Counted from the stretch's first letter, positions 1 to 55,194 are shown. The stretch: 55,194 nucleotides of DNA from Nitrospirota bacterium (GCA_013151555.1 JAADIA010000018.1:1-55194), one strand, 5' to 3'. A program made the numbers and translations. Notes: generated by a model not told the origin, from the letters alone.

Positions 1-746
1 CTCTCGGCAATATCTATCCCGGCCATAATTTTTACCCGGGAGATGACCGAGCCTTGAAGTCTCTTGGGAGGAGCGGGAACCTCATAGCAAATTCCATCTA
101 TCCGATATCTTACCCGAAACCGATTAGGGAGAGGTTCCAAATGAATGTCGCTCGCCCGACTTCGGAAGGCCTCTAAAATAAGAAGACTGACCAACTTAAT
201 TACCGGAGCTTCATCTTCTAACTCCTCTCCCTTGGTTTTATCTTCTTCTGCCTTTACGAAGGTAATATCCCGCTCGCTGATATCCTGAATCATACTCTCG
301 ATGCTCTCTTCTCCTGTTCCGTAATATCTATCCAGAGCCCGGGTCATCTCATCTTCAGGAGCCAGCACCCCTTCTACTTCACAATCAAGCATTACCCTGA
401 GATTATCCAGGGCAGAGAAACTTAAAGGGTCAGCCATAGCTACGGTAAGAGTATTATCATTCATCTTCAAAGGAAGGAAGCGATGTCTGCGAGCTAAAGC
501 AGCAGGGATCTTATCAATAATTTCCTTATCTATCTGATAGTTAGAAGGCTTAACCACCTCCATATTAAATTGAATAGCTAAGCACTTACAGAGGTCCTCC
601 GCATTAATAAATCCGTCTCTTAAAAGGATCTGACCTAAATTCTCCCCTCTGTTTTTCTGTTCCTCCAGAGCTTCGTTCAGATCTTTCTCGCCGACTAAAC
701 CTTGTTCTAATAAGATATCCTTTAAGGACCGCTGCATCTCTGCCAT
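1..746 (-). CDS. Type IV pilus/type II secretion assembly ATPase, PilB/GspE family (5' part; runs off the window start)
   Basis: Not in the ORF track; translated by hand: MAEMQRSLKDILLEQGLVGEKDLNEALEEQKNRGENLGQILLRDG...AMADPL...EAPVIKLVSLLILEAFRSRASDIHLEP...RVRYRIDG. MshEN-like N-terminus plus the ASDIHxEP and R(Y)RIDG motifs of PilB/GspE. Confidence 0.92.
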   Translation of the reverse strand, partial: MAEMQRSLKDILLEQGLVGEKDLNEALEEQKNRGENLGQILLRDGFINAEDLCKCLAIQFNMEVVKPSNYQIDKEIIDKIPAALARRHRFLPLKMNDNTLTVAMADPLSFSALDNLRVMLDCEVEGVLAPEDEMTRALDRYYGTGEESIESMIQDISERDITFVKAEEDKTKGEELEDEAPVIKLVSLLILEAFRSRASDIHLEPLPNRFRVRYRIDGICYEVPAPPKRLQGSVISRVKIMAGIDIAE

Positions 747-819
747 AATAAAAAAAATCCCTCTTTCTATTAATCAAAAGGCCTTGGTACAGGCACTTTT
801 TTTACCTTGCTTTGAGCTT

Positions 820-848
820 ATTATACCGGGAGATTCTCTTTCTGTCAA
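820..848 (-). promoter_or_regulatory. sigma70-type promoter for the PilB/GspE gene
   Basis: Minus strand TTGACA (848-843), 17 nt spacer, TATAAT (825-820): perfect consensus about 75 nt upstream of the ATG. Confidence 0.85.
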
Positions 849-897
849 CTCATTTAAACTCGTATCTATCGCTAGGGTTCGTTTGCTTTCGCTCTTT

Positions 898-1854
898 TTA
901 GCTCTCGAGAAATTTTCCCATTTTTCGATATTTATTATATCTTCTCTCTACTAATTCTCTTCCTGAAAGCTTCGTAAGCTCCTCCAAATTCCTCTTTAAA
1001 GATTTCTTAATATTAGAAGCAGATTCCTCATAATTCCGATGGGCTCCCCCTAAAGGCTCGGGAATAACCTCATCGATTATTTCCAATCCTAAAAGATTTT
1101 GAGCTGTCAAGTTCAAAGCCTTAGCCGCCTCTGGCGCTTTTGACCTTTCCTTCCAGAGAATAGCGGCACAACCCTCCGGAGAGATCACGGAGTAAACGGC
1201 ATTTTCCAACATCAGAATCCTATCTCCCACTCCCAAGCCCAAAGCTCCTCCACTTCCTCCTTCCCCAATAACTAAACTGACCAGAGGCACTTTCAGATGG
1301 GACATCTCCCTTAAATTTTCAGCAATAGCTCCAGCCTGCCCTCGTTCTTCCGCTCCGATTCCAGGATAAGCTCCCGGAGTATCAATAAAAGTAATAATAG
1401 GTAATCCGAATTTCTCTCCCAACTCCATTATTCTCAAGCTCTTGCGATATCCTTCCGGATGAGGCATACCAAAATTTCTTTTCAGATTTTCTTTAGTATC
1501 TCTTCCTTTCTGATGACCAACAACTACTATCGGCCGACCATCCAACTTAGCCATCCCCCCAACGATAGCTTTATCATCGGAAAAACTGCGGTCTCCATGA
1601 AGTTCCTGAAAATCATCCATAGTCAGATTGATATAATCCAGAGTGTAAGGACGATGGGGGTGACGGACTAACTTAATTCTTTGCCAGGGAGTGAGGTTGG
1701 AAAATATTTCCTTCTTCAGCTTCTCCGCTTTTTTTCTTAACTCCCCGATCTCTCCCGCCAGGTTCATCTCTTCAGAATCGGTGAACTTCTCCAGTTCCTC
1801 TATTTTCCTTTCCAATTCGACGATCGGCTTCTCAAACTCCAAATAAATACTCAT
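898..1854 (-). CDS. accA: Acetyl-CoA carboxylase carboxyltransferase subunit alpha
   Basis: YLEFEKPI start; [49 protein letters not shown] motifs. Confidence 0.98.
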
Positions 1855-2096
1855 TCTTAACCCCTATCCCCGGAGAGCGGGGAGAGAAAAAGATTGAAAT
1901 CAGGTTCCGGATTTTCCCGGACTACAAGAAAATGCGTAGTCCTGCTCTTCATTTCTTAAGATTACGATAAGGAAGTTATAAATATACAGGGGAAAGTTAA
2001 AATAGGGTCTAACTTATTGCTTGTTCACCTGCAACACATCCCCGAACCAACTATGAAGCAAATAATCCCGGTTAAAATTTTTCCTGAATAAAAAGT

Positions 2097-3239
2097 TTAT
2101 TCTTTGATAATCACCGGCGTTCCCGGAGGAACTAAATCATACAGTTCTTCTACATCCTTATTGAACATTCTGATACAACCCTGACTCGATTTCTTGCCGA
2201 CTGTTTCCGGCTGAGTGGTGCCATGGATACCATATCCAGGCGAGGAGATACCCATCCAGCGGGTACCGAGAACATTCTTCGGATCCCCATAGGGATAGAC
2301 TCCATCCGGCGCATACCAGTCCGGATCAATAAGTTTATTGATAATCTTAAACTCCCCGGTGGGAGTATAGTAATCCTCAATACCAATTCCTACCGAATAT
2401 ACCTTAATCAACCGATCATTGAGATAAAGGGAAAGAGTGAATTCAGGTTTACTAACCACGATACGAAAATTGCCGGGAGTGACTTTTAAGGTCTTCCCGG
2501 GCCTGATCACCGAGCTTTTCAGTCCGTTGCTTTTCTTCAGAAGAGCAATAGTCGTCTTGAACTTTTTCGCTATGGTATAGAGAGAATCGCCGTCTTCCAC
2601 CTTATAGGCCAGGCTGTCCTTCTTATCTGTAATGGCAGAAGAAAAAATCAATTTGATATTAAGGTTACCAAGAGCCTTTCTGGCTTGAAGGAAAGAACTA
2701 CTTTCCGGAAAATCATCCATTACTTTCTGAAAAGCTTCCCGGGCTAACTTCCATTCTCCTTTAGCCGCCCGGATCCTCCCTTGGCCCAAAATGGCCTTAG
2801 CACTCATTTCCTTTGAGGAAAAATCGGTGAGAACCTTTTGATAGAACTGCAATGCTTTATCTGAATTACCTTGTTTTTCTTCCAGCCACCCCAACTGGTA
2901 ATATACTTTATCGGCATAGTTGCTTTCCGGGAAATCCTTAAGGAACTTCTGAAAATAATCTTCTGCTTTTTTATAGCTCTCCAACCCTACAAAAGATAGA
3001 GCAATCCGGTAAGAAGCATCGCGGGCTTCTTCACTCTGAGGATAATGCTCAATAACTTTCTTAAACTGGTTGATTGCCTCGGGATACTTTTTCTCCTCGT
3101 AAAGCGATTTCCCAAGGGCATAGGTCGAAATACGTTTCTCCTCCAGGCTTTTCTGCCAACGCAGAAGAGCCATAAAGGAAACGGCAAGCAAGCCAAGAAT
3201 GATAATCAAAACAGAACTTACCAATACTCTTTTACTCAT
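2097..3239 (-). CDS. Membrane-anchored TPR + LysM + YkuD L,D-transpeptidase
   Basis: N-terminal TM, CpoB/BamD-like TPR repeats, LysM (YKVEDGDSLYTIAKKFKTT), YkuD catalytic motif YGIHGT...SQGCIRM. Confidence 0.93.
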   Translation of the reverse strand: MSKRVLVSSVLIIILGLLAVSFMALLRWQKSLEEKRISTYALGKSLYEEKKYPEAINQFKKVIEHYPQSEEARDASYRIALSFVGLESYKKAEDYFQKFLKDFPESNYADKVYYQLGWLEEKQGNSDKALQFYQKVLTDFSSKEMSAKAILGQGRIRAAKGEWKLAREAFQKVMDDFPESSSFLQARKALGNLNIKLIFSSAITDKKDSLAYKVEDGDSLYTIAKKFKTTIALLKKSNGLKSSVIRPGKTLKVTPGNFRIVVSKPEFTLSLYLNDRLIKVYSVGIGIEDYYTPTGEFKIINKLIDPDWYAPDGVYPYGDPKNVLGTRWMGISSPGYGIHGTTQPETVGKKSSQGCIRMFNKDVEELYDLVPPGTPVIIKE

Positions 3240-4056
3240 AAAATGTTCTCCAGGTTTTCTCTAAATCCACTAACATCTCAGCTACCGATTGGTACCTCCG
3301 GGAAGGATTCTTCTCCAATGCCTTTAAGGTTAATTCTTCTAACGGAGGAAGAATATCATTGTAAACTGATGGTGGTTTAGGAACAACTCTTTTATCCAGA
3401 TGCATCTTTATGAGACTTTCTCGATCTTCCCCGGCGAAGGGTATTCTTCCCGCCAGTATTTCATACATTGTCACCCCGAAAGAATAGATGTCCGAACGTT
3501 CATCCACCCTTTCCCCTCTGATTTGCTCGGGAGACATATAAGCAAGAGTCCCATCAACCCCGCTTCCAAACAGCCGGGATAACTTTCCATCCTTTCTCGC
3601 CAAGCCAAAATCAGTGATTTTCACTTCTCCTTTCGTCGAGATAAGGATATTCTCCGGTTTAATATCTCGATGAATAATACCGTATTGATGGACATGATTA
3701 AGTCCTCTTGCAACTCCCAGGATAATGCGCAGGGGTTCTTTCAACAGCTTATCTCCCCTTATTATTAACTCCTTGAGATTTTTTCCCTCCACATATTCCA
3801 TGATAAGACAGGGAACACCTCTCTTTTTTCCTAATCTAAAGATCTTAATCACATTAGGATGATCAAACTTAGCTGCTAATTTAGCTTCTCTATAAAATTC
3901 TCTTACCACTCGCCGGTCAAGGGCCAAATGAGGAAGGAGTTCTTTAAGAGCCATCGTCTCATTTTTTTCCCTATCTTTAACTCTATAAACGTTAGCAATG
4001 CCTCCCTGATTGATTTTTTCTAAGATCTGGTACCTTCCCTCAAAAGAAAAGCTCAT
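3232..4056 (-). CDS. Hanks-type Ser/Thr protein kinase (kinase domain only)
   Basis: ALKEL, HRDIKPENIL, DFG, YMSPEQ, SDIYSFG; no TM or PASTA domain; 8-bp overlap with the LDT gene. Confidence 0.95.
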   Translation of the reverse strand: MSFSFEGRYQILEKINQGGIANVYRVKDREKNETMALKELLPHLALDRRVVREFYREAKLAAKFDHPNVIKIFRLGKKRGVPCLIMEYVEGKNLKELIIRGDKLLKEPLRIILGVARGLNHVHQYGIIHRDIKPENILISTKGEVKITDFGLARKDGKLSRLFGSGVDGTLAYMSPEQIRGERVDERSDIYSFGVTMYEILAGRIPFAGEDRESLIKMHLDKRVVPKPPSVYNDILPPLEELTLKALEKNPSRRYQSVAEMLVDLEKTWRTFYE

Positions 4057-4124
4057 TATTTCATCAATCCTTTAAACTTAGCGACAGAGTTTAGCAGTCT
4101 AATAAGAACATTAATCCCGGTTAA

Positions 4125-4154
4125 ATTATAGATGTAGAGGTTAGATTATGTCAA
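4125..4154 (-). promoter_or_regulatory. sigma70-type promoter for the kinase-LDT operon
   Basis: Minus strand TTGACA (4154-4149), 18 nt spacer, TATAAT (4130-4125). Confidence 0.75.
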
Positions 4155-4301
4155 GGAGTTTCCACCGCTTTCCTTTTTGATACAAAGAAAGTTAATTAAC
4201 ATAAAAGGGGAGAGAAACTGAAGATCACCGCTGAGGTGGAACAGTTTGGAAAAAGAGAAATGTCCCGGAAACCCTTTTATCCTAAAAGCCTACTTCTTGA
4301 G

Positions 4302-6725
4302 TTACCTTTCTCTATCTGTAAAAATAATTTTTGCTTCAGAAATAAAAAACCAGTTTCCCTGGGGTCCGGGCGCTTCCAGGTCATTTATTGTTAATGTGTT
4401 TTTTCCTTTTCTCAAATATCTTTCAGGTATCCGGTACTTCAATTCGGTCCAATTCGTTTCCCCGGCTTGATTCGGCCCCTTAAACACTTCTTTTCCATTT
4501 AACAATATTTGTATCGGGGTAACCCCGGGCTTATCATCATCCAGCCCACTTAACACCAGAAAGGCATCCTTTTTTGACATCTTATCCAGGATAAACACCG
4601 TCTCCATGCTTTCCTTTCCGTATACGCCTATTGCTACCTTGGGTGGAACCTGATAGGAATATCTTTTAGGGCCAAATGCTGCTCCATAAAGATCGAATCC
4701 GGGCAACAAAAGGTCTATCTCATTTTTTTTATTTGCCTGACGAACTTTTTTCGGCTGCGACGCTTCTATTTTTCTTATGAATTTTCCCATATTACTACGG
4801 TCATAAGAAGTAAGTTCTTTTAATATCGGCGCATCGTACCAGGGCACATCCTTACCGGGATTAATCTTCATTCCGAATTTATCGGAAAACCATTCCGGCA
4901 TCGATATCCTGGCTATAAAGCTTCTGGACATCTTTCTTTCTCTGGCAATTTCAACCATTTCCTTGAGTTTCAAAAACCTTTCCATCTTATCTCTGGTAAC
5001 ATACTGATCAAGGTCGGACCAGAGCACGCCGGTAAACTTCTCAAATTCGACCCGGGCATAGATCTGCGGGTTATCCTTTACTGCCGCTTCCGCCTTCTTA
5101 AATATGCGGTAAGCTTTTTTTGCATAATCAGCATTAATTAATTCATTGGCACGGGAATAAATCCCTTCATGGACAGGATTTTTTTTGTCATATATCCGGC
5201 TCCGAATTAAAGTCAAAAACTCTTTCATCTGTCCCGCAGCTTTCCCATAATATATTCCTAAAAACTCATTCTCAAGCTTCTCCGGGTCGAGCCCGGGATT
5301 CCATAAGAGTTTCCCCTGCACATAAAGAAATAAGTCCCCAAACAACCTCGGGGAACCACAGTATCGTATTCCCCTTATCCCCCTTGAATAATAAAACTTA
5401 AGCTTCTTATTCATAGCATCTAAAGGGAAAAAAGGTGAATATCTGTTTTTAAAATTCATCGCATAATCGAACATATATATGTTCTCAGGGGCAACTTTCA
5501 ACCAACCCTCAAAATCCGGAAGAAACTCTTTGTTGAGAGGGCAGAATAAATCGTGATCATGACATTTAGCTCCCCCGGGAGTGACATAGGGCGCTAACAA
5601 TATTCTCACATTAGAAGGTACTTTCTCTCTAATAGGCGGAGACTGGGTTGCCGGCGTATAAGCAAACGTCAAGATTAATTTGTCCGGGTACTTCTTCGCT
5701 ACGGCCCGGGCAATCGGTTTAATAAAATTCAACCATCTGTCCGTCAGGTAAGCCGGATACTTTCCTTTCATTACCACCGGCCCCGAGTCCAACACTCTGT
5801 CTTTATATTCATCCCACCCCGGACCGTCTCCCTGCGTCACCACAAAAAACTTGCCTTCGGGAAATTTGTCAATCCATTCAAGCACTCTCCGGGTAGCAAT
5901 CTTGCGAACTTCAGGGTTGCTTAACGTCAAGTGCACCCAATTATTGGTAAACGGTTTTAGCTTGCCGGACTTGTCATGAGCATAATACTCGGGATGGGAT
6001 TTTAAATATAAGTAGGGCGGACATAGATACCTTGAGGTATGCCCAACCTGCACTTTCTTAATTTTCGGATCCGCCCAGGTGGCCTCCGGGAAAACACTCA
6101 ACTGCTCTTCCAGGAAATGGGCGCTGAACCCTAATCTTGTCGTAGCAAAACCAGATATCTTTTCAACCCAGCCAAAACCGGACCTTACAAACCTGAACTC
6201 GAAGGCCGGGTTACGAACCAGGGAAAACTCCGGAACGATAATGCGCGTCGCAGAAGGTAAAATTTCCACTCCCTGGGCATATATCTTCACCCCCAATTTG
6301 TTCAGAAAACCATATACCCCGTAAATCACTCCCGCCCCTTTGTCTCCGAATATTCCGACATTCCCTCCTTTGCTTACCACGATATATCCATCAAACTTTA
6401 TTTTCTTCAGATCCTCTTTACCAATAAGCCCGGCATCTAAAGCCGCTTTCCCTAAATATATATTACCTTTGGACAAACGCCCTTGCCCATCCTTGTAAAC
6501 GGTTAAATTCTTACCCGTAATCTTCTTCAGATAATTCTGCAGCTCTTTTTCAGCCAAAGCCTCCCACCGGGTAGGAGTTGCAGGCAAGATAATTGCTTTC
6601 AACTCCCCGGTTCCCCCCCCAGACGATACCCCCCGAACAGGTTTAACCCCTGAGGCATGAGAAAAAGAAAAAGTGGAGAAAACCGGAATTAACAACAAGG
6701 CGATTATTATCAACTTCCTGTTCAT
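4302..6725 (-). CDS. Secreted DUF4838-like (glycoside hydrolase-like) protein with an extra C-terminal beta-domain
   Basis: Signal peptide; N-domain with ELQNYLKKITG and GVIYGVYGFL; PAFEFR; HPEYYA; LSNPEVR; TFAY; KLLWNP; YYGKAA, all typical of DUF4838 proteins. RBS GGAGG upstream. Confidence 0.8.
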   Translation of the reverse strand: MNRKLIIIALLLIPVFSTFSFSHASGVKPVRGVSSGGGTGELKAIILPATPTRWEALAEKELQNYLKKITGKNLTVYKDGQGRLSKGNIYLGKAALDAGLIGKEDLKKIKFDGYIVVSKGGNVGIFGDKGAGVIYGVYGFLNKLGVKIYAQGVEILPSATRIIVPEFSLVRNPAFEFRFVRSGFGWVEKISGFATTRLGFSAHFLEEQLSVFPEATWADPKIKKVQVGHTSRYLCPPYLYLKSHPEYYAHDKSGKLKPFTNNWVHLTLSNPEVRKIATRRVLEWIDKFPEGKFFVVTQGDGPGWDEYKDRVLDSGPVVMKGKYPAYLTDRWLNFIKPIARAVAKKYPDKLILTFAYTPATQSPPIREKVPSNVRILLAPYVTPGGAKCHDHDLFCPLNKEFLPDFEGWLKVAPENIYMFDYAMNFKNRYSPFFPLDAMNKKLKFYYSRGIRGIRYCGSPRLFGDLFLYVQGKLLWNPGLDPEKLENEFLGIYYGKAAGQMKEFLTLIRSRIYDKKNPVHEGIYSRANELINADYAKKAYRIFKKAEAAVKDNPQIYARVEFEKFTGVLWSDLDQYVTRDKMERFLKLKEMVEIARERKMSRSFIARISMPEWFSDKFGMKINPGKDVPWYDAPILKELTSYDRSNMGKFIRKIEASQPKKVRQANKKNEIDLLLPGFDLYGAAFGPKRYSYQVPPKVAIGVYGKESMETVFILDKMSKKDAFLVLSGLDDDKPGVTPIQILLNGKEVFKGPNQAGETNWTELKYRIPERYLRKGKNTLTINDLEAPGPQGNWFFISEAKIIFTDRER

Positions 6726-6808
6726 TTGCTTACCTCCCCTAAGGTTATAAGGCTTTTAGAAACAACTGCATGAACCATCCTGCCTGCGGCAAGCCACAGG
6801 GAATTCTT

Positions 6809-6938
6809 AAATTAGCGCCCTTCGGGCGAACTTCTAACCACGGAAGCACAGAAACAGTGGTCTTTCTTAAGTCGTTAATCTCTCGAACTCTCTTATGCTC
6901 AATAATGTTAAAAAGGAAACACCTATAGTATCAAGTTA
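6809..6938. repeat. Dispersed intergenic element, short copy (homolog at 46623..46823)
   Basis: Shares TAACCACGGAAGCACAGAA and GTGGTCTTTCTTAAGTCGTTAAT exactly, plus similar flanks, with the gatA-gatB spacer. Confidence 0.9.
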
Positions 6939-6980
6939 AAAAAATCTGTTTTCCCTTACCTTTCCAGGATACCATCCTGA

Positions 6981-8939
6981 TCATTTTTTGATGAATTTTC
7001 TGATATTATTACGGTCGGAAGAAGTAAGTTTTCTTAATGTTGGCGCATCATACCAGGGTCTACCTTTGCCGACCCTAATCTTGATCCCAAACTTATCAGA
7101 AAACCATTTTTGCATCGATATCTTGGCTATAAATTTCTGGGACATTTTTCTTGCCCTGGCAATCTTAACCATTTCTTTTAATTTCAACAACCTTTCCGTC
7201 TTATTTTTAGTAATATTTTGATTAAGGTCGGACCAGAGTACCCCGGTAAACTTTTCAAATTCAACCCGGGAATATATCACCGGGTTATTTCTTACCGCTG
7301 CCTCAGCTTTCTCAAATATCCGGTAAGCTTTTTTTGCATAATCAGCATCAACTAATTCAGAAGATTTCGCGTAAATATGCTGATGGACAGGATTCCTTCT
7401 GTCGTATATCCGGCTCCGAATCAAAGTCAAAAACTCTTTCATCGGCCCCGCAGCTTTCCCATAATACATCCTTAAAAATGTATTCTCAAGCTTCTCCGGG
7501 TCAAGCCCGGGATTCCATAAGAGTTTCCCCTGCACATAAAGAAATAAGTCCCCAAACAATCTCGGGGAACCACTGTATCGTATTCCCCTTATCCCCTTTG
7601 AATAATAAAACTTAAGTTTCCTATTCATAGCATCTAAAGGGAAAAAGGCCCCATATCTATTTTTAAAATTCATCGCATAATCGAACATATATATTTTTCC
7701 GGGAGCTACTTTCAACCACCCCTGAAAATCTTTAAGGAACGTTTTGTTGAGGGGACAGAACAAATCATGGCTCCAGCATTTAGCACCTCCGGGAGTAGAA
7801 TAGGGAGCTAACAATATTCTCACATTAGAAGGCACTTTCTCTCTAATAGGCGGGGACTGGGTTGCCGGTGTATAAGCGAACGTCAAGATTAATTTGTCCG
7901 GATACTTCTTCGCTACGGCCCGGGCAATCGGTTTAAGAAAATTCAACCATCTGTCCGTCAGGTAAGCCGGATATTTTCCTTTCATTACCATCGGCCTCGG
8001 GTCCAACACTTTATCTTTATATTCATCCCACCCCGGACCGTCTCCTTGAGTCACCACAAAAAACTTGCCTTCGGGAAACTTGTTAATCCAGGAAAGCACC
8101 CTCCGGGCGGCAATCTTGCGAACTTCCGGGTTGCTTAACGTCAAGTGCACCCAACCATTGGTAAACGGTTTTAGCTTGCCGGACTTGTCATGAGCATAAT
8201 ACTCGGGATGGGATTTTAAATACAAGTAGGGCGGACATAGATACCTTGAGGTATGCCCAATCTGCCATCCTTTAACTCTCGGGTCTGCCCAACGAGAACG
8301 GGGCATTACACTCAATTTCTCTTCCGGAAAAACAGCACTGAATCCTAACCTCATTTTAGCAAAGCCGGCCATCTTTCCATCCCAGCCATAACCCATTCTT
8401 AAAAACCTCAATTCGAAGGCCGGATTGCGAACCAGAGAAAATTCCGGAACAATAATGCGCGTCGCAGAAGGTAAAACTTCCACTCCCCGGGCATACATCC
8501 TCACCCCTAATTTATTGAGAAAACCATACACTCCGTAAATTACTCCCGCCCCTTTATTCCCAAATATTCCGATATTCCCTCCTTTGCTTACCACAACATA
8601 TCCATCAAACTTTATCTTCCTTAAATCCTCCTTGCTAATCATCCCGGCATCTAAAGCCGCTTTCCCTAAATATATATTCCCTTTTGCTAAACGCCCTCGT
8701 GAATACCGGTAAACAGTTAAATTCTTACCCGTAATCTTTTTTAAATAATTCCTCAACTCTTCTCCGGCCAACACATCCCATTTGGTAGGAGTTGCAGATA
8801 TGACTATCGATTTTAATTTCTCAGCTCCCGCAGAGGACGATACCCTGATAATAGATTGAGCCGGAAAGGCCAGAGAAAAAGAAAAGCTAAAAAAAGTTAA
8901 TGCTAATATTAATACATTTACAATTAATTTCTTTCTCAT
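6981..8939 (-). CDS. Secreted DUF4838-like protein, tandem paralog lacking the C-terminal beta-domain
   Basis: Same motifs as 4302..6725. Start moved from 9023 to 8939 (MRKKLIV) because of the GGAGGGTAAGCAAATG RBS, which matches the paralog, and the signal peptide. Confidence 0.8.
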   Translation of the reverse strand: MRKKLIVNVLILALTFFSFSFSLAFPAQSIIRVSSSAGAEKLKSIVISATPTKWDVLAGEELRNYLKKITGKNLTVYRYSRGRLAKGNIYLGKAALDAGMISKEDLRKIKFDGYVVVSKGGNIGIFGNKGAGVIYGVYGFLNKLGVRMYARGVEVLPSATRIIVPEFSLVRNPAFELRFLRMGYGWDGKMAGFAKMRLGFSAVFPEEKLSVMPRSRWADPRVKGWQIGHTSRYLCPPYLYLKSHPEYYAHDKSGKLKPFTNGWVHLTLSNPEVRKIAARRVLSWINKFPEGKFFVVTQGDGPGWDEYKDKVLDPRPMVMKGKYPAYLTDRWLNFLKPIARAVAKKYPDKLILTFAYTPATQSPPIREKVPSNVRILLAPYSTPGGAKCWSHDLFCPLNKTFLKDFQGWLKVAPGKIYMFDYAMNFKNRYGAFFPLDAMNRKLKFYYSKGIRGIRYSGSPRLFGDLFLYVQGKLLWNPGLDPEKLENTFLRMYYGKAAGPMKEFLTLIRSRIYDRRNPVHQHIYAKSSELVDADYAKKAYRIFEKAEAAVRNNPVIYSRVEFEKFTGVLWSDLNQNITKNKTERLLKLKEMVKIARARKMSQKFIAKISMQKWFSDKFGIKIRVGKGRPWYDAPTLRKLTSSDRNNIRKFIKK

Positions 8940-9097
8940 TTGCTTACCCTCCCTTATTTGCAAGGTTAAGGATTCCGGTAAATAGATACTGAGAAGAAAC
9001 CTGTTTCTCTCGAAATAATACATAAGGCATGAAAGTATCGCCCTTAAGGTTTTCCGTCCCCCCGGCTAAAACTATCGGTAATGCAGTCCATAAAGTA

Positions 9098-10351
9098 TTA
9101 TCTTAAAGGAGTAACGGTAAGAATCTTTCTGGCTTGCTCCGGATATGCAGCAATAAATTTCAACTCGTCGTTGGTAAGGGGTTTCTGGGTATGGACATTG
9201 GCATAACGGGCCAGCTCTAAGATTTTAGTAGCTTCCTCATCGTTTTTGAACTCTATCTCCAGCTTATCATAGACATTCCTAAATCCCTTGATACCCGCAT
9301 ATTCTCCGACGGTTATCTGCCGTCCCGTCTCTACTAACTCCGGTTCTCCCCGTCCTAGCTCCTCGTAATCATAAAGTTCATAATTCCGCCTGTCCTTAAG
9401 AGCTCCATCGGCATGAATTCCCGATTCATGGGCAAAGGCATTTTCCCCTACTCCCACCTGGTTTATCGGGAGAGGAACGCCAAAGGCATAGGAAGCATAT
9501 TTAGCAATTTTCCAGGCCCTGGAGAGGTCAATCCTTTCATCAAGGATATATTTATCATGGAGCCCACTGGACTTCTTGATCGCCAGAATCACCGAAACCA
9601 AATCAGCATTTCCGGCTCTCTCCCCCATCCCATTGATGGCTGTATTTATGTAGGTATCCACTCCCCCGTCTATTGCTCCCTTAGCTCCTGCCACTGAGCA
9701 AGCTACGGCCATTCCCAGATCGTTATGGCAGTGGATCTCTATCGGGAGATTCACCTCCTCCGCTAACATCTTTGCCCTCTGATAGATACTAAAAGGATCA
9801 TCGTAACCCAGAGTATCGCAATAGCGGAAACGGGTGGCTCCGTACTCTTTAGCTGTCCTGGCAAACCTGATAAGGTAATCATCATCAGTGCGAGAAGCAT
9901 CTTCAGCATTAACGCCGACAGTCTCTGCTCCCAATTCCTTAGCTTTCTCCAGGGATTGAATCATCATCTTAAGAACGTCTTCCCGGTTCTTTCTCCCTTG
10001 AAACTTCCCCAGAGTCATCTGCTTCGAAGTGGAGATGGAAAGATTCACATGTTTAAGTTTGGTAAGCTTAAAAGAATTCTCTACCTCCCTTTGAATCATC
10101 GGGCACCAGCCCTCCAAACGCATAGGCTTGATAACACCCATCTCCGCCAACTCTAAATTAGCATTAATATAACTTATCTCATGATGGGTATAAGGGAAAC
10201 CGAATTCACTCTGGAATACCCCCATCTCGTTAAGGAAGATATTTATCATTGTCTTCTCTAATTTAGCTAACCCTAATCGAGAAGTCTGCACCCCGTCTCT
10301 ATTAGTAACATCAACAAGGTATATTTTATTTTTCCTTTTTCCTTCACTCAT
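9098..10351 (-). CDS. DRE-TIM metallolyase (homocitrate synthase/LeuA family), probably Re-citrate synthase
   Basis: DVTNRDGVQ, HCHNDLG, NGMGERAGNA, FAHESGIHADG; no LeuA regulatory domain; from memory it resembles the Dehalococcoides Re-citrate synthase. Confidence 0.8.
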   Translation of the reverse strand: MSEGKRKNKIYLVDVTNRDGVQTSRLGLAKLEKTMINIFLNEMGVFQSEFGFPYTHHEISYINANLELAEMGVIKPMRLEGWCPMIQREVENSFKLTKLKHVNLSISTSKQMTLGKFQGRKNREDVLKMMIQSLEKAKELGAETVGVNAEDASRTDDDYLIRFARTAKEYGATRFRYCDTLGYDDPFSIYQRAKMLAEEVNLPIEIHCHNDLGMAVACSVAGAKGAIDGGVDTYINTAINGMGERAGNADLVSVILAIKKSSGLHDKYILDERIDLSRAWKIAKYASYAFGVPLPINQVGVGENAFAHESGIHADGALKDRRNYELYDYEELGRGEPELVETGRQITVGEYAGIKGFRNVYDKLEIEFKNDEEATKILELARYANVHTQKPLTNDELKFIAAYPEQARKILTVTPLR

Positions 10352-10366
10352 ATCTACCTCTCTATG

Positions 10367-10476
10367 GGTCGCCGCGCCAGGATGTCTTGCAAACGCAGAG
10401 CAGTTATGCCACAGTCCGCCTCAGGCGGACGAGGAATAAGAAAGCCAAGCGAGCAAGACCCCGCCAGTAGGCGACC
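10367..10476. repeat. Nested palindromic (REP/MITE-like) intergenic element
   Basis: GGTCGCC(10367)/GGCGACC(10470), GTCTTGC(10384)/GCAAGAC(10453), central GTCCGCC-TCA-GGCGGAC(10414-10430). Confidence 0.7.
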
Positions 10477-10478
10477 AC

Positions 10479-12059
10479 TCATAACTTCGCTAACCTAACT
10501 TGGAGAATTTCCTTTATCTCTTCTATATCCTTCAAGATCTTTTCGGAAACGGAACCATCCAGATTGAGAACAGTTAGTTCGTTTCCCCCTTTTGCCTTCC
10601 GGCCTAAAGTCATCGCAGCAATATTTATTCCTCCATCACCAAGAAGAGTTCCCAGCTTTCCGATGATCCCCGGCTTATCCTCATGGGAAGCAATAAGCAT
10701 ATACCCTCGGGGAACAGCATCCACATGAAAACCGTCCAGGCGAACAATTCGAGGATCCCGACGGCTAAAAAGGGTTCCGGACACCGATCCTTTATCCTGA
10801 GTGCTTTTCACCTCCAGGGAAATAAGACTGGCAAAGTCTTCCAGGGTATCGCTTGTCGTCTCCGTTACGCTAATTTCCCTTTCCTTGGCAATAACAGGAG
10901 CATTGACATAGTTGACGGCTTCTTTCAAGATAGGTTCTAAAAGACCTTTTAAAATAGCCGTCGTTATCGGGGCAAGGTCATAGTTGATAATCTCCCCACT
11001 GTACCTCACTCGCACGGCCAGAATACGGCCTTTTAAGAGTTGCGATTGGAGACGACCCAACTTTTCCGCTAATCCGAAATAAGGCTTTATTTCCTCATAA
11101 GCTTCCGGTTCAATGGAAGGAACATTAACAGCGTTACGGATAGTCCTTCCCTTAAGAACATCCACTATCTGATGAGCAATCTCTATAGCCACATTCCTCT
11201 GAGCTTCTTTAGTGGCCGCCCCGATATGAGGAGTAAGCACTAAATTATCCAGCTCCAGCAAAGGATTTTTATTCGGGGGTTCTTCCTCATAAACATCCAG
11301 GGCCGCTCCGGCAACCTTGCCGCTCTTCATTGCTTCGTAAAGAGCTTTCTCGTCGATAATTCCTCCCCGGGCACAGTTGATAATCCTCACCTCATCTTTC
11401 ATTAAGGCAAATTCCTTGCTTCCGATCAGATGCTTTGTCTCTTCGGTGAAAGGAGTATGGACAGTAATGTAGTCCGACCGGCGCAATAAGTCCTTCATCT
11501 CTACAAGCTCTACTTTCCATCTCTTAGCCGCTTCCGGAGAGAGAAAAGGATCACAGGCAATTGTTTGCATTCCTAAAGCCTGAACCCTCTTAGCTACCTC
11601 ACCCCCAATCCGCCCCAGCCCAACTATTCCCAGAACCTTTCCATGCACTTCTACCCCCATGAATCGTTTCCGGTCCCATTTGCCCTCTTTTAAAGAGATA
11701 TAAGCATGGGGAATATTTCGGGAAAGAGCTAAAAGTAAAGCAACGGTATGTTCCGCCGTAGAGATAGTATTTGCTCCGGGGCTGTTCATCACGATGATTC
11801 CGTTTTCAGTGGCAGCTTCTACATCTACATTATCCACTCCCACCCCGGCCCGGCCGACAACTTTCAGGTTCTTCGCCGCATTAATTAAATCCCTGGTTAC
11901 CTTAGTCCCACTCCTGATAATTAAGGCCTCGGCATCTTTGATCTTCTCTTTCAATTCTTCCAAGGGAAGCTTTACCGCAACTTCTACTTCAATGTCCTTT
12001 TCCTTCCTGAGAATTTCCAACCCTTCTTCAGCAAGAGGATCACTAACCAATATTTTCAT
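10479..12059 (-). CDS. serA: D-3-phosphoglycerate dehydrogenase, long form with ASB and ACT domains
   Basis: [31 protein letters not shown]; C-terminal DKPGIIG ACT domain. Confidence 0.97.
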
Positions 12060-12084
12060 TTCTTTCTCTCCATGACTTAAAATG

Positions 12085-12167
12085 CAGACTTTAGACTTCA
12101 GACCTTAGACTCCCAACCAAAAAAATCCTTTACTCTTGGGTCTATAATCTATTGTCTATAGTCTACT
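12085..12167. repeat. 7-nt periodic inverted-arm element (AGAC/GTCT type)
   Basis: CAGACTT TAGACTT CAGACCT TAGACTC ... GGTCTAT AATCTAT TGTCTAT AGTCTAC; 19 bp identical to 51553..51571. Confidence 0.85.
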
Positions 12168-12178
12168 TCCGGTAGTTT

Positions 12179-13324
12179 TCATCCTTTGCTCTCCAACAGT
12201 ATTCTCTCTGCTGCTGCTACCCCACGGCCAAGCTCAACCTTATACCCCAATTCGGAGAGAACCATCTCCAGAGCAGACATAGCCAGGGTAACATCGAACT
12301 GACCCGCATAACCCAAATGAGCAATGCGGAAAATTTTTCCTTTGAGATGGGCCTGTCCTCCGGCAATGGTTACCCCCTGTTTTTCACGCATATTTTTAAC
12401 CAGGACGGTCCCATCAATTCCTTCCGGCACCTTCACTGCCGTCACGGCATTAGCCGGGGCTTGAGAAGCAAACAACTCCAGTCCTAAAGCAGTCACCCCG
12501 GCGCGAGTAGCTTCAGCCAGGCAAGCGTGCCTTTCCCAAACGTTTTCCAACCCCTCTTCCTTAATCATCTTCACCGCTTCCCGCAAGGCTATCACAAGGG
12601 AAACAGCCGGAGTAAACGGGTGGTCGTTTTTCTTCAGACTTATCCTGGTTTTCTCAAAACTGAGATAATATTTAGGGAGCTTTGATTCTCCAACTAACTT
12701 CCACCCCTTCTCGCTCAAACTGACAAACGCTAAGCCGGGAGGAATCATTAATCCTTTTTGGGACCCGGCTACGGTCACATCGACTTTCCAATCATCAGGT
12801 TTGAACTCCATTGCTCCCAGGCCGCTAATAGCATCGACTACCAGGACAGCTTCATGGTCCTTCACTACCGCCCCAATTCCTTTGATGTCATTAGCTACTC
12901 CCGTAGAAGTCTCACATAAAGTAGTAAAGACGGCTTTAATGTCTCCCTTTTCTTCCAATTTTCGGGCAATGTCTGCCGGCTCCACCGGGCTTCCCCATTC
13001 CACATCCAGAGGAATTACTTCTACCCCATAAGCTTCACCTATCTCTCCAAACCGTTCTCCGAACTTGCCTCCCCTGACCACCAAAATCTTATCGCCGGGA
13101 GAAAGAAGATTGGCTATAGTTCCCTCCATAGCACCTGTCCCTGAAGAAGTAAAGGTAAGGACCTCGTTCTCCGTCTGGAAGATATACTTCAACCCCTCAT
13201 TAACTTCCGAAAATATCTCTCTATATGCTGCGGTCCGGTGATGGATAATCGGTTGACTCATCGCCATCAACACTTCAGCAGGAACAGGCGTCGGCCCCGG
13301 CGCTAACAAATATTTCTTTTTCAT
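12179..13324 (-). CDS. Class V PLP aminotransferase (alanine-glyoxylate/serine-pyruvate type; probable SerC function)
   Basis: LLAPGPT, SGTGAME, ETSTGV, VDAIS, GSQKGL (PLP Lys), FRIAHLG; adjacent to serA. Confidence 0.92.
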
Positions 13325-15708
13325 AGTTTTTCTTTTCTCCTTGAACTTTTAACTTTTAACTTTGAACTTTTAACTTTCTTTTTATTCTCAATAGCTATCT
13401 TAAGCACCTCGTCCATATTTTCCACGAAACGAAAATTCAGTTCCCGTTTAACATTCTTAGGAATCTCTTCCAAATCTTTTTTGTTCTCACCCGGCAAGAT
13501 AACGGTCTTCATTCCCACTCGATGAGCAGCTAAAACCTTATCCTTAACTCCCCCGACAGGCAAAACTTTACCTCGAAGGGTAATTTCCCCCGTCATGGCT
13601 ATATCCTTATGCACCGGCTTTCCCGTTAAAGCAGAGACTATCGCCGTAGCCATAGTAATCCCTGCTGAGGGGCCATCCTTGGGAATAGCTCCTTCCGGAA
13701 TATGAACATGAATATCAAGATTTTTATAAAAACTTTCCCCGATTTTTAAATTCTTGGCCCGGGAACGGATATAGCTGAGAGCTGCCTGAGCACTCTCTTG
13801 CATTACCTCTCCCAGTTTCCCCGTTAAAATAAGTTTTCCTTTTCCCTTCATAGTAGAGACTTCTGCCGCCATTATGTCCCCTCCCGCTTCCGTCCAGGCC
13901 AATCCCGTGGCTACCCCTACTTCGTTCTTTTCCTCGGCCTTAGTAAGATGATATTTAGGAGAGCCCAAATATTTAGATAAGTTCCGGGCAGTTATCTTAA
14001 TTTTATCCCTTTTCTTCTTTGCTTGAGCTACAACCTTGGCTACCTTGCGACAGATAGAGGCTATCTCTCTCTCCACATTTCTCACCCCCGCTTCCCGAGT
14101 ATAGCAACGGATGATTTGCCTGAGGGCAAGCGAAGAGATAGAAAGATCCTTTCCTTTCAACCCGTGAACCTTCAACTGTTTGGGAATTAAAAAAAGCTCC
14201 GCAATTTTAACTTTCTCCTCCTCCGTATAGCCGGGAAGATGAAGTATTTCCATCCGGTCCTGCAAAGGAGGGGGTATAGCCTGCTGAGTATTGGCAGTAG
14301 TGATAAAAAAGACATCGGACAAATCAAAATCAACTTCTAAATAATGGTCATTAAAAGCGTTATTCTGCTCCGGATCCAGAACCTCCAGGAGTGCCGCTGA
14401 AGGGTCTCCCCTGAAATCAACACTCATCTTATCCACTTCATCCATTAAAAATACGGGGTTCTTCGTCTTGGCCTTTTTCATGGACTGGATAATTCTTCCC
14501 GGCAAAGCCCCGATATAAGTTCTCCGATGGCCTCTTATCTCGGCTTCATCTCTTACCCCTCCCAAAGACATGCGAACAAAATTTCTTCCCAGAGCCCGGG
14601 AAACAGACTTAGCTAAAGAGGTCTTTCCTACTCCGGGAGGACCTACAAAACAAAGAATAGGACCTTTCATTTTCTTTACCAGTTTACGCACCGCTAAAAA
14701 CTCTAATATTCTTTCTTTGACCTTCTCTAATCCATAGTGGTCCTCGTTAAGAATCTTCTCGGCATTCTCAATGTTAAGGTTATCCTTGGTCTTCTTTGAC
14801 CAGGGCACAATGATTAACCAATCGATATAATTGCGGATAACCGTAGCTTCCGGAGAAGTCGGCATCATCCTGGAAAGACGATCCAATTCCGTGTTTGCTT
14901 TCTCTTCTGCCTCCTTAGGCATTTTAGCCTCAGCAATCTTCTTCCGGAGACTTTCTATCTCAACCGCATACTCGTCTTTTTTTCCCAATTCTTTTTCAAT
15001 GGCCTTAAGTTGTTCATGAAGGAAATAATCTTTTTGACTCTTTTCCACCTGTTTACGAACCTCGCCGAATATTTTCCTTTCAATCTGTAATATCTCTATT
15101 TCCATGCTTAAAATTGCCGTCAATTTCCGCAACCTCTCCTCCGGCAAGACTGTTTCCAGAACGAGTTGTTTATCCTCAATCTTCAGGGTAAGGTGAGATG
15201 CTACGGTATCCGCTAATCTTTCCGGATCATCAACGCTAGCTAAGGAATTAGCAACCTCATCCGATATCCGGGGATTCAACCTCACATAGTTATCAAATTG
15301 AGTCTTCACGGATCTCATCAAAGCTTCTATCTCAGGAGTATGTTTTATATCAACCTTTATTTCCTCAATCTCCACTTGAAAGAAAGGGGAAGAAGAGATA
15401 AACTGTTTGAGACGAGCCCGGAATATTCCTTCCACCAGCACCCGCGTAGAATTATCAGGAAGCTTAATAACCTGGAGGATTTCAGCTACCGTTCCCACTC
15501 GATGGATATCCGCTTCCGTAGGATCATTAACCTTAGCTTCCTTCTGAGCCGCAAGAAGAATCAGATGATCCTTCTCCATGGTTTTCTCTACCGCTTCCAG
15601 GGAAGATTCTCTCCCCACCAGGAGAGGAATCACCATGTGCGGGAAGACTACCACATCCCGCAATGGAAGCAAGGGCAAATTCTTGGATTTTTTTTTCGAG
15701 TTCTTCAT
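13321..15708 (-). CDS. lon: ATP-dependent protease La
   Basis: [10 protein letters not shown], Walker [25 protein letters not shown] catalytic Ser. Confidence 0.99.
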
Positions 15709-15861
15709 TTATACCTTTCCCCAACTTTCTTCTGTAAATATCCAATCTGACGTAACCGGTTTATCCTTCGCGCTGTTCCCGCCAACGCTTTGTGACGGGA
15801 AAAATTCCGGTAAACTAACCAAGTTTACCTAAACAACGGTGGGCATACACCAGGAATAAGC

Positions 15862-16482
15862 CTACTTTCTGCGTCCAATTATCTCATCGATAATACCATA
15901 TTTTTCAGCCTGCTCAGCTGACAGGAAAAAGTCTCTATCTGTATCCTTTTGAATTTTCTCCAGTACTTGTCCCGTATGCTTGGCAAAAATCTCATTCAAC
16001 TCTTTCCGCAACCTGAGAATTTCCCGCGCCTGGATATCAATATCGGTCGCCTGCCCTTCTGCGCCCCCCATCGGCTGATGGAGAAGAACTCGAGTATGAG
16101 GCAAAGCTAATCTCTTCCCCTTAGCTCCCGCAGCTAATAACAAAGCTCCTCCGCTGGCAGCCTGGCCAACACAGATAGTGGAAATATCGGGTTTAACATA
16201 TTGCATAGTGTCATAGATCGCCAGCGTGGCTGTTACCGAACCACCGGGACTATTGACATAAAGATAAATATCCTTATTGGCATCTTCTGATTCCAGATAA
16301 AGAAGCTGGGATATGAGAATATTAGCTTCTAAATCCGAGATGACTGCCGAGCCGCCCCGGACCACCGTCATCGAACCACCCAAAAAGACTATTCTCTCTT
16401 TTAAAAGACGGTCGAAAATATCGTAATGGATTCTTCCTCTCCCATCATCTACCACTACTCCCGGCAATCTGTTCCACTCCAT
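15862..16482 (-). CDS. clpP: Clp protease proteolytic subunit
   Basis: [15 protein letters not shown] (Ser), LLHQP (His), DRDFF (Asp). Start placed at MEWN (16482) behind AGGAGG. Confidence 0.97.
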
Positions 16483-16503
16483 TTTTGACCTCCTATTCAG
16501 CAT

Positions 16504-16571
16504 TAAGTTGTAAGGATTAAGAATTAAGCAAAAACTTAATCCTTAGAGCGAAGCGTCTTAATCCTTAATTC
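16504..16571. repeat. 7-nt periodic inverted-arm element (TAAG/CTTA type)
   Basis: TAAGTTG TAAGGAT TAAGAAT TAAGC ... CTTAATC CTTAGAG ... CTTAATC CTTAATT. Confidence 0.85.
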
Positions 16572-16575
16572 AGTA

Positions 16576-17880
16576 TTAGGGAACAATGATTCTCCCTCCG
16601 CCCGGTTTGCGAAACTTCTTCTCCTGGGGCATCAGCATCCTCACCTGATCCGGGGTAAGCACCAAAGGTTTCTCTTTCTCTTTCACCTCGGCCTGGTTTA
16701 TCAGAAAATCCAAAGTTTTCCTTCTTTTTATCCGATGAGCTAAATCTTCCCGATTTTCTTTGGTAAGAGAAATCTTGCTTTCTTCCGCCTCTTTCTTTAT
16801 TTCTTCCTCTGTCGCTACAATATTCTCTCTCCGGGAAATCTCCTCCAAAATCAGGGAGGACTTAACCTGTTTGATAGCCAGAGGCCGAAGTTTCTCCCGC
16901 AACTCGTTTTTCCCTTCCTCCTCATCCGAAGCCCGGGAGACGAGCATCAGATGATCAAGCTGCTCCTCGACCAAACGAGAAGGAAGTTCCATTTCATTCT
17001 CTTTTATTAGAAGATCAACTGCCTCACCCTGGAGCTTTCCTTCTTCTTCCTCCCGGGCCCGGGCTTCCAACTTATTCTTGATATCTTCCCGCAGCTCCGC
17101 CAGGCTATTGAACTCTCCCAGGTCCCGGGCAAACTCATCATCAACGATGAGAAGCCGACGTTCCTTGATTCCTTTCAGTTTAACCCGATAAAGCAGCTTC
17201 GCCGATGATTTCCCCTCCGGCAAGGGAACTTCTATTTCTTGCTCTTCATCCGCCTCCGGTAATTTACCAATCAGTTTCTCTTCAAATTCAGGAGGAAAGA
17301 CACCTGAACCCAGGCGGAAAAGATATCCTTCCGCACTTTGAAACGGCTTCTCATCAAGGAAGCTTTTAACATCGATCACTACCCAGTCATCCTTTTGCAC
17401 CGGACGACCTTCTACCGGAAGGAAGTCGGCATTCTCTTCCCGTTTCATCTCCAAAACTGCCTCTATTTCCTCGTTGCTAATTTCGATCCTTTCTCTTTCC
17501 AGAGACAACCCTTTATATTTCTTTACCTTCACGTCCGGCCAGGTCTCTATGGTAACCTGGAAAGAAAAAGGTTTTTTCTCTTCAGGGAGCTCTTCCCCAA
17601 CTTTCACATCCGGGTCACCCAAAGGAAAAATGTTTTTCTCCTTCACAGCTTCTGTATAAGCAACCGAAACGATTTTCTTCAAGGCCTCACTGGCGGCTAC
17701 TTCTCGAAAACGCTTTTTTAAAATGGGGAGAGGCACCTTTCCCTGTCGGAACCCATCCACCCGGGTTTCTCTTCCTAATTCCTTATAAGTTATTTCAAAT
17801 TGCCGGTCAACTTCTTCAGCCGAAACCTCGATCTTAAATTGCTGCTTACATTCGGGTAGTTTTTCTATTTCTATTTTCAT
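16576..17880 (-). CDS. tig: Trigger factor
   Basis: Ribosome-binding motif VDGFRQGKVP, FKBP-like middle domain, VDDEFARDLG; upstream of clpP. Confidence 0.95.
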   Translation of the reverse strand: MKIEIEKLPECKQQFKIEVSAEEVDRQFEITYKELGRETRVDGFRQGKVPLPILKKRFREVAASEALKKIVSVAYTEAVKEKNIFPLGDPDVKVGEELPEEKKPFSFQVTIETWPDVKVKKYKGLSLERERIEISNEEIEAVLEMKREENADFLPVEGRPVQKDDWVVIDVKSFLDEKPFQSAEGYLFRLGSGVFPPEFEEKLIGKLPEADEEQEIEVPLPEGKSSAKLLYRVKLKGIKERRLLIVDDEFARDLGEFNSLAELREDIKNKLEARAREEEEGKLQGEAVDLLIKENEMELPSRLVEEQLDHLMLVSRASDEEEGKNELREKLRPLAIKQVKSSLILEEISRRENIVATEEEIKKEAEESKISLTKENREDLAHRIKRRKTLDFLINQAEVKEKEKPLVLTPDQVRMLMPQEKKFRKPGGGRIIVP

Positions 17881-17893
17881 AACACCCCCATAA

Positions 17894-18038
17894 AGACAGA
17901 AGTCAGAAAACAGATATCAGAAGCCAGAAAATAAAATTAGAAATAAAGGTTCTTCTAATCCCTAATCCCTGTTTTTTTGTTTTTTGTTTTTTGTTTTTTG
18001 TCTTTTGTTCTCTGTCTTCTGTCTTCTGTTTTCTATCT
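17894..18038. repeat. 7-nt periodic inverted-arm element (CAGA/TCTG type)
   Basis: CAGAAGT CAGAAAA CAGATAT CAGAAGC CAGAAAA ... (TTTTTTG)n ... TCTGTCT TCTGTCT TCTGTTT TCTATCT. Confidence 0.88.
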
Positions 18039-18044
18039 TTGGAG

Positions 18045-18116
18045 AGCGGGTGATGGGGTTCGAACCCACGACATCTACCTTGGCAAGGTAGCGCTCTACC
18101 ACTGAGCTACACCCGC
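18045..18116 (-). tRNA. tRNA-Gly(GCC)
   Basis: GCGGGTG acceptor stem, anticodon arm CTACC-TTGCCAA-GGTAG, TTCGAAC T-loop; CCA not encoded directly after the discriminator. Confidence 0.97.
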
Positions 18117-18172
18117 AAATTATAGTTAAAAGTTTAAGGTCGAAAGGTTAAAGTTATAAAAACCTCTTCTCA

Positions 18173-18255
18173 TGGGCGGAAGAGGACTTGAACCTCCACG
18201 GATATTCTCCACGAGATCCTAAATCTCGCGCGTCTGCCAGTTCCGCCATCCGCCC
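18173..18255 (-). tRNA. tRNA-Leu(TAG)
   Basis: GGGCGGA acceptor, anticodon arm CGAGA-TTTAGGA-TCTCG, long variable arm, TTCAAGT T-loop. Confidence 0.97.
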
Positions 18256-18264
18256 TGGAATCAA

Positions 18265-18343
18265 AGACAGGGGTCAGAGACCCGGGGTCAGTTTTCATAA
18301 AATACTACTCTGACCTCTAATCCCTCATCCCTGTTCCCTGATT
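18265..18343. repeat. 7-nt periodic inverted-arm element between tRNAs
   Basis: AGACAGG GGTCAGA GACCCGG GGTCAG ... TCTGACC TCTAATC CCTCATC CCTGTTC CCTGATT. Confidence 0.75.
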
Positions 18344-18362
18344 ACTGCTCCCTCATCATCAG

Positions 18363-18435
18363 TGCCCCCACCAGGGCTCGAACCTGGGACACCCTGATTA
18401 AGAGTCAGGTGCTCTCCCAACTGAGCTATAGGGGC
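18363..18435 (-). tRNA. tRNA-Lys(CTT)
   Basis: GCCCCTA/TGGGGGC acceptor, anticodon arm CCTGA-CTCTTAA-TCAGG, TTCGAGC T-loop. Confidence 0.96.
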
Positions 18436-18586
18436 TTAAAACCAAGGTTATACTAACATAACTACTTCCTCTTTGGCAAGAAAATTCCTCACCTTCGCTC
18501 CTCATTTCTTTTTGAGGGGGATACCTCTGCCCCCCTCAACGTTCGCTCCCGCTCCCTGCTCTCCCCAACCCCTTCGGGGAAATCAG

Positions 18587-20527
18587 TTAATCAACGATTA
18601 CCCGGCAAGGAGGAAGAGAATTAAGGAAGAGTCTTCCATAAGAACGGGTGAGGAGACGACTGTCGAGAATAGCGATAATACCTTTATCTTCTTTATTGCG
18701 AATTAACCTGCCAAACCCCTGCTTTAACTTAATAATGGCTTCGGGAAGGCTATATTCCAAAAAAGGGTCTCCTCCCTTTTTCCTTATGTTCTCGATCCTG
18801 GCTTCATTGAGAGGATGGTCGGGAACATCAAAGGGAAGTTTAGTAATAATGACATTGCTCAAGGCTTCCCCTTGAACATCTACTCCGGTCCAGAAACTAT
18901 CCGTCCCAAAGAGAACAGAGTTAACATCCTCCCGGAACCTTTCCAGCATTATGTTCCTGGGAATACCCGCTCCCTGCCGGAAGGAATTGATTCCCTGCTC
19001 TTTCAGAAAAGGCTGAAGAGCTTGATGCACCTCATTCATAAGCTTGTAACTGGTGAAAAGAACAAAAGCTCTCCCCTCAGTCAGCTTGAGGTAATGTTTT
19101 ATCTTTTCAATTGCTTCCTCCCGATATTTCTCCACTTCCTGAGGCTCAGACATTTTCTTTGTGATAAAAAGGCGGACTTGTTTTTCATAATTAAAAGGCG
19201 AGCCGGCTTTCAACTCCAGAGGGTTTTCCAACCCGACCCTATCCTTAAAATACTGAAAAGAATTATTGGTAACCAGAGTAGCACTGGTCATAATAATGGT
19301 AGGTACTTGCGTAAAGAGGTTTTCTCTCAATTCCACACTGATATTTACAGGAGAAGATTTAAGAACGACCCTTTTGAAACCTTTCCCTTCCCTTTCTATC
19401 CAGTAAACATGGTCCTTCAGCGTCTGGCCAAGAAAAGCATTCAATCCATCGGCCAAGTCCAGGCATCTTCTCATCCAGGCACTGATTTCCAATTCATCTT
19501 CTTTAGTCTTTGCCCTTGACTTCAGCTCTTTTAAAGATGAATATATCTCCCTCAGCGGTCCATCCAGGCAGTTAGAAAAAAAATCGGGTTTACGAATTCT
19601 CTTTATCGGAGAATCAATATTCCTCATTGATTTCAAGATATCCTTAAAGAAAAGCGCCGCCTGGGACCGGGCCCGGTCAACATATTTTAAGGCATCCCCG
19701 GCCCTGAGATAAATCAGAAGTCCTTTTTTCCTCTCCCGGGTGGAGAGAGAATCTAAAAAATGTTTGATCCGATAATTGCTAATCTCAATCCCCAGATAAT
19801 CACCGGCCACCGACTCTATTTGATGAGCTTCATCCAGAACAACGCATTTACAAAGAGGGAGAAAGTCCGCCTGCACCTTTTTTAAAGCCAGGTTGGAGAA
19901 GAAAAGATGATGATTAACGATAAGGAGATGAGCCTCATATATTTTCTTCCTTGCTTTCTGAAAGAAACAATTATCCCGGTAGGAACACCCTTTCCCCAGA
20001 CAATTATCGTGCTCCGAGCAAACTTTATTCCAGATGCGGTTCGACGGCAACTTTTCCAGATCAGAGAGGCTGCCATCCGTAGTTTCCTGAAGCCAATCGG
20101 CGATCATCTGCAAATCCCGGGCTTCCCCCACGTTATCAAACAGACCTTCCTCCTTACTTTTCAGCTCCCTTTCCCAACGACGAAGACAGAGATAGTTGGA
20201 ACGCCCTTTAACCAAAGCAGCTTTGAAAGAAAGAGGCAATACTTGCTTAAGGAAAGGAATATCTCTTTTGAGAAGCTGCTCCTGAAGGTTTATGGTCTTG
20301 GTAGAAACAATTACCCTTTCCGAGTTAGCCACGGCATAGCCGATAGCCGGAACCAGATAGGAAAAACTCTTACCCACCCCGGTTCCCGCCTCAACTATCA
20401 GGTGCTTCTTGTTATCTATAGCTTTAACCACCGCCTCGGCCATCCGGAACTGCTGAGGACGATACTCGTAAGCAGGCAAACTTTTTGAAATGAGACCTTC
20501 CGGCCCGAATATTTCTTTAAGATTCAT
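18587..20527 (-). CDS. DinG/YoaA-family Fe-S DNA helicase
   Basis: Q motif YRPQQ, EAGTGVGKS, KGRSNYLC plus further Cys ligands, DEAH, FWTGVDV, QGFGRLIR. Confidence 0.95.
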   Translation of the reverse strand: MNLKEIFGPEGLISKSLPAYEYRPQQFRMAEAVVKAIDNKKHLIVEAGTGVGKSFSYLVPAIGYAVANSERVIVSTKTINLQEQLLKRDIPFLKQVLPLSFKAALVKGRSNYLCLRRWERELKSKEEGLFDNVGEARDLQMIADWLQETTDGSLSDLEKLPSNRIWNKVCSEHDNCLGKGCSYRDNCFFQKARKKIYEAHLLIVNHHLFFSNLALKKVQADFLPLCKCVVLDEAHQIESVAGDYLGIEISNYRIKHFLDSLSTRERKKGLLIYLRAGDALKYVDRARSQAALFFKDILKSMRNIDSPIKRIRKPDFFSNCLDGPLREIYSSLKELKSRAKTKEDELEISAWMRRCLDLADGLNAFLGQTLKDHVYWIEREGKGFKRVVLKSSPVNISVELRENLFTQVPTIIMTSATLVTNNSFQYFKDRVGLENPLELKAGSPFNYEKQVRLFITKKMSEPQEVEKYREEAIEKIKHYLKLTEGRAFVLFTSYKLMNEVHQALQPFLKEQGINSFRQGAGIPRNIMLERFREDVNSVLFGTDSFWTGVDVQGEALSNVIITKLPFDVPDHPLNEARIENIRKKGGDPFLEYSLPEAIIKLKQGFGRLIRNKEDKGIIAILDSRLLTRSYGRLFLNSLPPCRVIVD

Positions 20528-21041
20528 TATTCTCCGCCCGACTGACCACCCCGGTATCTACCGGAAAAGCGCTCTCTTACTTTCCGGAAAACCTACAGGA
20601 ATTATATCATCCTCTCCCCCAACCGTCAAAGCACAAGAAAACTCATTGCCTCGCGCCTCATTTCTTTTGAGGAGGATACCTGAATTCTTTTCATAATCCT
20701 ACCTGCTGACCGGTGGCCGTCAGACAATTTACTAACGGCAATTCAAACTCTTTAATGATTGTTGTCACTATCTCTTCTACTCTTAGAATTATATCCTGTC
20801 TATCCTATCTGAAATTATTTAAAGATTCTTTCTCTCAATACTATTTTGGGAGAAGCGCCAGAAATGTATTGACCAATATCCCCGGCTTTCATATAATTAT
20901 ACTGGTTCAGGGAAGGATATATCCCGCCAGGCGGACTACTCTGCAATCTTTAACTAATAACGCTAAACGCTTTTTTAATTATGCCGCCCTTTAGGTAGAC
21001 TTTTTCCCGGGAAGAGAATAACCCCGGTTAGGTGAATCCCT

Positions 21042-22508
21042 ATGAAACTCAGAACAAAACTCAGCCTCATAATGGTTTCTCTTTCTTCCCTTTCCATCCT
21101 TCTCCTTTTTCTCATCAATTACCGAAACGAAACTTCTCTAATTGAGAGTCTGGAAGAACATGCCAGCTCCCTAAACAAGGTATCCCAACTCAGTCTAACC
21201 CAGTTGACTAAAGAACCGGATTCCGATACTGTTCTTCTCCAACAGTTCATCACTAAGTTAAGCAGAGAGAAGGGAGTCTACGAGGTCTCAGTGGTCAATA
21301 ACAAAGAAAGAATCGTTTTAAGCTCCAATCCGGAACGAATCGGCAGGTTATTGGGAACCCAGGGAATCACCGAGCTATATTCCAAAAAAGGAAACGGAAA
21401 GTTAGCGCCGGGAAGTGAACAAATATTTATTTCTCAGATAATCGGCACTCCTAATAATTCCGATAAAAAATATAATGTAGTCGTCCCGCTAATCAGGAAC
21501 AACAAACGTATAGGTTCCATTCACATCCTCGTGTTCCGGGATGATTTCAAGAAGATGTTCGCCACCATGCGTCTTAGAAGTATTCTGACCACATTCAGCA
21601 TCTGGACCCTGGCTACGGCTCTTATAATCTTAGTATCCGGACGGTTCCTCCGCCCGTTTAAGAAACTGGCTCTGGCCACGGAGAGGATTTCTCAAGGTGA
21701 TTTCTCCCAGGATATCCCTTCCCAGGGAGAAGACGAGGTTAGCAGCTTAGCTCGTTCCTTCAACCAAATGACCAAGTCCCTTCGCCGGTACCGGAAGATA
21801 GAAGAACAAATGCACCGGGCCAATCGACTATCTGCCCTCGGGCAATTGGCTGCCGGGGCAGCCCATGAGATCCGGAACCCCCTAAACGCTATCGGGTTCG
21901 CTGCCGATAATCTCCGGGAAGATTTTGCTCCTGAAGACCATAAGATGCGGCAGGACTACTTCCAAATTATCCGGAACATCAAGGGAGAGATAGTCCACCT
22001 GGATGGGATCGTCAAAGGGCTAATAGACTTTTCTAAACCCCGGGAACTCCATCTCCGGACAGAAAAGGTAAATGCTATCCTCAAAGACACTTTAAGTTTA
22101 ATGGACAGGGAAGCCCGGGAAAAGGGAATAACTATCAAGTTACAGTTGGAAGATAACCTCCCTGATAGCAATCTGGATACCGAACAAATCCGGCAGGCTT
22201 TTATGAACATCATCATTAACGCTTTCGAGTCCATGCCTCAGGGAGGCACTTTGGTTATAGCTACGAGATTATCTCAAAAGACAGTGGAAATATCCTTCAC
22301 CGATACAGGCTGCGGAATATCTCCGGAACATAAAAGCAAGATATTCAATCCTTATTTTACCACCAAAGAAGAAGGTAGCGGCCTGGGGCTGGCTACGGTT
22401 CATCGGATAATCCGGGACCATGGAGGCAACGTAGAGGTTGACTCCCAGGAAGGCAAAGGCACCAACGTAACCATATATCTTCCCGGGGACGAAGGTTCAA
22501 ACAAATGA
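21042..22508 (+). CDS. Membrane sensor histidine kinase (TM-periplasmic-TM-HAMP-HisKA-HATPase), NtrB/ZraS type
   Basis: AAHEIRNPL H-box, DTGCGI, FTTK, GSGLGL. Confidence 0.95.
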   Translation: MKLRTKLSLIMVSLSSLSILLLFLINYRNETSLIESLEEHASSLNKVSQLSLTQLTKEPDSDTVLLQQFITKLSREKGVYEVSVVNNKERIVLSSNPERIGRLLGTQGITELYSKKGNGKLAPGSEQIFISQIIGTPNNSDKKYNVVVPLIRNNKRIGSIHILVFRDDFKKMFATMRLRSILTTFSIWTLATALIILVSGRFLRPFKKLALATERISQGDFSQDIPSQGEDEVSSLARSFNQMTKSLRRYRKIEEQMHRANRLSALGQLAAGAAHEIRNPLNAIGFAADNLREDFAPEDHKMRQDYFQIIRNIKGEIVHLDGIVKGLIDFSKPRELHLRTEKVNAILKDTLSLMDREAREKGITIKLQLEDNLPDSNLDTEQIRQAFMNIIINAFESMPQGGTLVIATRLSQKTVEISFTDTGCGISPEHKSKIFNPYFTTKEEGSGLGLATVHRIIRDHGGNVEVDSQEGKGTNVTIYLPGDEGSNK

Positions 22509-23869
22509 CAGATAAATCCAGTCGCATTCTCATAGTAGAAGATAAAGGCTTCGAGAAAGAGATGCTTTGCCGCTCCTTAGCCAGGGAGAACTATCAGATA
22601 ACCTCTGCCCGGGATGGCAAAGAAGCTTTATCCCTTTTCCGCCAGGACAACTACGATGTCGTCCTCTCCGACCTTAAAATGCCCGGGATGGACGGGATTG
22701 CTCTTCTTCAAGCCTTGATAGAAATGGACTCTGAAGTAACGATAATCCTGATGACTGCTTACGGGAGCGTGAAAAGTGCCGTTCAAGCTATGAAACTGGG
22801 AGCTTTCGATTATCTGACCAAACCCTTTGATAGTGAAGAACTCAAGGTAACGATAAAGAGAGCTCTTGACTACCGTCGGCTTCGCCAGGAGAATAAGGGC
22901 CTGCATTCGGAGCTGGAAGATAGATACAGTTTCCATAACATCGTAGGCAAGAGCCCGTTAATGCAGGAAACCTTCCGCCTCATTGACAAAGCTGCTCCTT
23001 CCAACAGCACTGTTATCATCTACGGAGAAAACGGCACCGGCAAAGAACTCGTAGCCAAGGCTATTCATTACCATTCCAAGAGGAGAAAGCAGATATTCCT
23101 GCCCCTAAGTTGTGCCGCTATACCTCATACCCTTTTAGAGAGCGAACTCTTTGGATACGAAAAAGGAGCTTTCACCGGCGCTACCGCCAGAAAAAAAGGG
23201 ATCTTTGAGGAAGCAAACGGCGGCACCTTCTTTCTGGACGAGATTACCGAGTTGGACATCAATATGCAGGCCAAACTTCTCCGGGCTATTCAGGAAAGGG
23301 AAATCCGCCATCTGGGAAGTTCCATATCCATTCCCGTGGACGTCCGGCTGGTTGTGGCCACCAATAAAAATATGGAAGAAGAACTCAAATCCGGACGCTT
23401 CCGGGAAGACCTTTATTACCGGATTAATGTTATCTCCATCTTCCTTCCTCCTTTAAGAAAGCGTAAGGAGGACATTCCCTTGCTGGCGAACCATTTCTTA
23501 ACCCGGTACCATTCAGGTAACAAGAAGGCCGTCCCTTCTATCAAACCTCAAGCCCTGGAAGCGCTGATGAACTACGACTGGCCGGGGAACGTCCGGGAAC
23601 TTCAATCCACCATCGAAAGAGCACTCATCCTCAATGGAAGTCAAACTATTCGCCGGGAGGACTTACCTCCCCAGATCAGAAATAAATCCAACCAAAATCC
23701 GGAGACCTCTTTCCCCCTACCCGATAAAGGATTTTCCCTGGAAGCTCACGAAAGAGAGCTGATCATTCAAGCCTTGAAGAAAACCAACGGTTCTCAGATC
23801 AAGGCAGCTGAATTGCTGGGCTTGAGCTACAAGACCTTGCAGTATAGAGTGCGAAAATATGGTATATAA
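22505..23869 (+). CDS. sigma54-dependent response regulator (receiver-AAA-Fis HTH)
   Basis: SDLKMPGMDG, GENGTGKE, ESELFG, intact GAFTGA, FREDLYYR, WPGNVREL, C-terminal HTH; ATGA overlap with the kinase. Confidence 0.97.
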   Translation: MTDKSSRILIVEDKGFEKEMLCRSLARENYQITSARDGKEALSLFRQDNYDVVLSDLKMPGMDGIALLQALIEMDSEVTIILMTAYGSVKSAVQAMKLGAFDYLTKPFDSEELKVTIKRALDYRRLRQENKGLHSELEDRYSFHNIVGKSPLMQETFRLIDKAAPSNSTVIIYGENGTGKELVAKAIHYHSKRRKQIFLPLSCAAIPHTLLESELFGYEKGAFTGATARKKGIFEEANGGTFFLDEITELDINMQAKLLRAIQEREIRHLGSSISIPVDVRLVVATNKNMEEELKSGRFREDLYYRINVISIFLPPLRKRKEDIPLLANHFLTRYHSGNKKAVPSIKPQALEALMNYDWPGNVRELQSTIERALILNGSQTIRREDLPPQIRNKSNQNPETSFPLPDKGFSLEAHERELIIQALKKTNGSQIKAAELLGLSYKTLQYRVRKYGI

Positions 23870-24119
23870 AGAAGATAGAGCCCGTTTTCTTACCCCTTTC
23901 AAAAACCTCATTTCGGGTTTTCTCTTCAGTTCCAGGGAATTTCTAAGCAACTATTTTCATTTAAAAGGCTTATCTGTATTTTTTGGGGGAAATCCCGGCT
24001 CCGCCCACCTCATTTGAGGTTTTTTAAGTTCTTATTCTTCCTTTTCCGTTTCTTCTTTTTATTTTATAACTCTTATTGCTTGAATATGTTATGCTAATTA
24101 TTTCCGTTTTTTTTCTCTT

Positions 24120-24135
24120 TGGCACACTTCTTGCT
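24120..24135 (+). promoter_or_regulatory. sigma54 (-24/-12) promoter of the moxR-bat operon
   Basis: TGGCAC-ACTTC-TTGCT, an exact match to TGGCAC-N5-TTGCW, 65 nt upstream of ATG 24201 and preceded by an AT-rich tract. Confidence 0.9.
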
Positions 24136-24200
24136 TATTAGTTTAATAAAGTATTTCCGGTGAATCTTTAATAAATATCTTCCAAATTAATAAGAGAGAA

Positions 24201-24746
24201 ATGAGAAAGATTCTTTTCATGTTTTTCATTTTATCCTGGTTGACGACCTCAACCTTTGCTCAAGAAGGACAACTCGATATCCGGGTTAACCTGGACCAAA
24301 CTATCATCCGGAAATCGGAACCCTTTCACCTTACGGTAATCTGTACCGGCCGTCAGGCCCTCACTGAAAACATGAAACTTATCCCGGGAAAATTTGCCGG
24401 TTTCCGTCTTATTGGAATCTCCAAATCAACGAGCCTTTACGAGGAGAACAATATACAAATGGTTTCGGCCCGGATAGAATATCAACTTGTACCAATTGCA
24501 ACCGGCCGAAGAGAAATCCAGCCCCTCGTTGTTGAATACCATGATCCTGCTTCCCGCCTCATCCAATCAGTAAGGAGCCGTCCTATCTCCATCATCATCC
24601 AGGGCAATGAGGATCGTCTCTCGGAAAAAACAGGTTACTTTTTCCGGCAACCGGTCTTGATCGGGACCGCCGGCGCCCTGATGGCCGGGGCAGGCTTCTT
24701 TCTCTTCCGGCGCCGGCGCCGGCGATATCTGAGGGAAAGAACTTGA
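24201..24746 (+). CDS. Single-domain BatD-like exported protein with C-terminal TM anchor and poly-Arg tail
   Basis: Signal peptide (…TFA-QEG), Ig-like pattern shared with the BatD N-domain (EPFHLTV…YQLVP…G…I), TM followed by RRRRRR. Confidence 0.7.
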   Translation: MRKILFMFFILSWLTTSTFAQEGQLDIRVNLDQTIIRKSEPFHLTVICTGRQALTENMKLIPGKFAGFRLIGISKSTSLYEENNIQMVSARIEYQLVPIATGRREIQPLVVEYHDPASRLIQSVRSRPISIIIQGNEDRLSEKTGYFFRQPVLIGTAGALMAGAGFFLFRRRRRRYLRERT

Positions 24747-24787
24747 TGACCCAAAGGAGTTAATTATTAAATTAAAGGAGAAAAACG

Positions 24788-25777
24788 ATGGAAGTAGATG
24801 TCAAACAGATCTCCGGCAGAGTAGAAGAAGAAAGTAAACTTATCTTTGAAGTAAAGAAGGAACAAGAGAAAGTCATTGTCGGACAGAAGTATATGATGGA
24901 AAGGCTTCTTGTAGGCTTGCTCTGTAACGGCCATGTGCTCATCGAAGGAGTACCCGGCCTGGCCAAGACCCTGGCCGTAACTACTCTCTCCCGTATCCTT
25001 CAGACAAAATTCCACAGGATACAGTTCACTCCCGACCTCCTCCCGGCGGACCTGATCGGGACCCTGATTTACAATCCCAAGACGGGAGACTTTACGGTTA
25101 AGAAAGGACCAATCTTTGCCAACATCATTCTGGCCGATGAAATCAACCGGGCCCCGGCCAAGGTCCAGAGCGCCCTTCTGGAAGCCATGCAGGAACGGCA
25201 GGTAACTATCGGTGAAGAAAGTTATCCCCTCGAAGAACCTTTCATCGTTCTGGCCACCCAAAATCCTATTGAGCAGGAAGGAACCTATCCTCTTCCGGAA
25301 GCTCAAATCGATCGTTTCATGCTCAAACTCAAAGTTACCTATCCGAAAAAAGGAGAAGAGAAAACAATCGTCCAGAGAATGGCCCATTCCCTTCCCCGCA
25401 CCGAAGTCAACCCGGTAATGGGTCCTGAAGATATTCTACGGTTACGCCGCCTGGTAGATGAGATCTATATGGATGATAAAATCCAAGATTACATCATCGA
25501 CATCGTCCAGGCCACCCGTACCCCTAAGGATTATGGATTAGAGTTGGAAGAATACATCCGTTACGGAGCCTCTCCCCGAGCTTCCATTTACCTCACGATG
25601 ACTTCCAAAGCATATGCCCTTCTCCAGGGACGCGGTTATGTGACGCCCCAGGATATCAAGACTGTGGGCCCGGATGTGCTTCGACACCGGGTTATCATCA
25701 GTTATGAAGCAGAGGCCGAGGACATGACCTCGGAAGACATCATTCAGAAAATTTTCGATAACGTGGAGGTACCTTGA
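24788..25777 (+). CDS. moxR: MoxR-family AAA+ ATPase
   Basis: EGVPGLAKT, RIQFTPDLLPAD, DEINRAPAKVQSALLEAMQE, ATQNPIEQEGTYPLPEAQIDRF, GASPRA. Confidence 0.97.
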   Translation: MEVDVKQISGRVEEESKLIFEVKKEQEKVIVGQKYMMERLLVGLLCNGHVLIEGVPGLAKTLAVTTLSRILQTKFHRIQFTPDLLPADLIGTLIYNPKTGDFTVKKGPIFANIILADEINRAPAKVQSALLEAMQERQVTIGEESYPLEEPFIVLATQNPIEQEGTYPLPEAQIDRFMLKLKVTYPKKGEEKTIVQRMAHSLPRTEVNPVMGPEDILRLRRLVDEIYMDDKIQDYIIDIVQATRTPKDYGLELEEYIRYGASPRASIYLTMTSKAYALLQGRGYVTPQDIKTVGPDVLRHRVIISYEAEAEDMTSEDIIQKIFDNVEVP

Positions 25778-26397
25778 TGAAAACAAATTCTCAACCAATG
25801 GATGCCGGAAAACGCCGGGTGCTGGAAGCCATCTATCATAAACGGGGCTTATTGCTAACACCGCTTTGGATTGTCATGCTCTTTGTCTTCTATAAAGAAT
25901 ACGAAAATCACTATCTCGTCTGGCCTCTGGGAATAAGTATAATAATAGGAGCAGGACTCCTGCGCATGTGGTCACAGGCTCATATAAGGAACCGGGAAAT
26001 ATTGAAAACCGAGAGGATTCTGACTACCAGTGGACCCTATCATTATGTCCGCAATCCCCTCTACATCAGCAACATCCTCATCCTTGCCGGGGCATCTATC
26101 CTTTCCGAGTTAATCTGGTTCCTGCCTTTTGTTCTCCTTTACTCGGGAATCATATATGCCTTAGTGGCCCGGAGAGAAGAAATAAGGCTTGAGGGAGAAT
26201 ATGGCGAAGCCTACCTCAAGTATAAAGAAGAAGTACCTCGCTGGATTCCAAGAATCTCCACCCCCCCGGCACCGGCGGCTGCTTCCAGGCCACTCTTTAC
26301 CCGCCGCGTCCTCATCGCGGAATACAGCCACTTCCTGGTAATAGTGCCCTTCCTGATAAAGGAAATGGTAGGACACTTGTTGTGGGGGTACGGTTGA
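25777..26397 (+). CDS. Isoprenylcysteine carboxyl methyltransferase (ICMT/Ste14/PEMT) family membrane protein
   Basis: Several TM segments; LTTSGPYHYVRNPLY and REEIRLEGEYGEAYLKYKEEVPRWIP signature; TGATG coupling to moxR. Confidence 0.88.
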   Translation: MKTNSQPMDAGKRRVLEAIYHKRGLLLTPLWIVMLFVFYKEYENHYLVWPLGISIIIGAGLLRMWSQAHIRNREILKTERILTTSGPYHYVRNPLYISNILILAGASILSELIWFLPFVLLYSGIIYALVARREEIRLEGEYGEAYLKYKEEVPRWIPRISTPPAPAAASRPLFTRRVLIAEYSHFLVIVPFLIKEMVGHLLWGYG

Positions 26398-26398
26398 A

Positions 26399-27274
26399 AT
26401 GATTCCCCGAGAACTGGTCAAAAAGATCCGCCGCATTCGGATTTCCACCAATCATGCCGTCAATGATGTCCTGGCCGGCGAATACCAGAGCGTCTTCAAA
26501 GGACAGGGAATGGAATTCGAGGAAGTGCGGGAGTATCTTCCCGGAGACGAAATAAGAACCATAGACTGGAATGTTACCGCCCGCTTCGGTCATCCTTATG
26601 TGAAACGGTTCGTCGAAGAGAGAGAATTGACGGTGATGCTTCTGGTAGACCTGAGCTCGTCCGGCAGATTCGGTTCAGTGGACCAGCTCAAGAACGAAGT
26701 CGCTGCCGAACTCTGCGCTCTCCTGGCCTTCTCGGCTATAAAAAACAATGATAAGGTAGGACTGATCATCTTTACCGATCGCATCGAGAAATTTCTTCCT
26801 CCCCAGAAAGGGTCAGAGTATGTGCTTCGGGTTATCCGGGAGCTTCTTTACTTTAAACCGACAGCGAGTAAAACCGATATCGGCCAGGCCTTAGCTTATC
26901 TGGGCCGGGTGACTACCAAACGCACCGTAGCTTTCCTGGTCTCCGACTTTCTCAATAGCGGATTTGAGAAACCGCTGCGGGTAGTCAGTAAGAGACATGA
27001 CCTCATTGCCGTGACCATCACCGACCCGCGTGAAATAAGTCTTCCCGATGTAGGAATCATCGAGCTGGAAGATGCCGAGACGGGTGAGACCATACTTTTC
27101 GATACCCGGGGTAAAACCCAGAGAAAAGAATACGAGAAATATTCTTTGGAGCGAGCCCGGGAACTGGAGAAACTTCTCCGCTCGGCGGATGTGGACCAGA
27201 TACATATACGCACCGACCGTTCCTATATCCGGCCCCTGGTCAGATTCTTCCGCCTGCGGGAGAGAAGAATATGA
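26399..27274 (+). CDS. DUF58 domain protein (MoxR partner)
   Basis: GQGMEFEEVREYLPGDEIRTIDWNVTAR, VDLSSSG, VSDF. Confidence 0.95.
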   Translation: MIPRELVKKIRRIRISTNHAVNDVLAGEYQSVFKGQGMEFEEVREYLPGDEIRTIDWNVTARFGHPYVKRFVEERELTVMLLVDLSSSGRFGSVDQLKNEVAAELCALLAFSAIKNNDKVGLIIFTDRIEKFLPPQKGSEYVLRVIRELLYFKPTASKTDIGQALAYLGRVTTKRTVAFLVSDFLNSGFEKPLRVVSKRHDLIAVTITDPREISLPDVGIIELEDAETGETILFDTRGKTQRKEYEKYSLERARELEKLLRSADVDQIHIRTDRSYIRPLVRFFRLRERRI

Positions 27275-27342
27275 AATGGCAGACAACTGAATCCAAATGA
27301 TAAATTGGAACAGATTATAAACTATAGACTGAAAGAGTAACC

Positions 27343-28404
27343 ATGGTTTATTCAGATAGACATTCCCGGCGCAGGCGCCTTATCTGGCTATTTGCCCTGA
27401 CGGTTTTTCTGCTTTCCTCCTGCTCTTCCCGGAAAGCGCCGGAGGCAGAGAAAAAGAAATTTGAAATAGATAAGGTGACCACCCGTGGCCCCTTAACAGT
27501 CCATGTTCGGGTGAGCAAGAGCAAAATCTCCCTGGCCGACGAACTGGACCTGGAGCTTGAAGCCTCTATAAAAGAAGGTTACCGGGTCGAATTTCCTCAG
27601 TTCGGGAAGAAATTAGAACAGTTCAGGATAAGGGACTACCGGAACTTTCCTCCGAAGCTTTCCAACGACGGGCGCATCCTCTTCCGAAAACTTTATCGCC
27701 TGGAACCCTTCCTTTCCGGAAACTATAAGATCCCGGCAATGACCATCAAGTTCTATAAGGAAGCCGTCCCGGCGAAAAAGAAAGAGAAGGGGAGCGAAAA
27801 GGAGAAGAAGCATCAGTTAGAGACGGAAGAAATACCCATCAAGGTCACCTCTCTTATCGGTAAGGAAAGAAAAAACCTCTCTATCAGGAAAGCCAAAGAT
27901 GTGGTTGCCCTGCCACCTTCAAGAAAGCCTCTTCTCTACCTCGCTCTTGCTGCAGCCATTGGAGGAACAGCAATAGTCACCTTGCTCATTCTCCGTCAGC
28001 GGAGACGCCACCGGAAAGGAGAAGAACCCAGGCTCGTTTCCCCCCATGAGCTTGCCTATGAGCAACTAAGAAGGTTAGACAAGGAGAAGCTTATCGAAAA
28101 CGGTCAAATTAAAGAATTTTACATTCGTATTTCCGACATTCTTCGCCACTATATCGAGAATCGGTTCGGTCTCCGGGCCCCCGAACGCACCACGGAAGAA
28201 TTCCTCCTCGAGCTGGCTGGAAGCAATGAACTGGATAAGAAGCAAAAGGAACTCCTTCAGGATTTTCTCCAAACCTGCGACCTGGTCAAGTTTGCCCACT
28301 ACCGGCCGGAAATCAAAGAAATTCAGGACACCTTCGATGCCGCCCGGAGATTTATCAAAGAAACAGCCCGGGAAGAAAAGACCGTAACCGTAGCTGTTGC
28401 TTGA
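27343..28404 (+). CDS. Bat-operon membrane lipoprotein (BatD-like domain + TM + DUF4381-like tail)
   Basis: Lipobox LLSS-C, TM near residue 200, ILRHYIENRFG…ERTTEE…DLVKFA motif seen in genes between DUF58 and batA. Confidence 0.8.
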   Translation: MVYSDRHSRRRRLIWLFALTVFLLSSCSSRKAPEAEKKKFEIDKVTTRGPLTVHVRVSKSKISLADELDLELEASIKEGYRVEFPQFGKKLEQFRIRDYRNFPPKLSNDGRILFRKLYRLEPFLSGNYKIPAMTIKFYKEAVPAKKKEKGSEKEKKHQLETEEIPIKVTSLIGKERKNLSIRKAKDVVALPPSRKPLLYLALAAAIGGTAIVTLLILRQRRRHRKGEEPRLVSPHELAYEQLRRLDKEKLIENGQIKEFYIRISDILRHYIENRFGLRAPERTTEEFLLELAGSNELDKKQKELLQDFLQTCDLVKFAHYRPEIKEIQDTFDAARRFIKETAREEKTVTVAVA

Positions 28405-28410
28405 AAATAA

Positions 28411-28501
28411 GGATTCAAAGATTCGAGGACTTGAGGATTCAAGTGCTTATTTTTTCAGGACTTTCACTTGACCTCTCAGATCCTGGATTTCTTAAATCCT
28501 C
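28411..28501. repeat. 8-nt periodic inverted-arm element
   Basis: GGATTCAA AGATTCGA GGACTTGA GGATTCAA ... degenerate TTGACCTC/CTGGATTT/TTAAATCC right arm. Confidence 0.75.
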
Positions 28502-28520
28502 ATCTATGGAGAAGTAGAGG

Positions 28521-29585
28521 ATGCGCTTCTACAGCCCTTGGGCTTTTTTGTTACTCTTAATCATTCCCGTAATTCTCTTCCGTTATTTTAAAAAGGGGCG
28601 GACCGGAAGCATCCGTTTCCCTTCCCTGGAGAGCGTCAAGCAAGTTTCTCCCTCCCCCATCTTTCGTTTCCGGCACTTACCCCTCTTCTTGCGGCTTCTC
28701 ACCCTCACCCTTTTAATCATCGGCCTGGCCCGACCGCAGAAGGGAAAGGAAATAGTCCGGGAATTCAGTCAGGGTGTAGCCATTGAGATGGTCTTGGACC
28801 ACTCCGGAAGCATGGCATCAGAGATGGAATATGGAGATCAAAGACTCAACAATCTGGAGGTGGCAAAGAAGGTCTTCAAGGAATTCGTCCTGGGAAACGG
28901 AAGAACCTTAAAAGGGCGACCGAATGACCTCATCGGTATGGTGGTCTTTGCCCGCTATGCGGATACCATCTGCCCCCTCATTCTGGATCATGGAGCCCTG
29001 CTCCAGTTTCTCAAGAACATCCACATCGTCAAGATAAAAAGCGAAGACGGAACGGCTATTGGCGATGCTCTGGCCCTGGCTGCCGCTCGTCTGCAGACGG
29101 CTGAGGAAAAGTTGAAGAAGATGACGAACAACCCCAACCGCTCCCAACCCTTTCAGATAAAGAGCAAGGTCATTATCCTGCTCACTGATGGAGTTAATAA
29201 TGCCGGTAAAATGTCTCCCCTGGAAGCCGCCGAACTGGCCCGGAAATGGGGTATAAAAATTTATACCATCGGTTTCGGGGGAAGAGAAGGCGTCGCTACC
29301 ATTCGCACTCCTTTCGGAGATTACACAGTGCCTACAGGGATGACCCTTGATGAAGAAACCTTAAAGGCTATAGCAAAGAAGACGGGAGGCATCTACCGCC
29401 GGGCCACGGATGAGAAATCCCTCCGGGCCGTCTATGAGAAGATAGACCATCTGGAGAAGAGCAAGATAGAGTCCCTCCGCTATCTCGATTATCAGGAGTT
29501 ATTCCCTAAATTTATCATCGCCGGACTTTTTCTCCTTCTTTTGGAAATACTAATTTCCCACACTATCTTTCGGAGGATACCTTGA
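28521..29585 (+). CDS. batA: BatA, vWA domain membrane protein
   Basis: N-terminal BatA TM motif (MRFYSPW…LARPQ), MIDAS DHSGS, GTAIGDAL, LLTDGVNN. Confidence 0.92.
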   Translation: MRFYSPWAFLLLLIIPVILFRYFKKGRTGSIRFPSLESVKQVSPSPIFRFRHLPLFLRLLTLTLLIIGLARPQKGKEIVREFSQGVAIEMVLDHSGSMASEMEYGDQRLNNLEVAKKVFKEFVLGNGRTLKGRPNDLIGMVVFARYADTICPLILDHGALLQFLKNIHIVKIKSEDGTAIGDALALAAARLQTAEEKLKKMTNNPNRSQPFQIKSKVIILLTDGVNNAGKMSPLEAAELARKWGIKIYTIGFGGREGVATIRTPFGDYTVPTGMTLDEETLKAIAKKTGGIYRRATDEKSLRAVYEKIDHLEKSKIESLRYLDYQELFPKFIIAGLFLLLLEILISHTIFRRIP

Positions 29586-29586
29586 G

Positions 29587-30594
29587 ATGCATTTCGGCAA
29601 CCTGAGATACCTGTATCTATTATGGCTGGTGCCCCTTCTCATCATCTTCTACCTTTATGTTTTTCGGAGGAAAAGAAAAGTTCTGGAGACCTTTGCCTCC
29701 GTTCATCTCCTGCCCCAGCTCAGCGTTTCCTTCAGCCCGGCGCGCCAGAAAGTAAAGGCCGCTCTTCTTATCCTTGCCTTTATCTTTTTGGCCTTCACCC
29801 TTACCCGGCCGGGCTGGAACCCTCAGCCCCAGAAAATAGAACGGCGGGGGCGGGATATAGTATTCCTCCTCGACGTATCCCGGAGCATGCTGGCTGAAGA
29901 CTTAAAACCCAACCGTTTAGAGAGAGCCAAGATAGCCATTCGGGATGTCCTGGACGTCCTCCAGGGAGACCGGGTAGCTTTGATAGCCTTTGCCGGGACT
30001 GCCGTGGTGAAATGCCCCCTTACCCTGGACTACGGATTCTTCCGCATGGCCTTAGAAAACATATCCGTGGAAAGCACCTCCCGGGGAGGCACCCTTATCG
30101 GAGATGCCATCCGCAAGGCCATCCAGGTATTTGATGACCCGGAGAAGAAATTCAAAGATATCATCCTCATCACCGATGGTGAAGACCACGATAGTTTCCC
30201 CGTAGAAGCAGCCAAAGAGGCAGGAAAAAAAGGTATTCGCATCATCGCCGTGGGCTTAGGCGACGAGAAACAGGGTCAGAGAATTCCCATCACCGACAAA
30301 TTCGGTAATCGCACCTTCCTCAAATACCATGGTCAGGAAGTCTGGTCCAAGTTAGATGGAGATACTCTAAGGAAGATTGTAAACGTATCCAACGGCGGAA
30401 AATATTTCGGGGTAGCTACAGGAACTATTGACTTAGGCAACATCTACCGGCAATTGATTGCCAGGGCCGAGAAGAGAGAATTAGAATCCCGGACCATCAG
30501 GAGATATCAGGAAAAATTTCAGATATTTCTGGCCCTGGCCCTGGGACTTCTTTCCCTGGAAGCCCTCATGAGTGAAAGGAAAAGAGGAGTTTAA
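29587..30594 (+). CDS. batB: BatB, vWA domain membrane protein
   Basis: DVSRSMLAEDLKPNRLERAK, PLTLDY, ITDGEDH. Confidence 0.92.
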   Translation: MHFGNLRYLYLLWLVPLLIIFYLYVFRRKRKVLETFASVHLLPQLSVSFSPARQKVKAALLILAFIFLAFTLTRPGWNPQPQKIERRGRDIVFLLDVSRSMLAEDLKPNRLERAKIAIRDVLDVLQGDRVALIAFAGTAVVKCPLTLDYGFFRMALENISVESTSRGGTLIGDAIRKAIQVFDDPEKKFKDIILITDGEDHDSFPVEAAKEAGKKGIRIIAVGLGDEKQGQRIPITDKFGNRTFLKYHGQEVWSKLDGDTLRKIVNVSNGGKYFGVATGTIDLGNIYRQLIARAEKRELESRTIRRYQEKFQIFLALALGLLSLEALMSERKRGV

Positions 30595-30599
30595 GAACG

Positions 30600-31793
30600 A
30601 TGAAAAAAAATTCCCGAATTCTCTCATTTGTCTTCCTCATCTTTCTGACCGGAGCCGGAATACCTCTTTTTGCCGCCTCCCCTTCCCGGCTGGTAGAAGA
30701 AGGGAACCGGTTATACCGGGAAGGTAAATACAATGAGGCCATCCGGAAATATGAGAAAGCATCCGTGGCCCGACCAGAATCTCCCCGGATTTACTTCAAT
30801 AAAGGGAATGCTTATCTCGCCGAGGGGAACCTGGATAAAGCCCGGAAACTTCTCCGTCAGGCAGCCCAGAAGGCTACTAACGTGAAGCTGGAAGCCCGGG
30901 CCAAGTATAACCTGGGAAACCTGGCCTTTCAGGAAGCAAAGAAATATCAAGACAAGGACCCTCAGAAAGCTCTCTCCAAACTGGAAGAAAGCACCCGACT
31001 TTACCGGGAAACTCTGGACCTCGACTCCAGCGATGAGGATGCCAAATATAACCTTGAGGTAGCCCGGATTCTCATGAAAGATATTCTCGACAAACTCAAG
31101 AAACAGCAGGAAAAACAGAAAGCCCGGCAGAAAAAAGCAAATAATTTAGCAAAAAAATTAAAAGAACTCATCGCTGCTCAAGGAGAAGAGCTGAAAAAGA
31201 CAAAAGAGTTAGAAACCCGAAAAGCCGCGGGGAACAAGTCCCCGGATAAGGTGACAGAAAGCACAGATAAGGAACTGAAATCCCTGACCGAACGCCAAGG
31301 CAAGACCCGGGAAAAAACAGGAAAGCTGACCAAGGAACTGCGGGACCTTTCCCGCCGCCAGACCCCATCCAAATCGAACCGTCCCTTTGCCAAGATAGCC
31401 GGGCATACGGACAAGGCCAATCTGGCCCAGGCCCTGGCCGAGAACGAACTGAGAAAAGGAAAACTTCCCGGAGCCCGGGCTAACCAGGAGGAAGCTCTTC
31501 AGGAACTGAACAAGGCTCTCGACCTGCTCAAGAAGCCGGCTTCTCCTCCCCCTTCCCCGGGAGGGAACAAACGGAAAAAAGAAGAGGAGAAAAAAGGAAA
31601 ACAGAAAAAAGGGAAACAGAAAGGAAGTCAGCAGACGGGAAAGAGTAAAGAGAAAAAAGAAGGACTCCGGAAGAAACAGGTTCAGATAAGTAACACCCTG
31701 GCCCGGGACATTCTCGAGCAAGAGAAAAAGAATAGAGAGTTGCGCAACCTTCCCCAGGCCAACAGTTATCAACCGGTAGATAAGGATTGGTGA
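30600..31793 (+). CDS. batC: BatC-like TPR protein with coiled-coil/low-complexity tail
   Basis: Signal peptide, TPRs (YFNKGNA, YNLGN, DAKYNLE), terminal VDKDW motif. Confidence 0.85.
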   Translation: MKKNSRILSFVFLIFLTGAGIPLFAASPSRLVEEGNRLYREGKYNEAIRKYEKASVARPESPRIYFNKGNAYLAEGNLDKARKLLRQAAQKATNVKLEARAKYNLGNLAFQEAKKYQDKDPQKALSKLEESTRLYRETLDLDSSDEDAKYNLEVARILMKDILDKLKKQQEKQKARQKKANNLAKKLKELIAAQGEELKKTKELETRKAAGNKSPDKVTESTDKELKSLTERQGKTREKTGKLTKELRDLSRRQTPSKSNRPFAKIAGHTDKANLAQALAENELRKGKLPGARANQEEALQELNKALDLLKKPASPPPSPGGNKRKKEEEKKGKQKKGKQKGSQQTGKSKEKKEGLRKKQVQISNTLARDILEQEKKNRELRNLPQANSYQPVDKDW

Positions 31794-33745
31794 TGATAAA
31801 AGACAGAGAACAGAAGACAGAAGACAGAGGACAGAGGACAAAGAATGGAGAAAAACTGACTCCTGACTTCTATTTTCCATCTTCGGGAACATGGCGTTGG
31901 GGGGGGCTTCTCTTATTAATCTTCCTCCTCTACCTGCCCGGGTCCGCTTTCGGAGAAGATATCCGTGTAAGAGCAGCGGTGGGAAACCAGGAAGTCTATG
32001 TGGGCGAACCCTTTCTCTTCCAGATACAGATAGAGGGAAACGATCAACCCGGGAAACCCGACCTATCTGCCCTTTCCGGAAACTTCTTCATCGAGGAACA
32101 AGGCGGCCAGCAGAATAGCAGTACCTCCATAACCATCATCAACGGCCGAATGCAGCGGGTGGTCAAAAAAGGATACGTCTTCTCTTACCGTCTCACTCCC
32201 CGTCGAGCAGGAACCCTGAAGATACCTCCCCTGCCGGTAAAGGTTGGGAGAACGGTTTTCAACACTCAACCCCTATCCATCAATGCCCTGCCGCCCGAGA
32301 AGAACGAAGATTTTAAACTGCGGATGAGCTTATCTAAAGAAACAGTCTATGTGGGCGAGCCCCTCACCCTGAAAATCACCTGGTACATCGGCAAGAATGT
32401 GGAAAAATTTCAGTTTAATGTTCCCTTTCTCCAGGACAACCCCGACTTTGAATTCGCTAACCCTCAGGTAAAACTTGACCAGAACAAGAAATATTTCAAA
32501 ATCCCGGTGGACGGGAAGGAAATAATCGCCCAGCAGGGACAAGGAATTCTGGAAGGACGTTCCTTTACTACCCTCTCCTTCGCCAAAATAGTTATTCCCA
32601 AGCGAAGCGGCACCTTCAAATTGTCCCAGGCTCAAGTTTTCTGTCAGGTTCCGGAAGGATACCGGAACCACCGACAAGGCTTCTTCAATTTTGATGAAGA
32701 CTTATTCAACTTCGGACCGGAAAAAGTTTACAAGAAATATGTCATCCCCTCCAATACTCTGAGCCTGACCGTCCTCGATCTCCCGGCTGAGGGGAGACCC
32801 CCTAACTTCACGGGACTGGTAGGCAAATATCATATCAGCACTTCGGCTGTCCCCACCGAGGTAAAGGTAGGAGATCCCATTACCTTGACTATGAAGATTT
32901 CCGGACCTTCCTATCTCCAGGGGATTCCCTCTCCGGACCTCAACCGGCAGGAGGAACTCCAGAGCCGGTTTAAGATTCCTAAGGAGATATCCTCCGGGAA
33001 GGTTGAAGGCAAAGTCAAGGTCTTCACCCAAACCATCCGCGCCAGGAACGAGAAAGTAACCGAGATTCCCCCGGTGGAGATTAGCTACTTCAACCCGGAG
33101 ACCGGTCGCTACGAGATAGCCCGGAGCCAGCCTATACCCCTCGTCGTTCATCGGACGAAAGTGGTCACCATAGCCAATGCCGAAGGAATAGGAGAAATAC
33201 CGGAAAAGAGCAACCCGGAAAATCTTCCCGGAGGCATTGCCTATAACTATGAAGGGCCGGACGTCCTGAAAGACCAAGGATTTAACCCCTCCACCCTATT
33301 CCACAGCTGGTCCTGGTTAGGAGCTCTCTTCGGTCCCATGGTTTTCTACCTTATCTGCCTCTTTACCATCAGGAGGCGGGATAGGGCCAAAGCTGATATC
33401 TCCGGTCGGAGAAGAAAAACCGCCTACAGGAAAATCAACCGGGGATTTAAGAAGGTAAAAAACCGGATTAATGACGAACCCGGATACTACGAAGAACTCA
33501 TAAAAGAAGTGAGAAACTACCTGGCCGATAAATTCAATATCCCGGCCGCCGGTCTCACCTTCAGCGAAGTGGAACGCCTCCTGGCCAATAACGGCGTGGA
33601 CGGGGAAACCGTTCGCCGGTTAAAACACATATTCGATACCTGTGATGCCGGCCGCTTCGGCATCTCCGGGAGCTCACGAGAAGATAGAGAAGAACTTCTA
33701 AGCACTGCCCGGGAGGTTACGAAACATCTGGAGAAATGGTTATGA
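31793..33745 (+). CDS. batD: BatD family protein
   Basis: Repeated VYVGEP Ig-like domains, SSTSITIING, FTGLVG, YFNP, C-terminal TM; ATG 31793 overlaps the batC stop (TGATG). Confidence 0.9.
   Translation: MIKDREQKTEDRGQRTKNGEKLTPDFYFPSSGTWRWGGLLLLIFLLYLPGSAFGEDIRVRAAVGNQEVYVGEPFLFQIQIEGNDQPGKPDLSALSGNFFIEEQGGQQNSSTSITIINGRMQRVVKKGYVFSYRLTPRRAGTLKIPPLPVKVGRTVFNTQPLSINALPPEKNEDFKLRMSLSKETVYVGEPLTLKITWYIGKNVEKFQFNVPFLQDNPDFEFANPQVKLDQNKKYFKIPVDGKEIIAQQGQGILEGRSFTTLSFAKIVIPKRSGTFKLSQAQVFCQVPEGYRNHRQGFFNFDEDLFNFGPEKVYKKYVIPSNTLSLTVLDLPAEGRPPNFTGLVGKYHISTSAVPTEVKVGDPITLTMKISGPSYLQGIPSPDLNRQEELQSRFKIPKEISSGKVEGKVKVFTQTIRARNEKVTEIPPVEISYFNPETGRYEIARSQPIPLVVHRTKVVTIANAEGIGEIPEKSNPENLPGGIAYNYEGPDVLKDQGFNPSTLFHSWSWLGALFGPMVFYLICLFTIRRRDRAKADISGRRRKTAYRKINRGFKKVKNRINDEPGYYEELIKEVRNYLADKFNIPAAGLTFSEVERLLANNGVDGETVRRLKHIFDTCDAGRFGISGSSREDREELLSTAREVTKHLEKWL
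31801..31874. repeat. 7-nt periodic inverted-arm element read in frame in the batD 5' end
   Basis: AGACAGA GAACAGA AGACAGA AGACAGA GGACAGA GGACAAA ... CTGACTC CTGACTT CTATTTT. Confidence 0.88.
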
Positions 33746-34581
33746 TTAACAATAGACGGGTAGGGACAATCCTTCTAATCTTCTTATCCGCTATTACTCT
33801 CTTCCCTCAAGCTATCAGAGCGGAAAAGTCCTCCCTGACCCGGGGACAGATATATACCCTATTCAGCCAGGGGAATAAATTCTTCCGTCAGGCAAACGAG
33901 CTGGCGGCAACCAGCCCTCAGGAAGCGAAAACCCTCTATATGCAAGCTATCCTCCGCTTTGAAAAAATTGTTAACGAGGGAAATATCAGGAACGGCCGGC
34001 TTTTTTACAACATAGGGAACGCTTATTTCCGCCGGGGCGAACTGGGCAAGGCTATCCTTTACTACAAAAGAGCCGAGAAACTCATCCCTGCCGATTCCAA
34101 CCTGCGTCAGAATCTAAAGTACGCTCGCGCCCGCCGCCGGGACAAAATTGAAGAAAAGACAGAGAGAAGATTCCTGGAGACGCTTTTCTTTTGGCATTAC
34201 GATCTAAGCCTGAAAACAAAATTTCTGTTTTTTGTCATCTTCTTTGATACCTTCTGGATTCTGGCCATAATCACCTTGTTCATCAAGAGAAACTTACCCC
34301 TGAAGGCAGGAATATACGGAACCGGCCTTCTCGCTGCGGCCCTGCTGTTTTCCCTCTGCCTTGATTTCTCTTTCCAACAAAGGCTGAAAGAAGGGGTAAT
34401 TATTTCAGCAGAGGTAGTAGCCCGGAAAGGCGATGGAGAAAGTTACCAACCCAGTTTCAAAGAACCCCTTCACGAGGGTACAGAGTTTATCCTGCTTGAA
34501 AAACGCAGCGGCTGGCAGCATATCCGGCTACCCGACGGACGGCAGTGTTGGATACCGGAAAGAGATGCCGAATCCATCTAA
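33742..34581 (+). CDS. batE: BatE-like TPR + SH3 protein
   Basis: YNIGNAYFRRGELGKAILYYKRA TPR, TM pair, LHEGTEF…GWQHI SH3b-like tail; ATGA overlap with batD. Confidence 0.88.
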   Translation: MINNRRVGTILLIFLSAITLFPQAIRAEKSSLTRGQIYTLFSQGNKFFRQANELAATSPQEAKTLYMQAILRFEKIVNEGNIRNGRLFYNIGNAYFRRGELGKAILYYKRAEKLIPADSNLRQNLKYARARRRDKIEEKTERRFLETLFFWHYDLSLKTKFLFFVIFFDTFWILAIITLFIKRNLPLKAGIYGTGLLAAALLFSLCLDFSFQQRLKEGVIISAEVVARKGDGESYQPSFKEPLHEGTEFILLEKRSGWQHIRLPDGRQCWIPERDAESI

Positions 34582-34612
34582 GACAGGAGATAGACCTAAA
34601 CGATAACAGGAG

Positions 34613-35860
34613 ATGGGAATGAATGTTTACCTGATAATTATTCTGGCCATTTTAATCGGAAATTATGTTTTAAACCTTATTGTTGAGAGCTTGAACCTCC
34701 GGCATCTCCGGACTGATTTACCCGGAGAATTTAAAGGATACTACGATGCGGAAAAATACAAACAAGCACAAAATTACCTGAAAGAAAATACCGGTTTTGA
34801 AACAGTCACTGAGACGTTTTTTCTTATAATTACCCTGGCCTTTATTCTGACTGGTGGTTTCAACATCGTTGACCGATGGGCAAGAAGCTTCCATGTAGGT
34901 CCTATCTCAACAGGCCTGATCTTTGCCGGAATTCTCCTCTTCGCTTTTCAATTCCTTCACCTTCCCTTTTCCGCCTATCACACATTTGTCATCGAAGAAA
35001 AATACGGTTTTAACAGAACCTCTCTCAAAACCTTTATCCTGGATATATTAAAATCCTGGCTCCTGACAGCCATCATCGGAGGGATTGTTTTCTCCGGCAT
35101 CCTCTGGTTTTTCGGTAAAGCCGGTAATTTAGCCTGGCTCTACGGCTGGATAGCCCTGACTATATTCCAAATATTCCTGATGTTTATAGCCCCCGTGGTA
35201 ATCATGCCGCTGTTTAACAAGTTTATTCCTCTTGAAGAGGGAGAACTCAAAAAGGCTATTGAGGACTATGCTAAATCTCAAGGCTTTAAAATAAAAGGCG
35301 TTTTCAAAATGGACGGCTCAAAACGCTCTACCAAATCCAATGCCTTCTTCACCGGTTTCGGCAAATTCAGGCGAATCGTATTATTTGACACGCTTATTGA
35401 GAAGCATACCGTTGAGGAACTCGTTTCCGTCCTGGCCCACGAAATGGGACATTACAAAAAAAAGCATATCCTCAAATCCATCATCATTTCCATCATCACC
35501 ACAGGATTAATGTTCTTTATTCTTTCCTTATTCATAAATAACCCGGGGTTGTTTTCAGCTTTTAAAATGGAAAAGACTTCAATTTATGCCAGCTTATTCT
35601 TTTTCGGTTTTCTCTATGTACCCATAAACCTGCTATTCTCCATCCTGGTCCATATTCTTTCCAGAAAGCATGAATACGAAGCAGATGTTTACGCAGTTTC
35701 CACATATAAACAACCGGAAGCCATGATTACCGCCTTAAAAAAACTGAGTGTGAGCAACCTATCGAATTTAACTCCTCATCCCTTAAAAGTGTTTTTACAA
35801 TACAGCCATCCCCCCATCCTGGAAAGAATCAAAGCCCTCAGAGAAGAAAGGGTTACCTAA
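34613..35860 (+). CDS. M48A (Ste24/CAAX prenyl protease 1-like) membrane zinc peptidase
   Basis: IEEKYGFNR, DGSKRS…NAFFTG, RIVLFDTL, HEMGH, EYEAD, YSHPP. Confidence 0.96.
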   Translation: MGMNVYLIIILAILIGNYVLNLIVESLNLRHLRTDLPGEFKGYYDAEKYKQAQNYLKENTGFETVTETFFLIITLAFILTGGFNIVDRWARSFHVGPISTGLIFAGILLFAFQFLHLPFSAYHTFVIEEKYGFNRTSLKTFILDILKSWLLTAIIGGIVFSGILWFFGKAGNLAWLYGWIALTIFQIFLMFIAPVVIMPLFNKFIPLEEGELKKAIEDYAKSQGFKIKGVFKMDGSKRSTKSNAFFTGFGKFRRIVLFDTLIEKHTVEELVSVLAHEMGHYKKKHILKSIIISIITTGLMFFILSLFINNPGLFSAFKMEKTSIYASLFFFGFLYVPINLLFSILVHILSRKHEYEADVYAVSTYKQPEAMITALKKLSVSNLSNLTPHPLKVFLQYSHPPILERIKALREERVT

Positions 35861-35889
35861 ACAGGTGCCCCCTTGACCACAATTTTTTA

Positions 35890-35918
35890 TTGTCAAGATG
35901 AGATAAAAGGAGTATAAT
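35890..35918 (+). promoter_or_regulatory. sigma70-type promoter for the exeA-like gene
   Basis: TTGTCA-N17-TATAAT. Confidence 0.65.
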
Positions 35919-35945
35919 TTTTGTTTGGAAGGGAAAAATAATATA

Positions 35946-36749
35946 ATGTATGAGCAATATTGGGGGCTAAAAGAGAAACCTTTTGAGAATACTCCAGACC
36001 CTCGTTTCCTCTATCGTTCTCCTCAACATGAGGAAGCCCTGATGAGGTTGCTTTATGCTATAGAAGAAAAAAAGGGGGCAGCTATTCTCAGTGGAGAATA
36101 TGGGAGCGGTAAGACTGTTTTAAGCCGGGTCCTCCTGGACAGTATCGACCCTAACAAATTTCAGGTAGCTATCCTCACTAATTCCAAACTTCCTTCCCTG
36201 GAATTTCTCAGGGAGATTGCCCGCCAATTAGGTGACACCACTCTTCCGGAAAAAAAAGTTGACCTCCTCAACAATCTCAACGATATCTTAAGCAGAAACG
36301 CCAGTATTAACAGACATACAGTAGTAGTTATAGATGAAGCTCAATTGATTGAAGAGAGGGAAGTTTTTGAAGAGTTGAGATTGCTCCTCAATTTTCAATT
36401 CAATAATCAGTTCCTTCTCACCCTCCTTCTCTTAGGACAGCCGGAACTAAGGGAAAAAGTTAATCGTATTCCCCAGCTGAGACAACGGATAGGAATCAGA
36501 CACCACCTGGTATTTCTCAACGAAGTAGAGACAGGCAACTATATAAATCATCGCCTGAAGACAGCCGGAAAAAAAGAAGAAGTCTTTACCAAGGATGCCC
36601 TAAAAGTGATTTATGATTACTCGAAGGGTTGTCCAAGGATGATAAACAACATTTGTGACTTGAGCCTTCTTGCCGGATTCGGCCGGAAGATAGTAAAGAT
36701 AGAAGAAGATATAATTCAAGAAGTAGCCAAAGACTTAAAGGAATGGTAA
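35946..36749 (+). CDS. ExeA/GspA/MshM-family AAA ATPase (ATPase domain only)
   Basis: MYEQYWGLKEKPFENTPDPRF, GEYGSGKT, VIDEAQ, LLGQPEL, GCPRMINNICD. Start moved to ATG 35946. Confidence 0.93.
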   Translation: MYEQYWGLKEKPFENTPDPRFLYRSPQHEEALMRLLYAIEEKKGAAILSGEYGSGKTVLSRVLLDSIDPNKFQVAILTNSKLPSLEFLREIARQLGDTTLPEKKVDLLNNLNDILSRNASINRHTVVVIDEAQLIEEREVFEELRLLLNFQFNNQFLLTLLLLGQPELREKVNRIPQLRQRIGIRHHLVFLNEVETGNYINHRLKTAGKKEEVFTKDALKVIYDYSKGCPRMINNICDLSLLAGFGRKIVKIEEDIIQEVAKDLKEW

Positions 36750-36750
36750 A

Positions 36751-37233
36751 ATGCTAAAATTATCTCAGGTAATTAAAAAAGGTCTGCAGGAAAAGCAAGC
36801 TCAGAACAAGGGAAACCCGGAGAAGATCCCAGCTCCGGAAACAGCCTCCCCTCCGACAAAAAAGATTGAACCTCACGCGCAGAATTCTCTTCCGGAAGTA
36901 CCCGTTCATACCTCTCCGCAAGTGAAAACAACAGATGAAGAAACCTCCCCTATTTCCCTGATAAATAAAGAGATAGAATCTTTAGAATTGACAACGGATG
37001 AGGAAGAAAAACTCTATAAGGTTGGAGACTTAGCCACTCTTAGTTTCAAGGACCTGGAAGGATACAACCCGGTAATGGCCACTGCAAAAGTTAAGGAAGC
37101 GGTGAAGGAATCTCTTCTTAAAAGATATGATGTAAAGCCGGAGGAACTGGAAAAGGAGCTGGAAGGCTTTAAGAAAAAGTTTCGTGCCTTCGGCACTCAC
37201 TGCTATATCCGCGCGCTCAAAGAGAAGATCTGA
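36751..37233 (+). CDS. Hypothetical protein
   Basis: 160-aa ORF starting 1 nt after the exeA-like stop; Pro/Glu-rich linker in the N-half; no recognised domain. Confidence 0.6.
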   Translation: MLKLSQVIKKGLQEKQAQNKGNPEKIPAPETASPPTKKIEPHAQNSLPEVPVHTSPQVKTTDEETSPISLINKEIESLELTTDEEEKLYKVGDLATLSFKDLEGYNPVMATAKVKEAVKESLLKRYDVKPEELEKELEGFKKKFRAFGTHCYIRALKEKI

Positions 37234-37267
37234 TTTACCGGAGGTAACAAGCATAGTGAGGATTAAT

Positions 37268-37468
37268 TTATTTCAATCTTTCCTGCCTCTTCCTGATATC
37301 TTCCCGCCTTTCCATAGTCGCTTTCTTATCCAGAGTGATAATAATCTCAAGGACACTTCCCTCCTCACTGCCTGGCGGAAACCTGTCAGCAGGTAAGAGC
37401 ATCTCCCCTCCTTCTTCCAGCTGGACCACCCCTACCCCTTCTTCTATCCGGTCAATAATTCCTTTCAT
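37268..37468 (-). CDS. DUF3006 family protein
   Basis: MKGIIDRIEEGVGVV…LPADRFPPGSEEGSVL…D…T..RRE pattern; start moved to 37468. Confidence 0.8.
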   Translation of the reverse strand: MKGIIDRIEEGVGVVQLEEGGEMLLPADRFPPGSEEGSVLEIIITLDKKATMERREDIRKRQERLK

Positions 37469-37534
37469 AGTCTTTATCCTTCTAACTCGCAGCTTGATTA
37501 TAAGGACACAAAGCAAGAAAGGTACCTGGGATAT

Positions 37535-37575
37535 GTAAGATTATTAAGAAAAACTTAATCCTTACAACTTACCAC
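37535..37575. repeat. 7-nt periodic element (TAAG/CTTA type), relative of 16504..16571
   Basis: CTTAATCCTTACAACTTA (37554-37571) is the exact reverse complement of 16504-16521. Confidence 0.8.
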
Positions 37576-38742
37576 TTATCCTGTTTTTTGGGCTTCCTTA
37601 TAGACTTCCCGAAAAGGTATCCCCTTTTGTTGAGCTATCTTTCGGCAATCTTCATACTCCGGAGACAGGTGTCTTACCTTCTCATCCGTCCCGGCTATTT
37701 TGACTTTAACCTTTCCATATTTTGTTTTAACCTCTTTTACCACCCGAGACAGTTTTCGACGTTTTGTCCGGTAGGTCCTCACTCCCAGGGAAGAGGTTTC
37801 TGCAAAAATAATAGCAATGAGAGCCTCAACGCGAGGAGGTTCAGCCAAGACAGTAACAAGCGTCCCCGGCCGGCCCTTCTTCATCTGCACAGGCGTCAGG
37901 AAGACATCCAGGGCCGCCTCTTCGAACAATCTCTCCTGAAGGTAGTTATAGACCTGAGGGTTCATATCGTCAATATTAGTCTCGATAACAACAATTTCAT
38001 CCTGCTCGCCTTCTCCCGGCGATTGACCGATAATCACTCTCAAAAGATTCGGCCGGGTAGAAAGGTTTCTGGACCCGACTCCATAGCCAACGGCTTCTAT
38101 CTTCATCGGAGGAACATCACCAAAACTCTCAGCCAGGACGGTAATGACCGCAGCTCCCGTGGGAGTAACCAACTCCACCTTTTCCTCAGACGGCAAAACC
38201 GGAACATCTTTAAGAAGCTCTATGGTAGCAGGAACAGGCACCGGCAATTGTCCTCCCTGACAATCAACCCATCCTCTCCCCAGGGAGAGAGGAGAGCTAT
38301 AGACCTTATCAATTCCCAACACCTGCAGACCCGTAAACGCGCCTACGATATCCACTATAGAGTCAACAGCTCCTACTTCGTGAAAATGAACCGTTTCCTG
38401 TTTTTGGTCATGAGCTTTAGCCTCAGCCGCTCCCAGTTTATTAAAAGTTTTTTTACTTTTCTCTTTAACTTTCCGGTCGAGCCGGCTTTTTTCTATTAAT
38501 CTTAGGATCTGACTTAAAGAACGTTCCTTTTCTTTTTTCTTACTCCCGGTAGTTTCTACCAGGAACTGTTTCCCTCTCAAGTTTCGGCGCTTTACGGTTT
38601 TGACTTTTATCCGGTAATCCTCAAGCTTCAGTTTCTTTAGTTCCTTACGCAATGCTTCTACAGATAAACCGGCATCGATTAACGCCCCTAAAATCATATC
38701 TCCGCTGATGCCGGAGAAGCAATCGAAATATGCAATTTTCAT
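37576..38742 (-). CDS. larC: Nickel pincer cofactor biosynthesis protein LarC
   Basis: YFDCFSGISGDMILGAL, VHFHEVGAVDSIVD, TPTGAA, ETNIDDM, MKKGRPG, PEYEDC. Confidence 0.96.
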   Translation of the reverse strand: MKIAYFDCFSGISGDMILGALIDAGLSVEALRKELKKLKLEDYRIKVKTVKRRNLRGKQFLVETTGSKKKEKERSLSQILRLIEKSRLDRKVKEKSKKTFNKLGAAEAKAHDQKQETVHFHEVGAVDSIVDIVGAFTGLQVLGIDKVYSSPLSLGRGWVDCQGGQLPVPVPATIELLKDVPVLPSEEKVELVTPTGAAVITVLAESFGDVPPMKIEAVGYGVGSRNLSTRPNLLRVIIGQSPGEGEQDEIVVIETNIDDMNPQVYNYLQERLFEEAALDVFLTPVQMKKGRPGTLVTVLAEPPRVEALIAIIFAETSSLGVRTYRTKRRKLSRVVKEVKTKYGKVKVKIAGTDEKVRHLSPEYEDCRKIAQQKGIPFREVYKEAQKTG

Positions 38743-38783
38743 CTTTAAGCTTTACCCCTTGAACCCTTAATCTTTCTTCTGCC

Positions 38784-39566
38784 TCATCTATCAACGCCAA
38801 CTATCAGGCTGGCCATATAGCCGGCCCCGTAACCGTTATCTATATTAACTACGGCTATCCCGGGAGCACAACTATTAAGCATCGTAAGGAGGGGAGCAAC
38901 TCCCTGGAAATTAGCTCCATAGCCAATGCTGGTAGGTACAGCAATAACCGGGCACTCGACCATCCCTCCCACTACACTGGCTAATGCTCCCTCCATTCCC
39001 GCCACGACGACAATAACTTTCGCTTTCAAGAGCTCCCCTCGCTGATCGAAAAGACGATGTATCCCGGCCACCCCCACATCATATACTTTCTTTACTTTAC
39101 TCCCCATAAACTCGGCTGTGACGACAGCTTCTTCAGCTACAGGAATATCGGAAGTACCCGCGGTAATGACCAGGATTGTTCCTTTTGTCCGTAACGGCGA
39201 TTTCTTCGTTCTTCTTTTTTTCGTTTTGCTTTCTTTCTTGATAACAATAACTCCAGCCTTCTCAAAGTAGCAAGCATGAGGGTGATACTCCTTGACAGCC
39301 TGGAAGACCGTCTCAGTGGCCCGGGTAGCTAAAACATCGATTTTTTCTCTTACCAATCTATCGATAATCTTTACTATCTCGTCTGTTGCTTTCCCCTGAC
39401 AGAAGATAGTCTCCGGGAAACCTTTCCTTAAAGACCGGTGGGTATCCACCCGGGCAAAACCGAGGTTCTGATAAGGCAGGGATTTCAGTTTCCGGAAAGC
39501 TTTCTCTGTAGATACCTTGCCGGCCCGGACTTCTTTCAAAAGTTGTTTGAGCGAATCAGTATCCAT
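38784..39566 (-). CDS. larB: Nickel pincer cofactor biosynthesis protein LarB
   Basis: ARVDTHR…GFPE, AGTSDIPVAEEA, DVGVAGIHRL, AGMEGAL, PTSIGYG, VVNIDNG. Start placed at MDTD (39566). Confidence 0.96.
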   Translation of the reverse strand: MDTDSLKQLLKEVRAGKVSTEKAFRKLKSLPYQNLGFARVDTHRSLRKGFPETIFCQGKATDEIVKIIDRLVREKIDVLATRATETVFQAVKEYHPHACYFEKAGVIVIKKESKTKKRRTKKSPLRTKGTILVITAGTSDIPVAEEAVVTAEFMGSKVKKVYDVGVAGIHRLFDQRGELLKAKVIVVVAGMEGALASVVGGMVECPVIAVPTSIGYGANFQGVAPLLTMLNSCAPGIAVVNIDNGYGAGYMASLIVGVDR

Positions 39567-39693
39567 TTTAAGACAATACCCTCTCCGAACACCGGGAGTC
39601 CCTGACTGCCCGGGCAATATTAGTTAATAGGAAACCCGCCATCCACCGGACAGTGACCATAGTTCCGATATTTATTCCCAATTTATTGATGCT

Positions 39694-40368
39694 TTACCTA
39701 CCTGAGATTATCCTGTTCAAACAGTCGGCTACGTTCTCAGCATGATCGGCAATAGCTCCTACTTCCCTGGAGATATTTATCAGGAAGAAAACGGAAACCG
39801 GAGTTAGCTTCGTTTCTATCCCGAACAACTTCTTAGCAAAATCGAGCTGTATTTCATCTGCCTCCCATTCCCTTCGGGCAGCCAATTCTAAGGTTTTCAA
39901 GAGCTTGTCTAACTTACTTCTATTATAGGAGCTCTCTGCCAAATTTTTCAATTCCTTGCTGACCTCCCTTACCGCCTCAACCGCCTTCATTACCTTATCG
40001 GTCAGCTTGAGGAGACTTTCCTGCAAAACCGGGGGCACCTCCGTCTTCCTCATCTCCAAGAGCTTGGCAACATCCTCACAGGAATCAGCGATTCTATCTT
40101 GTTCCTTTAGACAGGCTAAGATATCCGCTCTTTCTACAGAGACAAAGAGACTTCTGGAGAGACTTTTTTTAATAATCCCTTTTATCATATCCGCCTCATG
40201 CTCCAATTTGGAAATACGCCCGGCCTTATCGGCTACCTTCCGGTAATCCTGCTCCAGGAAACTTTCCATCAAGGGCTTGAGCATCTTCAAACAGTCATTT
40301 ACTTTCATCATATGCTCATGCAGAGGGCCAAAGGGAGACCGCCCCAAGACTCCACCTATAGTTTTCAT
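39694..40368 (-). CDS. DUF47/TIGR00153 (PhoU-like) phosphate transport regulator
   Basis: GRSPFGPLHEHM, LEHEAD, QDRIAD, EWEAD, IADHAEN; RBS GGAGG before ATG 40368. Confidence 0.92.
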   Translation of the reverse strand: MKTIGGVLGRSPFGPLHEHMMKVNDCLKMLKPLMESFLEQDYRKVADKAGRISKLEHEADMIKGIIKKSLSRSLFVSVERADILACLKEQDRIADSCEDVAKLLEMRKTEVPPVLQESLLKLTDKVMKAVEAVREVSKELKNLAESSYNRSKLDKLLKTLELAARREWEADEIQLDFAKKLFGIETKLTPVSVFFLINISREVGAIADHAENVADCLNRIISGR

Positions 40369-40500
40369 AAAGCCATCGCCTCCTTTAGATAACATAACTA
40401 CATGAATTATACTTTACTACACTTCAAAAGATAGTGCAACCATTTTTGATTGAATCTTCAGCGCTGGTATGATACCCTCTCAAAGAGGGAGAATTGCCAT

Positions 40501-42126
40501 ATGAATAGCCGGGAGATAAGCCTTTTAGCTTTTGGCTTGGTCGGGGGGTTAGCCATATTCCTCTACGGAATGCGGTTAGCCAGCGAGGAGTTGCAAAAGA
40601 TTGCCGGAGGACACCTCCGGGCCATCCTGGGATTACTAACCAGGAACCGTTTCCTGGGAATGATTGTTGGTCTCTTAGTTGCTGTGGCTACTCAGAGCTC
40701 CAGCGCTACAACTGTTATGTTGGTTAGTTTTGCTGACACTGCCCTTATGGAATTGAGACAGGCCATCGGAGTAATCTTAGGAGCCGCCATCGGAACCACT
40801 TTAACAGTGCAGTTGATTGCCTTCAAGATAACCGATTATGCGCCTCTGCTCATCGCTCTGGGTTTTTCCCTGACTCTCATTAAAAAACAGAAGAAGACGG
40901 AACGCTTCGGGAGGGCTCTTCTGGGATTTGGTTTCATCTTCCTGGGAATGGGAATAATGTCATCTGCCTCCGCCCCCTTAAAATCTTCCCCGCATTTCAC
41001 CAGATTCCTTCTCAGCCTGGGAGAGAAACCTTTCCTGGGACTACTCCTGGCCACAGCCTTCACCGCCGTTATCCAGTCAAGTGCAGCCACCTTGGCCCTG
41101 GCGATCACTCTATCCGCTCAGGGATTATTAACTCTTAACGGAGCCCTGCCGATAATCCTGGGAGCAAACATCGGCACTACGGCTACGGCTCTCCTGGCAA
41201 GTATAGGAAGCTCCCGGGAAGGGAAACAGGTAGCTTTAGCTCACTTTCTTTTTAAAGTAATAGGAGTAATTATCTTCCTTCCTTTTCTCACTCCCTTTGG
41301 AAAATTGATTGACACTACCTCAATATATGCCGCCCGCCAGATAGCTAATGCTCATACAATCTTTAATGTAATAAATACTCTTCTATTCTTACCTTTTGTT
41401 GCAACCATGTCTCATCTTGTTAAAAAGTTACTTCCCTCAAAACCCGGGAGAGAATCAATAAGTAAGAGCCGCTATTTGGATGAGAAAGTATTAGATGTTC
41501 CTTCTTTAGCTCTCAATCAAGCTGCTAAAGAGATCTCTCGCATGGCCGGGATGGTTCGGGAGATGGTTAAGGAAAGCTTCTCCGTTATCTCCGAGAACGA
41601 TGAAAACCTCCTCGAAAAACTGAGAGAGAAAGAAAGAATAATTGATGCTCTCAGCCGGGAGAATATCAGTTACCTTACCCGTCTCTCCCAGAGGAGGTTA
41701 AGCAACGAAGAATCTAAAAGAGGCATCAGCCTGCTTTATATCACCAGTGATCTGGAACATATCGGCGACCTGGTGGATAATAACCTGATGGAGTTAGCCC
41801 AGAAAAAGATAGAGAAAGCCCTCTCTTTTTCCATAGAAGGTGGAATGGACTTAGAAAAGATGCACAAGAAGATAATGGACAGCCTGGAGATGGTTAAAGA
41901 TGCCCTTGCTGATAATGACCGGGAGCTTGCTAAAAAGATCATTGATTCTAAGAATGAAACCGACCGGCTGGAAAGAAATTTGCGTCGGGCTCATCTTTTC
42001 CGTCTGGGGAAAGAATTACCGGAGACCAGAGAGACGAGCTCTATTCATCTGGACGTTCTGGACAACTTGAAGCGAATCAACTCTCATGCTGCCGACATTG
42101 CTCATGCTATCTTAGAAGAGATATGA
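40501..42126 (+). CDS. Na/Pi cotransporter family protein with C-terminal PhoU domains
   Basis: GGLAIFLYGM, two QSS repeats, GANIGT, IANAHTIFN, DLEHIGD, ETSSIHLD. Confidence 0.95.
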   Translation: MNSREISLLAFGLVGGLAIFLYGMRLASEELQKIAGGHLRAILGLLTRNRFLGMIVGLLVAVATQSSSATTVMLVSFADTALMELRQAIGVILGAAIGTTLTVQLIAFKITDYAPLLIALGFSLTLIKKQKKTERFGRALLGFGFIFLGMGIMSSASAPLKSSPHFTRFLLSLGEKPFLGLLLATAFTAVIQSSAATLALAITLSAQGLLTLNGALPIILGANIGTTATALLASIGSSREGKQVALAHFLFKVIGVIIFLPFLTPFGKLIDTTSIYAARQIANAHTIFNVINTLLFLPFVATMSHLVKKLLPSKPGRESISKSRYLDEKVLDVPSLALNQAAKEISRMAGMVREMVKESFSVISENDENLLEKLREKERIIDALSRENISYLTRLSQRRLSNEESKRGISLLYITSDLEHIGDLVDNNLMELAQKKIEKALSFSIEGGMDLEKMHKKIMDSLEMVKDALADNDRELAKKIIDSKNETDRLERNLRRAHLFRLGKELPETRETSSIHLDVLDNLKRINSHAADIAHAILEEI

Positions 42127-42163
42127 TTGAATCGTTAAACCTTTTCCTTGAACCCTTATTTTT

Positions 42164-43219
42164 TTACAGGCTTAGATTAGCGACGGCGTTCAAGGTGAGA
42201 GGATTACTTCTCTCTCCTTTCTTAATCCGATGGTAACCGGAAGCAGCTACCATAGCGGCATTGTCGGTAGCCAGGTCAGGGGGAGGCATGTAGACTTTTA
42301 TCTTATCTTCTTCAGCTTTATCCCGGAGAGCTTTTCGTAAACCGCGGTTAGCCGTTACCCCACCCCCCACTACCAGCGTCTTTACTTTCGTCTCCATAAC
42401 GGCTCGGAAACTTTTCTTTACCAGAACGTCAACAACAGCCGCCTGGAAACTGGCAGCAATGTCAGCTACTTCGCTAACCGATAACTTGCCTGTGCCCGGA
42501 AGGGTATAATCCGCATCTCGCAACTTGAATCCCGTAACCGGCAACTTTTTTCTGTCCCTCAGGTAATAAAGGACGGCGGTCTTTAAACCGCTGAAACTGA
42601 AATCGAAGGAGTTAGGTAAATAAGGTCGGGGAAATCTGATTTTGTCTTTATCTCCTCTCTGAGCCAACTTATCTATTTCCGGTCCCCCTGGATACCCCAA
42701 GCCCAGGAGTTGGGCGACCTTGTCATAAGCTTCTCCTGCCGCATCGTCCCGGGTAGCTCCCAGGAGCTTGTAATCACTATCTCCCTTAATAAAGACGAGG
42801 CTGGTATGCCCCCCCGAAGCAATGAGAGAAACGAAAGGAGGATTGATAGAATGGCTTAAAGAAGCAGAATGGATATGTCCTTCCAAATGATTGATTCCAA
42901 TGAAGGGTAGGTTATGAACATAACTCAGGGACTTGGCCACGGATACTCCCACAAGGAGGGAACCGATTAACCCGGGGCCATAAGTCACGGCGATACCACC
43001 TAGATCTTGCAGGGAAACTCCGGCTTGTTGGCAGGCTTTTTCCAAAACCGGGGAGATAGCCTGAAGATGGGCGCGGCTGGCTAATTCCGGGACTACGCCC
43101 CCAAATCTTCTGTGCAGACTTAACTGGGAGGCAACAACGTTTGAACGGATTATTTTACCATCTTCAACGATAGATGCCGCCGTTTCATCACAGGAAGTTT
43201 CAATTCCCAGAATCAGCAA
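42164..43219 (-). CDS. tsaD: tRNA t6A threonylcarbamoyltransferase
   Basis: LGIETSCDET, GGVVPELASRAH, HLEGH, SGGHT, DDAAGEAYDK, FSFSGLKT, TDNAAMV. Start uncertain; TTG 43219 chosen. Confidence 0.97.
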   Translation of the reverse strand: MLILGIETSCDETAASIVEDGKIIRSNVVASQLSLHRRFGGVVPELASRAHLQAISPVLEKACQQAGVSLQDLGGIAVTYGPGLIGSLLVGVSVAKSLSYVHNLPFIGINHLEGHIHSASLSHSINPPFVSLIASGGHTSLVFIKGDSDYKLLGATRDDAAGEAYDKVAQLLGLGYPGGPEIDKLAQRGDKDKIRFPRPYLPNSFDFSFSGLKTAVLYYLRDRKKLPVTGFKLRDADYTLPGTGKLSVSEVADIAASFQAAVVDVLVKKSFRAVMETKVKTLVVGGGVTANRGLRKALRDKAEEDKIKVYMPPPDLATDNAAMVAASGYHRIKKGERSNPLTLNAVANLSL

Positions 43220-43223
43220 GATA

Positions 43224-43288
43224 AGTGCTCCAGTACTTGAGTGCTCCAATTAATAACTTTAATGCTTTGACCGGAGCACTGGAGCACT
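43224..43288. repeat. 8-nt periodic inverted-arm element
   Basis: AGTGCTCC AGTACTTG AGTGCTCC ... GGAGCACT GGAGCACT (exact reverse complement of the unit). Confidence 0.85.
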
Positions 43289-43772
43289 AAGGTTTTAACA
43301 GTTGTTTTTTGGGTTGCTCCAAAGTAAGGGAATAAGTAGCGATGGTTTTAATACCGATAGTCATCATTAACGATTGCGTCTTTTTGCTTTCAAAAGTGCG
43401 AGAGCTGAGTATCCTTCCTCCCACTTTTTCTACTGCCTTCTTTATGTCATCACGATATTCCTGCAATGATCGAGTGGCCGGAACTCTAATTTGAGATGTG
43501 AAGTGAATCCATTCTCGTTTTCCTTCCTTTTTCTCCTCAGGATACTGGAGAATTAAATTCTTATTAGATATCCCCATTCCGGCGAGAGCCTCTCCCGTGC
43601 TGAAATAAATCTTTCGGGAAATTGCTCCATAGTCAATCAAAGAAGGCCAGGGAAGAAGAGAATCCCCTCCCTTCCGTGCTTGCAGGAAGTCAAGAAAGAG
43701 AAATCCTCCTATAAGGATGAGCAGCAGTCCGAAGATTACCATCCGGGAAGAACCGCCCTTTTTATTTCCCAC
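43287..43772 (-). CDS. Hypothetical membrane-anchored protein
   Basis: Basic N-terminus plus a single TM; overlaps the ctpA stop; RBS GGAGG. Confidence 0.75.
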   Translation of the reverse strand: MGNKKGGSSRMVIFGLLLILIGGFLFLDFLQARKGGDSLLPWPSLIDYGAISRKIYFSTGEALAGMGISNKNLILQYPEEKKEGKREWIHFTSQIRVPATRSLQEYRDDIKKAVEKVGGRILSSRTFESKKTQSLMMTIGIKTIATYSLTLEQPKKQLLKP

Positions 43773-45024
43773 TCTTCGCCTCCTTTAAACTATTAAACAT
43801 AGCCTCAAAAGTAGGCCAGGCTTTCAAGATGCTGACGGCCTGCTGCAATTGGTTATCCTGCGCTTCTCTTGTCTTCAAAGAGTTTTGTTCTTCTGCTTTA
43901 TTCTCCTCGCCTTCCTTGTGAGGAAGAGACACATTCTCTTCTTTAACCGTTCTTCTCTTAACAATAATATCCGGGACAATCTTCTCCTCATGGATAGAGC
44001 GTCCCTTGGGAGTAAAATACTTCGCCGTGGTCAACCTCAGAGCTGAACCATCGCCAAGAGGAAGAATCGTCTGAACCGTGGCCTTACCGAAAGTCTTTGT
44101 CCCGATGATTATACCTCTATTCCAGTCCTGGATAGCTCCGGCAACGATTTCAGAGGCACTGGCACTGCCACCATTGACCAACAATACAAGCGGATAGTTA
44201 GGATGAGGTTTCACTCGAGCACGGAAATCACGATTACTTCCGGGCGTTCGTCCCCTGGTATAGACGATCATATCTCCTTTAGGAAGAAACTTATTAGCCA
44301 CTGCCACCGCCATTGTTAAAAGTCCGCCGGGATTGTTCCGCAGATCCAGAATCAGCCCTTTCATCCCCTCCCCTTCCAATTTCTGAAGCGCCGCTTCCAA
44401 TTCCTTTCCTGTACCCTCCCGGAATTCGACGAGACGAATGTAACCGATTCCATCCTCAACTATGTGAGCATTTTTCACGGCAGGCAACTCAATATTTTCC
44501 CGGGTAAGAGTAATCTCAGGAATCAGTTTCCGGTCACGGATCACGGTAATAGTTACCGGAGTACCCTCCGGCCCCCGCAGTTTCTTTACCGCTTCCATAA
44601 GGGTCATATCCTTTGTCGGCTTGCCTTCTATCTTGATAATAATATCCCCGGACTTAATACCCGCTCGAGAGGCCGGAGTATCTTCCAGGGGAGAGATAAC
44701 CGTCAGAAAATTATCTTTTACGGTAACCATCATCCCCAAACCTCCAAAGTGACCCTGGCTCTGTATCTTGAGTTCACCATACAGGTCCGGACTCATAAAC
44801 TGGCTGTGAGGGTCCAGGGAGGCAAGCATCCCTTTCAAAGCCCCATAAATCAGTTTTTGGGCATCCACCTTTTCCACATACTGCTTCTGGACAATATCCA
44901 GGGTATCGGCAAAAAGTTTCAGTTGCTTATAAAGGTCTTTATCACTCTTACCTGAAGCCTGCCCTCCCGAAGACAGAACGACAAATATAATTATGATACC
45001 TGCTAACCACCGATTCAATCTCAT
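43762..45024 (-). CDS. ctpA: Carboxyl-terminal processing protease (S41A)
   Basis: LDPHS, PDZ FGGLGM, DLRNNPGG, SASASEI, TFGK. Confidence 0.96.
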   Translation of the reverse strand: MRLNRWLAGIIIIFVVLSSGGQASGKSDKDLYKQLKLFADTLDIVQKQYVEKVDAQKLIYGALKGMLASLDPHSQFMSPDLYGELKIQSQGHFGGLGMMVTVKDNFLTVISPLEDTPASRAGIKSGDIIIKIEGKPTKDMTLMEAVKKLRGPEGTPVTITVIRDRKLIPEITLTRENIELPAVKNAHIVEDGIGYIRLVEFREGTGKELEAALQKLEGEGMKGLILDLRNNPGGLLTMAVAVANKFLPKGDMIVYTRGRTPGSNRDFRARVKPHPNYPLVLLVNGGSASASEIVAGAIQDWNRGIIIGTKTFGKATVQTILPLGDGSALRLTTAKYFTPKGRSIHEEKIVPDIIVKRRTVKEENVSLPHKEGEENKAEEQNSLKTREAQDNQLQQAVSILKAWPTFEAMFNSLKEAKSGK

Positions 45025-45165
45025 CTTTACTCTCCTTTTCTTCCTACAATATCATAAAGTCTTAAGCAATGTAAAGTTTTTTGAAAACTTATTCCGGTTT
45101 TTCTTTATTAAGCCTAAAATCCCACCAATTAAACATTCTCTTATTTGCCGTTAATGACTCATTTA

Positions 45166-46608
45166 TTACTTCAGCTTACCCAGCTTTTCCTTAAGTAACT
45201 TATTTACCAACTGAGGGTTAGCCTTACCCCGGGTCACTTTCATCACTTGCCCGATAAAAAATCCCAGAGCCTTCTCCTTTCCGCCCTGGAAATCTCTCAC
45301 CGATTGAGGATTCTTCTCAATTATTTCGTCGGCTATCCTACTCACTTCATCCTCATCGCTCATCTGACTCCAACCCTTTTCCTTGACTATCTCCTCAGCC
45401 TCCTTGCCGGTATCAAGCATCTCGGCAAATACATCCTTGGCTATCCGACCGCTGATTGCTCCCTTCTTAATCATATTAAGCATATTTGCGAAATGCGTCG
45501 CCGGTAAGAGACATTCTTCAATATTTATATTCCTCTCTTTCAATCCTCTCAGAAGTTCCCCCATCACCCAATTGCTGACCATCTTCGCCTCCGGAAAAAG
45601 TTTCACCGTATCCTCATAGAAATCCGCTAAATACTTATCGGCAATGAGAACCTGAGCATCATATTCCGGGATTTTGTATTCCCGGGAGAAACGAAGCTTA
45701 CGTTCCCGGGGTAATTCCGGCATTGCTTTTCGAACCCTATCTATCCAATTATCTTTGATTATCAAGGGAGAAAGATCCGGTTCCGGGAAATAACGATAGT
45801 CGTGAGCTTCCTCCTTGCTGCGCATAGTTGAGGTTACTTCCTTTTCTTCATCCCAGAGACGCGTCTCTGCTTTTATATGGCCCCCTTCTTTTAAAACTTC
45901 TCCCTGTCTTCTCATTTCATGCTGGAGAGCCTTGGAGACCATTTTGAAAGAATTCAAGTTTTTCATTTCCACCCGGTTTCCCAGCCGGGATTCTCCCTCT
46001 AACCTTAGAGAAATATTGGCCTCAAAGCGGAGGGAACCTTCTTCCATACAGCAGTCACAAACACCCAGATAGAGCAAAATATCTCTCAGAGAAATCATGA
46101 ATTTCTCTACTTCCTCCAGACTTCTCATATCCGGTTGAGTAACTATCTCTATAAGAGGAATCCCCGCCCGGTTAAGATCCACCAAACTCTCCCCCGCATC
46201 AGCGCCTCCTCCATGAATATTCTTCCCGGCATCTTCTTCCAGGTGAATATTGTCAATACCCACCCGCTTCGTTCCCTTCTCCAGAGGAACATCCAGGTAA
46301 CCTTTGAAAGCAACGGGAAGATAGTTCTGGGATATCTGATAGTTTTTGGGAAGGTCCGGGTAATAATAATTCTTTCGGTCGAATTTGCTGTAAGGAGAAA
46401 CTTGACAATTCAAGGCTAAAGCAACTTTTATGGCATCCTCGACCGCTGCCTCGTTCAAAACAGGAAGCACGCCGGGAAGACCCAGACAGACGGGACAAGT
46501 CTGGGAATTGGGACTGGCTCCGAACTTCGTGCTGCAACCACAAAAAATCTTCGAATTAGTGGACAGCCCCGCATGTACTTCTAATCCTATCACAGTTTCA
46601 TATTGCAT
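45166..46608 (-). CDS. gatB: Asp/Glu-tRNA amidotransferase subunit B
   Basis: VIGLEVH, FDRKNYYYPDLPK, HLEEDAGK, DLNRAG, DYRYFPEPDL, GKANP. Confidence 0.98.
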   Translation of the reverse strand: MQYETVIGLEVHAGLSTNSKIFCGCSTKFGASPNSQTCPVCLGLPGVLPVLNEAAVEDAIKVALALNCQVSPYSKFDRKNYYYPDLPKNYQISQNYLPVAFKGYLDVPLEKGTKRVGIDNIHLEEDAGKNIHGGGADAGESLVDLNRAGIPLIEIVTQPDMRSLEEVEKFMISLRDILLYLGVCDCCMEEGSLRFEANISLRLEGESRLGNRVEMKNLNSFKMVSKALQHEMRRQGEVLKEGGHIKAETRLWDEEKEVTSTMRSKEEAHDYRYFPEPDLSPLIIKDNWIDRVRKAMPELPRERKLRFSREYKIPEYDAQVLIADKYLADFYEDTVKLFPEAKMVSNWVMGELLRGLKERNINIEECLLPATHFANMLNMIKKGAISGRIAKDVFAEMLDTGKEAEEIVKEKGWSQMSDEDEVSRIADEIIEKNPQSVRDFQGGKEKALGFFIGQVMKVTRGKANPQLVNKLLKEKLGKLK

Positions 46609-46622
46609 CAAGATGTCCCAGT

Positions 46623-46823
46623 AAATTATCGCCCTTCGGACGGACTTTTAACCACGGAAGCACAGAATCACGGAAAAATTTGACTTATTTTTCTTTCTTA
46701 ATTCTAAATTCATTATTCCGTGTTTGCCGTTATTCCGTGTTTCCGTGGTCTTTCTTAAGTCGTTAATTTTTAACCTTTTTATGCTCAACAAGTTGAAAAG
46801 GATATTCCTATACAGTCAAGCTA
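46623..46823. repeat. Dispersed intergenic element, long copy, with 9-nt periodic inverted arms
   Basis: ACCACGGAA GCACAGAA TCACGGAA ... TTCCGTGT TTCCGTGGT; flanks align with 6809..6938. Confidence 0.9.
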
Positions 46824-46831
46824 TTAACTAA

Positions 46832-48307
46832 CTACAGGTTACATTTTCTCTTATGATAGTCCGTATTCTGTTCGTAAGTATAGGCGATCCTGAACAATGT
46901 TTCCTCGGCAAAGGGCTTGGCTATTAGCTGAAGACCGATAGGCAATCCCCCCCCGGTAAAACCACCGGGAATAGCCAGAGCAGGTATTCCTGCCAGGTTA
47001 ACGGATATGGTAAAAATGTCCGAGAGATACATCTGCAAAGGATCATCCATCTTCTCACCGATTTTAAAGGCGGCTGTAGGAGCAGTAGGAGTAAGAAGAC
47101 AATCGAATTCCTCAAAAGCCCGGTCAAAGTCCTGTTTAATAAGCGTCCTAACCTTCTGAGCTCTCAGGTAATAAGCCTCGTAGTAACCCGCGCTTAATCC
47201 GTAAGTACCCAGCATAATTCTTCTTTTCACTTCATCTCCGAAACCCTCTGCTCTTGTCTGTTCGTACATATCTATCGTCGAGTTTCCGGATAGAGATTCC
47301 TGCTTACCAACTCTATATCCATACTGCACTCCATCATAACGAGCTAAGTTAGAGCTGGCCTCAGCCGTAGCAATCAGATAATAAGTAGCCACAGCATACT
47401 CGGTATGAGGCAAGGAAGTCTCTTTTATCTTCGCGCCCAATTTGCTTAAGAGTCGGATAGTCCGTTCTACGGTTTCTCTTACCTCCCTATCTATTCCTTC
47501 CCCAAAATATTCCCGGGGGATCCCTATTTTCAACCCTTTAACATCATTGACCAAAGCCTGCGGATAATCAGGGACTTCTCTATTTACCGAAGTGCTGTCT
47601 TTCCGGTCATGACCACAGAGAGCATTCATCAAGTAAGCAGCATCGGTAACATCTTTGGTAAGCGGACCAATCTGGTCCAATGAAGACGCAAAGGCTACCA
47701 GACCGTATCGGGAAACCAAACCATAGGTAGGCTTCATTCCCACCACTCCGCAGAAAGATGCCGGCTGGCGGATGGAACCACCGGTATCGGAACCGAGAGC
47801 CATAATTGTCTCACCGGCAGCCACAGCAGCTGCTGATCCCCCGCTGGAGCCACCGGGAACAGTAGATAAATCCCAGGGATTATGCGTAATCCCGGAACGA
47901 GAATTCTCCGTAGAAGAACCCATCGCGAACTCGTCCATATTGGTCTTGCCGATGAAAACAGCTCTCTCCTGCCTCAACTTGTCCACAACCGTAGCATCAT
48001 AAGGGGGACGAAAGTTATCAAGAATTTTAGAAGAACAAGTAGTAGCTGCTCCCCTCAGGCACATATTGTCCTTAATTGCTATCGGGATACCAGTGAGAGG
48101 AGCGACTTCCCGGCCTCCGGCAATAGCAGCATCAATCTTTTTTGCTTCCCGGAGAGCCTCTTCCCCCATCACCGACAGGTAAGCATTTACTTTTTCTCCT
48201 ACCGCCTCTATGCGTTCAAGTATGGCCTCTGTAACCTCAAAGACACTGATCTTCTTAGCAACAATTAAATCGTGTATCTCATGAGCAGTAAGCTCGTTCA
48301 GCATCAT
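46832..48307 (-). CDS. gatA: Asp/Glu-tRNA amidotransferase subunit A
   Basis: [57 protein letters not shown]. Start is 48307 or GTG 48316. Confidence 0.98.
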
Positions 48308-48345
48308 ATCCTTCACCCGTTATCTATATTTCAAGAAAACTTCTT

Positions 48346-48530
48346 CACCGCAGAAACACGGAGAACACAGAGAAATACTTAAAAAATTTATAACAACAGA
48401 TTATTTTTTTAAATTTAAAGAAAAATGTAAGATATTAATTCTTCCGTGTTTCCTTAGTTCCGTGCTTCTGTGGTTGATTTAGTCTAATATTTATCTTGAT
48501 TTTAATTCTTTTCTGTGCTCTCTGTGGTGT
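48346..48530. repeat. 8/9-nt periodic inverted-arm element (CACGGA/CACAGA type)
   Basis: CACCGCAGAAACACGGAGAACACAGAGAAA ... TTCCGTGTTTCC…TTCCGTGCTTCTGTGGTT ... TCTGTGCTCTCTGTGGTG around an AT-rich core. Confidence 0.85.
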
Positions 48531-48532
48531 TT

Positions 48533-49096
48533 TTACATCTTCAAGAAATTGTCCAGGAGCTTTTTCCCCTCTTCCGTGAGGATGGATTCCGGGTGGAACT
48601 GCACCCCCCAGAGAGGATATTTCCGGTGTTTCAGACCCATTATTTCTTTCTCCTCCGTCTCCGCCGTTATTTTCAGACAGGCAGGAACGCTATCCCGTGC
48701 AAGGATCAAAGAATGATAACGGGTGGCAACAAAAGGATTTTTTAACCCTTGATAAATATCTTTTTTATTATGGTGGATGAGAGAAGTCTTTCCATGCATC
48801 AAGCGTTTAGCCCGAACTATTTTCCCTCCGAAAACATGAGCAAGACATTGATGTCCCAGACAAACTCCCAGGAGAGGAATATCTTTCCCAAAAGTCTTAA
48901 TAACCTCATTAGAAATCCCTGCTTGAGAGGGCGTTCCCGGGCCGGGAGAGATAAGAATTTTTTTTGGCTTCATCTTTCGGATTGTTTGAATATCTATCTT
49001 ATCATTCCGGTGTACGGAAACATCCGCTCCCAACTCTCCCAGGTACTGGACAAGATTATAAGTAAAAGAATCGTAGTTATCAATTACCAGAATCAT
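48533..49096 (-). CDS. Anthranilate/aminodeoxychorismate synthase component II (TrpG/PabA)
   Basis: [38 protein letters not shown]. Start moved to 49096. Confidence 0.96.
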
Positions 49097-49101
49097 CTTC
49101 C

Positions 49102-50931
49102 TCACTCCACCGTAACGCTCTTGGCTAAATTGCGGGGCTGGTCCACCGAACAACCCCGTTTCACAGCCATATGGTAAGCCAGGAGCTGTAAGGGAACTAC
49201 TGCTAAGATCGGCGTCAGGGGAACAATCGTCCGGGGAATATAGATTACCTCATCTGCTTTCTGCTTAATTTCTTCATCCCCCTCGCTAGCCAGGGCAATC
49301 ACCGTTCCTCTTCGCGCTTTAACCTCCTCGATATTTGACAAAATTTTCTCATACCGGCGGCCTTTGAGAGCAATAACCACCACGGGCATTTTCTTGTCAA
49401 TTAAAGCAATGGGTCCATGTTTCATTTCCGCTGCCGGATATCCCTCAGCATGAATGTAGGAGACTTCTTTCAACTTCAAAGCTCCCTCCAGGGCAATCGG
49501 AAAACCTTTCCCTCGTCCCAGGTAAAGGAAGTTATTATGCCGGTAGAAACGGTCGGCGATGGCTACAATCCTCCGGTCGTCTTCCAACAAAAGCTTCAAC
49601 TTCTCAAGAACTTTCCTCAAAGCAGTAATCATCTTTTTGCAAGCTGTCGGGGAAATAGTCTCCCTCGCCCGGCCTAAAAACAAGGTAAGCATATAGAGCA
49701 CGGTCAATTGGGACGTAAAAGCTTTCGTAGAAGCAACGCCAATCTCCGGACCGGCATGAGTATAAATTACTCCGTCGGATTCACGGGTTATCGAACTGCC
49801 CCTTACATTACATATAGAGATTACTTTTCCCCCGGCACCCCGCGCCTCTTTCACTGCAGCTAAAGTGTCCGCCGTTTCCCCCGACTGGCTGATAGCTATA
49901 ATAAGAGTATGTTTATCGATGATAGGGTTCCGGTATCTGAACTCGGCGGCATATTCTACTTCCACAGGAATACGGGTATATTCTTCCAACATATACTCCG
50001 CCACCAAACCCGCATGCCAGGAAGTACCGCAAGCAATGATAATTATTCTCTTTATAGATTTTACTTCCCGTTTGGATAGCCCAATCTCTTTTAAATAAAT
50101 ATTGGACCCATCCTCAGATATCCGGCCCCAGATGGTTTCTTCAATAGCCCGGGGCTGCTCATAAATTTCTTTCAGCATAAAATGAGGATAGCCTTCTTTC
50201 TCAGCTAATCGAGTATCCCAGGAGATTTCAGTTGCTTTCTTAGCCACCGGTTTATTACCCAGCGTCTTAACCTTCACCCCTTCCCGGCTCAAGATAGCTA
50301 TCTCGCCATTCTCAAGATAGATTACTTTCCTGGTCTCTTTCAGAATTGCCGGAATATCGGAGGCCAAGAAACATTCTCCTTCCTTAAGCCCGATAATCAG
50401 AGGGCTGCCGCTGCGAGCAACTATTATCTTCTCGGAATCCCCTTTCCACATCGCTCCCAGAGCATAAGAACCCTTCACCCGGCGGAGCGCTTTCCGTACG
50501 GCCTCCTCCAGACTGTCGCAAAGATACTTTTCGATAAGATGAGCAATTATCTCTGTATCTGTCTCCGACCTGAACACATGTCCTTCTTTGCCCAACTCTT
50601 CCTTAAGGGAAAGATAATTCTCTATAATCCCATTATGAACAACAACCAAGCTTCCCCGGCAATCAGTATGGGGATGAGCATTTTCCTCCGATGGTCTCCC
50701 ATGCGTTGCCCAGCGAGTATGTCCTAACCCTATCCGGCCTTCAACAGGCTTTTTCTTTAAGACCTTTTCCAATCCCCGGATCTTCCCCTGACAGCGACGG
50801 ACAGTCAGCTTACCTCTATTAAGAGTAGCTATCCCCGCCGAGTCATAACCCCGGTACTCTAATCTCTTGAGCCCTTCCAACAAAATAGGAACGGCTTTTC
50901 TGTCCCCGATATATCCTACGATACCACACAT
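49102..50931 (-). CDS. glmS: Glutamine-fructose-6-phosphate aminotransferase
   Basis: [42 protein letters not shown]. Confidence 0.99.
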
Positions 50932-51521
50932 TATTTTTTTCTCCGCGACTTCTTTCCCAGACTTCCCCCGGGATGGAAACGCGCAAAATCTTTCTTTTTA
51001 AAACCCCGTTTGTCCAGAAGAGTCATAGCCAAAGCATCCCCCATAGCTAAAGAAGCAGTAGTGCTGGCCGTAGGAGCTAACCCTAAAGGACAAGCCTCTT
51101 TTTCCACACTCACATCTAAAATAATATGGCTATCTTTAGCTAAGGTAGAGTCCGCTTTCCCGGTAAGGACAATCACCTTGGCCCCGATTTCTTTAATAAA
51201 AGGAAGAAGTTCTTTTATTTCAGCAGTCTCCCCACTATTGGAGATAGCTAAGACGACATCATCTCCGGTAACCATTCCCAGATCACCGTGCCGGCCCTCA
51301 ACAGGGTGAAGGAATAAAGACGGCGTTCCCGTACTGGCCAGAGTGGCGGCTATCTTCCTACCGATGTGACCGGATTTTCCTATTCCGGTAACCACCACCC
51401 TTCCCTTGCTTTTCAAGATCATCTCCACCGCCAGGGAAAAGCTTTCCCCAATCCTGTCTATCAGCGCCTCTATCGCTTCCGCTTCTATTCGGAGAACCTC
51501 TTTAGCTCGTTCGATGATCAC
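50931..51521 (-). CDS. kdsD: KpsF/GutQ/KdsD arabinose-5-phosphate isomerase, SIS domain only
   Basis: GIGKSGHIGRKIAATLASTGTP, HGDLG, EACPLGLAPTAST, HPGGSLG then stop; TAATG coupling to glmS. Confidence 0.88.
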   Translation of the reverse strand: MIIERAKEVLRIEAEAIEALIDRIGESFSLAVEMILKSKGRVVVTGIGKSGHIGRKIAATLASTGTPSLFLHPVEGRHGDLGMVTGDDVVLAISNSGETAEIKELLPFIKEIGAKVIVLTGKADSTLAKDSHIILDVSVEKEACPLGLAPTASTTASLAMGDALAMTLLDKRGFKKKDFARFHPGGSLGKKSRRKK

Positions 51522-51552
51522 TTAAGAAACCTCCCTAAAAAGACCCGCAATT

Positions 51553-51616
51553 CAGACTTTAGACTTCAGACAAAACCAAAAAAATCTTTTAGACTATGGT
51601 TCATAGTCTAAAGTCC
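51553..51616. repeat. 7-nt periodic inverted-arm element (AGAC/GTCT type), relative of 12085..12167
   Basis: CAGACTT TAGACTT CAGAC…AACCAAAAAAATC…TAGACTA…TAGTCTA AAGTC. Confidence 0.85.
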
Positions 51617-52575
51617 TACTTGATAAGACCATACTCGGTGAGGAGATGAATAATCTTTCTTTCCTCCTCATCAGAAATAGAGGCTGTTCCCTCAACCACC
51701 CGCTTACTTTTAATAATTCCCATACATTTTAAAGCCGTCTTGATTATAGCCGCCGGATTAGAACGATAAGCAAAATGAAAAAGTTTTAACTTCTCTCCCG
51801 TTTCCCATAAATGGCGACAGTAACCAGGATCCTCCTTCCGGGAATCATGAGGGTTCAAAGAAGAATCAACTATTTCTCTCCAATCCTTAGGCAGAATATT
51901 CACTCCCGCAGAAATAATCCCTCCCGGGCCGGGGCTATTCAAGAAGTTAAGTTCATTCCCGTCATAAAAGATAAAACTCTTCCTCTCCCGAACAGCTCTT
52001 AGATAATTAAGGCTTCTCCTCATCTCTCCACTATGTTTTAATCCCGCTATCTGTGCATTCTCGGACAGCTTTTTCAAAACATTTGTCCTGATATTTCTCC
52101 TCCGGAGATGACCCTTAAGACGGTTGATCAGATAAGGATTATTATAGAGGACAAAAGGGAGTTTCGTCAATTTCCCTAATTCCCGATAATGATAAGGAAG
52201 ACCTCGATTACTGTGGTACCAGAGAGGACAATCGAAGAGGAAAATTTTTCCGGAATAGTTTAACTCGTTCCTTATCTTTTCCAGAAAAACGATGTTCTCC
52301 GCCGTCTCTTCATAACTATTTCCGGTAATCCCTAAAAACAGAGGAACCCTCCCCCTGATTATCTCTAAAGATATCCTTATAAGTTCAAGTTTCTTCTCAT
52401 TCGGGAGAAGAAATCCCTCTCCGGTATAACTAACCCCGGCAAGAAAACCTTCGACATCGTTCCGGGTATAATTTATAAGATTTTCCAGACTCCGGGCATC
52501 GATCTTCCCTTTATCATTGAAAGGAGTTATCAAAACTCCAATTAATCCTTTCGGAGGTGAGTTAATCATATCCAT
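51616..52575 (-). CDS. Divergent DapA/NAL-family class I aldolase
   Basis: LITPF…G.ID, SYTGEG in place of GTTGE, VLYNNP, GLKHS (Schiff-base Lys), P..IK.AL. Confidence 0.8.
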   Translation of the reverse strand: MDMINSPPKGLIGVLITPFNDKGKIDARSLENLINYTRNDVEGFLAGVSYTGEGFLLPNEKKLELIRISLEIIRGRVPLFLGITGNSYEETAENIVFLEKIRNELNYSGKIFLFDCPLWYHSNRGLPYHYRELGKLTKLPFVLYNNPYLINRLKGHLRRRNIRTNVLKKLSENAQIAGLKHSGEMRRSLNYLRAVRERKSFIFYDGNELNFLNSPGPGGIISAGVNILPKDWREIVDSSLNPHDSRKEDPGYCRHLWETGEKLKLFHFAYRSNPAAIIKTALKCMGIIKSKRVVEGTASISDEEERKIIHLLTEYGLIK

Positions 52576-52753
52576 AGTTTCTGAATACCAATGAGTTACG
52601 CCATAAACTCCAAATCCATATGCTTACCGATTTCTATAGAGGATAGAATATCATAAGTTGCTTGTAAGAACAAGAAAAAAGAAGAATCCTGATCTTAGCA
52701 CCGGCAGAAATCCGCTTGAATCAAATTTTTACCCGATAATTCACAAAAAGGCC

Positions 52754-52782
52754 TTGACCAACGACCCGGTCTCTGATAAGAT
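52754..52782 (+). promoter_or_regulatory. Candidate sigma70-type promoter for thi4
   Basis: TTGACC-N17-TAAGAT, 35 nt upstream of ATG 52817. Confidence 0.55.
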
Positions 52783-52816
52783 ACCCCCTGGACAAAAAGA
52801 AAGGAGACAAATAGAG

Positions 52817-53605
52817 ATGGTTGAAAATATTTTTAGTGCCGTAGGCGAGAAAGAGGTTACTCGAGCTATTGTCAGTGAGTTTGCTAAGCAGTTCCAGGAA
52901 TATGTGGAGAGCGATTGCCTCATCATTGGAGCCGGGCCAAGTGGTCTTATGGCCGGCCGGGACTTAGCCAAGCAAGGGGTTAAAGTCCTCATCGTGGAGA
53001 GGAACAACTATTTGGGGGGCGGTTTCTGGATCGGGGGTTACCTGATGAATAAGGTGACGGTAAGAGCACCCGGGCAGGAAATCCTCTCAGAGTTAGGAAT
53101 ACCTTTCACTGAATTCTCTAAAGGGTTATACGTAACCGATGGCCCGCATGCCTGTTCCAAACTTATTGCGGCTGCTTGCGACGCTGGAGTAAAGTTTGCC
53201 AATATGACGATATTTGACGATGTCGTCCTGAGAGAAGAAAACCGGGTGGCCGGTGTAGTTATCAACTGGACACCGATAAAGGCTCTTCCCCGGGAAATCA
53301 CTTGCGTTGACCCCGTGGCCCTGGAAACCAAAGTAGTCGTCGATGCTACCGGGCACGATGCCTGTGTAGTCAAAAAAATGGAAGAGAGAGGACTGGTTAA
53401 AACTCAGGGATTTGGAGCCATGTGGGTAGAAAAATCAGAGGACCTTTTGGTAGAACATACCGGTGAAGTTCATCCCGGCCTGATTGCCACTGGCATGTCC
53501 GTAGCTACTACCTACGGACTTCCCCGTATGGGTCCCACTTTCGGAGGCATGCTCCTGTCCGGGAGAAGAGGCGCCGAGATTATCAAGAAAACCCTGGAGA
53601 GATAA
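52817..53605 (+). CDS. thi4: THI4-family adenosine diphosphate thiazole synthase
   Basis: [39 protein letters not shown]. Start placed at MVENIF behind AGGAG. Confidence 0.96.
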
Positions 53606-53684
53606 AAGCATTAAAAGGCAATTGACCTGCTTGAGAACTTTCCGGGGATAAAAGGATAGCTGATTTCAATGAGGAGGACGGGCC

Positions 53685-55194
53685 ACGTATTCACCAATCC
53701 GTTTTCATCTTCTTAGAGGGATATTTTTTTCCTTCTTTATTCTCCTTATATCTGCCGCATTTCAAGCCGACGGACAAGAGAGATGGAGACCGGGATTTAA
53801 CCGGACCACTCAATTGAAGCGGATTGATGTAATAAGCTATTTCCCGAAGTTATCTCGTGACGTAAACATAAAACCTCGTCCACCATGGTGGTGGTTTGTT
53901 TCCGACCGTCAATATCTCTGGCCTTATAAATACGGCATTCAAAAGTGGCCGGTAACCGTTCGAATCCGCATTCGCGACGGCAAACCGGTCTATCTTAAGA
54001 CCCCGGATTTAGCTCCACTTACGGCAGAGATAATGTTCCAGGGTATTTTTGTAGAAATCTCTGATATTGAAAAACCGGATAAAGCCTTTTTAAGATTTAA
54101 AACTTTCAACATGCGAAATTCGCAAGATTTCTCCCTCAACTATTTGCCCGATTCTATCCAGTATTCACCCGGCAGCACCATTCTCTATTTAGTGCGCCTT
54201 AGCGAGCTCCCTTTAGGAAAAAGCACCCTAAATATCACCATAAAAGATTCTGATAACAAAGAAATAGGAAGTCTTCCCTTACCCATTACCACGAAGAAAC
54301 CTGCCTACCTGAAAGTAACGGTTAGAGATGAGAAAGGAGAACTTACCTCCGCACGGGTTGGGGTTTATTCAGATGGACGCTTCAACTATCCTCCCGAGAC
54401 CCTTCCCCTGTACCCCTGGGATCATAAGACGGCAGAAGGATTAAACTATGACCCTACATGGCCTTCAAAGAGCAAGCGGGTATTCTATACCCGGGGAACG
54501 TTTAAGATGGCAATACGACCGGGAGATGTTTTGCTTGTGATAAAAAAAGGGATAGAATATAAACGCCGTAAGGAACGTTTTCAAATAAAAGCAGGAGAAA
54601 CCAAAAAATATCCGATTCAACTTGAGAGATATTTCAATTTACCAAAAGAAGGATGGTATTCAGCCGACGACCATGTTCATGTATATCGAGACGGGAAAAA
54701 CAATGAAGACATCTTGGAATGGGCAAAAGCCGAAGATATTCATTTTGCAAGCATATTACAGATGGGAGATATAACCCGCGAGTATTATTTGCAGTACGCG
54801 TGGGGTGACAAAGGAACATATTCCCAGGGCGATTACTTCATCCGCTCCGGTCAAGAAAATCCCCGCACCCATGAACGCGGACATATCCTGATGATTAACA
54901 ACGCCCGATCGCACTGGGACCCTTCCATGTATTATGTTTATGAAAAAGCACTCGACCTGACGCACAGAGACGGTGGCGTAAACGGCTATGCCCACAATGG
55001 GACAATATTCAAGGCAGAACGGGGCCTTGCCATTGACGCACCACTTGGCAAAAGCGATTTTATTGAGGTCGATGCTAACCATATGAAGGCTTTATACGAC
55101 TGGTGGAATTTAGGGTTTAAACAGACAGTCGCCTTAGGCTCTGATTATCCTTATGCAGAATGGTTTGGTAATCGCAATTTCTTTGTTTATGTCC
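53685..55194 (+). CDS. Secreted CehA/McbA-like PHP metallohydrolase (5' part; runs off the window end)
   Basis: Not in the ORF track; hand translation shows an open frame from 53673 to the end, with a signal-like segment, K-G-I-E-Y beta-domain, GWYSADDHVH, SGQE…HERGH, GYAH, LGSDYP. Confidence 0.85.

Follow-up and report, generated by a model that had tools for sequence, protein, structure and literature searches.

The window, the whole stretch of 55,194 nucleotides that was analysed (Nitrospirota bacterium, GCA_013151555.1, JAADIA010000018.1:1-55194), belongs to a genome of 1.81 Mb and 94% completeness (G000), and between positions 12,085 and 51,616 it carries short periodic arrays at the junctions between genes. 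A first-pass annotation, made from the sequence alone, had listed 14 such loci. We scored each for periodicity, for folding energy against the mean of 30 shuffles and for other places in the genome, and found that 11 are real elements (12085, 16504, 17894, 18265, 28411, 31801, 37535, 43224, 46650, 48346 and 51553), in which a spacer separates 3-8 tandem units (period 7 or 8) from an inverted arm, and all 11 fold with an energy below the shuffled mean. The other three did not stand: there is a lone arm at 13341, a weak signal at 18126 and no feature at all at 42506.

The gap from the aminotransferase stop to the serA-like start holds a hairpin element of the AGAC heptamer family (12085..12166, minus strand), with a left arm of four units (12085-12112), a spacer and a right arm of four inverted units (12138-12166); its energy is -20.3/-31.8 kcal/mol against -7.5 kcal/mol when shuffled, and it matches nine other places in the genome. 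At the orthologous junction the genes overlap in G004, whereas an element of another family lies there in G002 and a HicAB-like pair, identified by eye, in G003. A second AGAC element, between DHDPS-like and SIS genes (51551..51613, minus strand), shares with it a 13-nt loop word that occurs three times in the genome; in G001 the DHDPS-SIS junction holds a GGTTCAAGG-type hairpin, whose unit type is that of the hairpin of GGATTCAA-type 8-mers before the batA-like gene of the window (28411..28503, plus strand; left arm 28411-28442, inverted arm imperfect; -32.5/-34.8 against -21.7 shuffled). Between a TPR gene stop and the batD-like gene, 6.6 copies of AGACAGA (31800-31844) are followed by a short inverted arm (31858-31880), forming a heptamer element (31800..31880, plus strand; periodicity 0.93) with 24 other places in the genome. 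The TTAAG heptamer family, whose arms contain an insert of ~24 nt, is represented in the gap separating the tig stop from the clpP start (16503..16570, minus strand) by a hairpin with a mini-hairpin nested in its right arm and 25 other genome places; at this junction the genes of G006 and G003 overlap or are 1 nt apart, and those of G004 have a different element between them. It recurs between the larC-like stop and a DUF3006 gene (37535..37572, minus strand) as a small hairpin of two units, a 5-nt loop and about three inverted units (-10.2/-11.1 against -5.7 shuffled; 10 other places).

Further minus-strand loci lie next to tRNA genes. A long compound element between tig and tRNA-Gly (17894..18039; periodicity 1.0; -45.2/-37.5 against -21.6 shuffled) consists of a left arm of CAGAA-type heptamers (17894-17931), a short CTAATCC array (17955-17970) and a right arm of T-rich and TCTGT heptamers (17973-18039). 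The AAGTT-like periodic stretch between tRNA-Gly and tRNA-Leu (18117..18172) is doubtful, with a periodicity of 0.71 and the same energy as its shuffles, and the element between tRNA-Leu and tRNA-Lys (18263..18357) has two unit types, GGGTCAG-type on the left and 5.4 copies of ATCCCTG on the right, an energy of -30.5/-36.3 against -16.7 shuffled and no other copy in the genome. The single arm, of AACTTTT heptamers (13332..13377, minus strand; period 7, periodicity 0.93, energy 0), has no inverted partner and is translated as the final ~18 codons of the Lon ORF, the alignment of which to G002 stops at residue 777 of 795. A hairpin located at the tsaD start (43224..43288, minus strand; -26.0/-28.6 against -14.4 kcal/mol shuffled) has arms of AGTGCTCC units (43224-47) and GGAGCACT units (43273-88), and its unit also flanks a four-helix-bundle gene at G000:C89:9872-10231. 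We do not regard 42506, which is within the TsaD coding region, as a feature because it lacks periodicity (0.64), does not differ from its shuffles in folding and matches no other place. Two minus-strand elements of the CACGGAA 8-mer class lie next to gatA: a hairpin with ACCAC...GTGGT ends between gatA and gatB (46651..46749), of the arm type found around GxxExxY genes and replaced in relatives by other units or nothing, and a compound element between the GATase gene and gatA (48347..48530), with a left arm (48347-48374), a right arm (48438-48474) and an extra right-type arm near 48510-48530. The latter has the weakest energy contrast (-39.4/-42.0 against -33.2 shuffled); its junction holds different unit families in G001 and G002 and 11 nt in G004.

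This architecture is found throughout the genome in great excess over chance. Over the whole 1.81 Mb, TRF rows numbered 363 at period 7 (45-56 in three dinucleotide shuffles), 198 at period 8 (57-66) and 244 at period 9 (46-55); 237 period-7 arrays fall in the ~15% of the DNA called intergenic and 110 in coding DNA. Array pairs with matching units and a gap of at most 80 nt were inverted in 48 cases and direct in 2, and a more sensitive scan of 1106 arrays gave an inverted partner within 150 nt for 107 and a direct one for 9. The merged set comprises 79 elements (period 7 in 52, 8 in 21, 9 in 5 and 6 in 1), with a median length of 105 nt.

It had been suggested that structure rather than sequence is conserved among the loci, which proved incorrect: within each family the sequence is kept, loop included. 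The GGCAC 8-mer element has 21 full-length copies in G000, with a loop conserved in alignment, and copies up to 92% identical in G001; it has matches in 5 of the 12 nearest relatives, G001-G012 (G001, G002, G004, G006 and G008), and weaker matches were tallied in further relatives. When copies of this element lie between co-directional genes, 11 of 12 are oriented with the host genes. Imperfections and asymmetry of the arms are themselves conserved, which a plain stem fails to explain; no compensatory changes were seen at 14 consensus pairs in the 21 GGCAC copies. The sense strand folds only slightly better than the antisense (36 vs 25 of 67, Wilcoxon p = 0.077), and a G.U excess (215 vs 144) is in line with the G>C composition. 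The window loci have between 0 and 25 other genome places each.

The siting at gene junctions was supported, with co-directional neighbours for 67 of the 73 elements with both flanks called, a modest preference over the background of 83% (p = 0.025). Elements sit after a stop codon, at a median distance of 20 nt, and before a ribosome-binding site. Across 173 adjacent co-directional gene pairs shared by G000 and G004, gaps of at least 60 nt number 125 in G000 and 31 in G004 (median gap 119 and 11 nt, respectively); a repeat or inverted-repeat signal is present in 79 of the G000 gaps vs 6 after shuffling, and 56 of these 79 are shorter than 45 nt in G004. Six indels between G006 and G004, which are of the same genus, are all placed after the stop codon of the upstream gene and ahead of the ribosome-binding site of the downstream one; a 9-nt ribosome-binding-site sequence is duplicated at one, with no target-site duplication at the other five. 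Two of the six are whole four-helix-bundle cassettes, and the cassette-lacking site in G004 consists of the stop codon plus 14-18 nt only, with no arms. Because the arms are absent from that site, they are part of the element and not of the target, and the loci of the window are thus not the empty sites they had been taken for; nor was any instance of the supposed excision seen. Nor are the gene-less forms bare attachment sites: they make up dispersed multi-copy families with conserved loops.

The genes carried between such arms belong to two families, the Avd-like four-helix-bundle proteins (PF05635/TIGR02436) and the GxxExxY proteins of PD-(D/E)XK fold (PF13366/TIGR04256). By eye, arrays are visible on either side of each of the five PF05635 genes of G000 (inverted in four, direct at C62), and likewise around the GxxExxY remnants on contigs C9, C24, C80 and C54. 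Under a strict test, which requires an inverted 20-mer match between the flanks that is better than the best in any of 40 shuffles, 17 of 28 four-helix-bundle loci pass (2/5 in G000, 3/5 in relatives and 12/18 in distant phyla) and 14 of 24 GxxExxY loci, as compared with 5 of 61 pseudo-gene controls placed in these loci; the link with these two families, drawn for other genomes in the first-pass annotation, holds in G000, its relatives and many phyla. The failures (11/28 and 10/24) stand beside direct rather than inverted arrays at C62 and one archaeal locus. Flank period tracks cargo (Fisher p = 8e-6, some loci being kin): it is 7 in 15, 8 in 1, 9 in 1 and below threshold in 11 four-helix-bundle loci, and 7 in none, 8 in 6, 9 in 2, 10 in 2 and below threshold in 14 GxxExxY loci. 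In gene sense, over 25 GxxExxY loci, the forward arm motif is counted 40 times in 5' flanks against 10 in 3' flanks, and the reverse motif 9 against 34 times; the CACRRAG and ACCAC...GTGGT motifs were picked post hoc after inspection of the data, and the latter terminates both sides in only 5 of the 25. The small gene is co-oriented with both neighbours at 6/6 loci in G000 and at 13/23 distant four-helix-bundle loci (4 opposite).

The same arms occur with and without a gene. A 17-mer from the arm of the four-helix-bundle gene on C34 is also present in seven gene-less places, and arms of the 9-mer ACAGGATTA enclose GxxExxY fragments on C24, C80, C54, C19 and C47 and shorter loops on C82, C94 and C70. 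The gene-less members of this 9-mer family share the arms and keep GxxExxY pieces in their loops, so the description of such loci as scars of a cassette is fair for this family, if not as empty sites. In G006 (C18), a gene-less hairpin adjoining the gene retains the gene's first ~20 nt in its loop.

As had been stated, no candidate mobilising enzyme is found in the window. The search of G000 (94% complete) gave no intact GxxExxY gene, and G001, G002 and G004, in which many gene-less hairpins nevertheless persist, gave no PF05635 gene; any mobilisation in trans would therefore be a past event or originate elsewhere. The GxxExxY proteins (~115-130 aa) contain a D...ExK nuclease motif; across 19 of them the invariant residues are G19, E22, Y25, D61, K73, Q86, Y90 and N98, with E71 conserved in at least 90%. 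A structure model (pLDDT 95.5) has as its best PDB neighbours Cas4, the nuclease domains of AdnAB/AddAB, the R2 endonuclease and a homing endonuclease. GxxExxY, a nuclease-motif protein, is a candidate for the mobilising partner; its remnants, like four-helix-bundle genes, share the arms of gene-less elements. RNase III is encoded at G000:C25:5376-5765.

We consider it probable that the loci of the window belong, as gene-less and MITE-like miniatures, to a class of small insertion elements residing between operon genes; most of the listed loci look like reduced copies of a widespread, undescribed kind of mini-element with one small gene in its full form. A full element would comprise 3-8 tandem units, one small gene and the inverse array, the four-helix-bundle gene mostly with 7-nt units and GxxExxY with 8-10-nt units, often of CACRRAG-like core, and the gene would usually point the same way as the host genes. 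Upon loss of the gene, a hairpin of ~60-200 nt could persist and multiply as a dispersed family, related to the full element as a MITE is to its parent transposon. Movement and RNA processing are inferred: the putative GxxExxY nuclease may mobilise its own class, and pairing of the arms within the operon transcript may give a long, imperfect stem cleavable by RNase III, in which case an insertion would leave operon expression unbroken.

Alternatively, one could envision that 7-9-nt units arise in situ by replication slippage, a known bias of bacterial intergenic DNA, that paired inverted arrays are kept because an intercistronic hairpin serves the host, for instance in stabilising or processing the mRNA, and that small genes merely tend to lodge there. 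Slippage would account for the differing number of units among copies of one family, the different units at orthologous junctions of near relatives (at the GATase-gatA junction the outer few bases are alike in G001 and G002 and the inner units differ), single arms such as 13341 and the absorption of arrays into coding sequence (the Lon tail; G000:C70), and it has been proposed for Xanthomonas, where heptamer excess, inverted pairs and length variation between species are described (PMC4692102). However, it cannot explain the families, in which loops of non-repetitive sequence are conserved at 21 unrelated junctions and, with up to 92% identity, between genera; moreover, the same-genus indels are presence or absence of whole elements rather than gradual growth, and loops contain gene remnants. 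We regard this account as unlikely.

Less probable still is movement of the hairpins as single-stranded DNA by IS200-type tyrosine (Y1/RAYT-like) transposases, as for REP/REPIN sequences, with the small genes as passengers. A search of 13 genomes gave PF01797 genes in 9 (2 in G000, 1 each in G001 and G002, 6 in G004 and 7 in G006), G004 combines many hairpins and six Y1 genes with no four-helix-bundle gene, and hairpin ends, fixed orientation and the lack of target duplication are typical of Y1 enzymes (PMC3116915). However, when Y1 genes were read with both flanks (n = 6; 1 in G000 and 5 in G004, excluding a contig-end G000 gene and a tile-spanning G004 gene), none was flanked by tandem-unit arms: four are bounded by non-tandem inverted repeats of their own, and those at G004:C1:8999 and on G004:C18 have no clear bounding repeat by eye. 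The repeat at the G000 Y1 gene is a separate small family whose 12-mer occurs 16 times, and hairpin matches also occur in G003 and G005, which gave no Y1 hit. That the loci are ordinary regulatory hairpins (terminators or attenuators), or chance and assembly artefacts, is very improbable in spite of their position close behind stop codons, as terminator sites, defined by a G+C-rich stem and a T-run, are at shuffle expectation in the part scanned (29 vs 27.3 at 11000-30999, only one overlapping a listed locus), the arms have no following T-runs, no Rfam family matches, the repeat and pairing statistics are far from chance and the same families recur in independent assemblies.

The reading as gene-less insertion elements could be extended, tentatively, to a single class of mobile cassette in bacteria and archaea, defined by tandem-unit arms around a four-helix-bundle or GxxExxY gene and residing both in operon junctions and in rRNA. 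Under such circumstances the protein encoded by the cassette might bind or cut at the repeat units, with the PD-(D/E)XK nuclease GxxExxY putatively acting on CACRRAG-type 8-10-mers and a pentameric Avd-like bundle on heptamers. If true, this would account for the origin of rRNA intervening sequences (IVS) as well as for the STRR of cyanobacteria and the heptamer excess long noted in the intergenic DNA of bacteria.

Among known systems, the IVS of 23S and 16S rRNA are similar in having a four-helix-bundle gene or nothing between complementary arms in transcribed RNA; excision by RNase III is established for them, and the family name reportedly goes back to Ralph and McClelland in 1993. Such complementary arms enclose a PF05635 ORF in 17 of 28 gene-bearing loci related to our elements, and the window loci have no ORF. 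Unlike IVS, however, the host here is an operon messenger, the window loci lying between protein or tRNA genes with no rRNA match in the window or in six cargo loci, and the arms are arrays of 7-10-nt units whose gene-less forms are multi-copy. ORF-bearing rRNA insertions of PF05635 are also described in ORF-less form at the same sites (PMC11270868), and PF05635 genes are described as wedged between cas genes (PMC3936711). The family is said to resemble Avd of diversity-generating retroelements (PMC10053308). Our four-helix-bundle proteins match the Avd model weakly (E 1e-8 to 4e-3, below cut-off; TIGR02436 scores far higher), and the solved relatives 2gsc and 2rld have five chains per entry; the elements differ in having no template/variable repeat pair, and no reverse transcriptase was found in G000 or G001-G008.

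With MITEs, the elements share dispersed copies with conserved internal sequence (the 21 GGCAC copies; locus 18265 is the exception), terminal inverted repeats, small size and lack of coding. REPINs, described as short, non-coding and multi-copy and as dependent on a coding partner (PMC3116915), are likewise hairpin-forming and intergenic. In contrast to both, the terminal repeats here are themselves tandem arrays, there is no consistent target duplication, and the candidate partners are Avd-like and PD-(D/E)XK proteins rather than any known transposase.

The STRR of cyanobacteria are tandem heptameric intergenic repeats, and tandem heptamers are concentrated in intergenic DNA here as well; this label, or that of heptameric SSR, covers one arm only and leaves out the paired element and its families. 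Elhai et al. in 2008 reportedly found small dispersed repeats nested in tandem heptamer arrays of Nostoc, very small mobile inserts comparable to that of ~24 nt in TTAAG arms. The GGGAATC heptamers of Xanthomonas and GGGGAYT heptamers of Nostoc are described as 89-93% intergenic, mostly between co-directional ORFs and near the upstream one, with 70-75 inverted pairs per Xanthomonas genome (PMC4692102). The parts of that paper concerned with these repeats treat them as G-quadruplex formers and slippage products, without a link to cargo genes or conserved-loop families, in which respect our elements differ. Because the solved four-helix-bundle protein XCC0516 is itself from Xanthomonas, its origin suggests that the Xanthomonas heptamers are the same phenomenon.

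The first-pass annotation had listed 14 loci in the window (named here by their start positions) as tandem units followed by an inverted arm, and that description stands for 11 of them: tandem units of 7 or 8 nt are followed by a spacer and then the inverted arm, and the folding energy is well below that of shuffled sequences. It does not stand for the other three: locus 13341 is a single arm translated as the end of Lon, the signal at locus 18126 is weak, and locus 42506 is ordinary coding sequence and was rejected as an element. Housekeeping genes lie on both sides of the listed loci (the aminotransferase-serA junction, lon, tig-clpP, a tRNA cluster, the bat operon, larC, tsaD, gatA-gatB, and SIS-DHDPS), and an Rfam search matched nothing in the window apart from 3 tRNAs, and nothing at the loci of candidate cargo genes. 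The source genome, G000, comprises 1.81 Mb in 99 contigs (45% G+C, 94% complete); the GatB encoded in the window is closest to proteins of uncultured genomes (77–79% identity) and shares 62–68% identity with those of candidate division NPL-UPA2. At 13321–13400, an AACTTTT array inside the Lon reading frame lengthens the protein by ∼18 repetitive residues; when it is aligned with the Lon of a near relative (G002), the match ends at residue 777 of 795, and a similar array also lies within an ORF on contig C70 (8705–8733). Loci 13341 and 18126 are mutually inverted and 4.7 kb apart. On contig C96 (2315–2895), two inverted AACTTT/AAAGTT heptamer arrays enclose what appears by eye to be a ribosomal protein S7 gene, and one arm family can therefore occupy consecutive junctions flanking a host gene.

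Such arrays are not peculiar to the window. The genome-wide scan that had been proposed found 363 period-7 TRF rows as compared to 45–56 in shuffled sequence, with periods 8 and 9 also in excess, and the arrays are enriched in intergenic DNA, which makes up ∼15% of G000. Inverted pairing likewise goes well beyond chance: matching arrays no more than 80 nt apart are inverted in 48 cases and direct in 2, and among 1106 arrays of a more sensitive scan, a partner within 150 nt is inverted for 107 and direct for 9. Merging of arrays leaves 79 elements. Both flanks are called for 73 of these, and 67 of the 73 are at co-directional gene junctions, a modest preference because the background is already 83% (p = 0.025); the elements lie a median of 20 nt from the upstream stop codon.

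The supposition that structure rather than sequence is conserved was not borne out, in that elements sharing a unit share their loops too. The GGCAC family of 8-mers has 21 full copies in G000, with many invariant loop columns in their alignment (A2); 12 of the copies are situated between co-directional genes, and 11 of these are oriented with the host genes. It also occurs in two genomes of the same family (at up to 92% full-length identity), two of the same order, and one of the same phylum. A loop word common to loci 12085 and 51553 occurs 3 times in G000, and nested elements are common. Slippage in place has probably shaped the number of units, and it cannot account for the dispersed families. 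Pairs of ACCAC...GTGGT, a motif chosen post hoc, are found in the proper order 130 times in G000, versus 20 times in the improper order and 23–33 times in shuffles; as a universal element end this motif was rejected, because no more than 5 of 25 loci with GxxExxY genes have it on both sides.

The arms had been said to flank small four-helix-bundle (PF05635) and GxxExxY (PF13366) genes in other genomes, and this association is confirmed. G000 itself contains five PF05635 genes along with several fragments of PF13366 genes, and both are flanked by tandem-unit arms; those at the PF05635 genes are inverted in four of five cases and direct on contig C62, and the five proteins share only 23–35% identity among themselves. 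The same layout surrounds four-helix-bundle genes in relatives and at 18 loci of Omnitrophota, Patescibacteria, Planctomycetota, Acidobacteriota, Firmicutes, Bacteroidota, and one archaeon (the distant loci come from a search seeded with one protein), as well as 25 PF13366 genes of other genomes. When the test is made strict, by requiring that flanks match each other in inverted orientation better than in any of 40 shuffles, 17 of 28 four-helix-bundle loci and 14 of 24 GxxExxY loci pass, as compared to 5 of 61 pseudo-gene controls; the test leaves out L242, where the flank is too short, and the 4HB_rel set leaves out L104, L106, and L107, where the genes are broken or partial. Among loci above threshold, the flanks of four-helix-bundle genes have period 7 in 15 of 17, and those of GxxExxY genes have period 8–10 in 10 of 10 and never period 7. 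The GxxExxY arms are polar, with a CACRRAG-like core (again chosen post hoc), and window loci 46650 and 48346, together with the GGCAC family, have arms of this type. A second arm style, of G+C-rich mini-hairpins with CTAT-like separators at a period of ∼16–17 nt, is present on contig C62 (2000–2760), where the arrays on either side of the four-helix-bundle gene run in the same direction, and also at L152, at L104, and on contig C55 (19587–19819). Long GGGATTA-type heptamer arrays, direct rather than inverted, flank a four-helix-bundle gene on an Altiarchaeales contig (L148), and in a further genome (L250, on contig C28 of G051) a GxxExxY cassette with 8-mer arms is nested within a further, outer pair, whose arms are of the GGTTCGAGG type.

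Several families include forms with and without a gene. In a 9-mer family, the same arms surround N- and C-terminal GxxExxY fragments, shorter fragments, and loops with no detectable gene; a 17-mer from the arm next to the four-helix-bundle gene of contig C34 recurs at seven gene-less places; and window locus 43224 shares its GGAGCACT unit with the flanks of the four-helix-bundle gene of contig C89. Judged from these shared arms, the gene-less forms appear to be derived from gene-bearing ones. At one junction, G008 has a four-helix-bundle cassette where G000 has a gene-less GGCAC element.

Comparison with G004, a genome of the same order, over 968 kb yielded 173 co-directional gene pairs adjacent in both genomes. 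Their gaps are roughly ten times longer in G000 (median 119 versus 11 nt), and 79 of the G000 gaps carry a repeat or inverted-repeat signal versus 6 after shuffling; of these 79, 56 are shorter than 45 nt in G004. Because elements thus occupy ∼46% of conserved co-directional junctions (79/173), they are a major shaper of intergenic DNA in G000. Between G004 and G006, which are of the same genus, six exact-edged indels all fall between a stop codon and a ribosome-binding site. Entire four-helix-bundle cassettes make up two of them, and only one of the six has a 9-nt target duplication. The G004 counterparts of those two cassettes are bare junctions without arms, contrary to the proposal that gene-less loci are empty sites. 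One junction often carries different families in different genomes, as do the gatA-gatB, GATase-gatA, DHDPS-SIS, tig-clpP, and aminotransferase-serA junctions of the window. At the G003 counterpart of the last (L118; 12060–12178 in the window), a 477-nt insert lacks tandem-unit arms and holds two small ORFs, by eye a HicB/HicA-like pair. At a relative's gatA-gatB junction (L002 and L125), the site of locus 46650 in the window, a periodic start is followed directly by ∼100 N, which may be a sequence gap or withheld sequence. With moderate confidence, we favor the reading that the listed loci are gene-less derivatives of cassettes like rRNA intervening sequences (IVS) that colonize operon junctions.

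As to how such cassettes could move, the GxxExxY proteins have an invariant D...ExK motif, and their confident structure model has as nearest folds, at weak E-values, Cas4, RecB-type nuclease domains, and mobile-element endonucleases. By analogy and from the conservation of this motif, we propose that a GxxExxY nuclease may mobilize its own class and that the arms may pair in the messenger and be processed by RNase III. The RNase III gene is present in G000, and Correia elements are cut by RNase III. Evidence to the contrary comes from the finding of 0 compensatory pairs in 21 GGCAC copies, from a weak strand folding test (p = 0.077), and from arms that are asymmetric in a conserved manner; in addition, several hairpin-rich genomes lack intact enzyme genes. 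A link to Y1/RAYT (IS200-like) transposases was rejected, as no Y1 gene read in G000 or G004 is flanked by tandem-unit arms; each has either different repeats of its own or no clear repeat. One such gene of G000 (∼224 aa; contig C1, 6236–6910, outside the window) has a private 16-nt inverted repeat at its ends, a 12-mer of which occurs 16 times in G000, and this is a separate REP/RAYT-like system; analogous private repeats accompany three of the five readable Y1 genes of G004. The four-helix-bundle proteins, whose solved relatives are 2gsc and 2rld, give a strong match to TIGR02436 and a weak one to the Avd model of diversity-generating retroelements (DGR). A DGR-like or retro-mobility reading has no support here, as no reverse transcriptase was found in the lineage (none in G000–G008; 1 of 13 genomes searched overall). 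Nor did the elements qualify as intrinsic terminators in a scan of window positions 11000–30999.

The literature covered by our searches contained no paper that connects tandem-unit arms with the PF05635 or PF13366 genes they flank. Among published work, the function of PF13366 is given as 'Unknown' (PMC3424549), a heptamer excess with inverted pairs is described in Xanthomonas (PMC4692102), rRNA insertions contain PF05635 ORFs (PMC11270868), PF05635 genes are sited between cas genes (PMC3936711), and PF05635 resembles Avd (PMC10053308). Within the literature searched, no paper was found that unites heptamer excess, IVS ORFs, cas-operon genes, and Avd likeness. Heptamer repeats, IVS proteins, and GxxExxY proteins are each widespread and each so far without explanation; uniting them as one element type, with full and decayed forms and clean insertion boundaries, provides two widespread orphan protein families with roles that can be tested. 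It would also account for small genes within unrelated operons that were previously taken as functional partners, such as those between cas genes (PMC3936711), and suggests that in annotation the operon neighborhoods of such genes may be accidental.
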